DNA of 63,005 nt, taken from the IMG/VR virus record IMGVR_UViG_3300042549_007806; one strand, given 5' to 3'. The DNA is from an uncultured virus (IMG/VR IMGVR_UViG_3300042549_007806) (Duplodnaviria; Heunggongvirae; Uroviricota; Caudoviricetes). The position numbers and the translations under genes were made by a program. Under the pieces are notes generated by a model that made no database searches, was not told the DNA's origin, and was given only the letters and a program-made list of their open reading frames with translations. Shown here piece by piece: positions 1 through 63,005 of this stretch. The first letter of the stretch is position 1. Each line of letters opens with the position of its first letter.

Positions 1-1560
1 TTGAGTTTAAAAAATAGAAGAGTTTATATTTCATTTGGGTCCAAATCTTTGGGTGACACAATGGCTTGGATCCCTTATTGCGAAGAGTTCAGAAAAAAAC
101 ATAATTGCCATTTGATTGCATCAACATTTATGAATGAGCTATTTGTTGATCAGTATTCCGAAATAGAATTTGTAAAACCTGGTGATTCAGTTAATAACAT
201 CTATGCACAATATAGATTAGGTTGGTTCTATAATGAAGATGGGACCTTCAATTCAAATGTACATAAAAATGATATTCGAAGACAGCCACTTCAAAAAACA
301 GCAACAGATATATTGGGGTTAGATTATATTGAAATCAGACCAAACCTTAATCTACCAAAAGTTGAAAAAAGAAAAAAGGTTGGTATAGGATTTCATTCCA
401 CGGCACAATCAAAGTATTGGAACAACCCGAATGGATGGCAAGAAGTTGTAGATTATTTAAATAATTTGGGGTATGAGTGTATGATATACTCAAGAGAAGG
501 TGATGGTTACATGGGTAATAATTACCCAAAAGGCGTAACAATCTATAAAGGTGGAAACTTACAAGAAGTGATTAATGATTTATCTACATGTGAGTTTTTT
601 ATAGGTTTAGGTTCAGGATTAAGTTGGTTGGCTTGGGCTTGTGAATTACCTGTGGTTTTAATCTCAGGGTTTAGTGAAAAATGGGCGGAAACAACTTTAG
701 ATACTTACAGAGTTATTAACGAAAATGTTTGTCATGGATGTTTTAATTCAGAAAGATTAGATGCGGGTGATTGGAACTGGTGTCCGTTACATAAAAATAC
801 AGACAGAATGTTTGAGTGTACCAAAAGAATAAGCTCCGATATGGTAGTAAAAGAAATAAATAAAATAATAAATAAAGAAGTGGTTGAAGAAAGAAAAAAT
901 AAATTAGAAGGATTTGATTGGGGTGGAAAAGATAATTGGTATGTTGACGCAACAATTGAAGAAATGGGTTATGGTAATATGTACGATAGATTTTTTACGG
1001 TTGAGGAAAATGATGTTGTTGTAGACTTAGGGGGGTCTTTAGGTCCGTTCACATATTCAATTCTCCCTAATAACCCAAAACAGTGTTATGTTGTTGAACC
1101 CCTAAATTCTCAAGTTGAGGTTATCAAAAAAAATCTTAATAAACCTAATGTAAAAATTATTAGAGGTGCAATTACAGATAAAAAACATCTAACAATCACT
1201 TGGGACGATGTTTCTGAAAATGTACCAACATTTACATTTAAAGAGTTCTTAGAGGAAAATAATATAAACCATATTGATTTCTTAAAATGTGATTGTGAGG
1301 GAGGGGAATACGATGTATTTCAACCAAGTAATATTGAGTTTTTAAAAACCATACCAAAAATTGTAACTGAATTCCATATGAGGGTTAATGAGAATTTTCA
1401 TAACTGTAAGTTCAGATGGTTTAGAGATAATATACTACCACAATTTAATAACTATCAAGTTTTTTCTGTTGATGGTGTTGATATTAAATGGGATTTATGG
1501 AATGACCATTTCTTGGATTGGTATTGTGAAGTAATAATTTATATAGACAATAGAAACTAA
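1..1560 (+). CDS. AAH/TibC-like protein O-glycosyl(heptosyl)transferase fused to a C-terminal FkbM-family methyltransferase; probably 5'-truncated
   Basis: SLGDTMAW, FIGLGSGLSWLAWA and VVLISGFS motifs; Cys cluster CHGC...WCP...FEC; C-terminal VVDLGGSLG and IDFLKCDCEGGEY (FkbM). Confidence 0.75.
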   Translation: MSLKNRRVYISFGSKSLGDTMAWIPYCEEFRKKHNCHLIASTFMNELFVDQYSEIEFVKPGDSVNNIYAQYRLGWFYNEDGTFNSNVHKNDIRRQPLQKTATDILGLDYIEIRPNLNLPKVEKRKKVGIGFHSTAQSKYWNNPNGWQEVVDYLNNLGYECMIYSREGDGYMGNNYPKGVTIYKGGNLQEVINDLSTCEFFIGLGSGLSWLAWACELPVVLISGFSEKWAETTLDTYRVINENVCHGCFNSERLDAGDWNWCPLHKNTDRMFECTKRISSDMVVKEINKIINKEVVEERKNKLEGFDWGGKDNWYVDATIEEMGYGNMYDRFFTVEENDVVVDLGGSLGPFTYSILPNNPKQCYVVEPLNSQVEVIKKNLNKPNVKIIRGAITDKKHLTITWDDVSENVPTFTFKEFLEENNINHIDFLKCDCEGGEYDVFQPSNIEFLKTIPKIVTEFHMRVNENFHNCKFRWFRDNILPQFNNYQVFSVDGVDIKWDLWNDHFLDWYCEVIIYIDNRN

Positions 1561-2147
1561 TGGAATTTAAGGAAAACAAAATAGACCCGCAAAATTATTA
1601 TTGGTATCAAAATGGGTTTAGTAAGGAAGAATTAATCAAAGTACATGAAGGTGTTTCTAATTTACCATTCAGTGAAGCCACTGTTTTTGGAAATGATAAT
1701 CCTGAGATAATTAAAAAAATTAGAAGTTCGTCCGTTAAGTGGATACCAAAAACAGATGAGTGGATGTGGTTATATGAAAAACTACTCGACATGGCGAGCA
1801 CCGCAAACAGAGAGGTTTGGAAGTTTAATCTGATATCAGCTCCCGAGTTAATTCAGTATACCGAATATTATGACACCGCAGGTGGTCATTATGATTGGCA
1901 TCAAGATATTGGGCCCGGTATCGGATCAAGTAGAAAGGTTTCTTTGACCGTTCAACTTTCAGATCCAAGTGAGTATGATGGTGGAGATTTACAGTTATGG
2001 AGAGGTGGTGACGATGTTGTTAACGCCGAAAAAGGTGCTGGAGTTGTTTTTATTTTTCCAAGTTACATGATGCATAGAGTAACCCAAGTGACCAAAGGTA
2101 CTAGAAGAAGTTTTGTGTTATGGGTTGGTGGTGACCACTATAGATAA
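1560..2147 (+). CDS. 2OG-Fe(II) oxygenase, PKHD/prolyl-4-hydroxylase-like
   Basis: YDWHQD (HxD), RKVSLTVQLS, YDGGDL, FPSYMMHRVTQVTKGTRRSFVLW. Confidence 0.85.
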   Translation: MEFKENKIDPQNYYWYQNGFSKEELIKVHEGVSNLPFSEATVFGNDNPEIIKKIRSSSVKWIPKTDEWMWLYEKLLDMASTANREVWKFNLISAPELIQYTEYYDTAGGHYDWHQDIGPGIGSSRKVSLTVQLSDPSEYDGGDLQLWRGGDDVVNAEKGAGVVFIFPSYMMHRVTQVTKGTRRSFVLWVGGDHYR

Positions 2148-3340
2148 GATGAAATTTCTTTTGATTTAAGTATATTGTCCTCTATTGAACAATATGTCCA
2201 CTCACCGTACCTACCTATTGAAAATATATTTTTTGGGTTGTGTTTTTCACACCATCGATTGTAAGTATTTTTTGAGTCATTAGTTATATGCACATATGCG
2301 GGGTTCATGATTAGAAATTGGTGGTCGACAAGTTTATGATCGGATATGACATTTGTCTTCCTTAAATCATTAAGTACGGTGTCAAGTAAATCAATCTCGT
2401 CAACTAAATCATCTTTTTCCAAACCAATCTCAACATACAAACTCAATTTTTCCTGACCTAAAATATTGTTATAGAAACCAACCCTATAAAAAACCTCTTC
2501 ATTTGGGTAATATCTCCAATGAGTTTTTATGTCAGAACCTTTATCAAAACCTAAATTAAAAACCGCAACTTTATTGGCCGATAAATTATATCTTTGTTTT
2601 GTTAAATCTAATAATTTATTTAATGGTAGAGTACTAACTAATTTGTTGAATCTTATGTCTCCGATATTTGTTCTAACAATTTTATTAGATAAGTCTATAT
2701 CTATAACATTAGTATTTAATTGTATTTTACTTTGATCAACCCTCTTTAATATAGATTTGATGTATTCATAACTACCATTTATTGGATAAATAAATGTGTC
2801 ATTGTAACTTATATTAATATTTTCTTGTGGTGGTTTTGGAAAAAATCTACCCATGGAATCAAACTCGAGTTGGTTAAGATCACAAGCATATAATTTTTCA
2901 TTGTAGGGTATAATAAACTTATCACAAATACCATTCCCTAAAGTTGTTCTAACATAATTCTTAAATGTAGATCTATCTTCAGGTCCACAATTTTTAAGGT
3001 CAGTTAGGCACTCGTCATATTCTTCTTTATTAAGTTGGGATATGTTGTGTTGGAAAGGAAAATTAATAATCTTACCTTGATAATCAATGTCGGTTATTTT
3101 ATTAACCTCTAACAATTCACAATCAATTTCAGATAAAACATAGTTTTTAATTTCTTCATTTCTAAAATGAAAAAAATGTCCCGAATAATCCCATACATAA
3201 TCACCTCTGATTGTTGTTTTACAATAACCACCTAACTCATTATCTTTCTCTATGATTAGATAATCTTTCCCATTTAAAAAAGACGCTAAGGATAAACCAG
3301 TCACACCACCACCAATAATAAGAATATCAGTTTGTTTCAT
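2138..3340 (-). CDS. FAD-dependent oxidoreductase (UDP-galactopyranose mutase / protoporphyrinogen oxidase-like)
   Basis: N-terminal IIGGGVTG, LGGYC, WDYSGHFFH and C-terminal IGRYGEWTY. Confidence 0.7.
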   Translation of the reverse strand: MKQTDILIIGGGVTGLSLASFLNGKDYLIIEKDNELGGYCKTTIRGDYVWDYSGHFFHFRNEEIKNYVLSEIDCELLEVNKITDIDYQGKIINFPFQHNISQLNKEEYDECLTDLKNCGPEDRSTFKNYVRTTLGNGICDKFIIPYNEKLYACDLNQLEFDSMGRFFPKPPQENINISYNDTFIYPINGSYEYIKSILKRVDQSKIQLNTNVIDIDLSNKIVRTNIGDIRFNKLVSTLPLNKLLDLTKQRYNLSANKVAVFNLGFDKGSDIKTHWRYYPNEEVFYRVGFYNNILGQEKLSLYVEIGLEKDDLVDEIDLLDTVLNDLRKTNVISDHKLVDHQFLIMNPAYVHITNDSKNTYNRWCEKHNPKNIFSIGRYGEWTYCSIEDNILKSKEISSYL

Positions 3341-4472
3341 TAATAGTAATTTTTTCCATAAAGAAGTTATAGTTTGTGGTTAACCTATCTTTGTGACCCT
3401 CAAATAACGGATCGTTAATAATGTTGTTTAACAAATATAAACCTTCATCATATCTCTGAGTCCAATAACAAGAAACCGATAACTCATCATTAACATAATT
3501 ATTATACGAGGTGTCATCCACAAATAGTATATATTTCTTTTTTACATCCTCAAGGGAAAGATTTTTGGCAATTTTCAAATGTTTGTAACCCATCTCAAAG
3601 TCACCAATCTGATTAAAATATAAACCTATTTTATAGTGTGGTTCGGCTCTGTCCGAAAATATATTAATAGCCCTTAACATTTCGTTATATATTTTTTCTC
3701 GATCAAAATTTAATTTCATCATACATATTGAAATTCTCATCTGAGACTCAAACAATTCTTCCACCCAAGCGTCTTTTAAGTTGGTATATAGTTTGTTCCA
3801 CTTTAACGCTTCTTCAAACATACCATAGTCCATAAAACTTTGGGCCGCGTAGAATACGGATCTATAATTCAAACCATCAGGATCGTCAATCAAAGTATCC
3901 CAAAATTGTTTTTGGAGTCTTTCAGCGTCGTAATAATATTTCTTAGGGTCAAAGGCTCTTGACCCAACACCATCCGCAATCACATAACCACGATTGGATA
4001 AATCACCAGTCGTGTAATGGTCTTTATCTAAACATTTAATTATTGTGTGTGCAACGCCACAGAATTTCCACCTTAATCTGTTGTTGTAAATTACGGTTGC
4101 CTTCCATGTTGAGGTTCCTCGTTTCATCATCATGAAATAATTGTCATAACCAACATCATCAAACCCAAAAGAAAAGTCACCTGCTAAAATATCATCAGCA
4201 TCTAAATGTAAAACATAATCAGTTTTATCAAAAACATATTCCATCATCATGTTTTTGTTTTTATCAAAACCAAACCACTCATCACGATGAATTTCACCAG
4301 GTATACCTGTACGATCCATGAACTCTTGTACAATATCTAATGTTCTATCAGTCGATCCGTTATCGGCAACAACCAAATAATCTATATATGGTGCAACCGC
4401 ATCTAATACGGTTCCGATGATGTGTTCTTCATTTTTACACATCGTAGCAAATGCTAATGTTGGTCTATTCAT
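3327..4472 (-). CDS. GT2 glycosyltransferase with C-terminal TPR-like repeats
   Basis: MCKNEE, DNGSTDRT, LHLDADD, followed by helical repeats (FYAAQSF, RAEPHY). Confidence 0.8.
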   Translation of the reverse strand: MNRPTLAFATMCKNEEHIIGTVLDAVAPYIDYLVVADNGSTDRTLDIVQEFMDRTGIPGEIHRDEWFGFDKNKNMMMEYVFDKTDYVLHLDADDILAGDFSFGFDDVGYDNYFMMMKRGTSTWKATVIYNNRLRWKFCGVAHTIIKCLDKDHYTTGDLSNRGYVIADGVGSRAFDPKKYYYDAERLQKQFWDTLIDDPDGLNYRSVFYAAQSFMDYGMFEEALKWNKLYTNLKDAWVEELFESQMRISICMMKLNFDREKIYNEMLRAINIFSDRAEPHYKIGLYFNQIGDFEMGYKHLKIAKNLSLEDVKKKYILFVDDTSYNNYVNDELSVSCYWTQRYDEGLYLLNNIINDPLFEGHKDRLTTNYNFFMEKITINETN

Positions 4473-5715
4473 AAATTTTGTTTAATATTTCTTCTTCTTG
4501 ATAATATTTTTTGGTGTAGATCATGTTCTGAAATTTCTGAGAGTGTCCTACCGAATCATCCCAATTCCAATCTTTTTTACCTAACTCTAATATTCTATTG
4601 TGTATTTGATTATCATAAAAATCTCTAATCAGTCTTGATCTACGATTAATATCTACTGAGTTATTATCCACAGTACTATTTCTATCGTTCCATTGTAGAT
4701 ATAACATCTTTTTAATGTGTACTATTTCAGTATTTAAAAATGTTCTAACAATCAATTCATAATCATCCGCAACGGGTGTATGAGTATTGTGACCTCCGAT
4801 CTTATCATACACTCCTTTTTTCCAAACCCTAACATGATTTGGCATACTAATATTAAACCTAATTGTGAGGGGATTAATATCGGGATAATGATGATTAATA
4901 TATGTTTTTCCATCGACCTCCACATAAGTGTGACCTGCATACCCAAAGTCAAAATAGTTATCGTGTCTGGCATACCAATTACCTGAATAGTCATGATCAT
5001 AAGTTTTCATCTCACCATCTTCATAAAGTTCACACACATCACTATACATAAAACCAGCATTTGGAAACTGTAAACTTGCTTTATGACATTCCTCTAAACA
5101 TGTTGAAATTAATGTATCATCATGATCTAACTCAACTAACCATTCACCATTACAAAGTGATGTCGCTCGATGTTTAACCAAACCAATATTACCGTTACTT
5201 TGGGGTAATATGCGGTGTATCTTCACTCTAAAATCTTTTTCAGATATATCTTTTATAATATTCCAAGTCGTACCATCATTTGAATCATCAACAATAACCC
5301 ATTCCCAATCATCGACGGTTTGATTTTTTATACTTTCATAAGTTCTGATTATTTTTCTACCTGTTTGAAAAGTTGGTGTGAAGATTGAAAACTTAGGTCT
5401 AATATTTTGACAATTTCTAAATGTTGATTGGCATACAACATCATTTGCTAAAATATTGTCGGGTGGAAAACTTAAATATCTAATTATTCTATTCGAAATA
5501 ATTTTATTATTTGAGGAAACTCTGTTGTCGCAACCCATGATAATATCAGGTTGGTAAACCGAAAAATCTTTAATTATATCATCGCTAAAAGGTAATGAAT
5601 AAATTATAACTTCCTCTAAAAGATTTTCTTCATAATATACATCAGATGTTAGAGTGAATGTACCTAACTCCCTCCAACCATAAACGATCGCGGATGGTTT
5701 TTTTGTTTTCATCAT
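4465..5715 (-). CDS. GT2 glycosyltransferase
   Basis: FSIFTPTF, WEWVIVDDS, LVELDHDD, IGGH..ADDYEL. Confidence 0.85.
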   Translation of the reverse strand: MMKTKKPSAIVYGWRELGTFTLTSDVYYEENLLEEVIIYSLPFSDDIIKDFSVYQPDIIMGCDNRVSSNNKIISNRIIRYLSFPPDNILANDVVCQSTFRNCQNIRPKFSIFTPTFQTGRKIIRTYESIKNQTVDDWEWVIVDDSNDGTTWNIIKDISEKDFRVKIHRILPQSNGNIGLVKHRATSLCNGEWLVELDHDDTLISTCLEECHKASLQFPNAGFMYSDVCELYEDGEMKTYDHDYSGNWYARHDNYFDFGYAGHTYVEVDGKTYINHHYPDINPLTIRFNISMPNHVRVWKKGVYDKIGGHNTHTPVADDYELIVRTFLNTEIVHIKKMLYLQWNDRNSTVDNNSVDINRRSRLIRDFYDNQIHNRILELGKKDWNWDDSVGHSQKFQNMIYTKKYYQEEEILNKIYE

Positions 5716-6296
5716 TTTTCAGTATCAAAAAAGAATGTTTGAAATAAACGGCCATCATAAATGTCTTGACCAAAATAATCCAAGGAAATGTGAAAATGAT
5801 CACCCCTATAAAGAACCAAACGATTATAAACATTTCCAATTCTATCAACTAATTCCCATTTAGTCATGTCTTGTGAATCTTTATATATTTGATTTAATAT
5901 ATCCATATTATAGGATCCGTCCTCATTTTTAGGTGCCATTGTTAGACCTGTTGGTTTATGTTTAAATAAACCAGTGCCTGAACTTAGTGGAGCATCTGGG
6001 GTTAAATAACATACTCCAGCCCATTTAGTTGTTTGATCTGCGTGGATCCAACTACGATCTTTAGATGTTGTAAATTGGTATGACCCTGTATATTGTTCTT
6101 CAGACCAATAAGTTACTTTTCCATAATATGGGAATACAACAGATTCTATAACATCTTTCATAGAATCGTTTAAAAAAGATTTGGTTCTCCTACCTGGATA
6201 ATTACCACTTACAGGGTAATCTTGCTGTAGTGCGAACTTTCTAACTTCATCAACATCTGAGTAAAAGTCATCAATAATATAAGTGGATATTTGCAT
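5712..6296 (-). CDS. 2OG-Fe(II) oxygenase-like protein (DUF6445-like)
   Basis: IIDDFY, YPGRR, WIHAD, VCYLTP, YNRLVLY, FH and RLFQTFF. Confidence 0.65.
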   Translation of the reverse strand: MQISTYIIDDFYSDVDEVRKFALQQDYPVSGNYPGRRTKSFLNDSMKDVIESVVFPYYGKVTYWSEEQYTGSYQFTTSKDRSWIHADQTTKWAGVCYLTPDAPLSSGTGLFKHKPTGLTMAPKNEDGSYNMDILNQIYKDSQDMTKWELVDRIGNVYNRLVLYRGDHFHISLDYFGQDIYDGRLFQTFFFDTEK

Positions 6297-6342
6297 ATTT
6301 TTATTGTAAAAATATGAAATGTTTAAGTTAAATAAATAGAAG

Positions 6343-6795
6343 TTAACAAGGACCTTGATAAACTAAAGTAGATCCATTCCATTGGTAACAATCGTTCCCA
6401 TCTGAATAAAATCCACTTGGTGCTGGAGTAGTACATTGATCCTCATCAAATATTCCAGTGGCAAATGCTAATAAACATGGGTCATCCTGACAAGTTCGTT
6501 TCAAATAAACACTTCTTATATCATTACACTCACAAGACTTTCTACAATCATCTCTGTCAAAACATAAGTTAGCAGGACAACAGTCAGGTACACATGTAGG
6601 TGTTGGAGTAGGTGTTGGTCTTGGAGTAGGTGTTGGTCCTCCAGGTGTTGGTGTTGGTGTTGGTGTTGGGGTAGGTGTTGGACAAAATGGGTTGTCATCC
6701 CAAAATTTTATATCTCCACCAGCACCCGCTAATAAATTATTAACCGCATTTATATTACCACATAATACATCATTAAGTTTAGTTATATTACCCAT
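6343..6795 (-). CDS. Pro-Thr repeat, Cys-rich small protein (putative virion/fibre component)
   Basis: (PT)n linker followed by a Cys-rich domain; directly downstream of the fibre gene. Confidence 0.6.
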   Translation of the reverse strand: MGNITKLNDVLCGNINAVNNLLAGAGGDIKFWDDNPFCPTPTPTPTPTPTPGGPTPTPRPTPTPTPTCVPDCCPANLCFDRDDCRKSCECNDIRSVYLKRTCQDDPCLLAFATGIFDEDQCTTPAPSGFYSDGNDCYQWNGSTLVYQGPC

Positions 6796-6802
6796 ATTAA
6801 CA

Positions 6803-9800
6803 TCATACTAATTCAATCCAATCTTGTGAAGGATTAAAGTAAATTATATCAGCTGAAATCGCATAACCAACAACTCTTACTATGTCACTAGTGCCCGATG
6901 GTTGAGTGGATGTTATATCTCCATCGGTAGTTGATAAATACAACACTTGACCTGGAGTCCAGTTCCATGCCGATCTATATGCATAACCTCGTAACATCAT
7001 ACCCGAGTTGAATTGAACACCTATCGCCATTCCAAGTAGACCCTGAGCGGTTGCAGAACTATCAGCATCCGCAAGTGCCCATGCTGAACCACTTGTCCAA
7101 TAGTATACATTATATTTAGTTGAGGTTCCGCTACCACCAAATGTTACAAGTTCGCCATAATAATCATCGATAGTCATGAGTGTGGTCGGATCAGTCGCTA
7201 ATCTCCATTCACCCTCTAATAAGGTTGTTGAACTAGTATTAGCTCTAAACAAGTTAGCACCTGTATTAATGGTAAAGGCGGCACTTGAGTTCGCTGAATT
7301 CGATGTACCGTTTGCAACTAAAATATTATTAGCAGTAGTTGGAGAAATTGATGTAAATCCTGCACCTTGGGCCCCTTGTGCCCCCTGTGGACCAGGACCT
7401 CCCGTTGCACCTTGAGCCCCTTGGGCTCCAGTTGCCCCTAATCCCGCAGGTCCAGTTGGTCCTTGTGCTCCTTGAGGTCCAGGTCCGCCTGTCGCTCCTT
7501 GTGCTCCTTGAGGTCCAGGACCGCCTGTAGCTCCTTGTGCTCCTTGAGGTCCAGGACCACCTGTTGCTCCTTGAGCTCCGGTCGCTCCTTGGGCACCTTG
7601 AGGTCCAGGTCCGCCTGTTGCTCCTTGTGCACCTTGAGGTCCAGGTCCGCCTGTTGCTCCTTGGGCACCTTGAGGTCCAGGTCCGCCTGTTGCTCCTTGA
7701 GCTCCGGTCGCTCCTTGTGCACCTTGAGGTCCAGGTCCGCCTGTTGCTCCTTGTGCTCCGGTTGCTCCTTGTGCTCCGTTAACTCCGCTAGTTCCATTTG
7801 TTCCTGAAGTACCAGCAGCACCTTGTGCTCCGGTTGCTCCTTGTGCTCCAGTTGCTCCTTGTGCTCCGGTTGCTCCTTGTGCTCCGTTAACGCCTGAAGT
7901 ACCTCTCGTACCGCTAGTTCCATTTGTTCCTGAAGTACCAGCGGCCCCTTGTGCTCCGGTTGCTCCTTGTGCTCCAGTTGCTCCTTGTGCTCCGTTAACT
8001 CCGCTAGTTCCATTTGTTCCTGAAGTACCAGCGGCCCCTTGTGCTCCGGTTGCTCCTTGTGCTCCAGTTGCTCCTTGTGCTCCGTTAACTCCGCTAGTTC
8101 CATTTGTTCCTGAAGTGCCAGCGGCTCCTTGTGCTCCAGTTGCACCTTGTGCTCCAGTCGCTCCTTGTGCTCCGTTAACTCCGCTAGTTCCATTTGTTCC
8201 TGAAGTGCCAGCAGCTCCTTGTGCTCCAGTTGCACCTTGTGCTCCGGTTGCTCCTTGTGCTCCAGTTGCTCCTTGTGCTCCGTTAACTCCGCTAGTTCCA
8301 TTTGTTCCTGAAGTACCAGCGGCTCCTTGTGCTCCAGTTGCTCCTTGTGCTCCAGTTGCTCCTTGTGCTCCGTTAACTCCGCTAGTTCCATTTGTTCCTG
8401 AAGTGCCAGCGGCTCCTTGTGCTCCAGTTGCACCTTGTGCTCCAGTCGCTCCTTGTGCTCCGTTAACTCCGCTAGTTCCATTTGTTCCTGAAGTACCAGC
8501 GGCTCCTTGTGCTCCAGTTGCTCCTTGTGCTCCGTTAACACCTGATGTTCCTCTCGTACCGCTAGTACCGTTTGTTCCTGAAGTCCCATTCGTTCCATTT
8601 GTACCTGACGTTCCGTTAGTCCCGTTTGTTCCATTTGTCCCGTTAGTACCTGACGTACCATTTGTTCCGCTAGTACCGTTTGTTCCTGACGTTCCATTTG
8701 TACCGTTTGTACCTGAAGTACCATTGGTTCCACTTGTGCCGTTAGTTCCGTTAGTACCTGAAGTTCCATTTGTACCATTTGTTCCCGAAGTTCCGTTAGT
8801 TCCTGATGTGCCATTTGTTCCTGATGTTCCATTTGTACCACTTGTGCCGTTTGTTCCTGATGTTCCATTAGTACCATTGGTACCTGATGTTCCGTTTGTA
8901 CCATTCGTCCCATTAGTTCCTGACGTTCCGTTTGTGCCATTCGTTCCTGATGTACCTCTTGTACCTGACGTACCGTTTGTTCCATTCGTTCCGCTAGTAC
9001 CATTTGTTCCTGAAGTTCCGTTGGTTCCATTAGTCCCCGATGTTCCATTGGTTCCGTTGGTACCTGATGTGCCATTAGTTCCATTTGTTCCTGATGTTCC
9101 GTTTGTACCATTAGTACCTGAAGTGCCGGCAGCACCTTGAGCTCCCTGAGGTCCAGTTGGTCCTTGTGCTCCCTGAGGTCCAGTCGCGCCTTGTGCTCCA
9201 ACCGCACCTTGAGCTCCCTGAGGTCCAGTTGCGCCTTGTGCTCCGTTTACTCCTGATGTACCATTAGTACCTGAAGTACCCGCAGCCCCTTGAGCTCCTT
9301 GTGGTCCAGTCGCCCCTTGAGCGCCTTGTGGTCCAGTGGCACCTTGTGCCCCATTTACTCCTGATGTTCCGTTTGTCCCCGATGTACCATTTGTACCATT
9401 AAGACCACTTACTCCCGAAGTACCATTAGTTCCTGATGTACCATTAGTTCCGTTCGTACCTGAAGTCCCATTAGTACCATTAGTTCCCGAAGTTCCGTTT
9501 GTTCCATTAGTTCCTGATGTTCCTCTTGTCCCTGAAGTTCCATTGGTTCCTGAAGTGCCGTTTGTTCCACTAGTACCATTTGTACCATTAGTTCCTGATG
9601 TTCCGTTTGTTCCACTAGTACCATTTGTTCCACTAGTACCATTTGTACCTGAAGTACCATTTGTCCCATTCGTTCCGCTAGTTCCGTTAGTTCCATTAGT
9701 ACCGCTAGTTCCGTTCGTTCCTGATGTACCGTTTGTACCATTAGTTCCGTTAGTTCCTGAAGTTCCATTTGTACCGTTTGTTCCACTTGTACCATTTGTC

Positions 9801-12800
9801 CCCGAAGTCCCGTTGGTTCCATTAGTTCCTGATGTTCCTCGTGTCCCTGATGTTCCATTCGTTCCGCTAGTACCGTTAGTTCCCGATGTTCCATTAGTAC
9901 CGTTGGTGCCACTTGAACCATTCGTTCCCGATGTTCCATTAGTACCGCTCGTACCGTTAGTACCATTCGTTCCACTAGTACCGTTAGTTCCCGAAGTACC
10001 GTTAGTACCTGAAGTCCCATTAGTTCCATTTGTTCCTGAAGTACCATTAGTACCGTTTGTACCTGAAGTACCATTAGTTCCACTTGACCCGTTTGTCCCT
10101 GAAGTACCATTTGTCCCACTAGTTCCATTTGTTCCTGATGTACCATTGGTTCCATTTGTTCCCGATGTACCGTTTGTACCTGATGTTCCATTAGTTCCTG
10201 AAGTACCATTCGTGCCTGAGGTTCCATTTGTTCCGTTAGTTCCGCTTGTACCATTAGTCCCGTTTGTGCCTGATGTTCCATTAGTTCCGCTTGTACCATT
10301 AGTCCCGTTAGTACCATTTGTACCGGATGTTCCTCTTGTGCCAGAAGTCCCGTTCGTTCCGCTAGTACCGTTTGTACCATTCGTTCCTGAAGTTCCATTT
10401 GTGCCTGATGTGCCGTTAGTTCCATTGGTTCCCGAAGTTCCATTAGTACCTGAAGTACCATTTGTCCCGTTTGTACCGCTAGTACCATTAGTTCCCGATG
10501 TTCCATTAGTACCATTCGTACCTGAGGTTCCATTTACACCACTTGTTCCATTTGTTCCGTTTGTACCAGAAGTCCCATTAGTTCCACTTGTACCGTTGGT
10601 TCCACTTGAACCATTTGTTCCTGAAGTCCCGTTGGTACCATTTGTTCCTGAAGTCCCGTTGGTACCATTTGTTCCGTTAGTTCCTGATGTTCCATTCGTT
10701 CCGCTAGTACCGTTAGTTCCATTAGTACCTGATGTTCCGTTAGTACCACTCGTACCATTTGTACCGTTAGTTCCTGAAGTTCCATTAGTACCGCTTGTTC
10801 CGTTAGTTCCTGAAGTACCATTCGTGCCTGAGGTTCCATTTGTTCCGTTTGTACCACTAGTACCGTTCGTACCATTCGTTCCGTTAGTACCTGAAGTTCC
10901 GTTTGTACCGGATGTTCCATTAGTACCGCTAGTACCATTAGTTCCATTTGTTCCGTTCGTACCCGATGTTCCGTTCGTACCATTCGTTCCTGATGTTCCT
11001 CTTGTACCACTAGTGCCATTTGTTCCTGAAGTACCGTTAGTTCCGTTTGTACCTGATGTGCCGTTTGTTCCTGAAGTTCCATTGGTCCCGTTAGTTCCTG
11101 AAGTACCATTTGTACCGGATGTTCCATTAGTACCGTTTGTTCCATTGGTTCCTGAAGTTCCATTTGTTCCACTAGTTCCATTGGTACCGTTAGTTCCTGA
11201 AGTACCATTTGTTCCATTAGTCCCTGATGTTCCGTTAGTTCCAGATGTTCCATTTGTCCCGCTAGTTCCGTTTGTACCGCTAGTTCCGTTTGTTCCATTA
11301 GTCCCTGATGTACCATTTGTACCCGAAGTTCCATTAGTTCCTGATGTACCATTTGTGCCAGATGTTCCGTTTGTTCCATTAGTTCCTGATGTACCGTTTG
11401 TTCCTGAAGTACCATTCGTTCCGTTTGTACCGCTAGTACCATTCGTTCCTGAAGTACCATTCGTTCCACTTGTACCATTTGTACCATTCGTTCCGCTAGT
11501 CCCGTTTGTTCCACTAGTACCATTCGTACCGTTAGTTCCAGATGTTCCGTTAGTTCCAGATGTTCCGTTGGTTCCGTTCGTTCCTGAAGTTCCATTCGTA
11601 CCATTTGTCCCTGATGTTCCTCTTGTTCCTGAAGTTCCATTCGTACCTGAAGTTCCGTTAGTTCCGCTAGTTCCATTCGTACCATTTGTCCCGTTGGTTC
11701 CTGATGTTCCATTAGTACCATTCGTACCGCTAGTTCCATTTGTTCCTGATGTTCCATTAGTACCATTCGTACCGCTAGTCCCATTTGTTCCTGATGTACC
11801 ATTGGTTCCATTTGTTCCTGACGATCCATTAGTTCCGTTTGTTCCTGACGATCCATTCGTACCATTTGTGCCAGATGTTCCGTTAGTTCCACTAGTTCCA
11901 TTCGTACCGTTTGTTCCGCTTGTTCCATTGGTCCCGTTTGTTCCCGAAGTACCATTTGTGCCTGAAGTACCATTTGTACCATTCGTTCCGCTAGTTCCAT
12001 TCGTACCGCTAGTTCCATTCGTACCGCTAGTTCCGTTTGTTCCATTAGTCCCTGATGTACCGTTGGTTCCGCTAGTTCCATTTGTACCATTTGTCCCACT
12101 AGTGCCATTAGTTCCATTGGTACCGTTTGTTCCTGATGTTCCTCTTGTTCCTGAAGTTCCGTTTGTTCCACTAGTACCATTCGTACCATTTGTACCGCTA
12201 GTTCCATTTGTACCGCTAGTTCCATTTGTTCCTGATGTCCCGTTTGTACCGTTAGTTCCTGAAGTACCATTCGTTCCGCTAGTTCCATTTGTACCTGATG
12301 TACCATTTGTTCCTGATGTTCCGTTCGTACCGTTAGTGCCTGAAGTACCATTCGTTCCGCTAGTACCATTCGTACCATTCGTGCCTGATGTACCATTCGT
12401 GCCGTTCGTTCCAGAAGTTCCGTTTGTTCCATTCGTTCCGCTAGTTCCGTTTGTACCATTAGTTCCCGATGTTCCGTTTGTTCCGCTAGACCCGTTTGTT
12501 CCATTTGTACCTGAAGTCCCATTCGTTCCGCTAGTACCATTCGTACCATTTGTACCTGAAGTACCATTGGTTCCGTTTGTACCACTTGAACCATTTGTTC
12601 CGCTAGTACCGTTAGTTCCTGATGTTCCATTGGTCCCGTTTGTACCTGAAGTACCATTGGTTCCTGATGTTCCATTGGTCCCGTTTGTTCCGCTAGTGCC
12701 ATTCGTACCGTTAGTTCCCGATGTTCCGTTAGTTCCTGATGTACCATTAGTTCCATTTGTACCATTAGTCCCACTTGTTCCGTTAGTACCGTTCGTTCCT

Positions 12801-15688
12801 GATGTTCCATTTGTACCATTAGTTCCTGAAGTTCCGTTGGTTCCGTTTGTACCATTCGTACCTGAAGTTCCATTCGTACCATTAGTCCCTGATGTTCCTC
12901 TTGTTCCTGAAGTACCGTTGGTACCGCTTGAACCATTTGTTCCGTTTGTTCCCGATGTCCCATTAGTACCATTTGTACCTGAAGTACCATTAGTTCCGCT
13001 AGTTCCGTTTGTACCTGATGTTCCATTCGTACCATTGGTTCCTGACGTTCCGTTAGTACCATTTGTACCTGAAGTTCCATTAGTTCCTGATGTTCCGTTA
13101 GTACCATTTGTACCTGAAGTTCCATTTGTACCTGAAGTTCCATTAGTTCCAGATGTTCCGTTTGTTCCATTGGTCCCACTTGTACCATTAGTTCCGTTTG
13201 TTCCGCTAGTGCCATTAGTACCCGAAGTTCCGTTGGTTCCTGAAGTACCGTTCGTACCATTTGTTCCTGAAGTCCCATTCGTACCGTTTGTACCCGATGT
13301 TCCGTTTGTACCGTTAGTACCACTTGAACCATTCGTTCCGCTAGTTCCATTAGTTCCGTTGGTACCTGAAGTACCATTTGTTCCGCTAGTACCATTCGTA
13401 CCATTTGTTCCTGAAGTTCCTCTTGTCCCTGATGTTCCGTTAGTTCCGGAAGTACCATTTGTTCCGTTTGTACCCGAAGTACCGTTTGTACCCGATGTTC
13501 CGTTAGTTCCATTAGTGCCTGACGTACCGTTAGTTCCGTTGGTTCCGTTCGTTCCTGAAGTTCCATTTGTACCGTTAGTACCTGATGTACCGTTGGTACC
13601 ATTCGTACCGCTAGTCCCATTAGTACCATTGGTCCCGCTCGTACCATTAGTTCCTGATGTTCCATTAGTTCCGTTGGTACCTGAAGTTCCATTCGTTCCT
13701 GATGATCCATTAGTACCATTAGTACCGCTTGATCCATTTGTTCCATTCGTACCTGAAGTACCGTTAGTTCCCGATGTACCGTTAGTTCCTGATGTACCAT
13801 TCGTACCATTTGTTCCACTTGTACCGTTCGTTCCATTTGTTCCCGAAGTTCCATTAGTTCCACTAGTTCCATTAGTTCCGTTTGTACCATTTGTTCCTGA
13901 GGTTCCATTAGTACCGCTAGTACCATTCGTTCCGTTAGTTCCTGATGTACCATTGGTCCCGCTCGTACCGTTGGTTCCCGAAGTTCCATTTGTACCATTC
14001 GTACCTGAAGTTCCGTTTGTACCATTAGTACCTGATGTGCCGTTTGTTCCTGAAGTTCCGTTTGTTCCTGAGGTACCATTTGTGCCTGAAGTCCCATTGG
14101 TTCCGTTTGTACCCGATGTTCCGTTAGTTCCATTAGTGCCACTTGTCCCATTAGTTCCATTCGTACCGTTTGTTCCCGAAGTTCCGTTAGTTCCTGACGA
14201 TCCATTTGTGCCGTTAGTACCTGAAGTACCGTTTGTTCCGCTCGTACCATTAGTACCATTCGTTCCTGATGTGCCATTAGTACCATTCGTTCCTGATGTG
14301 CCATTTGTTCCTGAAGTACCGTTTGTTCCACTGGTTCCATTAGTTCCTGAAGTTCCGTTGGTGCCCGATGTTCCATTAGTCCCATTCGTTCCTGAGGTAC
14401 CGTTTGTTCCGTTTGTACCTGAAGTTCCACGAGTACCTGAAGTCCCATTAGTCCCCGAAGTACCATTAGTCCCACTTGTTCCATTAGTACCGTTCGTACC
14501 TGAAGTTCCATTAGTACCGTTCGTACCTGAAGTTCCGTTTGTGCCGCTAGTACCATTCGTTCCTGATGTACCATTCGTACCATTTGTACCTGATGTTCCA
14601 TTCGTCCCATTAGTTCCGGATGTTCCGTTAGTACCATTTGTTCCATTGGTACCTGAAGTACCATTAGTACCATTAGTTCCATTTGTTCCCGATGTACCAT
14701 TTGTACCGTTAGTACCATTTGTTCCTGAAGTTCCATTAGTACCGTTCGTGCCTGATGTACCATTCGTTCCGTTTGTTCCATTAGTCCCGCTAGTCCCGTT
14801 TGTACCATTAGTTCCATTTGTTCCACTAGTTCCATTTGTTCCTGATGTCCCGTTGGTACCATTCGTTCCGCTAGTTCCATTTGTTCCTGATGTACCATTG
14901 GTTCCATTTGTTCCTGATGTACCATTTGTACCGCTAGATCCATTGGTTCCTGATGTACCATCAGTACCTGAAGTACCTCTAGTTCCTGAAGTCCCGTTTG
15001 TACCATTAGTGCCTGATGTTCCGTTCGTACCAGATGTCCCATTTGTGCCTGAAGTTCCATTAGTCCCGTTGGTTCCTGAAGTACCGTTTGTTCCATTAGT
15101 TCCTGAGGTTCCATTTGTACCATTCGTCCCTGAAGTCCCATTCGTTCCGCTAGTACCATTTGTACCGTTGGTGCCTGATGTTCCATTAGTTCCTGAAGTA
15201 CCATTCGTACCATTGGTCCCTGATGTTCCATTTGTACCGTTGGTACCATTAGTGCCTGAAGTACCTCTTGTTCCTGATGTCCCATTAGTTCCGCTAGTAC
15301 CATTTGTGCCTGAGGTTCCGTTTGTACCACTGGTACCATTGGTACCATTTGTACCCGAAGTCCCATCGGCACCCGCAATGTCCCAATTTGATCCATCACT
15401 TTGTACGGTTATTGAGCCATATTGTGTTAAAGTTTTTGTTGAGCTACCATCTATAGTTTGACCTCCTGTTGTTGCAAGAGTAATTGTTCCTGATCCACTA
15501 TTTTTGATGACAAAAATTTGTCCCGCAATACCAACAGATGTCGGTAAGGTGACCGTAAATGTACCTGTGGTACAATCTACAAGATAATTACTTCGATTAA
15601 TTGTGTATGTCGTGGTAACCGCACTATACGGAAATAATACCCCACCTAAAGATTTGACCCCATTACGGGCTACGAATTCATTTGACAT
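6803..15688 (-). CDS. Giant collagen-like fibre protein (2961 aa): G-T-[N/S] repeats plus GAQGAT/GPQ collagen and globular end domains
   Basis: Gly at every third residue over ~2650 aa; unique N-terminal (~105 aa) and C-terminal (~185 aa) domains; ATG start. Confidence 0.85.
7360..15365 (-). repeat. 9-bp-period coding repeat (GTN/GTS triplets) with collagen GAQ/GAT/GPQ blocks at ~7360-8540 and ~9130-9350
   Basis: Recurring gttcc/gtacc 9-mers visible on the + strand. Confidence 0.95.
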
Positions 15689-15797
15689 CTATTTTTTCTT
15701 TTTTCCCTCTCCAAAAGAAAACCCTTTGATTTATGTTTTATAGATAAATATTACCTGAGTAAAGTTTATCCACCAAAAAGAAAAATTAAATAATTAT

Positions 15798-18700
15798 TTA
15801 GAATATAATTCTTGTTGAAACAAGTATAGTCCATGTTCCTCCACCTATAGCGCAAGCTAATTCGACACTACCACCAGAAACCTGAACTTTCCAAACAAAA
15901 TTTGCCGTGGAACCACCCAAATCAGGACTTGATACATCGGTACCATCCCCATTCGTGTTATTCCATACTGCGTACACTTGACCTATCCTTTTTGCTCCAC
16001 CATTTTCAGTAACACAATATTCAAATATAGCACCACACCCAATATCAGTACCGTAAGATTCAACAACTTGTCCAGAAGAGATATTCGTCAAACTTGTTGT
16101 ATTAACTAAACTGTGTGTAGAATTAAGAGTTAAAGTACCATCAGATCCGTTATATGTAAATCCAGATTCAGCAACAATATTACCAGACCCATCCGAAGTT
16201 AGTACCTCGTTGTCAGCCCCAGGAACTATAGGTGTAGTACCACTTGTTCCATTCGTTCCGTTAGTTCCTGATGTACCGTTAGTCCCGCTAGTTCCATTTG
16301 TTCCAGAAGTACCATTAGTTCCTGATGTTCCATTAGTCCCTGAAGTTCCGTTTGTACCTGAAGTACCATTCGTACCGTTAGTACCTGATGTACCATTAGT
16401 TCCCGATGTCCCGTTAGTCCCGTTTGTTCCCGAAGTACCATTCGTACCGCTAGTTCCGTTAGTTCCACTCGTACCATTCGTACCGCTAGTTCCATTTGTT
16501 CCGTTAGTTCCACTCGTACCATTCGTACCGCTAGTTCCATTTGTTCCGTTAGTTCCACTCGTACCATTCGTACCATTGGTACCGCTAGTCCCATTTGTCC
16601 CACTAGTTCCGTTCGTCCCATTAGTCCCGTTAGTACCTGAAGTACCATTTGTACCATTTGTTCCAGAAGTACCGTTTGTACCTGATGTTCCGTTGGTTCC
16701 ATTTGTTCCGTTTGTTCCTGAAGTACCGTTTGTACCGTTGGTTCCACTTGTCCCATTAGTCCCTGAGGTTCCATTTGTACCATTTGTTCCAGAAGTACCG
16801 TTTGTACCTGATGTACCATTTGTTCCCGAAGTACCATTAGTACCGTTTGTTCCTGATGTTCCGTTAGTACCGTTGGTACCACTAGTTCCATTAGTCCCTG
16901 AGGTTCCGTTAGTTCCATTCGTTCCGCTAGTTCCATTCGTTCCGCTAGTTCCGTTTGTACCTGATGTTCCGTTTGTTCCATTAGTTCCTGAAGTTCCATT
17001 CGTTCCGCTAGTTCCGTTTGTACCATTCGTCCCTGAAGTTCCATTGGTACCTGAGGTACCGTTTGTCCCATTCGTTCCGCTAGTACCATTAGTTCCTGAT
17101 GTTCCGTTAGTTCCATTCGTTCCTGATGTACCATTTGTTCCATTAGTCCCTGACGTTCCGTTTGTACCATTTGTACCTGACGATCCATTAGTCCCTGAAG
17201 TTCCGTTTGTACCTGATGTACCGTTTGTACCATTCGTCCCTGAAGTTCCATTGGTTCCACTTGAACCATTTGTTCCGTTAGTTCCTGAAGTACCGTTAGT
17301 ACCGTTCGTTCCCGATGTTCCGTTTGTTCCACTAGTACCATTAGTTCCTGAAGTCCCATTCGTTCCGTTTGTACCTGATGTTCCGTTTGTTCCATTAGTT
17401 CCTGAAGTACCGTTAGTACCCGATGTTCCGTTTGTTCCTGATGTTCCATTTGTACCTGAAGTACCATTAGTTCCATTTGTACCTGAAGTTCCATTAGTAC
17501 CTGATGTTCCATTAGTACCATTTGTTCCTGAAGTTCCATTAGTACCATTTGTTCCTGAAGTTCCGTTAGTACCTGAAGTACCATTAGTTCCGTTAGTTCC
17601 TGACGTTCCGTTCGTTCCTGATGTACCATTAGTTCCTGAAGTTCCATTCGTACCGTTAGTTCCGCTAGTACCATTCGTACCGCTTGTTCCGTTAGTCCCC
17701 GAAGTTCCATTGGTTCCATTAGTACCTGATGTTCCATTAGTACCTGATGTTCCGTTTGTACCTGATGTTCCATTTGTACCATTAGTCCCACTTGTACCGT
17801 TTGTACCATTTGTCCCGCTAGTTCCATTAGTACCTGAAGTTCCGTTTGTTCCTGAAGTTCCATTAGTACCGTTAGTTCCTGACGTTCCGTTAGTTCCGTT
17901 TGTTCCCGATGTTCCATTAGTACCATTTGTTCCACTTGTGCCGTTAGTACCGTTAGTTCCTGAAGTACCATTTGTTCCGCTAGTTCCGTTAGTACCATTC
18001 GTTCCACTAGTACCATTAGTTCCGTTTGTTCCCGATGTTCCATTCGTTCCACTAGTACCATTAGTTCCCGAAGTACCATTAGTACCATTAGTTCCTGATG
18101 TTCCATTTGTACCTGAGGTTCCATTTGTTCCATTTGTTCCGCTAGTGCCGTTTGTACCTGAAGTTCCGTTAGTTCCTGAAGTTCCATTTGTACCATTTGT
18201 ACCGCTAGTTCCATTTGTCCCATTCGTACCTGAGGTACCATTTGTTCCACTTGTACCATTTGTTCCATTTGTACCTGAAGTGCCGTTTGTTCCGTTGGTT
18301 CCTGAAGTTCCGTTTGTCCCATTGGTACCATTTGTTCCTGAAGTTCCGTTTGTACCTGAAGTACCATTAGTTCCACTCGTACCATTAGTTCCCGATGTTC
18401 CATTGGTGCCGTTAGTCCCATTCGTTCCACTAGTTCCGTTAGTTCCATTTGTACCTGATGTGCCGTTAGTACCATTTGTTCCAGAAGTCCCGTTAGTACC
18501 TGAAGTACCATTAGTCCCGTTAGTACCAGAAGTTCCGTTTGTACCACTAGTTCCATTAGTTCCACTAGTTCCATTAGTTCCATTAGTTCCACTAGTTCCT
18601 GAAGATCCATTTGTACCATTAGTACCTGAAGTTGATGTGTAAGCAACCGCAGCAACTCCGATGTTCTTGATAGTTACTATAATTGATGGTGCCGCAGGTG

Positions 18701-21700
18701 CTATGTAAGGTGATGTTTGAGCCGCCTCCGCTGTCAATTGGACATCTTCTGAAGTACTAGCAAAAACTAATTCCAAGTAATCATTTTGTTGTAAATCAGC
18801 CACGATCGAAACAAATGGTAATTGTTTGACGCTATTAGACACTAATCCTAAAATACTATCAGTTCTTATTATATTAGTACCATTTTTTCTAACAAAGAAA
18901 TCCACATCTACAGCAGCACCCCCTTGATTTTTTTCAACTTGGGGGGAAAAACTGAATTCATATATACCTGAGTATTGTACAGTTACCCTACTTCCGCTCA
19001 CAACCGAAATACCATTCTCAATTTCAACCGTATTGTATGTTACAACCGTAGGGGTATTTGCCCCTGAAACTTGTTGTGTTAAACTACTACTATATTGGGC
19101 ATAATAGTTAGCAACCCCCGCACCACTACTTCCTGAAGTCCCATTTGTCCCGCTAGTTCCGTTCGTACCATTAGTCCCTGAAGTTCCGTTTGTACCATTA
19201 GTCCCTGAAGTTCCATTAGTCCCTGAAGTACCATTTGTACCGTTAGTTCCGCTAGTTCCATTTGTACCATTGGTCCCGTTCGTACCTGATGTTCCATTTG
19301 TTCCGCTAGTTCCATTTGTTCCGCTAGTACCGCTAGTTCCATTTGTTCCGCTAGTACCGTTAGTTCCATTCGTTCCTGAAGTCCCATTTGTACCGCTTGA
19401 TCCATTAGTACCCGATGTTCCATTGGTTCCGTTCGTTCCGCTCGTACCATTTGTTCCACTTGAACCATTGGTTCCATTTGTTCCGCTAGTACCATTAGTT
19501 CCTGAGGTTCCGTTCGTTCCGTTAGTACCACTTGTACCATTTGTTCCGTTAGTACCTGAAGTTCCGTTCGTTCCACTAGTTCCATTTGTACCATTCGTTC
19601 CACTCGTACCGTTAGTACCCGAAGTACCATTTGTTCCATTGGTTCCGCTCGTACCGTTAGTACCTGAAGTTCCATCTGTTCCGTTGGTTCCTGAAGTTCC
19701 ATTAGTACCACTTGACCCATCTGTTCCATTAGTTCCTGATGTTCCGTCTGTACCATTAGTCCCTGAAGTACCATTTGTTCCACTTGACCCATCCGTACCA
19801 TTAGTTCCGCTGGTTCCGTCGCTACCACTAGTACCATCTGTTCCGTTTGTTCCTGAAGTTCCGTCAGTTCCCGACGTTCCATTAGTTCCGTCAGTACCGC
19901 TAGTACCATCTGTTCCGTTAGTTCCTGAAGTTCCATTAGTCCCATTTGTACCTGAAGTTCCGTTGGTACCATTCGTACCGCTAGTTCCATTCGTACCATT
20001 TGTACCACTACTTCCATCCGTACCGCTAGTTCCATCGGTACCATTAGTTCCGTTTGTACCATTCGTTCCTGACGTTCCATCCGTTCCTGACGTTCCATCC
20101 GTACCTGAAGTTCCATCTGTCCCTGAAGTTCCATCCGTTCCGTTTGTTCCACTTGTACCATCCGTTCCGTTAGTACCTGAAGTACCATCTGTTCCGCTTG
20201 AACCATCCGTTCCATTAGTACCTGATGTTCCGTCTGTACCGTTGGTTCCTGAAGTTCCATCTGTACCATTTGTACCTGAAGTACCATCCGTACCATCCGT
20301 ACCATTTGTTCCGCTAGTTCCATCTGTTCCGCTAGTACCATCCGTACCATTAGTTCCTGAAGTTCCATTCGCACCATTAGTCCCATTTGTACCATTAGTC
20401 CCGCTTGTACCATTTGTACCATTAGTCCCGCTTGTACCATTTGTACCTGATGTTCCGTTTGTACCTGAAGTACCGTTAGTTCCATTTGTTCCGTTAGTAC
20501 CCGAAGTTCCGTTGGTGCCACTTGTACCATTGGTTCCATTTGTACCAGAAGTCCCATTTGTTCCACTAGTACCATTAGTCCCTGAAGTACCGTTTGTACC
20601 GTTAGTTCCACTTGTGCCGTTCGTACCTGAAGTTCCATTAGTACCGTTTGTACCTGATGTTCCATTCGTACCGTTAGTACCTGAAGTACCATTTGTTCCT
20701 GATGTTCCATTGGTTCCTGATGTACCGTTAGTACCATTTGTTCCTGAGGTTCCATTGGTTCCGGATGTTCCGTTTGTTCCGCTAGTACCATTCGTTCCGT
20801 TAGTACCTGATGTCCCGTTTGTCCCATTTGTACCTGATGTTCCATTTGTACCACTAGTACCGTTTGTACCTGAAGTTCCGTTAGTTCCATTAGTTCCGCT
20901 AGTACCATTAGTCCCTGATGTCCCATTTGTACCATTACTTCCCGATGTTCCATCGGTCCCGCTAGTACCATTAGTTCCAGAAGTTCCGTCGGTACCGCTC
21001 GACCCTGAAGTTCCTGATGTGCCGTCTGTTCCTGAGGATCCACTTGTTCCGCTAGTACCATCCGTACCACTAGAACCTGATGTTCCACTTGTGCCATCGG
21101 TACCGCTTGATCCTGAAGAACCTGATGTTCCACTTGTTCCGTCAGTACCTGAAGAACCGCTTGTGCCGCTTGAACCAGATGTCCCTGATGTACCGTCTGT
21201 TCCGCTAGAACCTGAAGTTCCACTTGTACCGTCAGTACCGCTCGACCCTGAAGTTCCTGATGTGCCGTCTGTTCCTGAGGACCCACTTGTTCCGCTAGAA
21301 CCTGATGTCCCGCTAGAACCTGATGTCCCGCTAGTTCCGTCAGTTCCTGAAGATCCACTTGTTCCACTAGTACCATCTGTACCTGAAGATCCGCTCGTCC
21401 CATTAGTACCATCTGTTCCTGAAGTTCCATCCGTACCTGAAGTACCATCTGTTCCTGAAGTACCATCTGTTCCACTTGTCCCGTCTGTTCCGTTAGTACC
21501 TGAAGAACCACTAGTGCCATCCGTACCATTTGTTCCTGATGAACCACTAGTTCCATCAGTTCCGCTTGAACCCGAAGTTCCGTTAGTACCATCCGTACCG
21601 CTTGTTCCACTAGTCCCATCTGTTCCGCTAGAACCAGATGTTCCATCTGTGCCTGAAGACCCATTTGTCCCATCAGTACCTGAGGTTCCACTTGACCCAC

Positions 21701-23894
21701 TAGTGCCATTCGTACCACTTGAACCTGATGTACCGTTAGTTCCATTAGTTCCTGAAGATCCGCTAGTCCCGTCTGTACCGCTCGTTCCATCGGTACCGCT
21801 AGAACCTGATGTTCCGTCTGTCCCTGAAGAACCTGAAGTTCCGCTAGTTCCATCCGTACCTGAAGTTCCGCTAGTTCCATCCGTACCTGAAGATCCGCTA
21901 GACCCATCTGTTCCGCTAGTCCCTGAAGTTCCATCTGTACCATTAGTGCCTGATGTTCCGCTAGTCCCTGAAGTTCCATCTGTTCCGTTAGTTCCACTTG
22001 AACCATTTGTTCCATTCGTTCCGCTAGTACCATTCGTTCCGTTTGTACCTGATGTTCCGTTTGTACCATTAGTTCCCGAAGTTCCGTTTGTACCACTTGA
22101 ACCATTTGTTCCTGATGTACCGTTAGTTCCATTTGTGCCTGAGCTTCCGCTAGTACCATTTGTTCCACTAGAACCATCTGTACCATTTGTTCCCGAAGTT
22201 CCGTCTGTACCATCTACACCCGATAAACCACTAGTTCCGTTTGTACCTGACGATCCATCGGTACCGTTTGTTCCGCTAGTTCCGCTAGTTCCATTCGTAC
22301 CTGAAGACCCATTTGTACCGTTAGTTCCTGATGAACCATTAGTTCCATTTGTGCCCGATGATCCGTTAGTTCCATCAGTGCCGCTTGTACCATTGGTTCC
22401 GTTTGTTCCTGAAGTCCCATTAGTTCCATCATTACCACTCGTACCATCTGTACCACTAGACCCATCTGTTCCACTAGTACCATCAGTACCGTTTGTTCCG
22501 CTACTTCCGCTTGTTCCGTTTGTACCTGAAGTACCATCAGTACCGTTTGTTCCTGAAGATCCGTTAGATCCGTTAGTTCCGTTTGTACCTGAGGTACCGT
22601 CAGTACCACTAGTCCCATTAGTACCAGATGTACCGTTTGTACCGGAAGTACCATCAGATCCTGAAGTACCATTTGTTCCAGATGTTCCGTTAGTTCCATT
22701 AGTACCGCTAGTACCATTCGTTCCATTTGTTCCTGAAGACCCATTTGTGCCGTTAGTTCCTGATGATCCGTCTGTACCACTAGACCCATCAACACCACTT
22801 GTTCCATTTGTACCTGAAGACCCGTTAGTACCATTGGTACCACTACTTCCTGAAGTCCCATTTGTACCTGATGTACCATCGGACCCCGAAGACCCATTAG
22901 TCCCCGAAGTTCCACTCGTACCATTAACTCCCGAAATACCACTAGTACCATCAGTACCATTTGTTCCTGATGTCCCACTTGACCCGTTAGCAGTTATTCC
23001 TGTAATAGAAACAACTCCATTGTCAGTTCTAAATAATTCAATTGTACTTGACGCTGAATAGTATGTTCCTCCGGTCACATATATGTCTGTAAAACCAGTT
23101 AAAAACCCTGTTACATTGAATGTTCCTCCCGTATTATTTGTAAAAGTCGCAGTACCATTATTTGGGTCATAGGTACCACCTGTGACAACTATTTCAGGAG
23201 GTAAACCTAAATAAGTTGTTGCAGAAAAACTACCATTAACAGTCAAACCTGTAAAATCATTTACAGTTGTAGAGTAAGTCCCGCCTGTCACATCAAATAT
23301 CGTAAATGTATTATTACCATATGTAAAAGCAGAAATACCACTTCCTTGACCACCTGTTGTAAATTTTCTCCATGTCGAATTACTACCTCCACCATTATAA
23401 CCTTCAACAGTATTTCCTGTCCAAGCATTTATAAAAGCAATACCCGCGGCACTATTAGATTTTACAGTTGTACCAAATTCTGAAACAACTACAGTGGATC
23501 CACCAGGACCTGTTGCCCCTGTGGCATTATTCCATAATGTTTGGTAGTTTGGAATTTGAAATTGATATACTTCTTGTGTTTCTTGAACATAAGCCAACAT
23601 ACCTAATCTTCTTCTTCCTGAAGAGATGTTATCTGATCCAAGTGTTAATACATCAGGTGAAAATATAGACCCTGTTCCTTTTTGTAATTGAATAGGGATA
23701 GTATTACCTGATATTTCTATATATCCTGTTGAACCTGATGGTACGGTGAAAAATAAGTCACTTATATTGTATACCTCCATGTACCCACCAACTCCTAAAA
23801 TACTGAAGTTTGTTCCATAGGTACTTGTTCTAGATACTGAACTTGCACCTAGTACATTTATTGGGGTTATTGGGTTTTTATATAATCCAGACAT
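15798..23894 (-). CDS. Second giant collagen-like protein (2698 aa): G-T-[N/S/D] repeats with an internal C1q/BclA-like domain
   Basis: Unique ~300-aa N-terminus; two G-X-Y tracts separated by a beta-rich domain (SGIYEFSFSPQV) at ~18640-19110; unique C-terminus. Confidence 0.85.
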   Translation of the reverse strand: MSGLYKNPITPINVLGASSVSRTSTYGTNFSILGVGGYMEVYNISDLFFTVPSGSTGYIEISGNTIPIQLQKGTGSIFSPDVLTLGSDNISSGRRRLGMLAYVQETQEVYQFQIPNYQTLWNNATGATGPGGSTVVVSEFGTTVKSNSAAGIAFINAWTGNTVEGYNGGGSNSTWRKFTTGGQGSGISAFTYGNNTFTIFDVTGGTYSTTVNDFTGLTVNGSFSATTYLGLPPEIVVTGGTYDPNNGTATFTNNTGGTFNVTGFLTGFTDIYVTGGTYYSASSTIELFRTDNGVVSITGITANGSSGTSGTNGTDGTSGISGVNGTSGTSGTNGSSGSDGTSGTNGTSGSSGTNGTNGSSGTNGTSGVDGSSGTDGSSGTNGTNGSSGTNGTNGTSGTNGTNGTSGTNGTSGSDGTSGTNGTSGTNGTSGTDGTSGTNGTNGSNGSSGTNGTDGTSGTNGTSGSSGTNGTDGTSGTDGSSGTDGTSGNDGTNGTSGTNGTNGTSGTDGTNGSSGTNGTNGSSGTNGTNGSSGTNGTSGTSGTNGTDGSSGTNGTSGLSGVDGTDGTSGTNGTDGSSGTNGTSGSSGTNGTNGTSGTNGSSGTNGTSGTNGTNGTSGTNGTNGTSGTNGTNGSSGTNGTDGTSGTSGTSGTNGTDGTSGTSGTDGSSGSSGTDGTSGTSGTDGTSGTSGSSGTDGTSGSSGTDGTSGTDGTSGSSGTNGTNGTSGSSGTNGTSGSSGTSGTDGTNGSSGTDGTSGSSGTDGTSGTSGTDGTNGTSGSSGTDGTSGSSGTNGTDGTSGSSGTNGTDGTSGTDGTSGTDGTSGTDGTSGTDGTNGTSGSSGTDGTSGTSGSSGTDGTSGTSGSSGTSGSSGTSGSSGTDGTSGTSGSSGTDGTSGTSGSSGTDGTSGTSGSSGTSGSSGTDGTSGTSGSSGSSGTDGTSGTSGSSGTDGTSGTSGSSGTDGTSGTSGSSGTDGTSGTNGTSGTDGTSGSNGTNGTSGTNGTSGTNGTNGTSGTNGTSGTNGTSGTNGTNGTSGTNGTNGTSGTNGTSGTNGTSGTNGTNGTSGTNGTSGTNGTSGTNGTNGTSGTNGTNGTSGTNGTSGTNGTNGTSGTNGTSGTNGTSGTNGTNGTSGTNGTSGTNGTNGTNGTSGTNGTSGTNGTSGTNGTNGTSGTNGTNGTNGANGTSGTNGTDGTSGTDGTSGTNGTDGTDGTSGTNGTDGTSGTNGTDGTSGTNGTDGSSGTDGTSGTNGTDGTSGTNGTDGTSGTDGTSGTDGTSGTDGTSGTNGTNGTNGTDGTSGTDGSSGTNGTNGTSGTNGTNGTSGTNGTNGTSGTNGTDGTSGTDGTNGTSGTDGTSGTNGTDGTSGSDGTSGTNGTDGSSGTNGTSGTNGTDGTSGTNGTDGSSGTNGTSGTNGTDGTSGTNGTSGTNGTNGTSGTNGTSGTNGTNGTSGTNGTSGTNGTNGTSGTNGTNGTSGTNGTSGTNGTNGSSGTNGTSGTNGTNGTSGTNGSSGTNGTSGTNGTNGTSGTNGTSGTSGTNGTSGTNGTSGTNGTNGTNGTSGTNGTNGTSGTNGTSGTNGTNGTSGTNGTNGTSGTNGTSGSSGAGVANYYAQYSSSLTQQVSGANTPTVVTYNTVEIENGISVVSGSRVTVQYSGIYEFSFSPQVEKNQGGAAVDVDFFVRKNGTNIIRTDSILGLVSNSVKQLPFVSIVADLQQNDYLELVFASTSEDVQLTAEAAQTSPYIAPAAPSIIVTIKNIGVAAVAYTSTSGTNGTNGSSGTSGTNGTNGTSGTNGTSGTNGTSGTNGTNGTSGTNGTSGTNGTNGTSGTNGTNGTSGTNGTNGTNGTSGTNGTSGTNGTSGTNGTSGTNGTNGTNGTSGTNGTNGTSGTNGTNGTSGTNGTSGTNGTNGTSGTNGTNGTSGTNGTSGTNGTSGTNGTNGTSGTNGTSGTNGTNGTSGTNGTSGTNGTSGTNGTNGTSGTNGTNGTSGTNGTSGTNGTNGTSGTNGTNGTSGTNGTNGTSGTNGTNGTSGTNGTSGTNGTSGTNGTNGTSGTNGTNGTSGTNGTSGTNGTSGTNGTNGTSGTNGTSGTNGTSGTNGTNGTSGTNGTSGTNGTSGTNGTNGTSGTNGTSGTNGTNGTSGTNGTNGTSGTNGTSGTNGTNGTSGTNGTSGTNGTSGTNGTSGTNGTNGTSGTNGTNGTSGTNGTSGTNGTSGTNGTNGTSGTNGTNGSSGTNGTSGTNGTNGTSGTNGTSGTNGSSGTNGTNGTSGTNGTNGTSGTNGTNGTSGTNGTSGTNGTNGTSGTNGTSGTNGTNGTSGTNGTSGTNGTNGTSGTNGTSGTNGTSGTNGTNGTSGTNGTSGTNGTNGTSGTNGTNGTSGTNGTSGTNGTSGTNGTNGTSGTNGTSGTNGTNGTSGTNGTNGTNGTSGTNGTSGTNGTNGTSGTNGTNGTNGTSGTNGTSGTNGTNGTSGTNGTNGTSGTNGTSGTNGTNGTSGTNGTSGTNGTSGTNGTSGTNGTNGTSGTNGTSGTNGTNGTSGTNGTSGTNGTSGTNGTSGTNGTSGTNGTSGTNGTNGTSGTTPIVPGADNEVLTSDGSGNIVAESGFTYNGSDGTLTLNSTHSLVNTTSLTNISSGQVVESYGTDIGCGAIFEYCVTENGGAKRIGQVYAVWNNTNGDGTDVSSPDLGGSTANFVWKVQVSGGSVELACAIGGGTWTILVSTRIIF
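16240..22990 (-). repeat. [12 protein letters not shown] triplet repeat tracts (~16240-18630 and ~19130-22990)
   Basis: 9-bp periodicity seen directly. Confidence 0.95.
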
Positions 23895-23912
23895 TAATTG
23901 TAAACATTAAAA

Positions 23913-25076
23913 TTATGGTTGGGTGTCGTTCCCTCTAAAATAAATATTTGTTGAATCAAGTATTTTGAATATTTGGTAAGGGAATGTGGTATATACTTTA
24001 TACGTATCTGCAGGAATTGTCGAACCAGTATACACCAAGTCATATTGGTAAATCGTTGGTTCAGTATTAACTCCTGTAAATAAATTAGCATCACCCGTAG
24101 TGTTTATGTCAATTTTAACTTGGTATTCGTCGTTAGTTGCACTAAATGGTATCAACCATGTATACCAAGCCTGTCCGTTCACTGTCCCGGCAGGTACTTC
24201 TGTTGTTAAGAAGTTGTAAGCGTATATAGGGTTACCAAAACTATCCAAACCTCCACTTACTTGTGGTACAGTTTGAGTAATTATTGATGGGAATTGAGAG
24301 TTAGTCCACCCTGCGTAATCAACATATAAGTTCATATCGATATCGAATTGAGCTTGATTTTGTGTTGGTTGCGAAGAGTTAGAGAATCCAAAGAAGTTAG
24401 ATCCGCTGTTATACATCCATGTACCAATGTCTTCTGATCCATCTATAGGTTCTATGAATAAGTATGCAAATGTATTCAAGAACGGAGTAGGTGTTGGAGT
24501 AGGTGTTGCAGTTGGTGTTGGTGTAGGTGTTTCTGTTGGTGTTGCAGTCGGCGTTGTTGTCGGTGTTGGGGTTACGGTTGGTGTCGGTGTTATAGTTGGT
24601 GTTGGTGTTGCAGTTGGTGTTGATGTCGGAGTTGCGGTTGGCGTTGCAGTCGGTGTTGGTGACATTGTTGGTGTCGGAGTTGGTGTAGGAGTTGGATCCA
24701 ATGTAACAGGTGGAGGTGCCGGAAAACAACAAAAATCACTATCCACAATTGATTCCAAAATAGATATAAATAAAACATCTCTTAAAGGTAGAATTACAGT
24801 TCCTTGAGTTGTTTGGATACTAAATTCTCCTTTAAACCTACCTATTTTACTTGTATTTTTTTCTGTGAATTGATAATATATAGAATTTCTTTCAGATGAG
24901 TAAGAACACAAAGCATTTGCAATACGATATACACCTGTGTCAACATCTATCATGGAAAAATAGATGGTACTCCCCGTTAAGTTATTATAAGGGTAGTTAT
25001 AATCTAATTTTCCGTCTTTGATGAGGTCTATTTCAAGGTATGGTAGAGTGCTCTTTTTGCGAATAAAAAATTCCAT
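23913..25076 (-). CDS. Putative virion protein with a BppU-like N-terminal domain and long Pro-Thr linker
   Basis: [16 protein letters not shown]...[18 protein letters not shown] resembles baseplate/fibre attachment domains; (PT)n tract. Confidence 0.55.
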
Positions 25077-25091
25077 ACAGATAAATACCTC

Positions 25092-25127
25092 AAAAAAGAA
25101 AAGGTGTTCTCTACGAACACCTTTCTT
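25092..25127 (-). terminator. Intrinsic terminator
   Basis: AAGGTGTTC-N5-GAACACCTT hairpin followed by a T-rich run on the minus strand. Confidence 0.6.
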
Positions 25128-25227
25128 AGATTTAGAACACCCCCCTTTTCTTTAAAGGTTTATGAAAACTCAAACTACTTGTGTTTTCAGATTTTGTTGG
25201 ATATACCGCCAACAACTTCGGTATGTC

Positions 25228-26928
25228 TTATAGTCTTGTCATAATTTCGTGAAATTCTTCATTAACTATAGTTTTATTATAACCAAAATCGATCAATTTA
25301 CTCTTTTCTTCAATAAGTGATTTTTTGATTGTTTTTGAGTGACTATTTTCAACAATAAAACTCAAACGATTGCGAATGATTTTTGATTCATTCGATGAAT
25401 CTTGTTTTCTTTGTTTGTGCTCTAACACAACTTTAGAAATGGTTTTAGAAAGTTCCATAACTTTTTTATTATAAATATCTTCTTTATTGTAATGTTCAGG
25501 TAAAATTAATTGGAAATCTAAAAATTGTCCTACAGGATTTCTCATTAGTAGTATGTTTTTTTCGCCGATTTTCCTTCTAAAACCTTTCACATCCTTATAT
25601 TTGTTCCAACAAAATTGTAATTGATTTTTAACAGATTTTAATTGTTCATTATTTTTTAGATCTGAAAAATTTATTTCTTTTTCAGTATCTAATAAACTAA
25701 GGTTTGTTGGGAATTTACCAGTTTGGTGCATCACTTTCAAATCTTCGCCATATTCTGAAAGTTTTTGAAGGCAATCTTCTTCTAAAGTTTTTGGTGTGGA
25801 TTTATCTTTATACCCTCCTCTATTATCGGATGGTACAAACATATTACGATACCAATCAGTATTGAATGATTTTTTAGAAAGATCAGATTTATTAAATTCT
25901 ACAGTTTCAGTTTCTGACTTTTTGAGTTGCTTATTAGGTGATAAAATCAAATTAACTATTTCGTTATCTTCATCAATATCTAATTCATCTATTTTTAAAA
26001 AAAAGTAACGACTATCACCATGAGATAGAGTTGCCGTTAAAACATAAACACCATAATTTATATCCTCAATTAAAAAATCACCATTTTTGTCACTTTTACC
26101 TATTTTAACATCGTCTTTATTATCTTTTCTAACTAATTTCACACTTACATTTGGTAGTGTTCCTTCAAATGTTCTCGAAAGGTTATTTGACTTCCTATCC
26201 TCGGGTTTTTCTTTATAAACAATTGTGGATTTGAAATTTGTTACTCCTTTTAAATTTGCGGACTTTCTTACATTAAAAGTCAAACTATCGTTTTTTACAG
26301 GATTTACACTTATTTCAGAATCAAAAATATTTTTAATTACGGTTCCATCAGATAGGGTAACACCTATTACAATATCATTTTGTTTAAATGTTCCTTTTAT
26401 TTCTTTACCTGTAGATAGTGATTTATATGTCCCGACGCCATCAATCATTCCGTTTTTGAACTCGCCCTTATAGGTGTCTTTACTGTCTAAAAATATGATC
26501 GTACCTTTACCACCTATTTTACCATCTATAAATTCACCAGCGTATTTCCAATTATTAGTAAAAAAATTATAATCTTTTGAATCCGTTAAAGTTCCATACT
26601 GAAATTTATTTGCTTTTGAGTTGTCTCCTTTAAATGGTCTTGGCGTCGATAGTGGTGTAGAGTCACTGTAATATTCTCCATTGAAGGTTCCTCTGTCCCC
26701 AGTTTCCGATTCCATTGTACGAATCAATTTATAACTATCGAAACAAGCCTTTACCTTAATATTTTTACCATCAATTACACCATCAAATTCTGCATAACCA
26801 AATTCGGGAGGTGTTGATAGTGGACCTAAAGAATATAAATTTACAAAAGGACTTGGGTCTCCACATCCTTTCCATTTGGATCTGTTCTGATCTAATGTTC
26901 TTTTAATTATGACGGTTTCAAAATCCAT
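25228..26928 (-). CDS. MORN-repeat protein with a carboxypeptidase-regulatory-like beta domain
   Basis: KYAGEFIDGKIGGKG and TYKGEFKNGMIDGVG; SDKNGDFLIEDINYGVYVLTA. Confidence 0.6.
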   Translation of the reverse strand: MDFETVIIKRTLDQNRSKWKGCGDPSPFVNLYSLGPLSTPPEFGYAEFDGVIDGKNIKVKACFDSYKLIRTMESETGDRGTFNGEYYSDSTPLSTPRPFKGDNSKANKFQYGTLTDSKDYNFFTNNWKYAGEFIDGKIGGKGTIIFLDSKDTYKGEFKNGMIDGVGTYKSLSTGKEIKGTFKQNDIVIGVTLSDGTVIKNIFDSEISVNPVKNDSLTFNVRKSANLKGVTNFKSTIVYKEKPEDRKSNNLSRTFEGTLPNVSVKLVRKDNKDDVKIGKSDKNGDFLIEDINYGVYVLTATLSHGDSRYFFLKIDELDIDEDNEIVNLILSPNKQLKKSETETVEFNKSDLSKKSFNTDWYRNMFVPSDNRGGYKDKSTPKTLEEDCLQKLSEYGEDLKVMHQTGKFPTNLSLLDTEKEINFSDLKNNEQLKSVKNQLQFCWNKYKDVKGFRRKIGEKNILLMRNPVGQFLDFQLILPEHYNKEDIYNKKVMELSKTISKVVLEHKQRKQDSSNESKIIRNRLSFIVENSHSKTIKKSLIEEKSKLIDFGYNKTIVNEEFHEIMTRL

Positions 26929-26951
26929 ATCAACTAATAAATACTTTGAAA

Positions 26952-27821
26952 TTAAAACTTGTAACGAATTCCGAACTTACCGTCAAATTTTCTGTCACAC
27001 TCAGATAGAATATGGTCTACTACTTTTTGGTGGTCCTCTTGTATACTATTGTCATTTTTAACCAAGTATAATGATCGACAAAAACCTCTATTAACTCTAA
27101 TTTTTGGGGAATTAGATTTCAATTCATCAAAAAATAAAGAGGTTGGTTTCAGTTTGTAAATTTTGATTTTGTCATTGAAAGCTGAGTTTATTTCACTTTC
27201 AGTATAAAAGTCTTTAAAGAACTGAAATGGGGGTATTGTAGTCCACCCATTTTCCATTTTTTCTTTTACCTTACCTTTGATTTTAATCGGTAACCTATTA
27301 ACACCATTAAGTTCATTCACTTTTAGTGTTTCTATTGCTTTTTGTTCTTTTTTTTTTAAACCGTCTTCAGGTTTTTCTCTTGGTTCATCTTCCTCTTTTG
27401 ACTTTCTCTCGATTTTTTTTAAATCCATATTTGAAAGTTCTTTTTTGTTAAATGATCCTTTTACTAAAAACCAGTTACCGTCGGCAGGTCTTGAAACAGA
27501 CCAAATTTCCATTTCTCCTCTTGATTCTCTTAAAGATTGTAAAACCTTAACTAAACCAACAAGTTCGACAGATTCGGTCAAATGTGCTAAATCCTTTGTA
27601 AACATAATTTTAACAACATCTTCATGCGTGTCAACCACTGCTCTTACAAATGAGTCGTCCTCATCATATTTTTTTCTGTAATGGTTTATTCTATCCATCA
27701 CATCTTCCATGTTAATTTTCACATCTTTGTATTCACCTTTTTCTTCATCATACGATTTAAATTTGAAAGTGTCCTTCCAGTGTTTAAAATTATCTTCGTC
27801 GAATCTTTTTCCTGTTTCCAT
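26952..27821 (-). CDS. Hypothetical protein
   Basis: 289-aa ORF, tightly packed. Confidence 0.7.
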   Translation of the reverse strand: METGKRFDEDNFKHWKDTFKFKSYDEEKGEYKDVKINMEDVMDRINHYRKKYDEDDSFVRAVVDTHEDVVKIMFTKDLAHLTESVELVGLVKVLQSLRESRGEMEIWSVSRPADGNWFLVKGSFNKKELSNMDLKKIERKSKEEDEPREKPEDGLKKKEQKAIETLKVNELNGVNRLPIKIKGKVKEKMENGWTTIPPFQFFKDFYTESEINSAFNDKIKIYKLKPTSLFFDELKSNSPKIRVNRGFCRSLYLVKNDNSIQEDHQKVVDHILSECDRKFDGKFGIRYKF

Positions 27822-27825
27822 GTTA

Positions 27826-30498
27826 TTATTTTTTGTAATATGTATCTATAAAGTCTTTTATTGTGTTGTAAGTTCTTTCCGTATTCAAGTCTAAATTATT
27901 AAATTCAGGAGTAACCCACATAATTTCTTGTCCTTTAGGGAAACTATTATAAACACTTTCTGGTAATGAGTAGATATCTCTTTTTTGTAGAACTACTAAG
28001 TATTGTACATTATCACCATTTAAGACTATAGACCCTAAATCCACCCCTCGTGGGATTGATACTGATGTTATATCAATATTTGACACACCAAATATTGTGT
28101 TCATTTTTGTCAACAATTCACCCGCATTACCAGCGGCAACCATTTCTTTTTGTTTTTGTTTTACCATATTTAAGTAATCCTTGGGTAACTTTGGAACATA
28201 TTTCATATTGTTTTTTACAAATTCTCCTTGTTCTTTATCGATAATTCCCTCTTTTACTAAGTCGTCTACTCGATTTTTAAAAATCGGTAGAGCAATTTGT
28301 TGAGTCTTAATTATTTGATCATAACCAACTTCTTCAACTCTCTCCTCCAAACGATTGTTAGTCTTTTCAATTATCTTATCATTTTTCTTAATTATTTCTT
28401 GATTAGATTTCTCTCCTACTGCCGCTTTAGTTGCATCCACAATATTGTCATACTCACCAGGGTTGTCTTTATAATAACTAAGCCTGTTATAAAGTTGAAT
28501 TATCGTGTTGTCCGCAAATCCTGGAACTGCGATTTGTAGTACGTCGGTCCATTCATTACCTCCAGGTATTTTACCCATATATTGCTCAAACCCAAATTCT
28601 ACAATTGACTTACCTGATATAAAATCGATATATTCGGGTAACCAGTAAGCCTCAAATAAATTTTTATCCTTGGTGTCCATCCCAACTACATTTCTCGCCT
28701 TTTGGAATGCGTCAAAAATAGCAGAGAGTAATCCGGCAACAAACGGAACTAAAATATATCTTAAACCAATAGTTTTTAATGTGTTGTAATAAATCGTCCT
28801 TCCTCTATATCCCTTTGTTGCCAATAATCTCTCAACCTCTCTAGGTGTCTTCCAAGATCCTGTCGTAAACCATGACAGTACTTTACTGTTCATAATAAAC
28901 TCACCCATTTTGTCCTTAATAACTGTGGTAACTTCATTATTTTTTACGGTTTTGGACATGTCTTCGAATTTTTTACTAGTTTCTTCTGACATTTTTTTAA
29001 AGTCCATACCACCCTCATCGACAGATGCTTTATTAAAAAGGTCTCTAATAGATGCTGATCTAAAACCCGGAGGTTGTTCATCAACCACTTTACAAAAACT
29101 TTGGAATGACTCTATATCTTGTTGGGTTGTAAGTTTCTTAACCGCGTTTTCTTTGAAAGCCTTCCACAAATCTTCTACAAAAAGTTCTCGACTATATTTT
29201 GCCGGATCCAAAATAATTTCAGATCGTAGTTTTAGTAATCTATCTTTTATTTTAAAAAGATAATATGGATCTAACTTTGTTGGGTTTTCACTAACATTTC
29301 TATATGCTGCCAATCCCTCTCCGAACGCCTTTTCAAATTCTTTAGCATATGTTTCAAATTTAGGTTTCAAGGTACTATTGATTACTGCATCAACTAATAC
29401 TTCAAAATTTGCAACCCACCATCTAAATAATGGTCTAAAATATTTAACATACCATGAATCAAAATTTACATTTTTCGCACTCAAAATTTTAAATGTGTTT
29501 CCTAATTCTTCCAATCTTTCTGATCTAATTACAAATTCAAGGGAGTCATCAAGATTTACATCAATCCCCTTTTTGAAATCATCAACATCTTTTATAAATT
29601 GTTTTTGTTGGTCGTTTAATTCATCCTGATTTTTTTGTAATAATTCTTCGTATTTGCTTAAAAACTTTGCATCAACTCCTTGTCCACCAATGCTTTTAAT
29701 AACCTCATCAGCGTTTAAACCTAAAGGGGCGTCCCCATATTTTACAGTTTTTGTTCTTTTTGGATAGTTGAATACTTGTTTGTTTTCAACCATATCATCT
29801 AGTAACTGTTTTGTTTTTGAAAAATTTCTTAAGAATTCTGATGTTTGTTGAAAAAGCAAGTTTGGATCCACTATCGACGGGTCAATTTTTCCCGTTTTTA
29901 CATTGTGTTTAATTATGTAATTAATGTTATCGTCGATCAAATCAAATACTTCGTCAACATTATTTAACTTTTGTCCTGATGTGGATATTCCATATATCGC
30001 CTCGTAAAAAGTTTCATCTAATAGCGTATATAAACGATTCATTGGATGGTTTCTGTTACGAAGTAATGCTTTTACGGCATCTTCTGATATTTTCTTTATT
30101 TGATCGGGATTAAGTTTAATTTTGGAAAGTCCCGCCAATGATGTATTCGGAACGGCATCGTCAGGGAATTTATTTGCCAAATCAGATAAAAAATCATCTG
30201 TAGTAGAAAGTATTTTTCTCACTTCGATGTCATTTCTTAAAACTTTCATCAGATTTTCAATTTCATCATCAGTAAGACCACCAGCTTCAATTAGTTTGAG
30301 TTGTATTTCATCTAATTCCGAATCAGTTATTTTAACGCCCTTTTGTCTTACAGACTTTAATATTGTCATAAAACTATCAAACGATCTAGGTGCTTTGATT
30401 GCTAAAGTTTTTAACCAAGTTCCTTGTTCAACAATTAGTTTTTGAACACCCATGAGTTCCTGTATTCTCGATATTTCAGATATGAGTTCTTTTTTCAT
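27826..30498 (-). CDS. Large helical protein with conserved N-terminal leader and a hydrophobic segment
   Basis: 890 aa; MKKELISEISRIQELMGVQKLIVEQ; ILVPFVAGLLSAIF. Confidence 0.75.
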   Translation of the reverse strand: MKKELISEISRIQELMGVQKLIVEQGTWLKTLAIKAPRSFDSFMTILKSVRQKGVKITDSELDEIQLKLIEAGGLTDDEIENLMKVLRNDIEVRKILSTTDDFLSDLANKFPDDAVPNTSLAGLSKIKLNPDQIKKISEDAVKALLRNRNHPMNRLYTLLDETFYEAIYGISTSGQKLNNVDEVFDLIDDNINYIIKHNVKTGKIDPSIVDPNLLFQQTSEFLRNFSKTKQLLDDMVENKQVFNYPKRTKTVKYGDAPLGLNADEVIKSIGGQGVDAKFLSKYEELLQKNQDELNDQQKQFIKDVDDFKKGIDVNLDDSLEFVIRSERLEELGNTFKILSAKNVNFDSWYVKYFRPLFRWWVANFEVLVDAVINSTLKPKFETYAKEFEKAFGEGLAAYRNVSENPTKLDPYYLFKIKDRLLKLRSEIILDPAKYSRELFVEDLWKAFKENAVKKLTTQQDIESFQSFCKVVDEQPPGFRSASIRDLFNKASVDEGGMDFKKMSEETSKKFEDMSKTVKNNEVTTVIKDKMGEFIMNSKVLSWFTTGSWKTPREVERLLATKGYRGRTIYYNTLKTIGLRYILVPFVAGLLSAIFDAFQKARNVVGMDTKDKNLFEAYWLPEYIDFISGKSIVEFGFEQYMGKIPGGNEWTDVLQIAVPGFADNTIIQLYNRLSYYKDNPGEYDNIVDATKAAVGEKSNQEIIKKNDKIIEKTNNRLEERVEEVGYDQIIKTQQIALPIFKNRVDDLVKEGIIDKEQGEFVKNNMKYVPKLPKDYLNMVKQKQKEMVAAGNAGELLTKMNTIFGVSNIDITSVSIPRGVDLGSIVLNGDNVQYLVVLQKRDIYSLPESVYNSFPKGQEIMWVTPEFNNLDLNTERTYNTIKDFIDTYYKK

Positions 30499-30539
30499 TT
30501 TATATAAATATACCCTAATTATTTAAATAATATAGTTTA

Positions 30540-32666
30540 TCAGTTCTTTATCAAGGTGTCTGATTTTTTACTTACCATATTTAACATATTTTCATCAAAC
30601 TCGAGGTCATTTAAATCATCGGTAATTTCTTTTATTTTTTTTCCTTTTTGTTTGTTTAATTCCTCCTGTACTTCTTCTTTAGTGACTTGACTTTCATTCT
30701 TCTTTTCCCACTCAAGTTGATTTTTTTCGATTTGAGAACTCGCTTGTTCTATAGCTAATTTTATTGATTTTGAATCTAAAGAAATATTACCGTAATTATT
30801 TATTTTGTCAAATTTTTTGGAGTCTTCCAATAATGATTCTAATGTATCATTTCCACAAACACCGTCAGGATTCAATCCTCTATTTTTTTGATATTTTTTA
30901 ATTACATTTTCAGTGTATTTATCATAATATCCCCATTTGAATGATGAATTAACGGCACCCAAATTATATGCGGGAGACGACTTTTTCAAAGAAAATATTT
31001 TGAAGTTTCGTTTTGTATCGTCCGATAATGTAATATTAACTATATATACCCCTTCTTGTAATTTAGACATGTCAACAAGTATGTTAGTTTTTTCATCATT
31101 ATTTTTTGATGCCATTTCTCTACCGTAAACACTATACACTTTGACACTACTTATTTCTTCAGCATTCTGAAAGTTCAAAATCATATTTTTACTATCGTAG
31201 CTATAGCTAGCAACTTTTTGATCACTTTTAATACCTAGTTTTTTTAGAACATACTGAATAAAAACAACTTCATACATAAAAGTATTCTTAAAATTTTTCT
31301 CACTAAATGTAAGATTAGATTTTATTATTTGTTCCAATGACATGACAACAATATCCTTTAAAGTACTAAGTTGTTTCTCTATGTCATCAATTAGTTTTTC
31401 TTTCTCTTCTGTATCGCATCTTTCAGCAAATCTTTGTGTTGCTCCGCCAATTTTACCTAAGAGAGATAATATTTTATTTTCTGAACCTTCAAGGTCTTGT
31501 AGACTAAACGACCTACAAACTCCAAGACCACTTGCGATTGCGTCCCATGTCATAAAACCACCTCCCATTACAAGACCTGCTTGTGTTAAAAAATTTGCAG
31601 GTAACAAAGATTTTTTTACTAAGTATAGTAAAAATTCTAAAAACTTTTCTACATTTTTAGTTAGAGTCATTAGTGTTTTGGTTACTACATTTTTCATGGC
31701 AGTTTTAAGTGCCAATTTTACATAATAGTCTTGATTCTCAATAAATTCATTTAAAGCTTGTCTTTCTTGTGAACTTAACGATTCGGAACCGATCTTTCCT
31801 GCTTTCCATAAACCTAACTTTTCTAAAAACTTTTTGAACTTAGGTATGCCCATATTCTTTAGGTATTTTGCCAAAAGAGTAAAACCAGGCACTAAAGCAA
31901 ATACCATACCTAATCCTGCCATATATATATCACCATCTACCGTGGCATAAATAGCAGCATCTAATAATTCGAGTGAAAACTCTACTAATCCATAACCTAA
32001 ACTAGTTCCAATACCACCCGTCGCTATTGCAACTAATACCGCAGATACGGGTAACACAACATGTAAAAGTTCTCTTGTATATGGAGGTATCATTTGTTTG
32101 GCTATTGTTGTGGATGGGTCAAAAACTGATTCATAAGAATATTTTTCATATGGATTAAATTTTTGAAGAATATTTTGATATTGTATTAACCATTTGTCAT
32201 TTTTCTGATATTGTATTTCAGAAGCCATATTAACATCCCTATTAAGTTCTTGAAAAAATGGGTCTTGGGCAACACTAAACTCTTGTTGTTGTAAAAACTG
32301 AATTATTGTTAACCCTACCGATTCGGGAAAATTTTTGTGTATTAATTTTAAAAGTATGTCATACTGATTTTTGTTTTTTAAGGTTTTTAATGATTCTAGT
32401 AATCCGTCCTCATCTGTACCCCATTTCCAAAACTCAACCCAGTATGAATCTTTGTTTATTTCTTTTTTAATTTTTTCAAAAACTCTATATGCAACTGTCG
32501 TGTCTTTAGATGGTCTGTTAGTATCAATTAATGGTTGGAACTGCCCTTCTGAACCTAATCTATCACTTTTAACGGTTTGTTCCATTAAAGTCTTAGATCT
32601 ATCAAAATTGATTAATGATAATTGTCTAAGTAGTTCAATATTTAGTGATAAATCTTTGTCCATCAT
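30540..32666 (-). CDS. Leader-bearing protein with hydrophobic helices and a peptidoglycan-binding domain interrupted by a T9SS-CTD-like domain
   Basis: Start reassigned to ATG 32666, which overlaps the upstream TGA; VIKKYQKNRGLNPDGVCGNDTL; LQEGVYIVNI. Confidence 0.65.
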   Translation of the reverse strand: MMDKDLSLNIELLRQLSLINFDRSKTLMEQTVKSDRLGSEGQFQPLIDTNRPSKDTTVAYRVFEKIKKEINKDSYWVEFWKWGTDEDGLLESLKTLKNKNQYDILLKLIHKNFPESVGLTIIQFLQQQEFSVAQDPFFQELNRDVNMASEIQYQKNDKWLIQYQNILQKFNPYEKYSYESVFDPSTTIAKQMIPPYTRELLHVVLPVSAVLVAIATGGIGTSLGYGLVEFSLELLDAAIYATVDGDIYMAGLGMVFALVPGFTLLAKYLKNMGIPKFKKFLEKLGLWKAGKIGSESLSSQERQALNEFIENQDYYVKLALKTAMKNVVTKTLMTLTKNVEKFLEFLLYLVKKSLLPANFLTQAGLVMGGGFMTWDAIASGLGVCRSFSLQDLEGSENKILSLLGKIGGATQRFAERCDTEEKEKLIDDIEKQLSTLKDIVVMSLEQIIKSNLTFSEKNFKNTFMYEVVFIQYVLKKLGIKSDQKVASYSYDSKNMILNFQNAEEISSVKVYSVYGREMASKNNDEKTNILVDMSKLQEGVYIVNITLSDDTKRNFKIFSLKKSSPAYNLGAVNSSFKWGYYDKYTENVIKKYQKNRGLNPDGVCGNDTLESLLEDSKKFDKINNYGNISLDSKSIKLAIEQASSQIEKNQLEWEKKNESQVTKEEVQEELNKQKGKKIKEITDDLNDLEFDENMLNMVSKKSDTLIKN

Positions 32667-33112
32667 GATGCGTATTTTCCTGTTGGTCCGTAACCTCTTC
32701 CTGAAGTCCATTTATAACCCGTACCTTGGTAAGTCGGACCTTTAGTTCTCCCACTATCCCAAACAGTGTTCCCGACAGGGTTTCCCTTAGATCTATTGAC
32801 TCCACTTTCCCACTTACTTACAGTACCTCCCCCTGAAGATGCGGTATCAGTAGTGGTATCTGTGGTAGTATCTGTTGTAGTTGCAGTTTCTTCACCCTCT
32901 TCTTTGATTTCACCTTCACCCATCCCATCAGAATCATAACTATCCATTTCTTTGTCCATTTCTGGATTTACACCATATTGTGATGGTCCTGTTTGTCTTG
33001 GGTCTTGGTCGTCCGCATAGTCACCATACGGATCTTTTGTAAACTCCGTTGATCCTTCTAAGATATTCATCAAATTTTTGATGCGTGATATGCTCTCTTG
33101 TAAATTTTTCAT
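32663..33112 (-). CDS. Leader-bearing hypothetical protein with W-x-S-G repeats
   Basis: MKNLQESISRIKNLMNILEG; WESG/WDSG/WTSG. Confidence 0.7.
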   Translation of the reverse strand: MKNLQESISRIKNLMNILEGSTEFTKDPYGDYADDQDPRQTGPSQYGVNPEMDKEMDSYDSDGMGEGEIKEEGEETATTTDTTTDTTTDTASSGGGTVSKWESGVNRSKGNPVGNTVWDSGRTKGPTYQGTGYKWTSGRGYGPTGKYAS

Positions 33113-33149
33113 TTACTAATAAATACTTTAACAATAAGAAAAATAAGAT

Positions 33150-34487
33150 TTATCCTTTGTATTGTAAATGGAAGTGAGGACCTGTGGAAGCATCCGAGGG
33201 GTCATTATATTCGTCAATATAACCGAATCCAGAATATTGACCTTTATAATTATTCAATAGATTTATAAATTGGCGATGATAACCCCCATCCAAAGTAACA
33301 TCTAAAGCCTTACCCATAGAGTGTAGACTAGTATAATTTAATCCATGATGGAATTTATCATTTCCAGATGTCACAACTAAATTTGCGTTAGGAACCATTT
33401 TTTTAAATTCCTGAAATAGTGATGTTACAATACCTAAAAACTTAGGATCAACATTTCCTCCACTATCTATATCTGCACCACCACCCTTTAGTTGTACGCC
33501 AATATTAGACATTTCTTGTTTGAAATCCGAAACGGACCTGTTAATCATCTCGAATTCATCTTCAGGTTCAACATCTTTTAATATTTTACTTAAAAACTTA
33601 CTCAAGTCATCCTCATCAAATCCATGAACTCTTAATTCATAAATTAATTCCTCTAAAGTGTCATTATCAGATATACCTGTTGGTTGAATTGTATTATCCA
33701 TTTGGAACTTTTTTACCGCCTTTTCTGTTTCTTCATCGTAAAACCCATTTTCGGTCAAGTCCCCATACCCTAAGAATGATAATGCTATTTTAATAATCCT
33801 AACATCATCAATATCACTAAACCTGTCATCAATACTGTAACTATTTTTTGATTTAACAATTAAATCGAAGTTATCTAAAAACTCATATATCGTGTCGTAA
33901 TCTGTTTCGTCATTAATATTAAGGTTTTGGTTTTTCTGTAAAATTTCTTTTTGATCTTCATTTTCAAATTCAAATCCACCATCGTTAATAAAATTATCAA
34001 CAACCCCTCTTAGGTTTCTTATAACTTTACTACCCTTTGAAAGTACCTCATCCCCAAAAGAAAAGTAGTTACCGACAACATTTACTTTGTCTTTTTCTAA
34101 CATCTGATGAAATATGATTTCATCATCACCAATTTTGTCCCATTGTTCGTCATCAAAGTCATATTCATCGATATCAATATATCCTTTCATCAAATAAAGT
34201 TCAGCATTAGGAAATACTCTTGAAAGTTCATTAACTAATGCCGATATGCTCGTATTTGGGTCAAATAAATCGTTTGACCCAACAGAAAAAAACAAAGTAT
34301 CAACAAATGGATATGGTTCTTGTCTAGTAAGTTGCATCAATAATAGATTGACATCGATGTTTGGATCTATAAGGTCTATTGGTCTAAATAAATCTGAATT
34401 ATCCAACAAGTAGGCAATTTCATCACCGATTACTGCAACATTTGGTTCGTTAACAAAATCCTCTTGTAAATTAAAAATCTTTTTCAT
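33150..34487 (-). CDS. Peptidoglycan-binding protein with C-terminal M15/LAS-like metallopeptidase and a degenerate SGNH-like N-terminus
   Basis: ETEKAVKKFQMDNTIQPTG; VTSGND..SLHSMGKALD...HFHLQ (H-x6-D, HxH). Confidence 0.7.
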   Translation of the reverse strand: MKKIFNLQEDFVNEPNVAVIGDEIAYLLDNSDLFRPIDLIDPNIDVNLLLMQLTRQEPYPFVDTLFFSVGSNDLFDPNTSISALVNELSRVFPNAELYLMKGYIDIDEYDFDDEQWDKIGDDEIIFHQMLEKDKVNVVGNYFSFGDEVLSKGSKVIRNLRGVVDNFINDGGFEFENEDQKEILQKNQNLNINDETDYDTIYEFLDNFDLIVKSKNSYSIDDRFSDIDDVRIIKIALSFLGYGDLTENGFYDEETEKAVKKFQMDNTIQPTGISDNDTLEELIYELRVHGFDEDDLSKFLSKILKDVEPEDEFEMINRSVSDFKQEMSNIGVQLKGGGADIDSGGNVDPKFLGIVTSLFQEFKKMVPNANLVVTSGNDKFHHGLNYTSLHSMGKALDVTLDGGYHRQFINLLNNYKGQYSGFGYIDEYNDPSDASTGPHFHLQYKG

Positions 34488-34789
34488 TTGATTTGTGTTT
34501 TAGGTAGTTTGTCGGGATACACAACATAATATTCATTCAAAAATGTCAATAAGTCATCTTCGTTATTAATATAATCATATTCATCATTATCCCATTCGTC
34601 CTCCTCGTCGATTATTGATTCAAAAATATCAAAGTCTTTACTGTTGTCAAAACCAAACTCTTCAAAAAAAGAATATTCGATAATATCTTCTCTTACATTA
34701 TCTTCAGAGTCGCCTAATAACCTAAACTCAATGTTTATTATATTTTGAGTTTTGTCAACATAATGTGATATAACTTCAATTACTTCCAT
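34484..34789 (-). CDS. Acidic hypothetical protein
   Basis: 101-aa ORF overlapping its neighbours. Confidence 0.65.
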   Translation of the reverse strand: MEVIEVISHYVDKTQNIINIEFRLLGDSEDNVREDIIEYSFFEEFGFDNSKDFDIFESIIDEEDEWDNDEYDYINNEDDLLTFLNEYYVVYPDKLPKTQIK

Positions 34790-35283
34790 TAATTGTATTT
34801 TTGAAATCTTTTGAACATATCTAATGATTTATATACATTCTCCTCAATTTGATCTCTTTGTTGTTGTAAATCTTCATCCTTATTAAGTAAATCATCTAAA
34901 TTAGATTCTTCGTAAACTTCTTCCTCCACTTCATATTCATAAACATCCGAAGGTCCCTTTGATTCAAAATCATAAGGTCTTTTACCCATACCCATTTGTG
35001 TCATAGATTGTTGTGGACCTTTAGAGTCAAAGTCATACGCCGGTGTAATCTCATCATAGTTGAGTGGTTTTGCTGTAATCTCATTAATATTATGATTTCT
35101 GTAGTTCCCAACCTCACCTCTAGAATTAACAGTAATTCCTTCTTTATCACCAGTGGCGTCGTAAACCCTCAATGGAGTCATATTAGATGGAATATTACCT
35201 ACCGCATAACCATTATATAATTCACTGTGTTTTTTTAATATTTCTTGTCTTTCATCATTAGACATTATTGAATATCCTCTCAT
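34789..35283 (-). CDS. Hypothetical protein with YDF.SKGP repeats
   Basis: 164-aa ORF; MSNDERQEILKKH. Confidence 0.7.
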   Translation of the reverse strand: MRGYSIMSNDERQEILKKHSELYNGYAVGNIPSNMTPLRVYDATGDKEGITVNSRGEVGNYRNHNINEITAKPLNYDEITPAYDFDSKGPQQSMTQMGMGKRPYDFESKGPSDVYEYEVEEEVYEESNLDDLLNKDEDLQQQRDQIEENVYKSLDMFKRFQKYN

Positions 35284-35963
35284 TCTATTTCTTTATTTAA
35301 AAATTTATTACCTCCAAACATCCAAAATTGTTTAGCCGTTGTTGCCAAACGACCCATAGTTCTTTGAACCCTCGGAATACTTATTTCTTCGTTTTTTTTC
35401 TCAAGATATTTTAAGGATGCCCTTACAAACAAATCATAAATGTCTTGGGATCGACCAACAAGTTTATCTATAAGTATCTGCTTATCTTCATCAGGAGTTC
35501 TGTGGTAACTTTGTAATTTGAAAAAATCTTTTATATAGTCAGGACCCATTAATAAAAACTTACCACCTTCCGTAGCCATATTGTGTGAACCGATTCTTCT
35601 TTCAAGCTCCAAAAACTTATATATCTCATCTAAATCTCTTGTTGAAAAACATGCTAAAAAATCACCTTTAGCCATTAGGTCATCAAGATTTTTAAAATTA
35701 ATTTCTTGTATGTCTTCCTTTTTTTCTTCTTCATCCATTAACCACCCATCAACATCGGGTAATAATGAAAGAGTACTGATTACTTTACCATCATTATCAA
35801 ACCAATTCACTCGGTATTGGTAATCAACGGAACCACCGAAAGAAGGTATTTTTTCTACTTTTATAACTTCACCTTTAGTTCCGGGACCAACATCCTCCCC
35901 ATCCATATGGACAAGAATGATTTTATCACCGGTGTCAAGTTTAGGGTTTAATCCTTTTTTCAT
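35280..35963 (-). CDS. Hypothetical protein
   Basis: 227-aa ORF with upstream TATTTATA. Confidence 0.7.
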   Translation of the reverse strand: MKKGLNPKLDTGDKIILVHMDGEDVGPGTKGEVIKVEKIPSFGGSVDYQYRVNWFDNDGKVISTLSLLPDVDGWLMDEEEKKEDIQEINFKNLDDLMAKGDFLACFSTRDLDEIYKFLELERRIGSHNMATEGGKFLLMGPDYIKDFFKLQSYHRTPDEDKQILIDKLVGRSQDIYDLFVRASLKYLEKKNEEISIPRVQRTMGRLATTAKQFWMFGGNKFLNKEIE

Positions 35964-36019
35964 ATCTATAAATAGTATATAAAAACAAAACCCAATCGTA
36001 TGATCAGGTTTTGTTAAAA

Positions 36020-36640
36020 TTAGTGTCCGTTAAATTTTAATCCTTCATTAGGTCCTGTTCCTGTCACAACAACTGTAGATACCATAGAACCCTTAATCAT
36101 CACATCAATGGCAATATACTTGTAGTCTCTATCTTCCAAAATCTTTTTGTGTGGTGGAGAATTTAAAAAAGACTCTAAAACTTTTTTTGCCTGAACCTCA
36201 TTAGATGGTCTAACCCCTCCACTATTTATTACCTCACCAATAGGTCCAAAGTCTTTATTCGTATTGTAGTATCTGATTCTATCTGCAAAGTTTGGAATTA
36301 ACTGTGTTTTACCCTTGTATTCAAAAGTTGATCCGTCACTAGTGGTGCTTTTTTGTGGTTCCCCGTGACTAATAAAATACTTTTCTTGTTTGAAAGACTT
36401 ATCTTGATTTTGTGGTTTATTTACCCAAACCATATCAAACAAATAATTGTTATGATGCTCACACGCAAGACTTGCATTTTTATTTATTGTTAAATCAACA
36501 ACAGAGTCACCATACAAAGTCTTTCTGTGTTCGTTCAGATATTTTAAAAAATAAAACTCAACACTATCTGAAAAAATAGTTGTTTGTGTATAACCAAAAG
36601 TGTAAATAAAAAAAGATAAAAAAACTAATAGACTTTTCAT
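36020..36640 (-). CDS. Secreted CAP (SCP)-domain protein
   Basis: Signal peptide; LNEHR, ACEHHNNYL, GEVI, FLNSPPHKKIL. Confidence 0.7.
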   Translation of the reverse strand: MKSLLVFLSFFIYTFGYTQTTIFSDSVEFYFLKYLNEHRKTLYGDSVVDLTINKNASLACEHHNNYLFDMVWVNKPQNQDKSFKQEKYFISHGEPQKSTTSDGSTFEYKGKTQLIPNFADRIRYYNTNKDFGPIGEVINSGGVRPSNEVQAKKVLESFLNSPPHKKILEDRDYKYIAIDVMIKGSMVSTVVVTGTGPNEGLKFNGH

Positions 36641-36659
36641 GTGGAGGTGGTTTATACCA

Positions 36660-36667
36660 CAAATATA
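36660..36667 (-). promoter_or_regulatory. Bacteroidota sigma70 -7 element TATATTTG
   Basis: Matches TAnnTTTG, ~20 nt upstream of the CAP gene. Confidence 0.6.
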
Positions 36668-36711
36668 TACATTTTTTTATTTTTAAAGATATTTATTTTA
36701 AAATATTTTAA

Positions 36712-38292
36712 ATGGAAAATGAAAAAAAAATATTAGAAGAAATCAAAAGGTTTTCTTTTATGACAAATTACGACCCAAGTAAAGTAATTAATGAACAAGA
36801 AACAGAGAGAAGAGGTTTTAATATAGGTGCAGATCTTTTTGGTAACGAATTCAACATGAGAGGAATTCAAAGAAGTCCAACTAAAATTGGTTTAGGTTTT
36901 GAATACGATAAAGAACTAGATAAAGAACTGACGACCGCAGGTGATGTATATTCTAAAATGTCTGCAGAAATACAAGATGGGGATTATCAAAAACTACCAG
37001 CAGAAACTAAAAATATGTTTGCAGAAGGTTTTTATAATGCAATAGAAGCGGTTATCAACGGACAGAAAGTTAATAAGGAAGATAAAGAAAGTGTAAAAAA
37101 ACTAAGAAAGTTTTTTAAAAAATCACAAAGATGGTCCTTTTCTGTTATAGAACCCGAAGATGTTGGGGTAGTTAAGTTAAGTGTGACATCGAAAGGCGAT
37201 TTATCAACATTAGAGGGTCTTAATCAAGTAATGAATCAAGAAGTCTTTAACCTTAATGAGGCGAATTCTAAAGAAGGTACTATATTATCAAAACAAGGTT
37301 CATATTTTTATTACGATAAAAAAGAGGGTGATGTCTCATCAAATGTAATTAATAAACCTATACTATCATCATTATTTGCGAGAGCATCTAAACCATTAAC
37401 TATTAAGGAACTGTCACCTGACGAAAAATACACGACCGTTGGTGGTTTTGAAATTGTTGTTCCTAAAATCCCTGGAAAGTATGTTGCTGGTTCTTCTGAC
37501 CCCCAAATGTTCCTCCCAAACATGATGAAAACAATTTTGGATATAGTTTATAAAACATCAGTATCATTTAGTGATGGTGATCCGGCAATTACAGTTAAAG
37601 AAATGATCGAATGTGGTGATGGTAACTGTGATAGCACATATACAATTAATGTGACTAGTGCATCAATATTGTCTTCAGCAAGTAACACTTGGGTTAGAGA
37701 TGAAATATTAGATTATACTCATGAAAATAATGGCACCAAAGTCAAAGATATTGGTAGTTTAGATCGTAAAGGAAATAATATTAAAAACTTTAAATTAGCG
37801 AAAGAAAGGGGTAATAAGTTAATTCAGGCGGTTCTTACTGACATCGCAAAAACACCAGGAATTAAATTATCACAGTCTTTTGATTGGTCGAGTGATATCG
37901 AGACGGAAATTCGTATCACAAATACAGGTGGAAAAGTAGACGAAACAAAAACATCTGAATTTCCGAATCCCGGTCAATATTCTGAAATATTAATAGATTT
38001 TTCGGTTACAAAAACAAAACAAAGGACTAGAGCATCAGTGAACCAACTTAAAGGTGAAATAACACAGAAAATTATCGTACTGAAATATACAGGACGCAAA
38101 GGTGGTGGTTTTGATATAGATTTTTCTTTAATTCCAGGAAGTAAAGAAAAATCAATGTACTTAAGAAAAGGATTATTCGGTGGTCGTAAGTGGCTTTCAC
38201 AAAACACAACAGATCGAAGACTCTCTAATATGTACAAAAAAAGAGATAAGGCGTTTGAAAGAAAAAGAAAGGCAAATAACCCAAACAGATAA
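36712..38292 (+). CDS. Leader-bearing hypothetical protein, possibly with an OmpA-like fold region
   Basis: MENEKKILEEIKRF...VINEQ; SSAS...NFKLAKERG. Confidence 0.7.
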   Translation: MENEKKILEEIKRFSFMTNYDPSKVINEQETERRGFNIGADLFGNEFNMRGIQRSPTKIGLGFEYDKELDKELTTAGDVYSKMSAEIQDGDYQKLPAETKNMFAEGFYNAIEAVINGQKVNKEDKESVKKLRKFFKKSQRWSFSVIEPEDVGVVKLSVTSKGDLSTLEGLNQVMNQEVFNLNEANSKEGTILSKQGSYFYYDKKEGDVSSNVINKPILSSLFARASKPLTIKELSPDEKYTTVGGFEIVVPKIPGKYVAGSSDPQMFLPNMMKTILDIVYKTSVSFSDGDPAITVKEMIECGDGNCDSTYTINVTSASILSSASNTWVRDEILDYTHENNGTKVKDIGSLDRKGNNIKNFKLAKERGNKLIQAVLTDIAKTPGIKLSQSFDWSSDIETEIRITNTGGKVDETKTSEFPNPGQYSEILIDFSVTKTKQRTRASVNQLKGEITQKIIVLKYTGRKGGGFDIDFSLIPGSKEKSMYLRKGLFGGRKWLSQNTTDRRLSNMYKKRDKAFERKRKANNPNR

Positions 38293-38293
38293 T

Positions 38294-38322
38294 AAAAAAC
38301 CCAACCGAAGTTGGGTTTTTTT
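38294..38322. terminator. Bidirectional intrinsic terminator
   Basis: AAAAAACCCAAC-CGAA-GTTGGGTTTTTT between convergent genes. Confidence 0.85.
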
Positions 38323-39158
38323 TATTTAAGTAAGTTGTAATACTCTTTGAAATGTTTGATTCGATCGGCTAAACCTATTGTACCACCATTTACTCTTTTA
38401 GTAACTGATGTTACGGTAGCGTCATCAGCACCTTTATCACAAATCGCCCATAACTTATTTGAATCAAAAAAGAACGCGGCGGAAGCTAATGGATATTTAG
38501 TGGCTACTAAGTCAGGGTTAGCAACACAATCCTCACCAATAAACTTTGTAAAGTTTGTGTAGTTTGCCTTTCCTGTCAATTGAATATAACCTCTTCCTCT
38601 GAATTTGAAACCTTCACCTGACGCTTCGTCACCATTACCCATTCTTGATGCGTAAACACGAGCTGCAATTTTTTCAGGTTTACGAGCGTAAGATTCGTTC
38701 AAATTTCCTGGAAAATATTTACCAAATATTTTCTTTAATCCATCCGCAGAATAATTTAAGTTTTCACTTACCGCCTTAAAGTTACCCGATTCGTGACCAC
38801 ACTGAGCTAAGAAATGTGCTAACCTTAAATTATTTGTAATATTAAACTTAGCCGCCGTCTCAGGTATTTGAGTTAGAACCGCATCAGGAATATGACCTTT
38901 TAACTTTTCAATATTTAATGGACCCCCTTTTGGAAGAACCACATCTTCTTTAATGACTTCTGTTTTTGGCGATTGTTCTCCGAACAATTTTGTCCATGTT
39001 GTATCTCCAACAATACCATCGTCTTTTAACCCGTTTGCTTTTTGCCAAGCTTTCACAGCCGCTTCAGTTTTTGGACCGAAGGTTCCTATTGCTTCGACTC
39101 CAAGTTTTACCTGTAATTTTTTTACATCTTCTCCTTTAGATCCGACCTTTAATAACAT
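38322..39158 (-). CDS. Endolysin: PG-binding domain plus GH19 lysozyme
   Basis: GSKGEDVKKLQ...DGIVGDTT; FLAQCGHESG, ENLNYS, FRGRGYIQLTG, VNGGTIGLADR. Confidence 0.92.
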   Translation of the reverse strand: MLLKVGSKGEDVKKLQVKLGVEAIGTFGPKTEAAVKAWQKANGLKDDGIVGDTTWTKLFGEQSPKTEVIKEDVVLPKGGPLNIEKLKGHIPDAVLTQIPETAAKFNITNNLRLAHFLAQCGHESGNFKAVSENLNYSADGLKKIFGKYFPGNLNESYARKPEKIAARVYASRMGNGDEASGEGFKFRGRGYIQLTGKANYTNFTKFIGEDCVANPDLVATKYPLASAAFFFDSNKLWAICDKGADDATVTSVTKRVNGGTIGLADRIKHFKEYYNLLK

Positions 39159-39212
39159 ATTTTTTAGTTTTATTAATTAATGTGTTTCCACATAAAATAA
39201 ATATAAGTAAGT

Positions 39213-41447
39213 CTACCTTATTATTGTTAAATTTCCGTGATATTCTTTAACCTCATCAGTGTTTGACACACCAAACTGTAAAATCCAAGTATAAGAACCG
39301 TCAGGACATATAACATTATTGTATGTACCATCCCAACCAACTTTAGAATCCATACTTTCCCATATCACTTCTCCCCAACGATTGTAGATAGTCATGCGAT
39401 ACTGATATAAATCAACACCTGAAGTTATTACCGGTAAAAAATACTGATTATGTTCATTACCATCAGGAGTAAATGTATTAGGTATATAAATCAATTCTTG
39501 CGGACATAGACTTAGAGCTACGGTAATCGTTTCAGGATTAGAAATACAACCATTACTCCATCTCACAACATCAAATTGAAATATACCTTCTTGATCCCAA
39601 GTTAAACTAATTGTGGGTCCTTGTAGTGTATCACCAAACACATACCATTCATTATAACCAACGAATGGTGATTGTGCTTCATATAAATCTTGTATTGTGT
39701 CCCCATCACATATTTCGTGATATTCATAATTAACACCAACCCTCCCATCGATTACAGGAATTACGGTCGGTCTTGGGAATACATTTACTGATATTGTGGT
39801 ATCAAACCAACAACCAGATTGTGTTACAAAATAACTTACACCATCAACCCCAATAAAACCATTGTTGGGACAATAATCATTCAACCATACATTATTACCA
39901 CTAAATGTTCCTCCAGCCGGGACAGCAGTAAGAGGTGTACACCCATCGTATTCACAAAAAGGTCCGATTTGTGCAACTTGGGGTAATAAATTGAAATTAA
40001 CTAACGAAAAGTTTACAGGGTTACTCATACACCCAAATTGGTTAATTCCATAAACAGATAACACATTATTATAGAATCCACTGTTTTCACCACTTACATC
40101 TAAATTAATTTGTTGTGTTCCTTGACCTGATGTTATATTACCTAAATTGGTTGACCAGTTATATGTCAAATTAGGAAACACACTACCAACATTAAAAATA
40201 TTGTTTGTCGAATTATAACATAGAGTGTCTGACCCAACTATCGGTGTTAAAGTTACTTGTGGTGGGTCAACTAAGTTTACGACACCCGTAACACTACAAC
40301 CAAGTGCGTCCGTAATAGTAAATGGATATGTGCCGGCACATAAACTTAAATTTATAAAATTATTTGGTAATTGACCGTTCCACGAAATTGTTTGAACTCC
40401 GTTACCACCTTGTGCAATAATATCAATAAAACCATCGCAACTTTGAAAACAAGTTGGGTTACCGAAATTAATTATTGGTTGAGGTAGGTTTGGTGGACCA
40501 GGTAAAACAAATACTGTGTCAGGTCCTAAATTACTGCCTTGACCCGCATTACAAGTGTTCCATCCTGCATTACAGGTTGGGTATACAAACTGACAGGTAT
40601 AATTCGCACCTGCAGCAGGTGGGGTAACGGTTATTGTTGGTCCTGTACCAATAGGATTTGGGTTACCGACTTGGTACCAAGTTAAAGTTGGCAAAACTAC
40701 CGGTCCTGTTGGTGTCCATCGGTAAGCATCATTAACTGCTGTCCATACAGATGAGTTTCTACCAGGAACGGCAATTCCAATAGTACCTAATTGATTATGA
40801 ATACCTTGTGTTGCTGTTCCATTCTGCCATTGTAGACAAGCAGGTTTGTTTTGAATGTAACTATCAATATAATTTGTTGATTCGTTTATCACAATATGGA
40901 ATGTTCCAAAGTTATTAGTGCAAGAGAACATAGGCATGTTAGTCCAAGACACAATTAACTTTCTACAAGGAGCAACTCCTGTTGTTTGGTATCTGATCTG
41001 ACCACCAATACCAGGATGCCAGTCTTGCCATGGTCCCATAATACAGTTTTTAGGGACATTTATATTACCTGTTGGTATAGTTTGTGTTGTGAAGGTTATT
41101 GGTTGTGCTGGTGAGAAGGAAATCCACCCATTTGACCCCACCCAAAACTGAGTATAAGTCTGACCAAAGAAACAAAAGGTAAACCCAATGTTAAAAGGAC
41201 CTTGTTGTGAGTCATCAGTCATGAATAACTGATTACCTGTGTTAGTTTGATTCACATAAGGGATTGGTGCAACACTATAGTTTGTTGTTTGATTAGGTGT
41301 AGGTCCACCAACACCACACTGACTAAGGTCTGCAGTTAAGGTTGTGGATCCAACTCCACACGGAAGAATTTGGTCAGGTCCTAATGCCGGACAGAATTGC
41401 GAATACGCAAAAAGGGGGAATAAGAATAAAAGTATTAGATGTTTCAT
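39213..41447 (-). CDS. Secreted protein with T9SS type-B (gliding-motility-associated, CHU_C) C-terminal domain
   Basis: Signal peptide; SprB-like repeat (LCAGTYPFTITDALGC); C-terminal IYIPNTFTPDGN...IYNRWGE..WDGTY...GNLTIIR. Confidence 0.85.
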   Translation of the reverse strand: MKHLILLFLFPLFAYSQFCPALGPDQILPCGVGSTTLTADLSQCGVGGPTPNQTTNYSVAPIPYVNQTNTGNQLFMTDDSQQGPFNIGFTFCFFGQTYTQFWVGSNGWISFSPAQPITFTTQTIPTGNINVPKNCIMGPWQDWHPGIGGQIRYQTTGVAPCRKLIVSWTNMPMFSCTNNFGTFHIVINESTNYIDSYIQNKPACLQWQNGTATQGIHNQLGTIGIAVPGRNSSVWTAVNDAYRWTPTGPVVLPTLTWYQVGNPNPIGTGPTITVTPPAAGANYTCQFVYPTCNAGWNTCNAGQGSNLGPDTVFVLPGPPNLPQPIINFGNPTCFQSCDGFIDIIAQGGNGVQTISWNGQLPNNFINLSLCAGTYPFTITDALGCSVTGVVNLVDPPQVTLTPIVGSDTLCYNSTNNIFNVGSVFPNLTYNWSTNLGNITSGQGTQQINLDVSGENSGFYNNVLSVYGINQFGCMSNPVNFSLVNFNLLPQVAQIGPFCEYDGCTPLTAVPAGGTFSGNNVWLNDYCPNNGFIGVDGVSYFVTQSGCWFDTTISVNVFPRPTVIPVIDGRVGVNYEYHEICDGDTIQDLYEAQSPFVGYNEWYVFGDTLQGPTISLTWDQEGIFQFDVVRWSNGCISNPETITVALSLCPQELIYIPNTFTPDGNEHNQYFLPVITSGVDLYQYRMTIYNRWGEVIWESMDSKVGWDGTYNNVICPDGSYTWILQFGVSNTDEVKEYHGNLTIIR

Positions 41448-41553
41448 ATAATTAATAAATATGAAATACTAAACCTAATACTTCATTTAGTCAAATTAGA
41501 TTATCAAATATGGGTATTTAGTTATTAAATGATATTTATTAAAATATATCTAA

Positions 41554-42135
41554 ATGAAATTATTAAAAATACTCAAAGAAAACATTTACGAACAAGGTGG
41601 TAAGTTCGGATCGATGATCGATCCTGAGAGCGGAATCTCTGTTGGTCAAACTATTGGGTCTTTGGATTTTTCAGACTCGTCAAGTGTTAAGACAAGAAAA
41701 CCAAAAGATGTATATACTTCAGAAGTAGGTTCAAAAATTATTGCATCGGCAGAATCTCAAATTGGTAAACCTTATGTGTGGGGATCTGAAAGTGAAAGTG
41801 ATGGGTTTGATTGTAGTGGATTAGTAACATGGGCATATAATGATGCTGGGGTTTCAATACCGAGAGGTACCGCACAATCATTTTTTAATAGTGCTGAGAA
41901 AATAGATAAAGAAAATGCACAAGTAGGTGATATGATATTTTTTGATGCAAATACAGAAAGTAGTGATATTGATCATATTGGTATTGTTCACGCAGTAAAT
42001 GAAGATGGAACTATAGATATGATACACTCTTCAACAGATAAGGGTGTAAATATTCAAAAAAATGTCTTAAGTGGTTATTATGGAAGGGTATTCAAAGGGT
42101 TTGGTAGGATGTCCCAAGTATCTCAAGAACCATAA
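41554..42135 (+). CDS. NlpC/P60 peptidoglycan peptidase
   Basis: IGKPYVWG, FDCSGLV, GDMIFF, HIGIV, MIHSS. Confidence 0.9.
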   Translation: MKLLKILKENIYEQGGKFGSMIDPESGISVGQTIGSLDFSDSSSVKTRKPKDVYTSEVGSKIIASAESQIGKPYVWGSESESDGFDCSGLVTWAYNDAGVSIPRGTAQSFFNSAEKIDKENAQVGDMIFFDANTESSDIDHIGIVHAVNEDGTIDMIHSSTDKGVNIQKNVLSGYYGRVFKGFGRMSQVSQEP

Positions 42136-42138
42136 ATA

Positions 42139-42167
42139 AAAAAACCGTAACTTTCGTCACGGTTTTC
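42139..42167. terminator. Intrinsic terminator between convergent genes
   Basis: AAAACCGT...ACGGTTTT. Confidence 0.6.
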
Positions 42168-42187
42168 CTGCTCAGATGATACGCCTT

Positions 42188-42649
42188 TTATTTTAAAAAT
42201 CTTAATTTATAAAGTGTAGAATTAATTAATTCACAAACAGTATCAATTTGATTTTGAATATAAGAATCTTCACAACAATCTCTTAATTCTATAACTTTTT
42301 CACATAAACCTTTCATGTATTTTACAGTGTCTTCAGTACTTTTCCATTCTTGTAGGTTCATACTTTTATATCCTTTAATAATACCGTATTTACCTTGAAA
42401 AGATTCAACTAAACCGTCAACTATCCCATCAATACCTTCATAATAATTTTGAAGTGCTTTATGTTCTGAATAGGATTCAGTTTGGAGATGTAATGTATGG
42501 GCTTGAGTTTGTGAGTGTAAAAGAATAGACATCATTTCTGCAAAGTCCCAATTGTTAGTTTCTTTTTCATCTTTTTTATCTTCCTCTTCTTCATTCAAAA
42601 AAGAAAATGATTTGTAATTTCTATTTAATAAATCTTTTTTAGTAATCAT
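42188..42649 (-). CDS. Ferritin/Dps-like four-helix protein (DUF5856-like)
   Basis: AHTLHLQTESYSEHKALQNYYE...DGLVESFQGKYG...TLYKLRFL. Confidence 0.65.
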   Translation of the reverse strand: MITKKDLLNRNYKSFSFLNEEEEDKKDEKETNNWDFAEMMSILLHSQTQAHTLHLQTESYSEHKALQNYYEGIDGIVDGLVESFQGKYGIIKGYKSMNLQEWKSTEDTVKYMKGLCEKVIELRDCCEDSYIQNQIDTVCELINSTLYKLRFLK

Positions 42650-42716
42650 ATCTAGTCTAGTGCTAGTTTATTTAAAGCTAGTAGCAAGCTTGCTGCCTAG
42701 TATTATATTTATAAAT

Positions 42717-43328
42717 ATGCTACTATATGAAGAAATTTTAAAAATTAAGAACTTAATGAACTTAAACGAAACCAAAATGGACAAAAACAATTTGTTTTAT
42801 AAGTTTGATTATTCATCATTTAAAGATGTTCCACCACCTTCAGATTCTAGTGATCAAACCAAAAAAGAAATAGAATATTTAAGATCTATCAACTTAGATA
42901 AATTATTTATTCAAGAAAAAGACGACATGTTAGGAAACTTTATGGAGTTTTTAGAAGAAAAAAAAATCAAATACAACAAAAAATACCTCAAAAAGGTATA
43001 TGATGATTTATATCATATTGTTTTAGATTTAAAATCACACTACAAAAGACCAAGACCGTTTAGATTAGACCCATCCTTAACAGACACAATGTTAGATTCG
43101 ATGGAAGGGTTTGCCTACCCATCAGGTCACTCCACCACCTCTAATCTTTTATGTATGGTTTTATGTGAATTGTATCCTGACTATAAAAAGGATTTTAATA
43201 AGATATGTAAAGATATAACAAATTCACGACAAATGGCAAAGGCACATTATCCTTCTGATATTAGATTTGGTGAAAAGTTAGCAAAATCTATGTTTGATTA
43301 TTTGAAAAGCAACGATTTAATCCATTAA
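42717..43328 (+). CDS. PAP2-superfamily acid phosphatase
   Basis: K-x6-RP (KSHYKRPRP), YPSGH, SR-x5-H-x3-D; start reassigned to ATG 42717. Confidence 0.85.
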   Translation: MLLYEEILKIKNLMNLNETKMDKNNLFYKFDYSSFKDVPPPSDSSDQTKKEIEYLRSINLDKLFIQEKDDMLGNFMEFLEEKKIKYNKKYLKKVYDDLYHIVLDLKSHYKRPRPFRLDPSLTDTMLDSMEGFAYPSGHSTTSNLLCMVLCELYPDYKKDFNKICKDITNSRQMAKAHYPSDIRFGEKLAKSMFDYLKSNDLIH

Positions 43329-43868
43329 CTCAGGAATAATCACTTCCTCAACATAATAATCAACCTCATTTTGTAATTTACCAAGTTCGTTCTGTAAATA
43401 TCTATGTTGTTTTTGTTCAAATTTAGACGATATTTGTACATTATCGTATGTTTCAAATTCACCGTCATCCTCTACGAAGTCTAACATAGCTAAAGATCCG
43501 TCTTTTTCTGCAACAATACACCCAACCCACTGAGTGTTATTCCAAGTCACTACTCCAAAATACAATTCTACATCATTTTCTATTTCTTCATAGTCAAATT
43601 GGAAGGTAAATTCACTACCATCTTGTAGCGTTCTGGTCCATTTTTCACCCATTTTACCCTCAAAATCAGTCTGTTTTTGGTCATTTTGGGGGGTAAATTC
43701 ACCCTTTTTTCCACTATTTAACCACTCAGAATAGGCATTTAGGGTCATTTTTTCCTCATTTTCAAGGTTTTCATACCCAATTTTACCCATTTTATCTAGA
43801 ATTTTGTCTATTTCTTGGGTATTTTCGACCAAAAAACGGTATTGTGACTCTGTAATTACGATTTTCAT
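43317..43868 (-). CDS. Leader-bearing hypothetical protein
   Basis: MKIVITESQYRFLVEN; IDKILDKM...L..EEK..L motif. Confidence 0.7.
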   Translation of the reverse strand: MKIVITESQYRFLVENTQEIDKILDKMGKIGYENLENEEKMTLNAYSEWLNSGKKGEFTPQNDQKQTDFEGKMGEKWTRTLQDGSEFTFQFDYEEIENDVELYFGVVTWNNTQWVGCIVAEKDGSLAMLDFVEDDGEFETYDNVQISSKFEQKQHRYLQNELGKLQNEVDYYVEEVIIPELMD

Positions 43869-43923
43869 ACTAATAAATACCTATTTTGACCGTTATTTTG
43901 TTGTATTTTGACCGAAAAAACCT

Positions 43924-43931
43924 TATTTTTG
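43924..43931 (+). promoter_or_regulatory. Bacteroidota -7 element TATTTTTG
   Basis: TAnnTTTG 5 nt upstream of the uvrC ATG. Confidence 0.55.
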
Positions 43932-43936
43932 TGTAA

Positions 43937-45211
43937 ATGTTAGTAGAAAAGCTCCAAAATATCCCAAAAAGTAGTGGTTGTTACCTTTTTAAAGATAAAA
44001 AAGGTCAAATTATCTATGTAGGTAAGGCAAAATACCTCCCAAATAGGGTAAAATCGTACTTTTCTAACAAAAATCACCCAAGTAAGACCCAATTATTGGT
44101 AGAAAACATTGTAGATGTGGATTTTTTGACAACTTTAGACGAAAATTCCGCATTTATTTTAGAAAATGATCTAATTAAGACCCATAATCCTAAATTTAAC
44201 ATCAAATTGAAGGATGATAGGTCAAAAAAATGGTATTTAACCCTTACAAATGACGATTTTCCTCGTTTAGAGGTTAAAAATGATACTAATTTGGACTCAG
44301 ACCCTTTAATTGAGGTTCCAAGTAGTAGTATGTGTCATGAAATGTATGATTTATTACACGATATCTTTAATTTACGCTCATGTTCTTATGAATTAACACC
44401 TGAAAACATTGAAAATAACAAGTTTAAGGTGTGTTTAGAGTCCCATATGGGTAGATGTGACGCACCATGTGTATCAAATATTAATAAATTTATCTATCGT
44501 GAGGTAATATCTGAACTAAAACAGGTGGTTTTATACAATTTTGACCAATTGCGAGGTAAATTAATTCGTAAAATGAACGCATTTAGTAAAATTATGGAGT
44601 TTGAGAAGGCAAATACTATTAAATTTAGACTAAATGCCCTTGATAAGTACGAAAAATGTGTAGAATCTGCAAGAATTGGTGGTTATTTGGTGATTGCTGA
44701 TGAGTTTAAGACTACTTTTGGTCTACAAAACACCCCAATTGACATAGAAATGTACGATAACTCCCACACTAATGGGGATTGTCAGGTGTCTGCCCTTGTT
44801 AGATACACAAATGGTAAGAAAAACACATCAGAATACCGTAAATTCAACATTAAAACCGTTGTTGGTCCTGATGATTATGCTTCATTTGATGAGGTTTTAC
44901 GAAGAAGGTTTACAAGATTACTTAAAGAACGGTCAAAATTACCAGATTTAGTGATCATCGACGGTGGTAAAGGTCAATTAGGTATAGCAAAGAGAGTATT
45001 TGACGAACTTTCACTATCTAATCGTATAGATTTACTATCTATATCTAAAAACTCACAGCACAGGTCAGATATTATACATTTTACTGATGGAAATAGTGTA
45101 AAATTTGAAAATAAAAAGTTTTTTAACTTACTTGCAACAATTCAGAATGAGGTTCACCGATTTGTTATTACATTTCACAGAAAAAAAAGGAGTAAATCAG
45201 TTATTGGATAA
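43937..45211 (+). CDS. uvrC: UvrC-like excinuclease (GIY-YIG + UVR + RNaseH-like; no HhH tail)
   Basis: GCYLF..IIYVGKAK..RVKSYF, MEFEKA, YDNSH, YRKFNIK, DDYASF, PDLVIIDGGKGQL, NEVHRF. Confidence 0.88.
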   Translation: MLVEKLQNIPKSSGCYLFKDKKGQIIYVGKAKYLPNRVKSYFSNKNHPSKTQLLVENIVDVDFLTTLDENSAFILENDLIKTHNPKFNIKLKDDRSKKWYLTLTNDDFPRLEVKNDTNLDSDPLIEVPSSSMCHEMYDLLHDIFNLRSCSYELTPENIENNKFKVCLESHMGRCDAPCVSNINKFIYREVISELKQVVLYNFDQLRGKLIRKMNAFSKIMEFEKANTIKFRLNALDKYEKCVESARIGGYLVIADEFKTTFGLQNTPIDIEMYDNSHTNGDCQVSALVRYTNGKKNTSEYRKFNIKTVVGPDDYASFDEVLRRRFTRLLKERSKLPDLVIIDGGKGQLGIAKRVFDELSLSNRIDLLSISKNSQHRSDIIHFTDGNSVKFENKKFFNLLATIQNEVHRFVITFHRKKRSKSVIG

Positions 45212-45857
45212 ATTTTGTGTCGTAGTAACCAGCGATGTGACCCCATCTGTCAGTTAATAAGGGATAATCGTTTAAAATATAGTCAATTGGGTTATATAAA
45301 TTTTCTGTTTCCCAATAAGTCTCAACATTTGGTAAAAATTCGTCGACATATTCAAAAATCGCTTCTTGTATATTGATTTCTTCACCATTTTTTGTCGCTT
45401 TAAGTGCTTTTACATTATTTTCTATATAGAGACTTTCATCATCATACGCATATGTTTTGAAACCAACCGATTCTACATGTATTTCGTATCTTTCGTAACC
45501 AATAAACGGTGTTCCTGTAACAAATTTTATAATTTTAACAGAATCAAATACATTTTGAATTTTTTCTTTGAGTTCATTATTAAAATAAAGACCTCTTTTA
45601 ATGCTTGGCAATAAATATGTATTTATTTTTTCATTGATTATTGATTCGAATGACTCAACATCTTCAGATAATTCATTCTCCACTATTATTGTATAATAAG
45701 ATACATTATTTGGATTTTCAAAATTAAAAAATATGTTATACTGACCTTTAGTTTTGAAACTAGTCTCAACTAAAACGGGAGTCACGATTAATCCATACAA
45801 ATTAATCTTGTCTCCCGCATATTTTTTAAATAATTCTAATATTTTTTCAGTGTCCAT
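45201..45857 (-). CDS. Hypothetical protein
   Basis: 218-aa ORF. Confidence 0.65.
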   Translation of the reverse strand: MDTEKILELFKKYAGDKINLYGLIVTPVLVETSFKTKGQYNIFFNFENPNNVSYYTIIVENELSEDVESFESIINEKINTYLLPSIKRGLYFNNELKEKIQNVFDSVKIIKFVTGTPFIGYERYEIHVESVGFKTYAYDDESLYIENNVKALKATKNGEEINIQEAIFEYVDEFLPNVETYWETENLYNPIDYILNDYPLLTDRWGHIAGYYDTKFIQ

Positions 45858-45862
45858 AAGTA

Positions 45863-46156
45863 TTACTCATCACCAAATACACTACTTTGTACTCTAACAC
45901 CCTTTGGTAATTCAAAATTATCTCTTCTTGGTCTTTCAACTCTTTTATATTTCTCGGTTGGGAAATCAAAGTTCAATTTATTAAGGGCTCTTGTATATTC
46001 TTCACCATATTCTTTAATCCTGTTGATGACATCATCAACCAACTCAGTTTGTTTGTTATATGCGACCCCAAATCTTAATTCTTTGTCTTCCATTTCTTCG
46101 TTAATAACTCTATTAACGATTCTATTGATTTCTGATTCTGTTATTCTTCTTTCCAT
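45863..46156 (-). CDS. Leader-bearing hypothetical protein
   Basis: Start reassigned to ATG 46156 (MERRITESEINRIVNRVINEE), which avoids overlap with the upstream gene. Confidence 0.7.
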   Translation of the reverse strand: MERRITESEINRIVNRVINEEMEDKELRFGVAYNKQTELVDDVINRIKEYGEEYTRALNKLNFDFPTEKYKRVERPRRDNFELPKGVRVQSSVFGDE

Positions 46157-46166
46157 TTTTTTATTT

Positions 46167-47444
46167 TTAAAATAATCCTGAAATATCGATGTTATCCAAG
46201 TTGTCATCGTCATCTTCGTTAGGTAATGCTTGTCTATATTCCTCTTTTTTAAGTTCACGAACAATATCGTCAACCATGTCTTGAATAAATTTGTTTCCTT
46301 TAGGATCACCGGCTAAAATAAGGTTTGCTACCCTGAAAAATTCTTTAGCGTCAAGTGCTGAGAAACGCATAAATAAGTAATGTTGTATATGTTTTTTATC
46401 CTCATCAAATAATTCCATAGGATATGTTGCCATAAACTTTTCCCAAAAGATTGGACCCAAACGAGAGTCCCAAATTTCCGCAGGTAAAGTGTCTTCAGCA
46501 TTTAAAATCATTTCTTGTTGTCTTGGGTCATCAGGTAAACCATGTGTTCCAAAGATTTCATAAACACCTTTAACTAACTCGTGAACTAATAATGGGAATG
46601 TTACTGCTTTAGCCTTTACTGTGGGTGGATCAGTTTCTTCATCAACTTCTGATTGTCCCATTTGACCACCACCACCGCCAGCCATTTGTTCCATATCAGG
46701 GAAAATCCAATAAGCATGTTCCATCAAAGATTGTGAAACGCCATATAGGTTCAATAATCTTGGGTCCATGTCGTTTAGTTCATTTGAAACTAATACATAC
46801 ATATGTCCACCTTTAAATGCTGCCCCTTGAATAAGTGAATTAATGAATCTTCTTTTAGACCTTTCTAAATTAAATGACTCCATATCGCCCATAAACTCTT
46901 CAACTTCTTCTTCACTTGGTAGTTCAGGTTCTTGTTGCATCCCTTCAGCAGCACCCATTGGTTGCATAACAAGTTCAGCCTTGAACTGCATTGCATCTTC
47001 AGGAATTCCCATCTCATCTTTGACAAGTTTGATAGCGAGTTGTTCCAATTCTTCCTTATGTCTCATTTGGATACCAATGATTTGTTGCATCGCCTGACCA
47101 ACTGTCATCATCAACTGCATGAGTGGATTACCTCCTTGAATGATTTGGGTATTACCCATGTATCTTCTAACTTTATCAACAGAGTCTTTGAATCTTTTTG
47201 AAGAAATAAGTTCTATAAAGTCTCTATCCATTTCGGGTATCGCTGGGAAGTTGTGGTAAGGTGTTTCTTTACCTGTAATCTTTCTTTCGATTCCTGGTTC
47301 CATTCTTTCAGGTCCCTCATAATCGATTGGAGCCTCATTTATTTTAGATGAAAGTTTTGCTAAACGATTCATTTCAGCATTACTTAATCCTTCTAAAACT
47401 AATTTAACTCTAAGTTCGTCTCTTTGTTCGATTAATTTTTTCAT
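46167..47444 (-). CDS. Hypothetical phage protein
   Basis: 425 aa; KRRFINSLIQGA and FPLLVHELVKG. Confidence 0.75.
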   Translation of the reverse strand: MKKLIEQRDELRVKLVLEGLSNAEMNRLAKLSSKINEAPIDYEGPERMEPGIERKITGKETPYHNFPAIPEMDRDFIELISSKRFKDSVDKVRRYMGNTQIIQGGNPLMQLMMTVGQAMQQIIGIQMRHKEELEQLAIKLVKDEMGIPEDAMQFKAELVMQPMGAAEGMQQEPELPSEEEVEEFMGDMESFNLERSKRRFINSLIQGAAFKGGHMYVLVSNELNDMDPRLLNLYGVSQSLMEHAYWIFPDMEQMAGGGGGQMGQSEVDEETDPPTVKAKAVTFPLLVHELVKGVYEIFGTHGLPDDPRQQEMILNAEDTLPAEIWDSRLGPIFWEKFMATYPMELFDEDKKHIQHYLFMRFSALDAKEFFRVANLILAGDPKGNKFIQDMVDDIVRELKKEEYRQALPNEDDDDNLDNIDISGLF

Positions 47445-47446
47445 AG

Positions 47447-47776
47447 TTAGTCTTCAAAATTTAAACCTAATTCATCAAATGATAACCAATTTGGCATATC
47501 AACATCATCCATGTCTGCCTTAGGATTTTTCTTTGGTCCTGGTTTTGGTCTATACGGTGTTCCGGGTTTCGATGGTTTTGTTGGTGTGTCAACATCGGGT
47601 CTTACCGGTGTTTCTACTTCTCTACCTGCAAATTCAGGATCAAAATCTAAAACTTCGATATCATCTTCCACTTCGTATTCATCGATTGGCATATTTTGTT
47701 CTGAAATAACTCTACCTCTTTCATAACCAAAAAGGTACTTCATTTCTTTTAATTCTTTATTTATCTTATTATTCAT
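47447..47776 (-). CDS. Leader-bearing Pro-rich protein
   Basis: KELKEMKYLFGYERGRVISEQ. Confidence 0.7.
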   Translation of the reverse strand: MNNKINKELKEMKYLFGYERGRVISEQNMPIDEYEVEDDIEVLDFDPEFAGREVETPVRPDVDTPTKPSKPGTPYRPKPGPKKNPKADMDDVDMPNWLSFDELGLNFED

Positions 47777-47800
47777 AACATGTTTTTTTTATAAATATTA

Positions 47801-48988
47801 TTAAATACCCAAAGTGTCAAGTGATTCCAAGTTATTACTTACACCATCCAACCTTTTGATTATTTTTATACTGTCCCTTAATTCAGTGTTATTAGGATCA
47901 TTTACAACTTCAATAATGTAGATTGATGGGTAGGACTCCATGTCTAAAAATTCAGACGCAATATAATATTTATCCTTATCACCTCTATCAACCTGATAGT
48001 AAAGGTTTATATAATTTTTATTTATCGAGTCAACCCTTTCAGGACTTTTATTCAATCTTTCCAAAACTTCATTAGTGTTTTGATCGGACGATAATCCAAC
48101 TAACATAAATATTTTTCGTTTTGTATCATAAGACAAATTCAAAGCATCTATAAATTTGTAATCTTCAAACTCAATCTTTTTTTCAGGTTCAATAATTTCT
48201 TTATTAGAATACTTTGAACATTCCTGAAGAAATTTAGTAATGTCTTTTATATCCGCTTTTACTACAACATACTTGAATGATGTTGTCGCTAAAGATATAA
48301 TCTGATTACAAACTATCTCATAATTAAATGGGACTTCTTTCACTTCTAAACATTCTAATGCGGAATCTAATAGTGATTCATCTATTTGAAACTTTTCAAA
48401 ATACTGCTCAACTATACTTGTAAGAGCATCTAATATTGACTGAGACACTGAAAGTTCACCTTCAAACTTAGATGAGGTTTTAACTTCCTCATTACCTCGA
48501 CCATAGAAAATAGTAGATGAAGATTCAAATTCACCACAAGGATCTTTTAAATCTGTATCAGTAGAGATCATATTATTTGGAACTTCGGTTTTTGATGTGA
48601 CCACAATGTCTCCAACATTAAGATCCTTCCCCTTGGTTATATTAATTTTTTTAATTACTTGCTTAAAGGTATTAGTCTCGGGAACTATAATTGTGTAATC
48701 CGATCTTAGTGGTGTATTTTCAAATTTAAAATTTCCTTCTTCGTCTGTTGTTGTATCTAAAACTTTTGTAAATGTTCCTGAGCCGTTTGACCCAAAGTAA
48801 CCGAGAGTTATTTTCAGATTTTTTATACCTACCGTATATTTTTCATACATAGACAATAAATAATCATCAAGAAAAACCTCACTGACAACTTTACCGAAAA
48901 TTAAATTTGCAGTTTCTTCGGATAATATTCCATACAAAGACATGATATGTCTTTTATCATTTTCAGATATAACAAACTTTTTACCCAT
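47801..48988 (-). CDS. Leader-bearing protein with carboxypeptidase-regulatory-like and possible thioredoxin-like domains
   Basis: MGKKFVISENDKRHIMSLYGILSEE; TTTDEEGNFKFEN; ESYPSIYII. Confidence 0.65.
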   Translation of the reverse strand: MGKKFVISENDKRHIMSLYGILSEETANLIFGKVVSEVFLDDYLLSMYEKYTVGIKNLKITLGYFGSNGSGTFTKVLDTTTDEEGNFKFENTPLRSDYTIIVPETNTFKQVIKKINITKGKDLNVGDIVVTSKTEVPNNMISTDTDLKDPCGEFESSSTIFYGRGNEEVKTSSKFEGELSVSQSILDALTSIVEQYFEKFQIDESLLDSALECLEVKEVPFNYEIVCNQIISLATTSFKYVVVKADIKDITKFLQECSKYSNKEIIEPEKKIEFEDYKFIDALNLSYDTKRKIFMLVGLSSDQNTNEVLERLNKSPERVDSINKNYINLYYQVDRGDKDKYYIASEFLDMESYPSIYIIEVVNDPNNTELRDSIKIIKRLDGVSNNLESLDTLGI

Positions 48989-49003
48989 ATTAAAATAAAT
49001 ACT

Positions 49004-49297
49004 TTATTTATCCGATTTATCTACCATGTAGTAGTTATACCCCAAAGAATAATAAAGAAATTGACCTTTTTTTTTCAAAACAGAATTAATCTTATCGGTT
49101 GAGTCGGCAGGAACCCCTACAATTTCTTTTTCCTTAGGTATTTTTCTTCCAACATGAGTGTTCAAAACATTTTGTATTGGGTCCAAATAATATTTTAGTT
49201 TTTTTACCAAAGTTTTTTTATCACCGACGGTTCCGATTTCATACTTCTTACATAAAGATTTTATTTCTTGTAGTTCTAACTTATCTAAATTTTCCAT
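49004..49297 (-). CDS. SAP-domain-like DNA-binding protein
   Basis: LDKLELQEIKSLCKKYEIGTVGDKKTLVKKL; start reassigned to ATG 49297, directly after TATATTTG (49302-49309). Confidence 0.6.
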   Translation of the reverse strand: MENLDKLELQEIKSLCKKYEIGTVGDKKTLVKKLKYYLDPIQNVLNTHVGRKIPKEKEIVGVPADSTDKINSVLKKKGQFLYYSLGYNYYMVDKSDK

Positions 49298-49392
49298 ACC
49301 ACAAATATAGTAAAAATAATTTATTTTCAATATATAGATCGTTTTGTTTTACTTAACAAAATTTTTTAATTAAGTTTTCTAAAAATATTATT

Positions 49393-49818
49393 ATGAGAAA
49401 AATACAAAATGGAGATACCGTCAAGGTACATTACACAGGAAGATTAGAAGATGGTACTGTTTTCGATTCCTCAATGGTCGAAGGGAGAGACCCTTTGACA
49501 GCAACTTTAGGTCAAGGTCAATTAATTTCAGGTTTTGAATCGGGATTAATTGATATGTCTGTTGGAGACACAAAAGAAGTACAAATTGATCCGTCGGATG
49601 CATATGGCGAATACCTTCCAAACATGGAGCAAGAGGTTCCTTTGGAAAATATGCCAGGAGAAGTTTCAGCAGGAATGCAACTTCAAGCCCAAACTGAAAT
49701 GGGTCCGATTATTTTAACAGTAAAAGAAGTTAAAGAAAGTACAGTCGTGTTGGATGCGAATCACCCACTTGCTGGAAAAAAACTAATTTTCGATTTAGAA
49801 GTATTAGAAATCCAATAA
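49393..49818 (+). CDS. FKBP-type peptidyl-prolyl isomerase (SlyD/SlpA-like, no His tail)
   Basis: VKVHYTGRLEDGTVFDSS, LISGFE, AYGE, LDANHPLAGKKLIF. Confidence 0.92.
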   Translation: MRKIQNGDTVKVHYTGRLEDGTVFDSSMVEGRDPLTATLGQGQLISGFESGLIDMSVGDTKEVQIDPSDAYGEYLPNMEQEVPLENMPGEVSAGMQLQAQTEMGPIILTVKEVKESTVVLDANHPLAGKKLIFDLEVLEIQ

Positions 49819-49899
49819 AAAAATAAACCCCCATTGGTAGCGACACTGATGGGGGTTTTATATAGCCGTTGCTATATCGGTCCTAAGCCGTTTCTTTTG

Positions 49900-50349
49900 T
49901 TACATCTTTATAACAATATTTTCTATTTCCTTTACTAATTCGTTAGAGACATATACATCTCTCATAGTTGATCGACTATAATCTCCTGTGTGGTAATACC
50001 CTAAAGTGTTATCTATATCTTCATTAACTCGTCTAAGAATGTAACTATCTTTTTTCAAGAAGTATTCTAACCTTTGTTTTAACGGTTCGTCAGTTTTGTA
50101 TTCGTAGAATATTTTAATAGCAATTGACATCCATTTTTTTAATGTTTCGTTTGCATCCAAAATAGTCACATCGTACATAGCATAATCATACCACTCACCA
50201 ACTGAAATCATTGGTTTAATTCCAACAATCTCAAATGTGTAAGTTACTGATGTGTTACTTTTATCATCAGGGTATATATAAACAGGAGTTTCAAATTCTT
50301 GTTTTGATACACTTTTGTTAATTTTAGTTATTTCCTCTTTTGTAAACAT
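49900..50349 (-). CDS. Hypothetical protein
   Basis: 149-aa ORF. Confidence 0.65.
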   Translation of the reverse strand: MFTKEEITKINKSVSKQEFETPVYIYPDDKSNTSVTYTFEIVGIKPMISVGEWYDYAMYDVTILDANETLKKWMSIAIKIFYEYKTDEPLKQRLEYFLKKDSYILRRVNEDIDNTLGYYHTGDYSRSTMRDVYVSNELVKEIENIVIKM

Positions 50350-50480
50350 TATCTACCTTGTCCTTTATATTTTTTTGGTCTTTGTTCTTTTGGTCCGAAT
50401 TTTCTTTTTAATTTCCCAACCCTTTTTTTACCAAATGATTGTTTTCTTGAATCACTTGAACCCCCTTTTATTTTTGCCAT
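50349..50480 (-). CDS. Small basic protein (43 aa) ending KKYKGQGR; not in the ORF track
   Basis: Hand translation MAKIKGGSSDSRKQSFGKKRVGKLKRKFGPKEQRPKKYKGQGR; stop overlaps the next ATG; TATTTAT at 50526-50532. Confidence 0.7.
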   Translation of the reverse strand: MAKIKGGSSDSRKQSFGKKRVGKLKRKFGPKEQRPKKYKGQGR

Positions 50481-50611
50481 CTTATTTGAGTTTAATTAAT
50501 GTTTATCGACCAAAAGATCTTACTGATAAATATATTAAATCAATAAAAAAACACCCCCAATCTATGAGGGTGTTTTTGTTGTAAAAGATAATAAAAATTA
50601 ACGGACCATGA

Positions 50612-50983
50612 TCACATGGATTCTCTCATACTCATTATAACAACATCACCAACCTTAACTACAGATTTCAAATTACACACAGGATTCATTTTTATAAGTG
50701 CAGAATCTTGGTCTGTCATTGATTGCAGATTACTTAATGTGTCATTTTTTTTAATTTTATAAAATTTGATGTAGTCCTCCCCTTGATTTTTTATTTCATT
50801 TGACAACCCTTTTGGTGTAAAGCAGTATTTACCACCTTGGTCAGGTTTTGGGTTATTTTTCATCATTTTATTTGCAACATTCAAATAATACGAATCGGGT
50901 TGGAATTGTGATTTTTGTTCCTTTACAATTTTACCGATCAAATTAGTTAATTCAGATTCAGTAAGTCTTACAATTTTTTTCAT
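50612..50983 (-). CDS. Leader-bearing LysM-domain protein
   Basis: MKKIVRLTESEL; YKIKKNDTLSNL...LIKMNP...VGDVV. Confidence 0.7.
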   Translation of the reverse strand: MKKIVRLTESELTNLIGKIVKEQKSQFQPDSYYLNVANKMMKNNPKPDQGGKYCFTPKGLSNEIKNQGEDYIKFYKIKKNDTLSNLQSMTDQDSALIKMNPVCNLKSVVKVGDVVIMSMRESM

Positions 50984-51053
50984 AGTTTAATAATATATTT
51001 TATAAATATGTTTGAAAAACAAAAACCCACCTTTTGTGGGTTTTAAAATTTAA

Positions 51054-51527
51054 TCAGATTTCTGTTACTTCAGTACACCCATCTTCAGTTGTTTCTGAAT
51101 CCAAAATTTCTTTATGGTACATTTTACCACTCCATGGATCAAAAAATTCTTCACTTCTTAAGACTTGCATATCATAAGTAGATAAATCATAATATGACTC
51201 AACGGTATCTTGATAATAATATCGGTTATATTCAGTTACATCTTCACTCCACTCAACTCTTAGTTTTTTTAGTTGTGGTCTTGGGGGTAACTCTGTAATA
51301 TCTTCCTCGTCATAAACTATCTGTGAAAATAACTTAAACAAATAAGTTATATCTGGAACTTGTAAGTTATCAATTCCAAAATAGGATGCCTTTGTTTCTA
51401 TCATGTTATAACTTGATAAAAATTCTTCCAAGCTATATGAATCAACATCATTATCCACAAATTCTTCTCTTATTTGATTAATAAGAAGAAGAAGTGCTTT
51501 ATCGCTAAGTTTTTCTAATGGAGACAT
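51054..51527 (-). CDS. Acidic hypothetical protein
   Basis: 157-aa ORF. Confidence 0.65.
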   Translation of the reverse strand: MSPLEKLSDKALLLLINQIREEFVDNDVDSYSLEEFLSSYNMIETKASYFGIDNLQVPDITYLFKLFSQIVYDEEDITELPPRPQLKKLRVEWSEDVTEYNRYYYQDTVESYYDLSTYDMQVLRSEEFFDPWSGKMYHKEILDSETTEDGCTEVTEI

Positions 51528-51532
51528 TTGGT

Positions 51533-52096
51533 CTATGCAAAGTTAGTTGGAGTTTCCTCAGAATCAATTTTGGCAAAGTCAAACCCGCCACATGGTAAAT
51601 TATTATTAAGGTATTCTGCCAATTTTACATTACGGTAGGTCCCTTGAACTTTTTTACCTGAAAACCAAGAATTAGAAGATTGTACCGTAAGAGTAATATT
51701 GAAAACATCATCACCACATTTAAAATCAGGTTCAGCTGTTATTCTCGTAGAAAGAGCAAGGTTATCAAGATCCTCCAATTCAAATAAAATAACATCCTGT
51801 GTAAGAATTCTTACTCCTTTAATTTTTCCTTTGATTGTTCCGGTTTTAAATTCATCCCAATAACTAGCATCAAGATTAGATAATGATTCCTTATCCACCT
51901 CAGAAGCGTACCATACATCTGTTTTCACATCCGCACCAATTACTCTATTTAAATTTATTGGTTCGAATTTTACAGTTTTTCCAATCAATTGGTGTAATGG
52001 GTTTGTGGTAACTTCACTAATCAAAGGTCTAACATCCCCAATTGTTGACTCCAATAAAGAGTTAAACCTATTTCTGTATTGTTCAATATTTTTCAT
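51533..52096 (-). CDS. Leader-bearing hypothetical protein
   Basis: RFNSLLESTIGDVRPLISE. Confidence 0.7.
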   Translation of the reverse strand: MKNIEQYRNRFNSLLESTIGDVRPLISEVTTNPLHQLIGKTVKFEPINLNRVIGADVKTDVWYASEVDKESLSNLDASYWDEFKTGTIKGKIKGVRILTQDVILFELEDLDNLALSTRITAEPDFKCGDDVFNITLTVQSSNSWFSGKKVQGTYRNVKLAEYLNNNLPCGGFDFAKIDSEETPTNFA

Positions 52097-52121
52097 AATT
52101 AAATTGTTTTATATATAAATA

Positions 52122-52964
52122 TTAGTCTTCATTGTAAAATATATCAATGATATCAGAGAACTTTAGTCCCATTTGTGTAATACCAAGTTTTTCTGAGATT
52201 TCACCATCAACATAGTCAAATCCATTCTCATCATGAAACCATTCAAAATCACCACTATCCCATCCAAACCTATTATCTTCATCGGATCTATATTGGTATA
52301 AGTATTTTTTCCCATCAATATCAACAAGATACATGGGTCCAAAATAATTTAACATTCGTCTAATTAAATCGGGACCAATTATATCATCAAATTCCAAGGG
52401 AACATCGTAGGCATCTTTTATTTCTTCAATCTTATCTGTGAAGTCAATTCCCATTACATCAATTAAAAACTTTTTCTTCTTATCAATTGATTCTTTAATC
52501 TTCTTTTTCTTTTTGACATTATACTTTCTTGTATTAGAACTTCTCCATTCATATTCTGTACCGTCAGTATCGAGTTCCACCTTATTTTCAAAATCATAAT
52601 CATATTGAACACAATCACATTTAATACCCAATTGTTCATAAACATAATCAACAAGAACTTTAGAAAATAATTTATGTCGAAAATAAGGAACATACCCCTC
52701 GAGTTTTTCAGTAACATCTCGTGATAATGTCAAGTCTTTTTTGCAACCCGCGTTTCCATATTTTCCCAAATAGATTTCAGCTATATCTTCACCATTTTGG
52801 TCGTGTATGGTATGTTGATATATTTCACCACCATCTTCATTATCTACAATAGAAAGTTTCCCAAATAAAGTTTCCAAAAGATTCGACACCAATTCTTTGT
52901 ATCGTTCTTTTTTGATATCCTCCATAAGGGAGACATATTGTGATTCCAAAATTAAAACCTTCAT
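52122..52964 (-). CDS. Leader-bearing two-domain hypothetical protein
   Basis: MKVLILESQYVSLMED. Confidence 0.7.
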   Translation of the reverse strand: MKVLILESQYVSLMEDIKKERYKELVSNLLETLFGKLSIVDNEDGGEIYQHTIHDQNGEDIAEIYLGKYGNAGCKKDLTLSRDVTEKLEGYVPYFRHKLFSKVLVDYVYEQLGIKCDCVQYDYDFENKVELDTDGTEYEWRSSNTRKYNVKKKKKIKESIDKKKKFLIDVMGIDFTDKIEEIKDAYDVPLEFDDIIGPDLIRRMLNYFGPMYLVDIDGKKYLYQYRSDEDNRFGWDSGDFEWFHDENGFDYVDGEISEKLGITQMGLKFSDIIDIFYNED

Positions 52965-53056
52965 AAAGATAAATACAACAAGGAGGGGGTTTGGGGGAGG
53001 TTCAGGTCAAAAAAAATTTTCCAGAAATTGACCTTCACCATCCACTATAAATGATT

Positions 53057-53617
53057 TTAATATCCATTACCATAAGGATCACCAAAAGATGCATAAGATT
53101 TAATTCTTTCTCTTTTATAACATTCAGTCCAACATTCAAACTCAGGGATATTATAAAAATCCATATTATGAATTTCAATATGAGGTTGTATTAAAGGTTT
53201 AAACTTAATTAAAAGATGTTTAGTAATTTCAGGAAGATATGAATCAATCTCATAAAATAATGACTCTGTAGAAATATACTCCTCACAATGTGGGGTTCTA
53301 TAAACCGGTTCAAAATTCATGGGGTTATATACAGGACTACAAATAACATCAAAGATCACAAGTTCCATATAAGTCATTCCATACCAATCGACCTTTCTTT
53401 CTTTAGGGTTTCGGTTTCTAATAAAAATATCAAACCTCAAGTTAGGGTATATCGTTTCAATAAATTTACCCAAGAGTTTCAAATATTTTTTATGGATGAG
53501 GTATTGTAGTTTTGCATTTTCATACATGGACTTATAATCAGAATAAGAATTATAAGTATGATTCATATACTCATTCATGAAGTTATCGCTAAATCTCACA
53601 TTATCACAAAGTCCCAT
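53057..53617 (-). CDS. Hypothetical protein
   Basis: 186-aa ORF. Confidence 0.6.
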   Translation of the reverse strand: MGLCDNVRFSDNFMNEYMNHTYNSYSDYKSMYENAKLQYLIHKKYLKLLGKFIETIYPNLRFDIFIRNRNPKERKVDWYGMTYMELVIFDVICSPVYNPMNFEPVYRTPHCEEYISTESLFYEIDSYLPEITKHLLIKFKPLIQPHIEIHNMDFYNIPEFECWTECYKRERIKSYASFGDPYGNGY

Positions 53618-53667
53618 GAAAAAATATAAATAAAAAAAATCCCCCGATCAAATGAAAGGGGGAAATT

Positions 53668-53841
53668 TTAAAAATTAAAGGTATCTTTTAATGTCTTAAA
53701 TCCGAGATAATAAATTAACATCCCAAGAATGGCTCCAAATATTTCATTCACATATTTTACATAATAGGGAATCCCCATAAGGGCCAAAAACATAAAGACC
53801 ACAAGAAGGATCAAAAAGAGATGAGGTTTTAAACGATTCAT
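53668..53841 (-). CDS. Small two-TM membrane protein (57 aa); not in the ORF track
   Basis: Hand translation MNRLKPHLFLILLVVFMFLALMGIPYYVKYVNEIFGAILGMLIYYLGFKTLKDTFNF; followed by a hairpin. Confidence 0.5.
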   Translation of the reverse strand: MNRLKPHLFLILLVVFMFLALMGIPYYVKYVNEIFGAILGMLIYYLGFKTLKDTFNF

Positions 53842-53924
53842 AATTATTTTTTAAAAAAATGATCCACCATTACAAAAATGGAGTAAACAATAATAAATCC
53901 AACTATTACAACAGAATCAACCAT

Positions 53925-54104
53925 TTATAATTTAGATACTTTATTCATAAGGAATCTTAATTTATTTTCCAAATCTCTAATTTGCAAAAGTTGTTGTTCA
54001 TTCAAATTAATGGATTCCCCCTTAATGGAAGAAATTTTATTTTGTATTTTTGTGTGTTCATACATCAACTGTGTATAAAGTTCGGCTTTTTGCTGATTTG
54101 TCAT
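53925..54104 (-). CDS. Small coiled-coil protein (59 aa); not in the ORF track
   Basis: Hand translation MTNQQKAELYTQLMYEHTKIQNKISSIKGESINLNEQQLLQIRDLENKLRFLMNKVSKL. Confidence 0.6.
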   Translation of the reverse strand: MTNQQKAELYTQLMYEHTKIQNKISSIKGESINLNEQQLLQIRDLENKLRFLMNKVSKL

Positions 54105-54189
54105 AATTAAATATAAGTTATTTTTTTATAAAGGAAAATAAAAAACCCCACCTTTATGATGGGGTCGATTATTTTATAATGAATAAATG

Positions 54190-54648
54190 TTAGTTTTCAG
54201 GTCCAATTTTATCACTAATGGCTCCCACAATTCCTTTTTTTAACATCGTAATATATAAAGTTAAAGTTGCAATGGCAGCCCCGATTACTTTAGCGGTTTC
54301 AACAGTATCACTATCAATAACTTTGCCTGATTCCAATTTAGCAATGTCTGTTTCCAATCTTTCAAGATCTGCAGCAAGTTTTTTATTTTCTTGTCTCAAT
54401 CTTTTTCTTTGTGCTGCTTTACGAAGTCTCATTCTTAAAGTACCACCAACGATTGCTTTTTTAGAGACCAACTGAGATTTAGTTTTTTCCAATTCCATCT
54501 TTAACGCTTCAAGTTCCTCAACTTCTTGTTCCAAAGCAGTTTTAGTAGATTCCTCCTCACCTTGTTCATTTAAAGAATTGTTGTACCCATGCTTTCTATG
54601 CATTTCAAGAATTTCATTCTTTTCTGATTCTGTTAAAATATTTTTCAT
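54190..54648 (-). CDS. Leader-bearing coiled-coil protein with C-terminal hydrophobic helix
   Basis: MKNILTESEKNEILEMH...LNEQ. Confidence 0.7.
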   Translation of the reverse strand: MKNILTESEKNEILEMHRKHGYNNSLNEQGEEESTKTALEQEVEELEALKMELEKTKSQLVSKKAIVGGTLRMRLRKAAQRKRLRQENKKLAADLERLETDIAKLESGKVIDSDTVETAKVIGAAIATLTLYITMLKKGIVGAISDKIGPEN

Positions 54649-54725
54649 AATATAATTTTATTTTATTTGCTTATTTTAAATATAAATATATCTTAAAATA
54701 AAAAACCCTCTTTAGGGGAGGGGAT

Positions 54726-55103
54726 TTATAATCTTTCTTCATCATAACCGTAGATTGTTGTATACACACTAAATGGTAGAATTTCCAAATAATCAAGATA
54801 AAACGTTTCATCGAGTTCATTAATATACCACATAGAATCACCATAATCACTATCGGCCCAAACAGGATAATAGTCATCACCATCTTTAGTTATAGAATCA
54901 ATAATAATATCCATATCACCAACAGCTTCTACCCCCTTACCAACAACACTTCTAACAACAACGTGAAATTTAAATTCATAGTTAACATCTTGCGTGACAT
55001 TGTTATACCCATCATAAACATGTTCAACGTCTGTGAGCGTCATTTCAAACTCCTTATTTTCAAAGAGTTTTTTAAGTAAAGATATTAGTTTTTCATTTTT
55101 CAT
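54726..55103 (-). CDS. Hypothetical protein
   Basis: 125-aa ORF. Confidence 0.65.
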   Translation of the reverse strand: MKNEKLISLLKKLFENKEFEMTLTDVEHVYDGYNNVTQDVNYEFKFHVVVRSVVGKGVEAVGDMDIIIDSITKDGDDYYPVWADSDYGDSMWYINELDETFYLDYLEILPFSVYTTIYGYDEERL

Positions 55104-55474
55104 TAACGGGGATATTCTAAAGGTAATATTTTTTCCAAATGTATTTTACCCTTTTCAATAAAATAATCCATTAAAACTTTTCGAGGGATATATCTAAGTC
55201 CATCAGTAATTCTAAAATCTGATGAACTTAAAACACTAACAACTTTATTATTTTTAGTTAAAAAACGAATACTTCTATGCTTATAATCGTTAGGAAATTT
55301 AAAATAAAAAACAACAGAGTCATGGTTTCTTCCAAAATTATCATGGGTCCTTCCATCATATTCACAACCGTCATACTCAATACCTTCCATTTCCAAGATT
55401 TGTTCAACAATATTAGTCTTGTCGGAGGATTCCAATAGTTTTATATATTGAGATTCTGTAAGAATGATTTTCAT
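55103..55474 (-). CDS. Leader-bearing hypothetical protein
   Basis: MKIILTESQYIKLLES. Confidence 0.7.
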   Translation of the reverse strand: MKIILTESQYIKLLESSDKTNIVEQILEMEGIEYDGCEYDGRTHDNFGRNHDSVVFYFKFPNDYKHRSIRFLTKNNKVVSVLSSSDFRITDGLRYIPRKVLMDYFIEKGKIHLEKILPLEYPR

Positions 55475-55535
55475 ATAAGATAAATATATGGGAAAATAAA
55501 AAACCCCACCGATGAGGTAGGGTTTAGTTGTTTAA

Positions 55536-56219
55536 TTAATGTTTTTTCTGTAGTTCCTTACTATACTCTGAAACAGGAATAGGGGTTCCGACAGGGAAAG
55601 GGAAACCAATCTTTGCTGCCGTAACAGATGTTTGTCCGTTTTTAACAGGTACAGCTTTACGCAATGGGACCGCAGCTTCATTAAGTGGTCCATAAACTTT
55701 TGCCAACACAATACCTGTAGAAGTTGTATCAAAGATGATACCTGGCATTGCAAACATATTACTTTCACTTGTAGATGGTTTATCCATATTAATCACAAAT
55801 GATCTATTTTTAGGTGACATCATTTCCCACTTCTTAGTAGATGGATTAAATTGGGGAATAGTGGTGGTTGAATCATAATACCAAAACAAAGACCATACAG
55901 TATTACTTTTTCCGTTTGGAGTTTGGAAATTATCGTTCACATTGAACTTACCATAAGTATCACTAATACCTTCCATAGCCAAGTTGGATAAAGATGGTCC
56001 CTCCAACACAGGACAAATGGCACAACCCTCGTTATACTCAACACCTTGGACAACAATCTTTCTTCCCGTAGGAACAGCAGATGATGCTCCACAAAATGCA
56101 AATGATCCCTTGTGTAGTTTCACAATTTTATCAGACTTAATGTCTTCAAGAGTTTCAGTTTTCGTACTACAACCAATTAACATAGTTGTGGTAACAATAA
56201 ATAATAATAATTTTTTCAT
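55536..56219 (-). CDS. Lipoprotein
   Basis: MKKLLLFIVTTTMLIG-C lipobox. Confidence 0.7.
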   Translation of the reverse strand: MKKLLLFIVTTTMLIGCSTKTETLEDIKSDKIVKLHKGSFAFCGASSAVPTGRKIVVQGVEYNEGCAICPVLEGPSLSNLAMEGISDTYGKFNVNDNFQTPNGKSNTVWSLFWYYDSTTTIPQFNPSTKKWEMMSPKNRSFVINMDKPSTSESNMFAMPGIIFDTTSTGIVLAKVYGPLNEAAVPLRKAVPVKNGQTSVTAAKIGFPFPVGTPIPVSEYSKELQKKH

Positions 56220-56313
56220 AGGTTTTATTTTAAATATAAATATTATACATAAAAAAGAAAACCCCTCCGTTGAAGGAAGGGTTTTAATGTATAGTTCTTT
56301 ATTTTTTTAATTA

Positions 56314-56547
56314 TTAAAGTCCGACATATGAACGAAAATCATTTATGAGTTCATCATAAATCATATACACTTCGTCAATATTTTCACACTCCATTTCTTC
56401 ATCCATATCTAGGAACCCTCCAAGTTCTGATTGTATGTCATCGTACATATCTTCGGGACTTTGTTCTTCAGGTGAAGTTTTAACAAACGACATAAAATCA
56501 TTAAAAACATATTCCATATTTGAAATAATTACTTCACAGTCATCCAT
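56314..56547 (-). CDS. Small acidic protein
   Basis: 77-aa D/E-rich ORF. Confidence 0.55.
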   Translation of the reverse strand: MDDCEVIISNMEYVFNDFMSFVKTSPEEQSPEDMYDDIQSELGGFLDMDEEMECENIDEVYMIYDELINDFRSYVGL

Positions 56548-56562
56548 TTATTTAAACTTATT

Positions 56563-56838
56563 TTATTTACCTTTATATAGTATTCCACTTCCATAAGGGG
56601 AAGTACTACCGTCTTCTTTCTTTTTAACCTGACCCGAAACAATCACTATATTAGCAATACTATTACCATTTTTTACAAAGTAATTTCCTTTTTGACTTGG
56701 TTGGTCAGTAGGTTCAATTTTTGTCATAAGATAAGTACCATCAGGAAAATTAATTAAGTCACCTGGTGAGAATACTCCCTCATTTATTACACGTTTAACG
56801 ATACGTGATAAATCTCTTTCTGTTAATTTGTTTTTCAT
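56563..56838 (-). CDS. Leader-bearing hypothetical protein
   Basis: MKNKLTERDLSRIVKRVINEG. Confidence 0.7.
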   Translation of the reverse strand: MKNKLTERDLSRIVKRVINEGVFSPGDLINFPDGTYLMTKIEPTDQPSQKGNYFVKNGNSIANIVIVSGQVKKKEDGSTSPYGSGILYKGK

Positions 56839-56916
56839 AATATATTTTTTATTTGTTTATTAACGATTTAAATATAAATACCCCGATTTTCCTAAAATTT
56901 TTCTGGAATTTTTTTT

Positions 56917-57360
56917 TTAGAATTGTAGAGTACCTACAACTTGATTTTGAGTATCGGTTATTGATATACCTGGTTTTTCTTGTCCTGGTGCCATGACCCC
57001 TGAACTAACTTTATCACTATAAGTCCATTTGTAGTCACCCCCTTGGAACCCTCTGCCACCGATATTTTTAACCGTAAAGTTGTTTTTCCACTGATTATCA
57101 TAATCAGTTATTTGAATTCCGTCAACTGTAGTAGGGAAACCATAATCATCAAAATTAACAGTTCCTGTCTTTTTACTCATGAAATAATTCTTATCAAAAT
57201 TAGTTGTCCCTTCTTCTTCTGAAATAAGTGGTTTTGCATTACCAAGTTTGGCATTTAATAATCTTGAGAAATTTTCAGTCATAACTTTAATTCCTCCTGT
57301 GTGTTGTTCACGAATTCTATTTTTCTCCTCTGAACTTAAATTATTTAATAAGTGTTTCAT
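56917..57360 (-). CDS. Leader-bearing hypothetical protein
   Basis: LSSEEKNRIREQH...FSRLLNAKLGNAKPLISEE. Confidence 0.7.
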   Translation of the reverse strand: MKHLLNNLSSEEKNRIREQHTGGIKVMTENFSRLLNAKLGNAKPLISEEEGTTNFDKNYFMSKKTGTVNFDDYGFPTTVDGIQITDYDNQWKNNFTVKNIGGRGFQGGDYKWTYSDKVSSGVMAPGQEKPGISITDTQNQVVGTLQF

Positions 57361-57665
57361 AATATATTTCTTTAGTTATAAATACTCCGATTTTCCCAAA
57401 ATTTTCTGGAATTTTTTTTTAGTGTATAGGGGGTATTCCGATTTTTAAAGATTTTTTCCCAAAATATTTTTTAAGACCATATTACCTTTTTTAAAACTTA
57501 TACTCTGCAAGGGGGATTGACCCCCATTTTGGACCCTGTCAAAGTGTCAGAAAGAGGGGGGATACGGGGGAGGGGGACCCCAATTATTAAGGGGAGGGGG
57601 GTATGCCAAACAAAGAGGGGGACCTATAAGACCCCCCAATTGTTAATAAGTATTTTATATGGTGA

Positions 57666-57929
57666 TTAGTATTGTACAGGCGATAACTTCTTATCCTTAA
57701 TACAGTTCATTGCAGTTATTGCTTTCATCCCCACACCCATAGGATCTTTAGATGCCATTTCTAAAAGAGCTTCAATACATTTGCCAGGATCTCCTGCTGT
57801 ACAAGCCATAGGTACAGTGATCCCTGCAGATTTACAACATGCTGACAACTCTTTAGTGGGGGCAACTTGTTCAGACAATACTCTACTTACTATACGATCT
57901 ATGTCTGATTCATTTAATCTTCTTCTCAT
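57666..57929 (-). CDS. Leader-bearing small Cys-rich protein
   Basis: MRRRLNESDIDRIVSRVLSEQ; 5 Cys. Confidence 0.7.
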   Translation of the reverse strand: MRRRLNESDIDRIVSRVLSEQVAPTKELSACCKSAGITVPMACTAGDPGKCIEALLEMASKDPMGVGMKAITAMNCIKDKKLSPVQY

Positions 57930-57946
57930 TGTTTTATTTTTTAATG

Positions 57947-58060
57947 TTAATTTTATTTTTTACTTATATAAATATTAAGCCATGTCAAAAAAAATCCATA
58001 CCTTAATTTTATTTTTTACTTATATAAATATTAGGCCATGTCAAAAAAAATCCATACCTT
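57947..58060. repeat. 56-bp tandem duplication of a promoter region
   Basis: ttaattttattttttacttatataaatatta(a/g)gccatgtcaaaaaaaatccatacc x2, one mismatch. Confidence 0.9.
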
Positions 58061-58190
58061 TGTAGTGTAACCTTTTTAATCGGGGGGGACCGAGTAGACT
58101 CCAACCTGCCTTATATTTTTATATAAGGATCCCCATCTTTTTGTGAAGGACCCTCTTGTCCTTGTCGAAATGTTTTCATATCTTTATAGT

Positions 58191-58364
58191 ATGAAAACAA
58201 TTCTATTTATAAATCTTATGTTCGCTTATATTGTCATTGGAGCTTCTATCTTCATGGGGGTTTGTTTAATGTCCCTTAAGTATTTCCCCACCTCTAAAGT
58301 AAGTGGATTCATTCGTCGTCATGTTATTACTGATGTTGACTTGGATCCTCCCCATCAGGACTAA
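58191..58364 (+). CDS. Small membrane protein
   Basis: MKTILFINLMFAYIVIGASIFMGVCLM; ATG at 58191. Confidence 0.45.
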   Translation: MKTILFINLMFAYIVIGASIFMGVCLMSLKYFPTSKVSGFIRRHVITDVDLDPPHQD

Positions 58365-58671
58365 AGAATTTCTCTACATGTTCTATACTCATATTAACTA
58401 TGAGTGATCTTATTTCTTGGTAGTCATTTTCTGACAGGTTATAGTATTGATTTAAAAACTGTAACACATCCCCCATGTCTGCATCCACAATTACAAATTG
58501 TCTTTTACTAAGGATTGGTTTCTTGGACCACTTCTTTTTTGCAAACTCAAAAAATACAACCCCATCATCTGTGAGTCCTTGCTTATGTTTGAATAAACAT
58601 TTGATCCCCATCTTATCTTCTACCACACATTGGGTATACTGTTCTTTAAGAAATTTCTCTATTGCGTTCAT
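58327..58671 (-). CDS. Hypothetical protein
   Basis: 114-aa ORF with upstream TATTTAT. Confidence 0.6.
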   Translation of the reverse strand: MNAIEKFLKEQYTQCVVEDKMGIKCLFKHKQGLTDDGVVFFEFAKKKWSKKPILSKRQFVIVDADMGDVLQFLNQYYNLSENDYQEIRSLIVNMSIEHVEKFFSPDGEDPSQHQ

Positions 58672-59152
58672 ATGTACCGTTAATGTTAATAAATATTTGA
58701 TACATTTTAAATAGTAAATTGGGGGTGACAGTATGTCAGGGGGGAATTGTTGATAAATATTTATTGTATTTTTCTTGATTTTGTCAAAATGTCAGTCACG
58801 ATTCACACAGGGGACAATCCCTTTCCCCACTTTTTACCACACAGGTCTACCACTATTTACCACCACAATCCCCTCTGTTGCTATGATCAGCCTAAAAAAT
58901 CCCCTCTGTAGGGGTCTACAGGACTAGTTTTTTAGGTATATACATTTTCCAGCTAATTTGTGTTCTTATGATGAGGGTGGGCGGGAGACGATAGTCCTAT
59001 AGTTCTTCCAACGATTAGGGGACCTAATGTACCCCCAATTATGTGTCATTTAGTCAGTCCCCAACACTTGTGGTAATATGTGGGACATATTAAACATATC
59101 ACTTATATCAGGTTTAACCTGACAACAATGATATAAAACAACAGTCCCTTCG

Positions 59153-59201
59153 TATATGTTCCTGATCTTATTCACTCCCTTTAATAACGATAGTTTATAT
59201 A
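59153..59201. repeat. 49-bp exact direct repeat (second copy 61268-61316)
   Basis: tatatgttcctgatcttattcactccctttaataacgatagtttatata at both sites. Confidence 0.9.
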
Positions 59202-59560
59202 ACTGAATACCACAGTAGAACATACCATTAAACCACACCATAAGAAATGGGGGACCTGTCTTTAGATGGGGGGAACTTACTAAGTAGTAACTTACCGAAT
59301 GGTAAGTTGTGTATCATGTATACGATCTATACATAAGAACCTCATCATGTATAAAGAATTAGATTTTCTATACATGTATATCGTAACCCCCATTACAGTA
59401 ATGTACATTACGATACTATTCTACATTATGTGTTACACAAAATGTGTAATGATCATTACGATAAAGTATATGTGGTAATTAATGGGACTTATCTCTTATA
59501 GAGATGTAATAGAATATCGGTTAAATGAACGATAATATACGATATCGGTTATATAGACGA

Positions 59561-59650
59561 TAATAAGAGTGTAGAATTAAATTATGAGGTGAATTCCGTA
59601 GTGATAACGAAGGACTATGAACCGAATGAATTAATCCTATACTCTTATTA
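59561..59650. repeat. Inverted-repeat-bounded element, copy 1 of 3 (others 60417-60503 and ~61315-61395)
   Basis: Arms AAGAGTRTAGAATTAA ... TTAA.YCTATACTCTT; shared internal GTAGTGA core. Confidence 0.75.
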
Positions 59651-60304
59651 AAATTTTAAACCAAAGATTAGATTAACACCCATAGGTTTAGTGTCAAAAC
59701 CAAAACCATATACAAACATATCATATTTTTCGAAAAGTACATTTGCCGTAAAATTTAACTTGTATGTGTTTTTTTCACTAACAACTTGATAATAAACATC
59801 TAAGTCTGAGAAAGACTCGTGGTAATCAACTAATTCTAAATTATAAAGTTGGAAATCAAAGTAAGAATTTTCTCTTACTAATTGGTGTCTTTCTTTACAC
59901 ACTCCTAAACCTAAATTGATTCTAATATCTGTACTACCGACAGTTATAATCTCTTTACCAACACCAATATTAAACAATGAGGGTTTAATTGCCGTACCGT
60001 ATCTTGTTGTGATTGTTGATGATTCGTAAACATATGAACCCCACTCTGTAACACCATATGAGTAGTTATCAAAATTTGTCTCTTCAGGAGTTGTCCATGT
60101 TTTAACTCTATCTTGAGCTGGTAACATTCCTCCGATTTTGTAGTCAAAGAAAATAGTGTAGTTTTTTACCGTTTTCTCTACTGAGAATCCCCAAGCCGCT
60201 TTTGGTAAATTACCATTATATAGTAATGAAACTCCTATTTGTTTTTGTGAAAAAGAAACAATTGATACTAAAGAAACAAGAGCAACTAAAAGAAGGTTTT
60301 TCAT
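59648..60304 (-). CDS. Putative outer-membrane beta-barrel protein
   Basis: Signal peptide, alternating beta-strands and C-terminal GVNLIFGLKF; TATCTTTG promoter at 60334-60341. Confidence 0.6.
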   Translation of the reverse strand: MKNLLLVALVSLVSIVSFSQKQIGVSLLYNGNLPKAAWGFSVEKTVKNYTIFFDYKIGGMLPAQDRVKTWTTPEETNFDNYSYGVTEWGSYVYESSTITTRYGTAIKPSLFNIGVGKEIITVGSTDIRINLGLGVCKERHQLVRENSYFDFQLYNLELVDYHESFSDLDVYYQVVSEKNTYKLNFTANVLFEKYDMFVYGFGFDTKPMGVNLIFGLKF

Positions 60305-60506
60305 ATTGTGATGGGGGTTAAATGATTACAATACAAAGATAGTGATATTCCTCATATCTACAATGAAAAAGTCAAGTTTTTTTTAAATAAAAATCCCCTT
60401 ATAAAGAGAGGGGGGAAAGAGTATAGAATTAAATTATGAAACGAAGAATGTAGTGAATGAAATGAACGGTAATGATGAGTGAGTAAATTAAATCTATACT
60501 CTTGAT

Positions 60507-60851
60507 TTATATCTGACAAGTAATATTATTTCCGTTAACCTCACAAGTAATTTGCTTTTCTAATAAAGTCTTTAACTTTAACTCTAATACACTTTTAATC
60601 TTATTGACATCGGAATAGTTTTGTATTTCATATTCTACATATGTTATATCTTCTGAGGTAATCTGCGTAAGATCTGAGATATTTCTTAACTCATTTAATA
60701 TAACATAATCTATTGTGTCTCCATTACACTTATTACACTCTCTTTGTACATCACCATTGATTGTAATATTAACTGTACTCATATCCTCTTTAATTACTCT
60801 ATGGACTAAGTTAATCAATTCACTTTCAGTAAGTCTAATAATTTTTTTCAT
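60507..60851 (-). CDS. Leader-bearing hypothetical protein
   Basis: MKKIIRLTESELINLVHRVIKED. Confidence 0.7.
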   Translation of the reverse strand: MKKIIRLTESELINLVHRVIKEDMSTVNITINGDVQRECNKCNGDTIDYVILNELRNISDLTQITSEDITYVEYEIQNYSDVNKIKSVLELKLKTLLEKQITCEVNGNNITCQI

Positions 60852-61202
60852 TTAACAGAGTTGGTTTGCGTAAGTTATAAAGTCATCAGGTAATTTACTA
60901 TATCCTCTTGGTGGTTTGATAACATTATCACCACACACCTTTACAATTGTAATACCTTCAGGGTTTGTGATATTTGCTGGCGGATTCATCCATTTTAATT
61001 CTATAACCTTTGTATTAAAAGTTTTCTTCTCACCTCTAGGGTTTGTTTTGTCTACAGGTACAGACTTTGTTGAATCACTTACATTAACCACTTGATACTG
61101 ATGAGTTTCTTGCCTCCCATCCATAACAAAACTAAATGTCTTTGTCGGATCAGATACTTCCATAATTTGACGAATTCTATATATACTCTCCTGTAAATTC
61201 AT
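60852..61202 (-). CDS. Leader-bearing hypothetical protein
   Basis: MNLQESIYRIRQIME. Confidence 0.7.
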   Translation of the reverse strand: MNLQESIYRIRQIMEVSDPTKTFSFVMDGRQETHQYQVVNVSDSTKSVPVDKTNPRGEKKTFNTKVIELKWMNPPANITNPEGITIVKVCGDNVIKPPRGYSKLPDDFITYANQLC

Positions 61203-61394
61203 ATTAAATAAATATACCCATATTAAATAAATATACCCATAATATATTATATAAACTGTTATATTCTTATATGTTCCTGATCTTATTCACTCCCTTTAAT
61301 AACGATAGTTTATATATAGGATAAATTTGTGAGGTGAATTCCGTAGTGAGTTTACGAACGGTAGGATGGAGTGAATGATTTGATCGTATACTCT

Positions 61395-61883
61395 TTATTT
61401 ATACTTAAGGATCCTTTGTACTATTGGATTAGATAAGAATTTCTCCGTATCTTTCTTTACTTTATCTACATTACAGAATCTACTATTAAAGAACATATCA
61501 GGGATTGTATCACTTTCTTCATCCCATACATTTATCTCATACTCTTCAGGTGTTATTGTAAGTTGTCTATTATACCAATCATCTATTCTTTCCTCCACCT
61601 TATCCAATGTAATGAATCCATTGGAATCTAATAACTTATCCCCGATCTTTATATATACGTGCAACAAATACTCCTGTTCTATCTCTTCCGTGTCAATATT
61701 AACCTCGTTTGCCAGTAAAAGATAGTAAGTTACGTTTTTGTTCGGGAAACGTTCCCTAATCTTATCTATGATGTTATGTGCGAAGTAATGGCAATACCCG
61801 TGCTGATAGTCGTAATTCCCGTCGTTCCATTTGGACTCAAGGGTTTCTCTTAATATTCTCCTTACTCGTTCTTGTAGATTCAT
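61395..61883 (-). CDS. Leader-bearing protein, possibly a papain/transglutaminase-like fold
   Basis: MNLQERVRRILRETLES; GYCHYFA...LHVY...LLDSNG (Cys-His-Asp). Confidence 0.6.
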   Translation of the reverse strand: MNLQERVRRILRETLESKWNDGNYDYQHGYCHYFAHNIIDKIRERFPNKNVTYYLLLANEVNIDTEEIEQEYLLHVYIKIGDKLLDSNGFITLDKVEERIDDWYNRQLTITPEEYEINVWDEESDTIPDMFFNSRFCNVDKVKKDTEKFLSNPIVQRILKYK

Positions 61884-61919
61884 AATAATAAATATATTAT
61901 AAATAAAAACCCCCCATCT

Positions 61920-62639
61920 TTACAATGAAGGGTCCCCTAATAATTCATTTGTTAGATCTATATACTTAGAATCAATCTCTATCCCTATAAAATCTCTATT
62001 ATTATTTCGAGCCACAATTGCTGAGGTTCCTGATCCTAAGAACGGATCTAAACATAAATCATTCTCTTCTGTCGTTAACAACATACATGTCTCTACTAAC
62101 TTCTTTGGGAATGGTGCTGGATGTTTTGTATTCTTGTCAGGATTGATTATCCACACCTCAGACTGATACTCACTTGGTATCTGATCTTTGAATACCTTAG
62201 GTTTACCCTTTGTTAACCAATAGATATGTTCTGTACACGGCAACAATAGATCCTTTCTAATGTTAGGACTTGACAGACGATTCCATATAATTAATTGATA
62301 TACATTTAAGTCCGACTTGGAGATAAAGTCTGTAGGAAGATGCAACTTGTTCTTATGTCTTCTCGCTTTATGATTGAAGAATATTGATCCATCAGGTTTA
62401 ATGATTCTCTTCATCTCATTTAATACATCGATCATCCAGTTATGGTAATCAACCTCACTTAGATCATCCCCATATGAATCATAGTCAATATTAAATTTCT
62501 TCCATACTTGATTGCCAGGTTTTACCTTACCGATCAATCCTTTCTTGTTATACGGAGGACTTGTAACTATACACGCAATTGAGTCTGATGGGATCTTTCT
62601 CATCTCGTCAATACAATCCCCCATTCTTAAATCTATCAT
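61920..62639 (-). CDS. DNA methyltransferase, N4/N6 beta class (SPPY suggests N4-cytosine)
   Basis: IVTSPPYN, HPAPFP, LDPFLGSGT, FIGIEI. Confidence 0.92.
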   Translation of the reverse strand: MIDLRMGDCIDEMRKIPSDSIACIVTSPPYNKKGLIGKVKPGNQVWKKFNIDYDSYGDDLSEVDYHNWMIDVLNEMKRIIKPDGSIFFNHKARRHKNKLHLPTDFISKSDLNVYQLIIWNRLSSPNIRKDLLLPCTEHIYWLTKGKPKVFKDQIPSEYQSEVWIINPDKNTKHPAPFPKKLVETCMLLTTEENDLCLDPFLGSGTSAIVARNNNRDFIGIEIDSKYIDLTNELLGDPSL

Positions 62640-62651
62640 ACTTAAATATAA

Positions 62652-63005
62652 TTATTTTCTCTCAGAAATCAATTCCTTGATCTTCTCATAATTGTGATGA
62701 AATTGTAGACCTCCCTGATGAAATTGTAGGTGACCAAATGGTAACTGAATGGTTGTTCCTCCATTCTTTGTTCCATATATAACATCACGCCCTTTTGATT
62801 TCTCAATGATCTCGTTGATGTCAAATTTCTCATTAACTTGGTTGTCACCGAGTTTGTTAACATACCATAAGATGTCAACCCAATCACCTTCATTTTTGCT
62901 CCATCCCTTCTTAAAAACCAACTCCGTGATGTTGTGTAAGTTGTCCTTGAACCATAACTTAAACTCATTTGAGAGATCCTCATTATATTTGATCAAAGTC
63001 TCAGT
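62652..63005 (-). CDS. 5'-truncated ORF, possibly a restriction endonuclease paired with the MTase
   Basis: Frame is open to the window edge; 12 nt from the MTase start; no catalytic motif visible. Confidence 0.4.
   Translation of the reverse strand, partial: TETLIKYNEDLSNEFKLWFKDNLHNITELVFKKGWSKNEGDWVDILWYVNKLGDNQVNEKFDINEIIEKSKGRDVIYGTKNGGTTIQLPFGHLQFHQGGLQFHHNYEKIKELISERK

Follow-up and report, generated by a model that had tools for sequence, protein, structure and literature searches.

Shared N-terminal leaders on unrelated proteins of a T4-like jumbo phage as candidate capsid-targeting propeptides

Many genes of an uncultured T4-like jumbo phage encode proteins that begin with a short leader and have little else in common. 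We analyzed a stretch of 63,005 nucleotides of this phage (hereafter the window). The leaders exist, are N-terminal and modular, are selected as peptides, and co-occur with T4-type head genes. We lean toward the view that they are capsid-targeting propeptides of the T4 kind, greatly expanded, and we infer that the proteins bearing them are packaged and cleaved. This view is partly supported, in that all in silico tests that were run fit the predictions for a capsid-targeting leader removed by a protease. The original prediction of a capsid-targeting system for injected cargo gained from the T4-type head module, the form of the leader ends, a common promoter-like motif, swapped leaders, and envelope enzymes lacking signal peptides; its division into two families and some of its domain names were not retained.

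If the leaders are capsid-loading tags, the injected protein set of many uncultured jumbo phages becomes readable from sequence. The set of proteins carried into the cell is experimentally known for few model phages. Thousands of candidate injected effectors would be added, cell-wall enzymes, a phosphatase, and numerous proteins of no known family among them, and T4's 10-residue device would be seen to be capable of expanding to a large genome share. The leaders would also offer a fresh set of portable tags with which foreign proteins can be loaded into large capsids, a purpose for which the T4 capsid targeting sequence (CTS) is already in use (available text of PMC10229621).

Leader types and the genes that carry them

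The source of the window is a T4-like jumbo phage, whose host probably belongs to the Bacteroidota. The contig G001 represents the same phage (99.998% identity across 49,611 bp) and adds 29 kb, giving a composite sequence of 92 kb (91,967 bp) with 106 genes; CheckV puts the phage at about 290 kb. The complete 321-kb genome G002, in which 28 of the 106 proteins find matches, is a relative. A giant eukaryotic virus, considered for the collagen repeats and the SAP and MORN domains, was rejected as the source because relatives of the phage possess a T4-type head module.

The leaders of this phage fall into six N-terminal types: A1 (MKIIITESQY..L.E), A2 (MKKIIRLTESEL..LV.RVIKE), A3 (h[ST]E.[ED]K..I...[HY]), B (L.E.I.RI..LM), C (MK.LI[RK].IL[KR]EE), and D (M.NIEQY..RF..L.ES..GDVRPLI.E). 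They form a short, basic, amphipathic N-terminal helix that starts with an N-cap box (hydrophobic-Thr/Ser-Glu-x-Glu/Asp/Gln) and closes with hydrophobic-(hydrophobic)-x-Glu. Being charged helices without a hydrophobic core, they lack the character of Sec or lipoprotein signals, and no PHROGs family was found for any of them. A leader is present on 44 of the 106 genes of the composite sequence (about 40%) and on 33 of 365 in G002. All 22 N-termini quoted in the original prediction were confirmed, each claimed position being an ATG that opens an ORF. The shared leaders it described are real, but its families A and B resolve into the six types.

Type A2 leaders are found on the minus-strand genes 50612..50983 (MKKIVRLTESELTNLIGKIVKE/Q, the slash marking the putative leader end; 123 aa; profile score 42.4 bits), 45863..46156 (ATG at 46156; MERRITESEINRIVNRVINE/E; 97 aa), 56563..56838 (MKNKLTERDLSRIVKRVINE/G; 91 aa), and 57666..57929 (MRRRLNESDIDRIVSRVLSE/Q; 87 aa, with Cys in the body). 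A further A2 gene on this strand, 60507..60851 (MKKIIRLTESELINLVHRVIKE/D; 114 aa), has orthologues in which the leader is better conserved than the body. Residues 1-24 of its AF2 model, built on a shallow alignment, are unpacked against the fold, with pLDDT below 50, and the body reaches 70-80; the model suggests that this leader is detachable from the body. Type A1 opens the minus-strand genes 43317..43868 (MKIVITESQYRFLVE/N), 55103..55474 (MKIILTESQYIKLLE/S; 123 aa), and 52122..52964 (MKVLILESQYVSLME/D; 280 aa). The first has a DUF6576 body, whose homologue in G002 bears an A2 leader in place of A1. Type A3, again on the minus strand, is represented by 54190..54648 (MKNILTESEKNEILEMH...SLNE/Q; 152 aa), 47801..48988 (MGKKFVISENDKRHIMSLYGILSE/E; 395 aa), 56917..57360 (147 aa; …LSSEEKNRIREQH…, then a type-D-like ...AKPLISE/E), and 34789..35283 (…MSNDERQEILKKH…; 164 aa), whose A3-like N-terminus is kept in the G002 orthologue.

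Type B occurs on both strands. Its minus-strand members are 27826..30498 (MKKELISEISRIQELMGVQKLIVE/Q; 890 aa), 32663..33112 (MKNLQESISRIKNLMNILE/G; 149 aa, with an acidic body), and 60852..61202 (MNLQESIYRIRQIME/V; 116 aa); the 890-aa protein has no Pfam family above the cut-off, and an IMG/VR search for loci related to it returned no relative. On the plus strand, 42717..43328 (MLLYEEILKIKNLMNLNE/T) encodes a soluble PAP2 acid-phosphatase domain with neither a signal peptide nor a TM segment. Extended B leaders are carried by 47447..47776 (minus strand; …KELKEMKYLFGYERGRVISE/Q; 109 aa), the C-terminal part of which finds its match in G002, in a gene that lies two genes upstream of the one for the large terminase; by 30540..32666 (minus strand, ATG at 32666; …LLRQLSLINFDRSKTLME/Q; 708 aa), whose product contains PG_binding_1, a T9SS-CTD-like domain, and two TM-like segments; and by a weaker member, 36712..38292 (plus strand; …ILEEIKRFSFMTNYDPSKVINE/Q; 526 aa).

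Type C is seen in the minus-strand gene 61395..61883 (MNLQERVRRILRE/T; 162 aa), and G001 has 12 further C-type genes past the window end. Type D is seen in 51533..52096 (minus strand; MKNIEQYRNRFNSLLESTIGDVRPLISE/V; 187 aa), whose 28-aa leader recurs on three G002 genes with other bodies. The NlpC/P60 gene 41554..42135 (plus strand; MKLLKILKENIYE/QGG) falls outside all six leader profiles, and its membership is doubtful. Of the proteins originally listed as family B, those starting at 61883 and 52096 were accordingly moved to types C and D and that at 41554 to no family, and the other named members remain B or extended B.

N-terminal similarity was scored by ungapped BLOSUM62 comparison of residues 2-26 in all 1431 pairs of the 54 window genes of at least 75 aa. 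Nineteen of the 1431 pairs scored at least 35, compared with none for residues 41-65, none for the C-termini, and a mean of 0.7 (maximum 2) in 10 shuffles. Leader profiles (leader HMMs had been suggested as a check) located leaders only at ORF starts: a six-frame search of the 91,967 bp (1133 segments) gave 36 matches of at least 16 bits, 35 of them profile seeds, all 0-3 residues from a Met, and the sole other match of at least 8 bits scored 9.4 bits. Conserved leader residues use different codons (39-53% of same-residue codon pairs differ, including switches between TCN and AGY for Ser and between AGA and CGT for Arg), and therefore selection acts on the peptide. A DNA-level repeat or recombination cassette, considered as the origin of the leaders, was ruled out by these codon differences.

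Leader ends, the promoter-like motif, and head genes

As had been anticipated, [ILV]xE is more frequent at leader ends than in shuffled sequences. A site ending at residues 10-27 was found in 35/35 strong leaders, which constitute about six families of related sequences rather than 35 independent cases, and in 16/59 other genes; none of 2000 shuffles reached 35, with shuffled leaders showing the site about half the time. The stricter form, hydrophobic-hydrophobic-x-Glu, is present in 50/77 leader genes versus 61/369 others, and is directly followed by Gln in 16 of these 50 cases versus a background of 3.4%. Only 6 of 21 A1 members have the stricter form. A2 leaders end in RVINE, RVIKE, or RVLSE, with Glu in 6/6, and the terminal Glu is kept in 174 of 177 motif instances among metagenomic matches; it is also invariant in type C. 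Conservation drops sharply just past this residue.

The maturation site of the T4 capsid protein gp23 (...SFLTE/AEIGG), which follows a propeptide of 65 residues (available text of PMC5694885), was aligned by MAFFT with [FHY]LINE/[AS] in the capsid proteins of phages that carry leaders, a set of seven sequences that are all close relatives of one another. Among these, the second MCP copy of G006 has QLVTE/T at the same position. The alignment suggests that the leader ends share their hydrophobic-hydrophobic-x-Glu form with the predicted maturation site of the capsid protein. A complex prediction that paired the protease of G002 with the first 45 residues of one of its A2-leader proteins gave no answer (score 0.00, no controls) and has no bearing on whether the two bind.

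The head module of G002 comprises a large terminase, gp20 portal, two small core-like genes, an S77 protease (G002:300317-301042), an acidic scaffold-like protein, and gp23 capsid protein, with the head genes arranged as in T4 (20-67-68-21-22-23). Of 10 large contigs that bear leaders and represent relatives of the window phage, 9 encode a T4-type prohead protease (Peptidase_S77); S77 exceeds the Pfam cut-off in 5/5 and 4/5 large contigs bearing an A2 leader. The search for a prohead protease gene, recommended together with the original prediction, was thus successful in relatives but not in the phage's own 92 kb (window plus G001), which contains no head gene and no S77 protease, and the link to the protease runs through the relatives.

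A promoter-like motif, (G/A)TATTTAT, lies 8-45 nt ahead of leader genes or leader-gene operons between positions 27826 and 63005, often directly after a GC-rich hairpin and T-run. Of the 81 TATTTAT occurrences in the composite sequence, 39 lie immediately ahead of gene starts, a zone that makes up 2.6% of positions, and the motif precedes 25/47 leader genes versus 12/59 others. TATTTAT also stands ahead of the terminase, portal, core-like, protease, and scaffold-like genes of G002. As judged from these positions, the putative promoter is common to leader genes and head genes.

Protein bodies and distribution of the leaders

The claim that the proteins are unrelated after the leader was borne out. 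Clustering the bodies of the 47 leader proteins in window plus extension gave 43 clusters. With the first 35 aa removed from the window genes, BLASTP (E<=1e-3) linked only the two collagen giants to each other and those proteins that have PG_binding_1 in common. Within the C array, a few bodies show detectable relatedness. Homologous bodies have different leaders in the window phage and G002 (A1 versus A2; B versus A1), and two more genes of the window phage, one with a B and one with a C leader, have leaderless homologues in G002. Leader genes are also often arranged in tandem, as in an A1 array and a C array in G001 and an MKY[IL]ITESQ array in G002, in which the first 36 residues are alike, past the leader core.

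Proteins with a leader and no signal peptide include the PAP2 phosphatase, which is class-A-like and soluble, a lysozyme+LysM protein, and the PG-binding protein. The cargo domains first proposed were right for PAP2 and PG-binding, but the NlpC/P60 gene fits no leader type. LysM, also proposed, was not detected within the window at Pfam E<=0.01; the lysozyme+LysM protein, which has an A1 leader, is encoded in G001 just beyond it. Two leader proteins are ~900 aa long. The GH19 endolysin, housekeeping genes, and structural genes carry no leader, and signal peptides are found on the leaderless window genes at 36020-36640, 39213-41447, 55536-56219, and 59648-60304.

The A2 leader occurs in 5085 metagenomic protein clusters (50% identity). 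Among the 150 best metagenomic matches, 53 have two or three copies of the leader, some of them deep within the protein. A cut site precedes 15 of 38 internal copies versus a background of 21%, a weak excess that includes near-duplicate sequences. Some metagenomic carriers also have Cys-rich modules. A tblastn search of 50,697 deposited phage records with a leader protein and a 25-aa leader returned nothing, even at E<=10. The A2 profile gave one weak match in LR745206.1 and none in LR756500.1; the leader types are lineage-specific. Full-text searches returned no paper with the strings RLTESDL, LTESDL, RLTESEL, or IITESQ, and the seven matches to LQESI were unrelated by title.

Proposed function, alternatives, and known systems

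If the leaders are capsid-targeting propeptides, a shared late-type promoter would transcribe their genes along with the head genes, and each leader would dock its protein on the scaffolding core during prohead assembly. The gp21-like S77 prohead protease would then cleave after the Glu of the leader, and the mature cargo, including cell-wall and envelope enzymes without an export signal, would be retained in the head and exit with the DNA upon infection. Among the points against capsid targeting, the genes are very many for capsid cargo (44/106; 33/365 in G002), two of them coding for ~900 aa, and a pure N-terminal tag needs no internal or multiple copies. More tentatively, T4-like jumbo phages of aquatic Bacteroidota may possess an address code of at least six interchangeable leaders, ending in hydrophobic-hydrophobic-x-Glu and followed by Gln or Glu, that loads tens to perhaps a hundred proteins per phage (9-40% of the genes in the stretches examined). 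The internal copies would then mark polyprotein cargo that is cut within the capsid, and the more than 5000 A2 clusters would be a huge reservoir of injected proteins, with envelope enzymes and probably also anti-defence factors among them.

Internal and multiple copies, present in at least two per protein in those 53 of 150 matches, are more readily accommodated by an uncleaved interaction helix, a reading that we consider rather unlikely. The leader would be a binding handle to one conserved non-core partner (an AAA+ chaperone, a replication or assembly site, DNA, or a membrane), and the terminal Glu would be part of the helix. Its strongly basic, amphipathic character suits this role, conservation over 5085 clusters would suit a single conserved partner, whatever its nature, and a ClpB-like AAA+ ATPase gene of G002 adjoins leader genes and the head module. 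However, several differing leader types lose conservation sharply after hydrophobic-hydrophobic-x-Glu plus Gln, Glu, or Asp, this end form equals the predicted maturation site of the capsid protein, and head genes have the same promoter-like motif; acidic residues in the helix count against the membrane-binding version. The tandem arrays, with their 36 like residues in G002, and the few related C-array bodies would instead suit remnants of gene duplication, i.e., fast-evolving paralogue arrays in which only the first helix is recognizable and no common addressing function exists. We regard this as improbable given 43 body clusters among 47 leader proteins, bodies of clearly different origin (PAP2, lysozyme+LysM, DUF6576, PG-binding), homologous bodies with another leader type or none, and one leader type that spans 5085 clusters at 50% identity.

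The conserved start might also act in expression or turnover, as a region favourable to translation initiation or as a tag at the N-terminus that governs degradation or timing. The gene starts are A-rich (ATG AAA AAA ATT ...), and the host group is not known to depend on Shine-Dalgarno sites. Nevertheless, the differing codons at conserved residues show that the peptide is selected, conservation spans at least 20 residues, and housekeeping and structural genes have no leader, which leaves this explanation with little probability. Least probable of all is another export leader, such as one of the double-glycine type known from bacteriocins or one of a different secretion system. Type A2 may resemble double-glycine leaders in its first half (MKKI.RLTE.EL.N.I), and Cys-rich modules in some metagenomic carriers would agree with it. 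Against these stand leader ends with no Gly-Gly, Pfam scans of the window and extension that revealed neither Peptidase_C39 nor an ABC exporter, the lack of a Sec-like hydrophobic core, and true signal-peptide proteins of the window that bear no leader.

For the favored capsid-targeting reading, the closest parallels are in T4, in whose record IPII and IPIII begin MKTYQEFIAE/A and gp24 begins MAKINELLRE/S. Like the CTS of IPII and IPIII and the 10-residue gp24 propeptide removed by gp21, the leaders are N-terminal tags on unrelated proteins that end in [ILV]-x-Glu. Type C (MKELIRHILKE/E, 11 aa) resembles these T4 starts in length and ending, the T4 head-gene set including the S77 protease is also found in the lineage of the leader phage, and in both phages the cargo genes are variable accessory genes. 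T-even internal proteins are described as diverse, with a conserved CTS as their sole common part (available text of PMC3012670), and the T4 CTS loads GFP into heads (PMC9958956). The likeness is one of architecture only, as the T4 genome gave no match to the A2 and C profiles at E<=10. T4 has one CTS type on a handful of genes, whereas the leaders are of six types, 11-28 aa in length (most 15-28), far more conserved, and present on dozens of genes per genome; unlike the T4 CTS, they also occur as internal copies.

When the literature was searched for CTS, jumbo phages, and metagenomes, work on T4, SPN3US, and P1 was all that came up. The giant phages phiKZ, 201phi2-1, and SPN3US, for which propeptides of head and ejection proteins have been studied, are likewise jumbo phages that encode a gp21-related protease and package many proteins, and the paralogues gp53 and gp54 have an identical 15-residue N-terminus with cleavage motifs; as far as the available text of PMC5694885 goes, the propeptides in these phages mostly exceed 100 residues in length, are not shared widely, and have Ser/Ala/Gly-x-Glu cut sites. 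In contrast, the leaders described here are short, are common to unrelated proteins, and have a T4-like hydrophobic-x-Glu end. Encapsulin cargo-loading peptides are short portable peptides as well and bring diverse cargo into an HK97-fold shell; their position is usually C-terminal, no protease removes them, and they serve a bacterial compartment rather than a virion.

Phage identity and relatives

The window has a G+C content of 31%, except for two giant ORFs with collagen triple-helix repeats (6803-15688 and 15798-23894, - strand; 2961 and 2698 aa), in which it is ~45%. Beside them (1-6795) are encoded two GT2 glycosyltransferases, a 2OG-Fe(II) oxygenase, a DUF6445 protein, an FkbM-type methyltransferase, an FAD-dependent (UDP-galactopyranose-mutase-like) enzyme and a small Pro/Thr-rich protein; together with the giant ORFs, they have the appearance of a cassette that makes modified collagen-like fibres.

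A second IMG/VR record, G001 (78,576 bp, CheckV completeness 27%), matches the window with 99.998% identity (G001:28966-78576 to window 63002-13392) and is one and the same phage. G001 extends the right end of the window by 28,965 bp, and the two were joined into a composite of 91,967 bp. Two "uncultured phage" records (635 and 462 kb) contain ORFs with 66% and 72% identity to the GH19 endolysin of the window, and 28 of the 106 composite proteins have matches in G002, an IMG/VR genome of 321,403 bp with direct terminal repeats. The head module of G002 consists of a large terminase, a gp20-type portal, two small genes, a Peptidase_S77 protease, a strongly acidic scaffold-like protein of 497 aa and a gp23-type capsid protein, in the T4 order 20-67-68-21-22-23. 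At 46167-47776 (- strand), the window encodes a pair of neighbouring proteins: one, of 425 aa, is 65% identical to the product of the G002 gene that immediately precedes the large terminase, and the other matches the next gene back. No terminase is adjacent to the pair in the window.

A host within the Bacteroidota is probable, because the phage encodes proteins that combine a Sec signal with a type IX secretion C-terminal domain and carries a TAnnTTTG motif, which we take to be the Bacteroidota promoter -7 element. Two proteins with a Bacteroidota-style signal peptide and such a C-terminal domain (CHU_C; Por_Secre_tail), at 39213-41447 (- strand) and G001:15566-17131, are candidates for secretion by the host T9SS during infection.

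Shared leaders on unrelated proteins

All 22 start positions named in the original prediction are ATG codons that open ORFs, and the quoted N-termini were confirmed. When residues 2-26 of 54 window genes were compared (1431 pairs, ungapped, BLOSUM62), 19 pairs scored at least 35, versus none at residues 41-65, none at the C-termini and a mean of 0.7 after shuffling (10 shuffles). The proteins were said to be unrelated after the leader, and indeed, with the first 35 residues removed, only the collagen pair and one common PG_binding_1 domain match; the 47 leader proteins of the composite form 43 body clusters.

Although shared leaders were borne out, their number of families was not: six types, rather than two, describe them better. 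A1 (MKIIITESQY..L.E), A2 (MKKIIRLTESEL..LV.RVIKE), C (MK.LI[RK].IL[KR]EE) and D (M.NIEQY..RF..L.ES..GDVRPLI.E) are accompanied by A3 (h-[ST]-E-x-[ED]-K-x-x-I...[HY]) and B (L.E.I.RI..LM), both of which frequently extend into ..hh.EQ. Iterated profile searches identified leaders in 44/106 composite genes and 33/365 G002 ORFs; against internal segments, the same profiles gave 1/402 matches for A1 and none for the other five types. In a six-frame scan (1133 segments), all 36 matches of at least 16 bits start 0-3 residues from a Met, and the sole further match of at least 8 bits scores 9.4; 35 of the 36 were profile seeds, which leaves the lack of internal matches as the informative result. The gene at 41554 (NlpC/P60), previously listed as a member, matches none of the six types, and the LysM domain attributed to window leader proteins is absent from the window at E<=0.01; an A1-leader protein with Phage_lysozyme and LysM domains sits in the G001 extension.

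A DNA repeat as the source of the similarity was ruled out by codon usage. Where two leaders carry the same amino acid, the codons differ in 39-53% of pairs, including TCN/AGY and AGA/CGT switches, and therefore selection acts on the leader peptide. Homologous bodies carry different leaders here and in G002 (A1 vs A2; B vs A1), and two leader genes have G002 homologues with no leader. Shared N-termini might also arise from hidden paralogy or from expression effects, but the codon switches, the swaps on homologous bodies and the 43 body clusters make both less likely. An AF2 model of 60507-60851 has pLDDT 70-80 in the body and <50 in residues 1-24, modest evidence because its alignment contains seven sequences only.

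Leader ends, candidate cleavage sites and possible function

The T4 gp23 sequence reads ...SFLTE|AEIGG at the end of a propeptide given as 65 residues in PMC5694885; IPII and IPIII begin with MKTYQEFIAE|A and gp24 with MAKINELLRE|S. Seven capsid proteins from leader-bearing phages, close relatives among themselves, were aligned to gp23 with MAFFT; the gp23 site coincides with [FHY]LINE|[AS] in them, except that one of the seven, the second capsid-protein copy of G006, has QLVTE|T. The density of [ILV]xE is eightfold higher in the N-terminal parts of the capsid proteins (34 sites/520 residues vs 31/3768). Leader ends share this form (RVINE, RVIKE, LIVE|Q, VISE|Q, PLISE, ILKE|E). As predicted, [ILV]xE is more frequent there than in shuffled sequences: it ends at residues 10-27 in 35/35 strong leaders, 10/12 weak ones and 16/59 other genes, and none of 2000 shuffles reached 35 (mean 17.9). 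The stricter hydrophobic-hydrophobic-x-Glu occurs in 50/77 leader genes vs 61/369 others, with Gln right after it in 16 of the 50; these leader-end counts rest on about six independent families only. The prohead protease sought was found in relatives, S77 scoring above the Pfam cut-off in 5/5 and 4/5 of the large leader-bearing contigs (the lone negative is a fragment, estimated 48% complete), but the ~92 kb available for the window phage contain no head gene. In G002, the gene for a ClpB-like double AAA+ ATPase (286984-289029) has leader genes on one side and the head module on the other.

On sequence grounds, we slightly favor the view that the leaders work like the T4 capsid targeting sequence (CTS), with putative capsid loading and removal. 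The concept would be that of T4, whose CTS directs foreign proteins to the head interior and is cleaved off by gp21 (PMC9958956 and PMC10229621). Several points count against this view. No homology to the T4 CTS was detected, T4 having no match to the A2 or C profile (E<=10), and the putative cargo species here far outnumber those of T4. Leader copies also occur internally in metagenomic A2 matches; these are preceded by [ILV]xE in 15/38 cases vs a 21% background, a modest excess. A serious rival is that the leader stays uncleaved and acts as a helix that docks onto some other conserved partner. Propeptides in giant phages of the phiKZ/SPN3US group are long and cleaved at Ser/Ala/Gly-x-Glu (PMC5694885). 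Compared with these known systems, the leaders differ in sequence, length, share of genes and internal copies, in their six parallel types with a common ending, and in their occurrence across thousands of metagenomic families.

Putative cargo, distribution and upstream motifs

Where a leader protein has a recognisable domain, it is in most cases envelope-directed. The putative cargo includes a soluble PAP2 phosphatase with neither TM segment nor signal peptide, the lysozyme-LysM protein and a PG-binding protein that has two TM-like segments. No leader is present on the endolysin, glycosyltransferases, methylase, UvrC-like nuclease, FKBP and thioredoxin. DUF6576, in Pfam a short terminal domain of rhomboid-family proteins from Bacteroidota, directly follows the leader in 43317-43868 (- strand) and G002:1709-2212.

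Among 1.84 billion proteins, the A2 profile matched 5085 cluster representatives (50% identity, E<=0.001). In the best 150 of these, 149 have a copy inside the first 12 residues, 53 have two or three copies, and the consensus is MKK[IV][IV]RLTESDLxR[IL]VKRVI[KN]E[QD], with conservation dropping sharply beyond. Ten clusters inspected were all metagenomic and had no informative name. A degenerate DNA pattern for A2-type leaders occurs in at least 122 IMG/VR stretches, many of those listed being on contigs of 240-321 kb, and the complete genomes G002-G006 contain 9-17 A2 copies apiece. No leader was found by tblastn in deposited phage genomes (50,697 records), nor were the motif strings found in the published full texts searched. 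In four multi-module metagenomic proteins matched by the A2 profile (P0011, P0021, P0049, P0053), every module is an A2-type leader copy followed by a Cys-rich segment, and [ES]QLL[TN]E[ST] is a second recurrent motif. A different recurrent N-terminus (MKYLKYFES, MKHLNRFDEM, MKYIKSYKIFES, MIKKYLDFIKES, MVFIKKFES and others), reminiscent of T4 MKTYQEFIAE in length and pattern, was seen in a 635-kb uncultured phage (LR745206.1, 69312-110112), which also has a weak S77 match within a 727-aa ORF.

Two promoter-like classes were observed in the composite and G002: TATTTAT, before leader, head and some further genes, and TAnnTTTG. TATTTAT is enriched immediately upstream of starts (39/81 occurrences in 2.6% of composite positions) and precedes 25/47 leader genes vs 12/59 others; many leader genes without it lie within tightly packed arrays. 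In G002, it is upstream of the terminase, portal, core-like, protease and scaffold-like genes. TAnnTTTG precedes 13/59 non-leader genes, e.g., 36020-36640, 43937-45211 and 49004-49297. GC-rich hairpins with T-runs are frequently located just upstream of TATTTAT.
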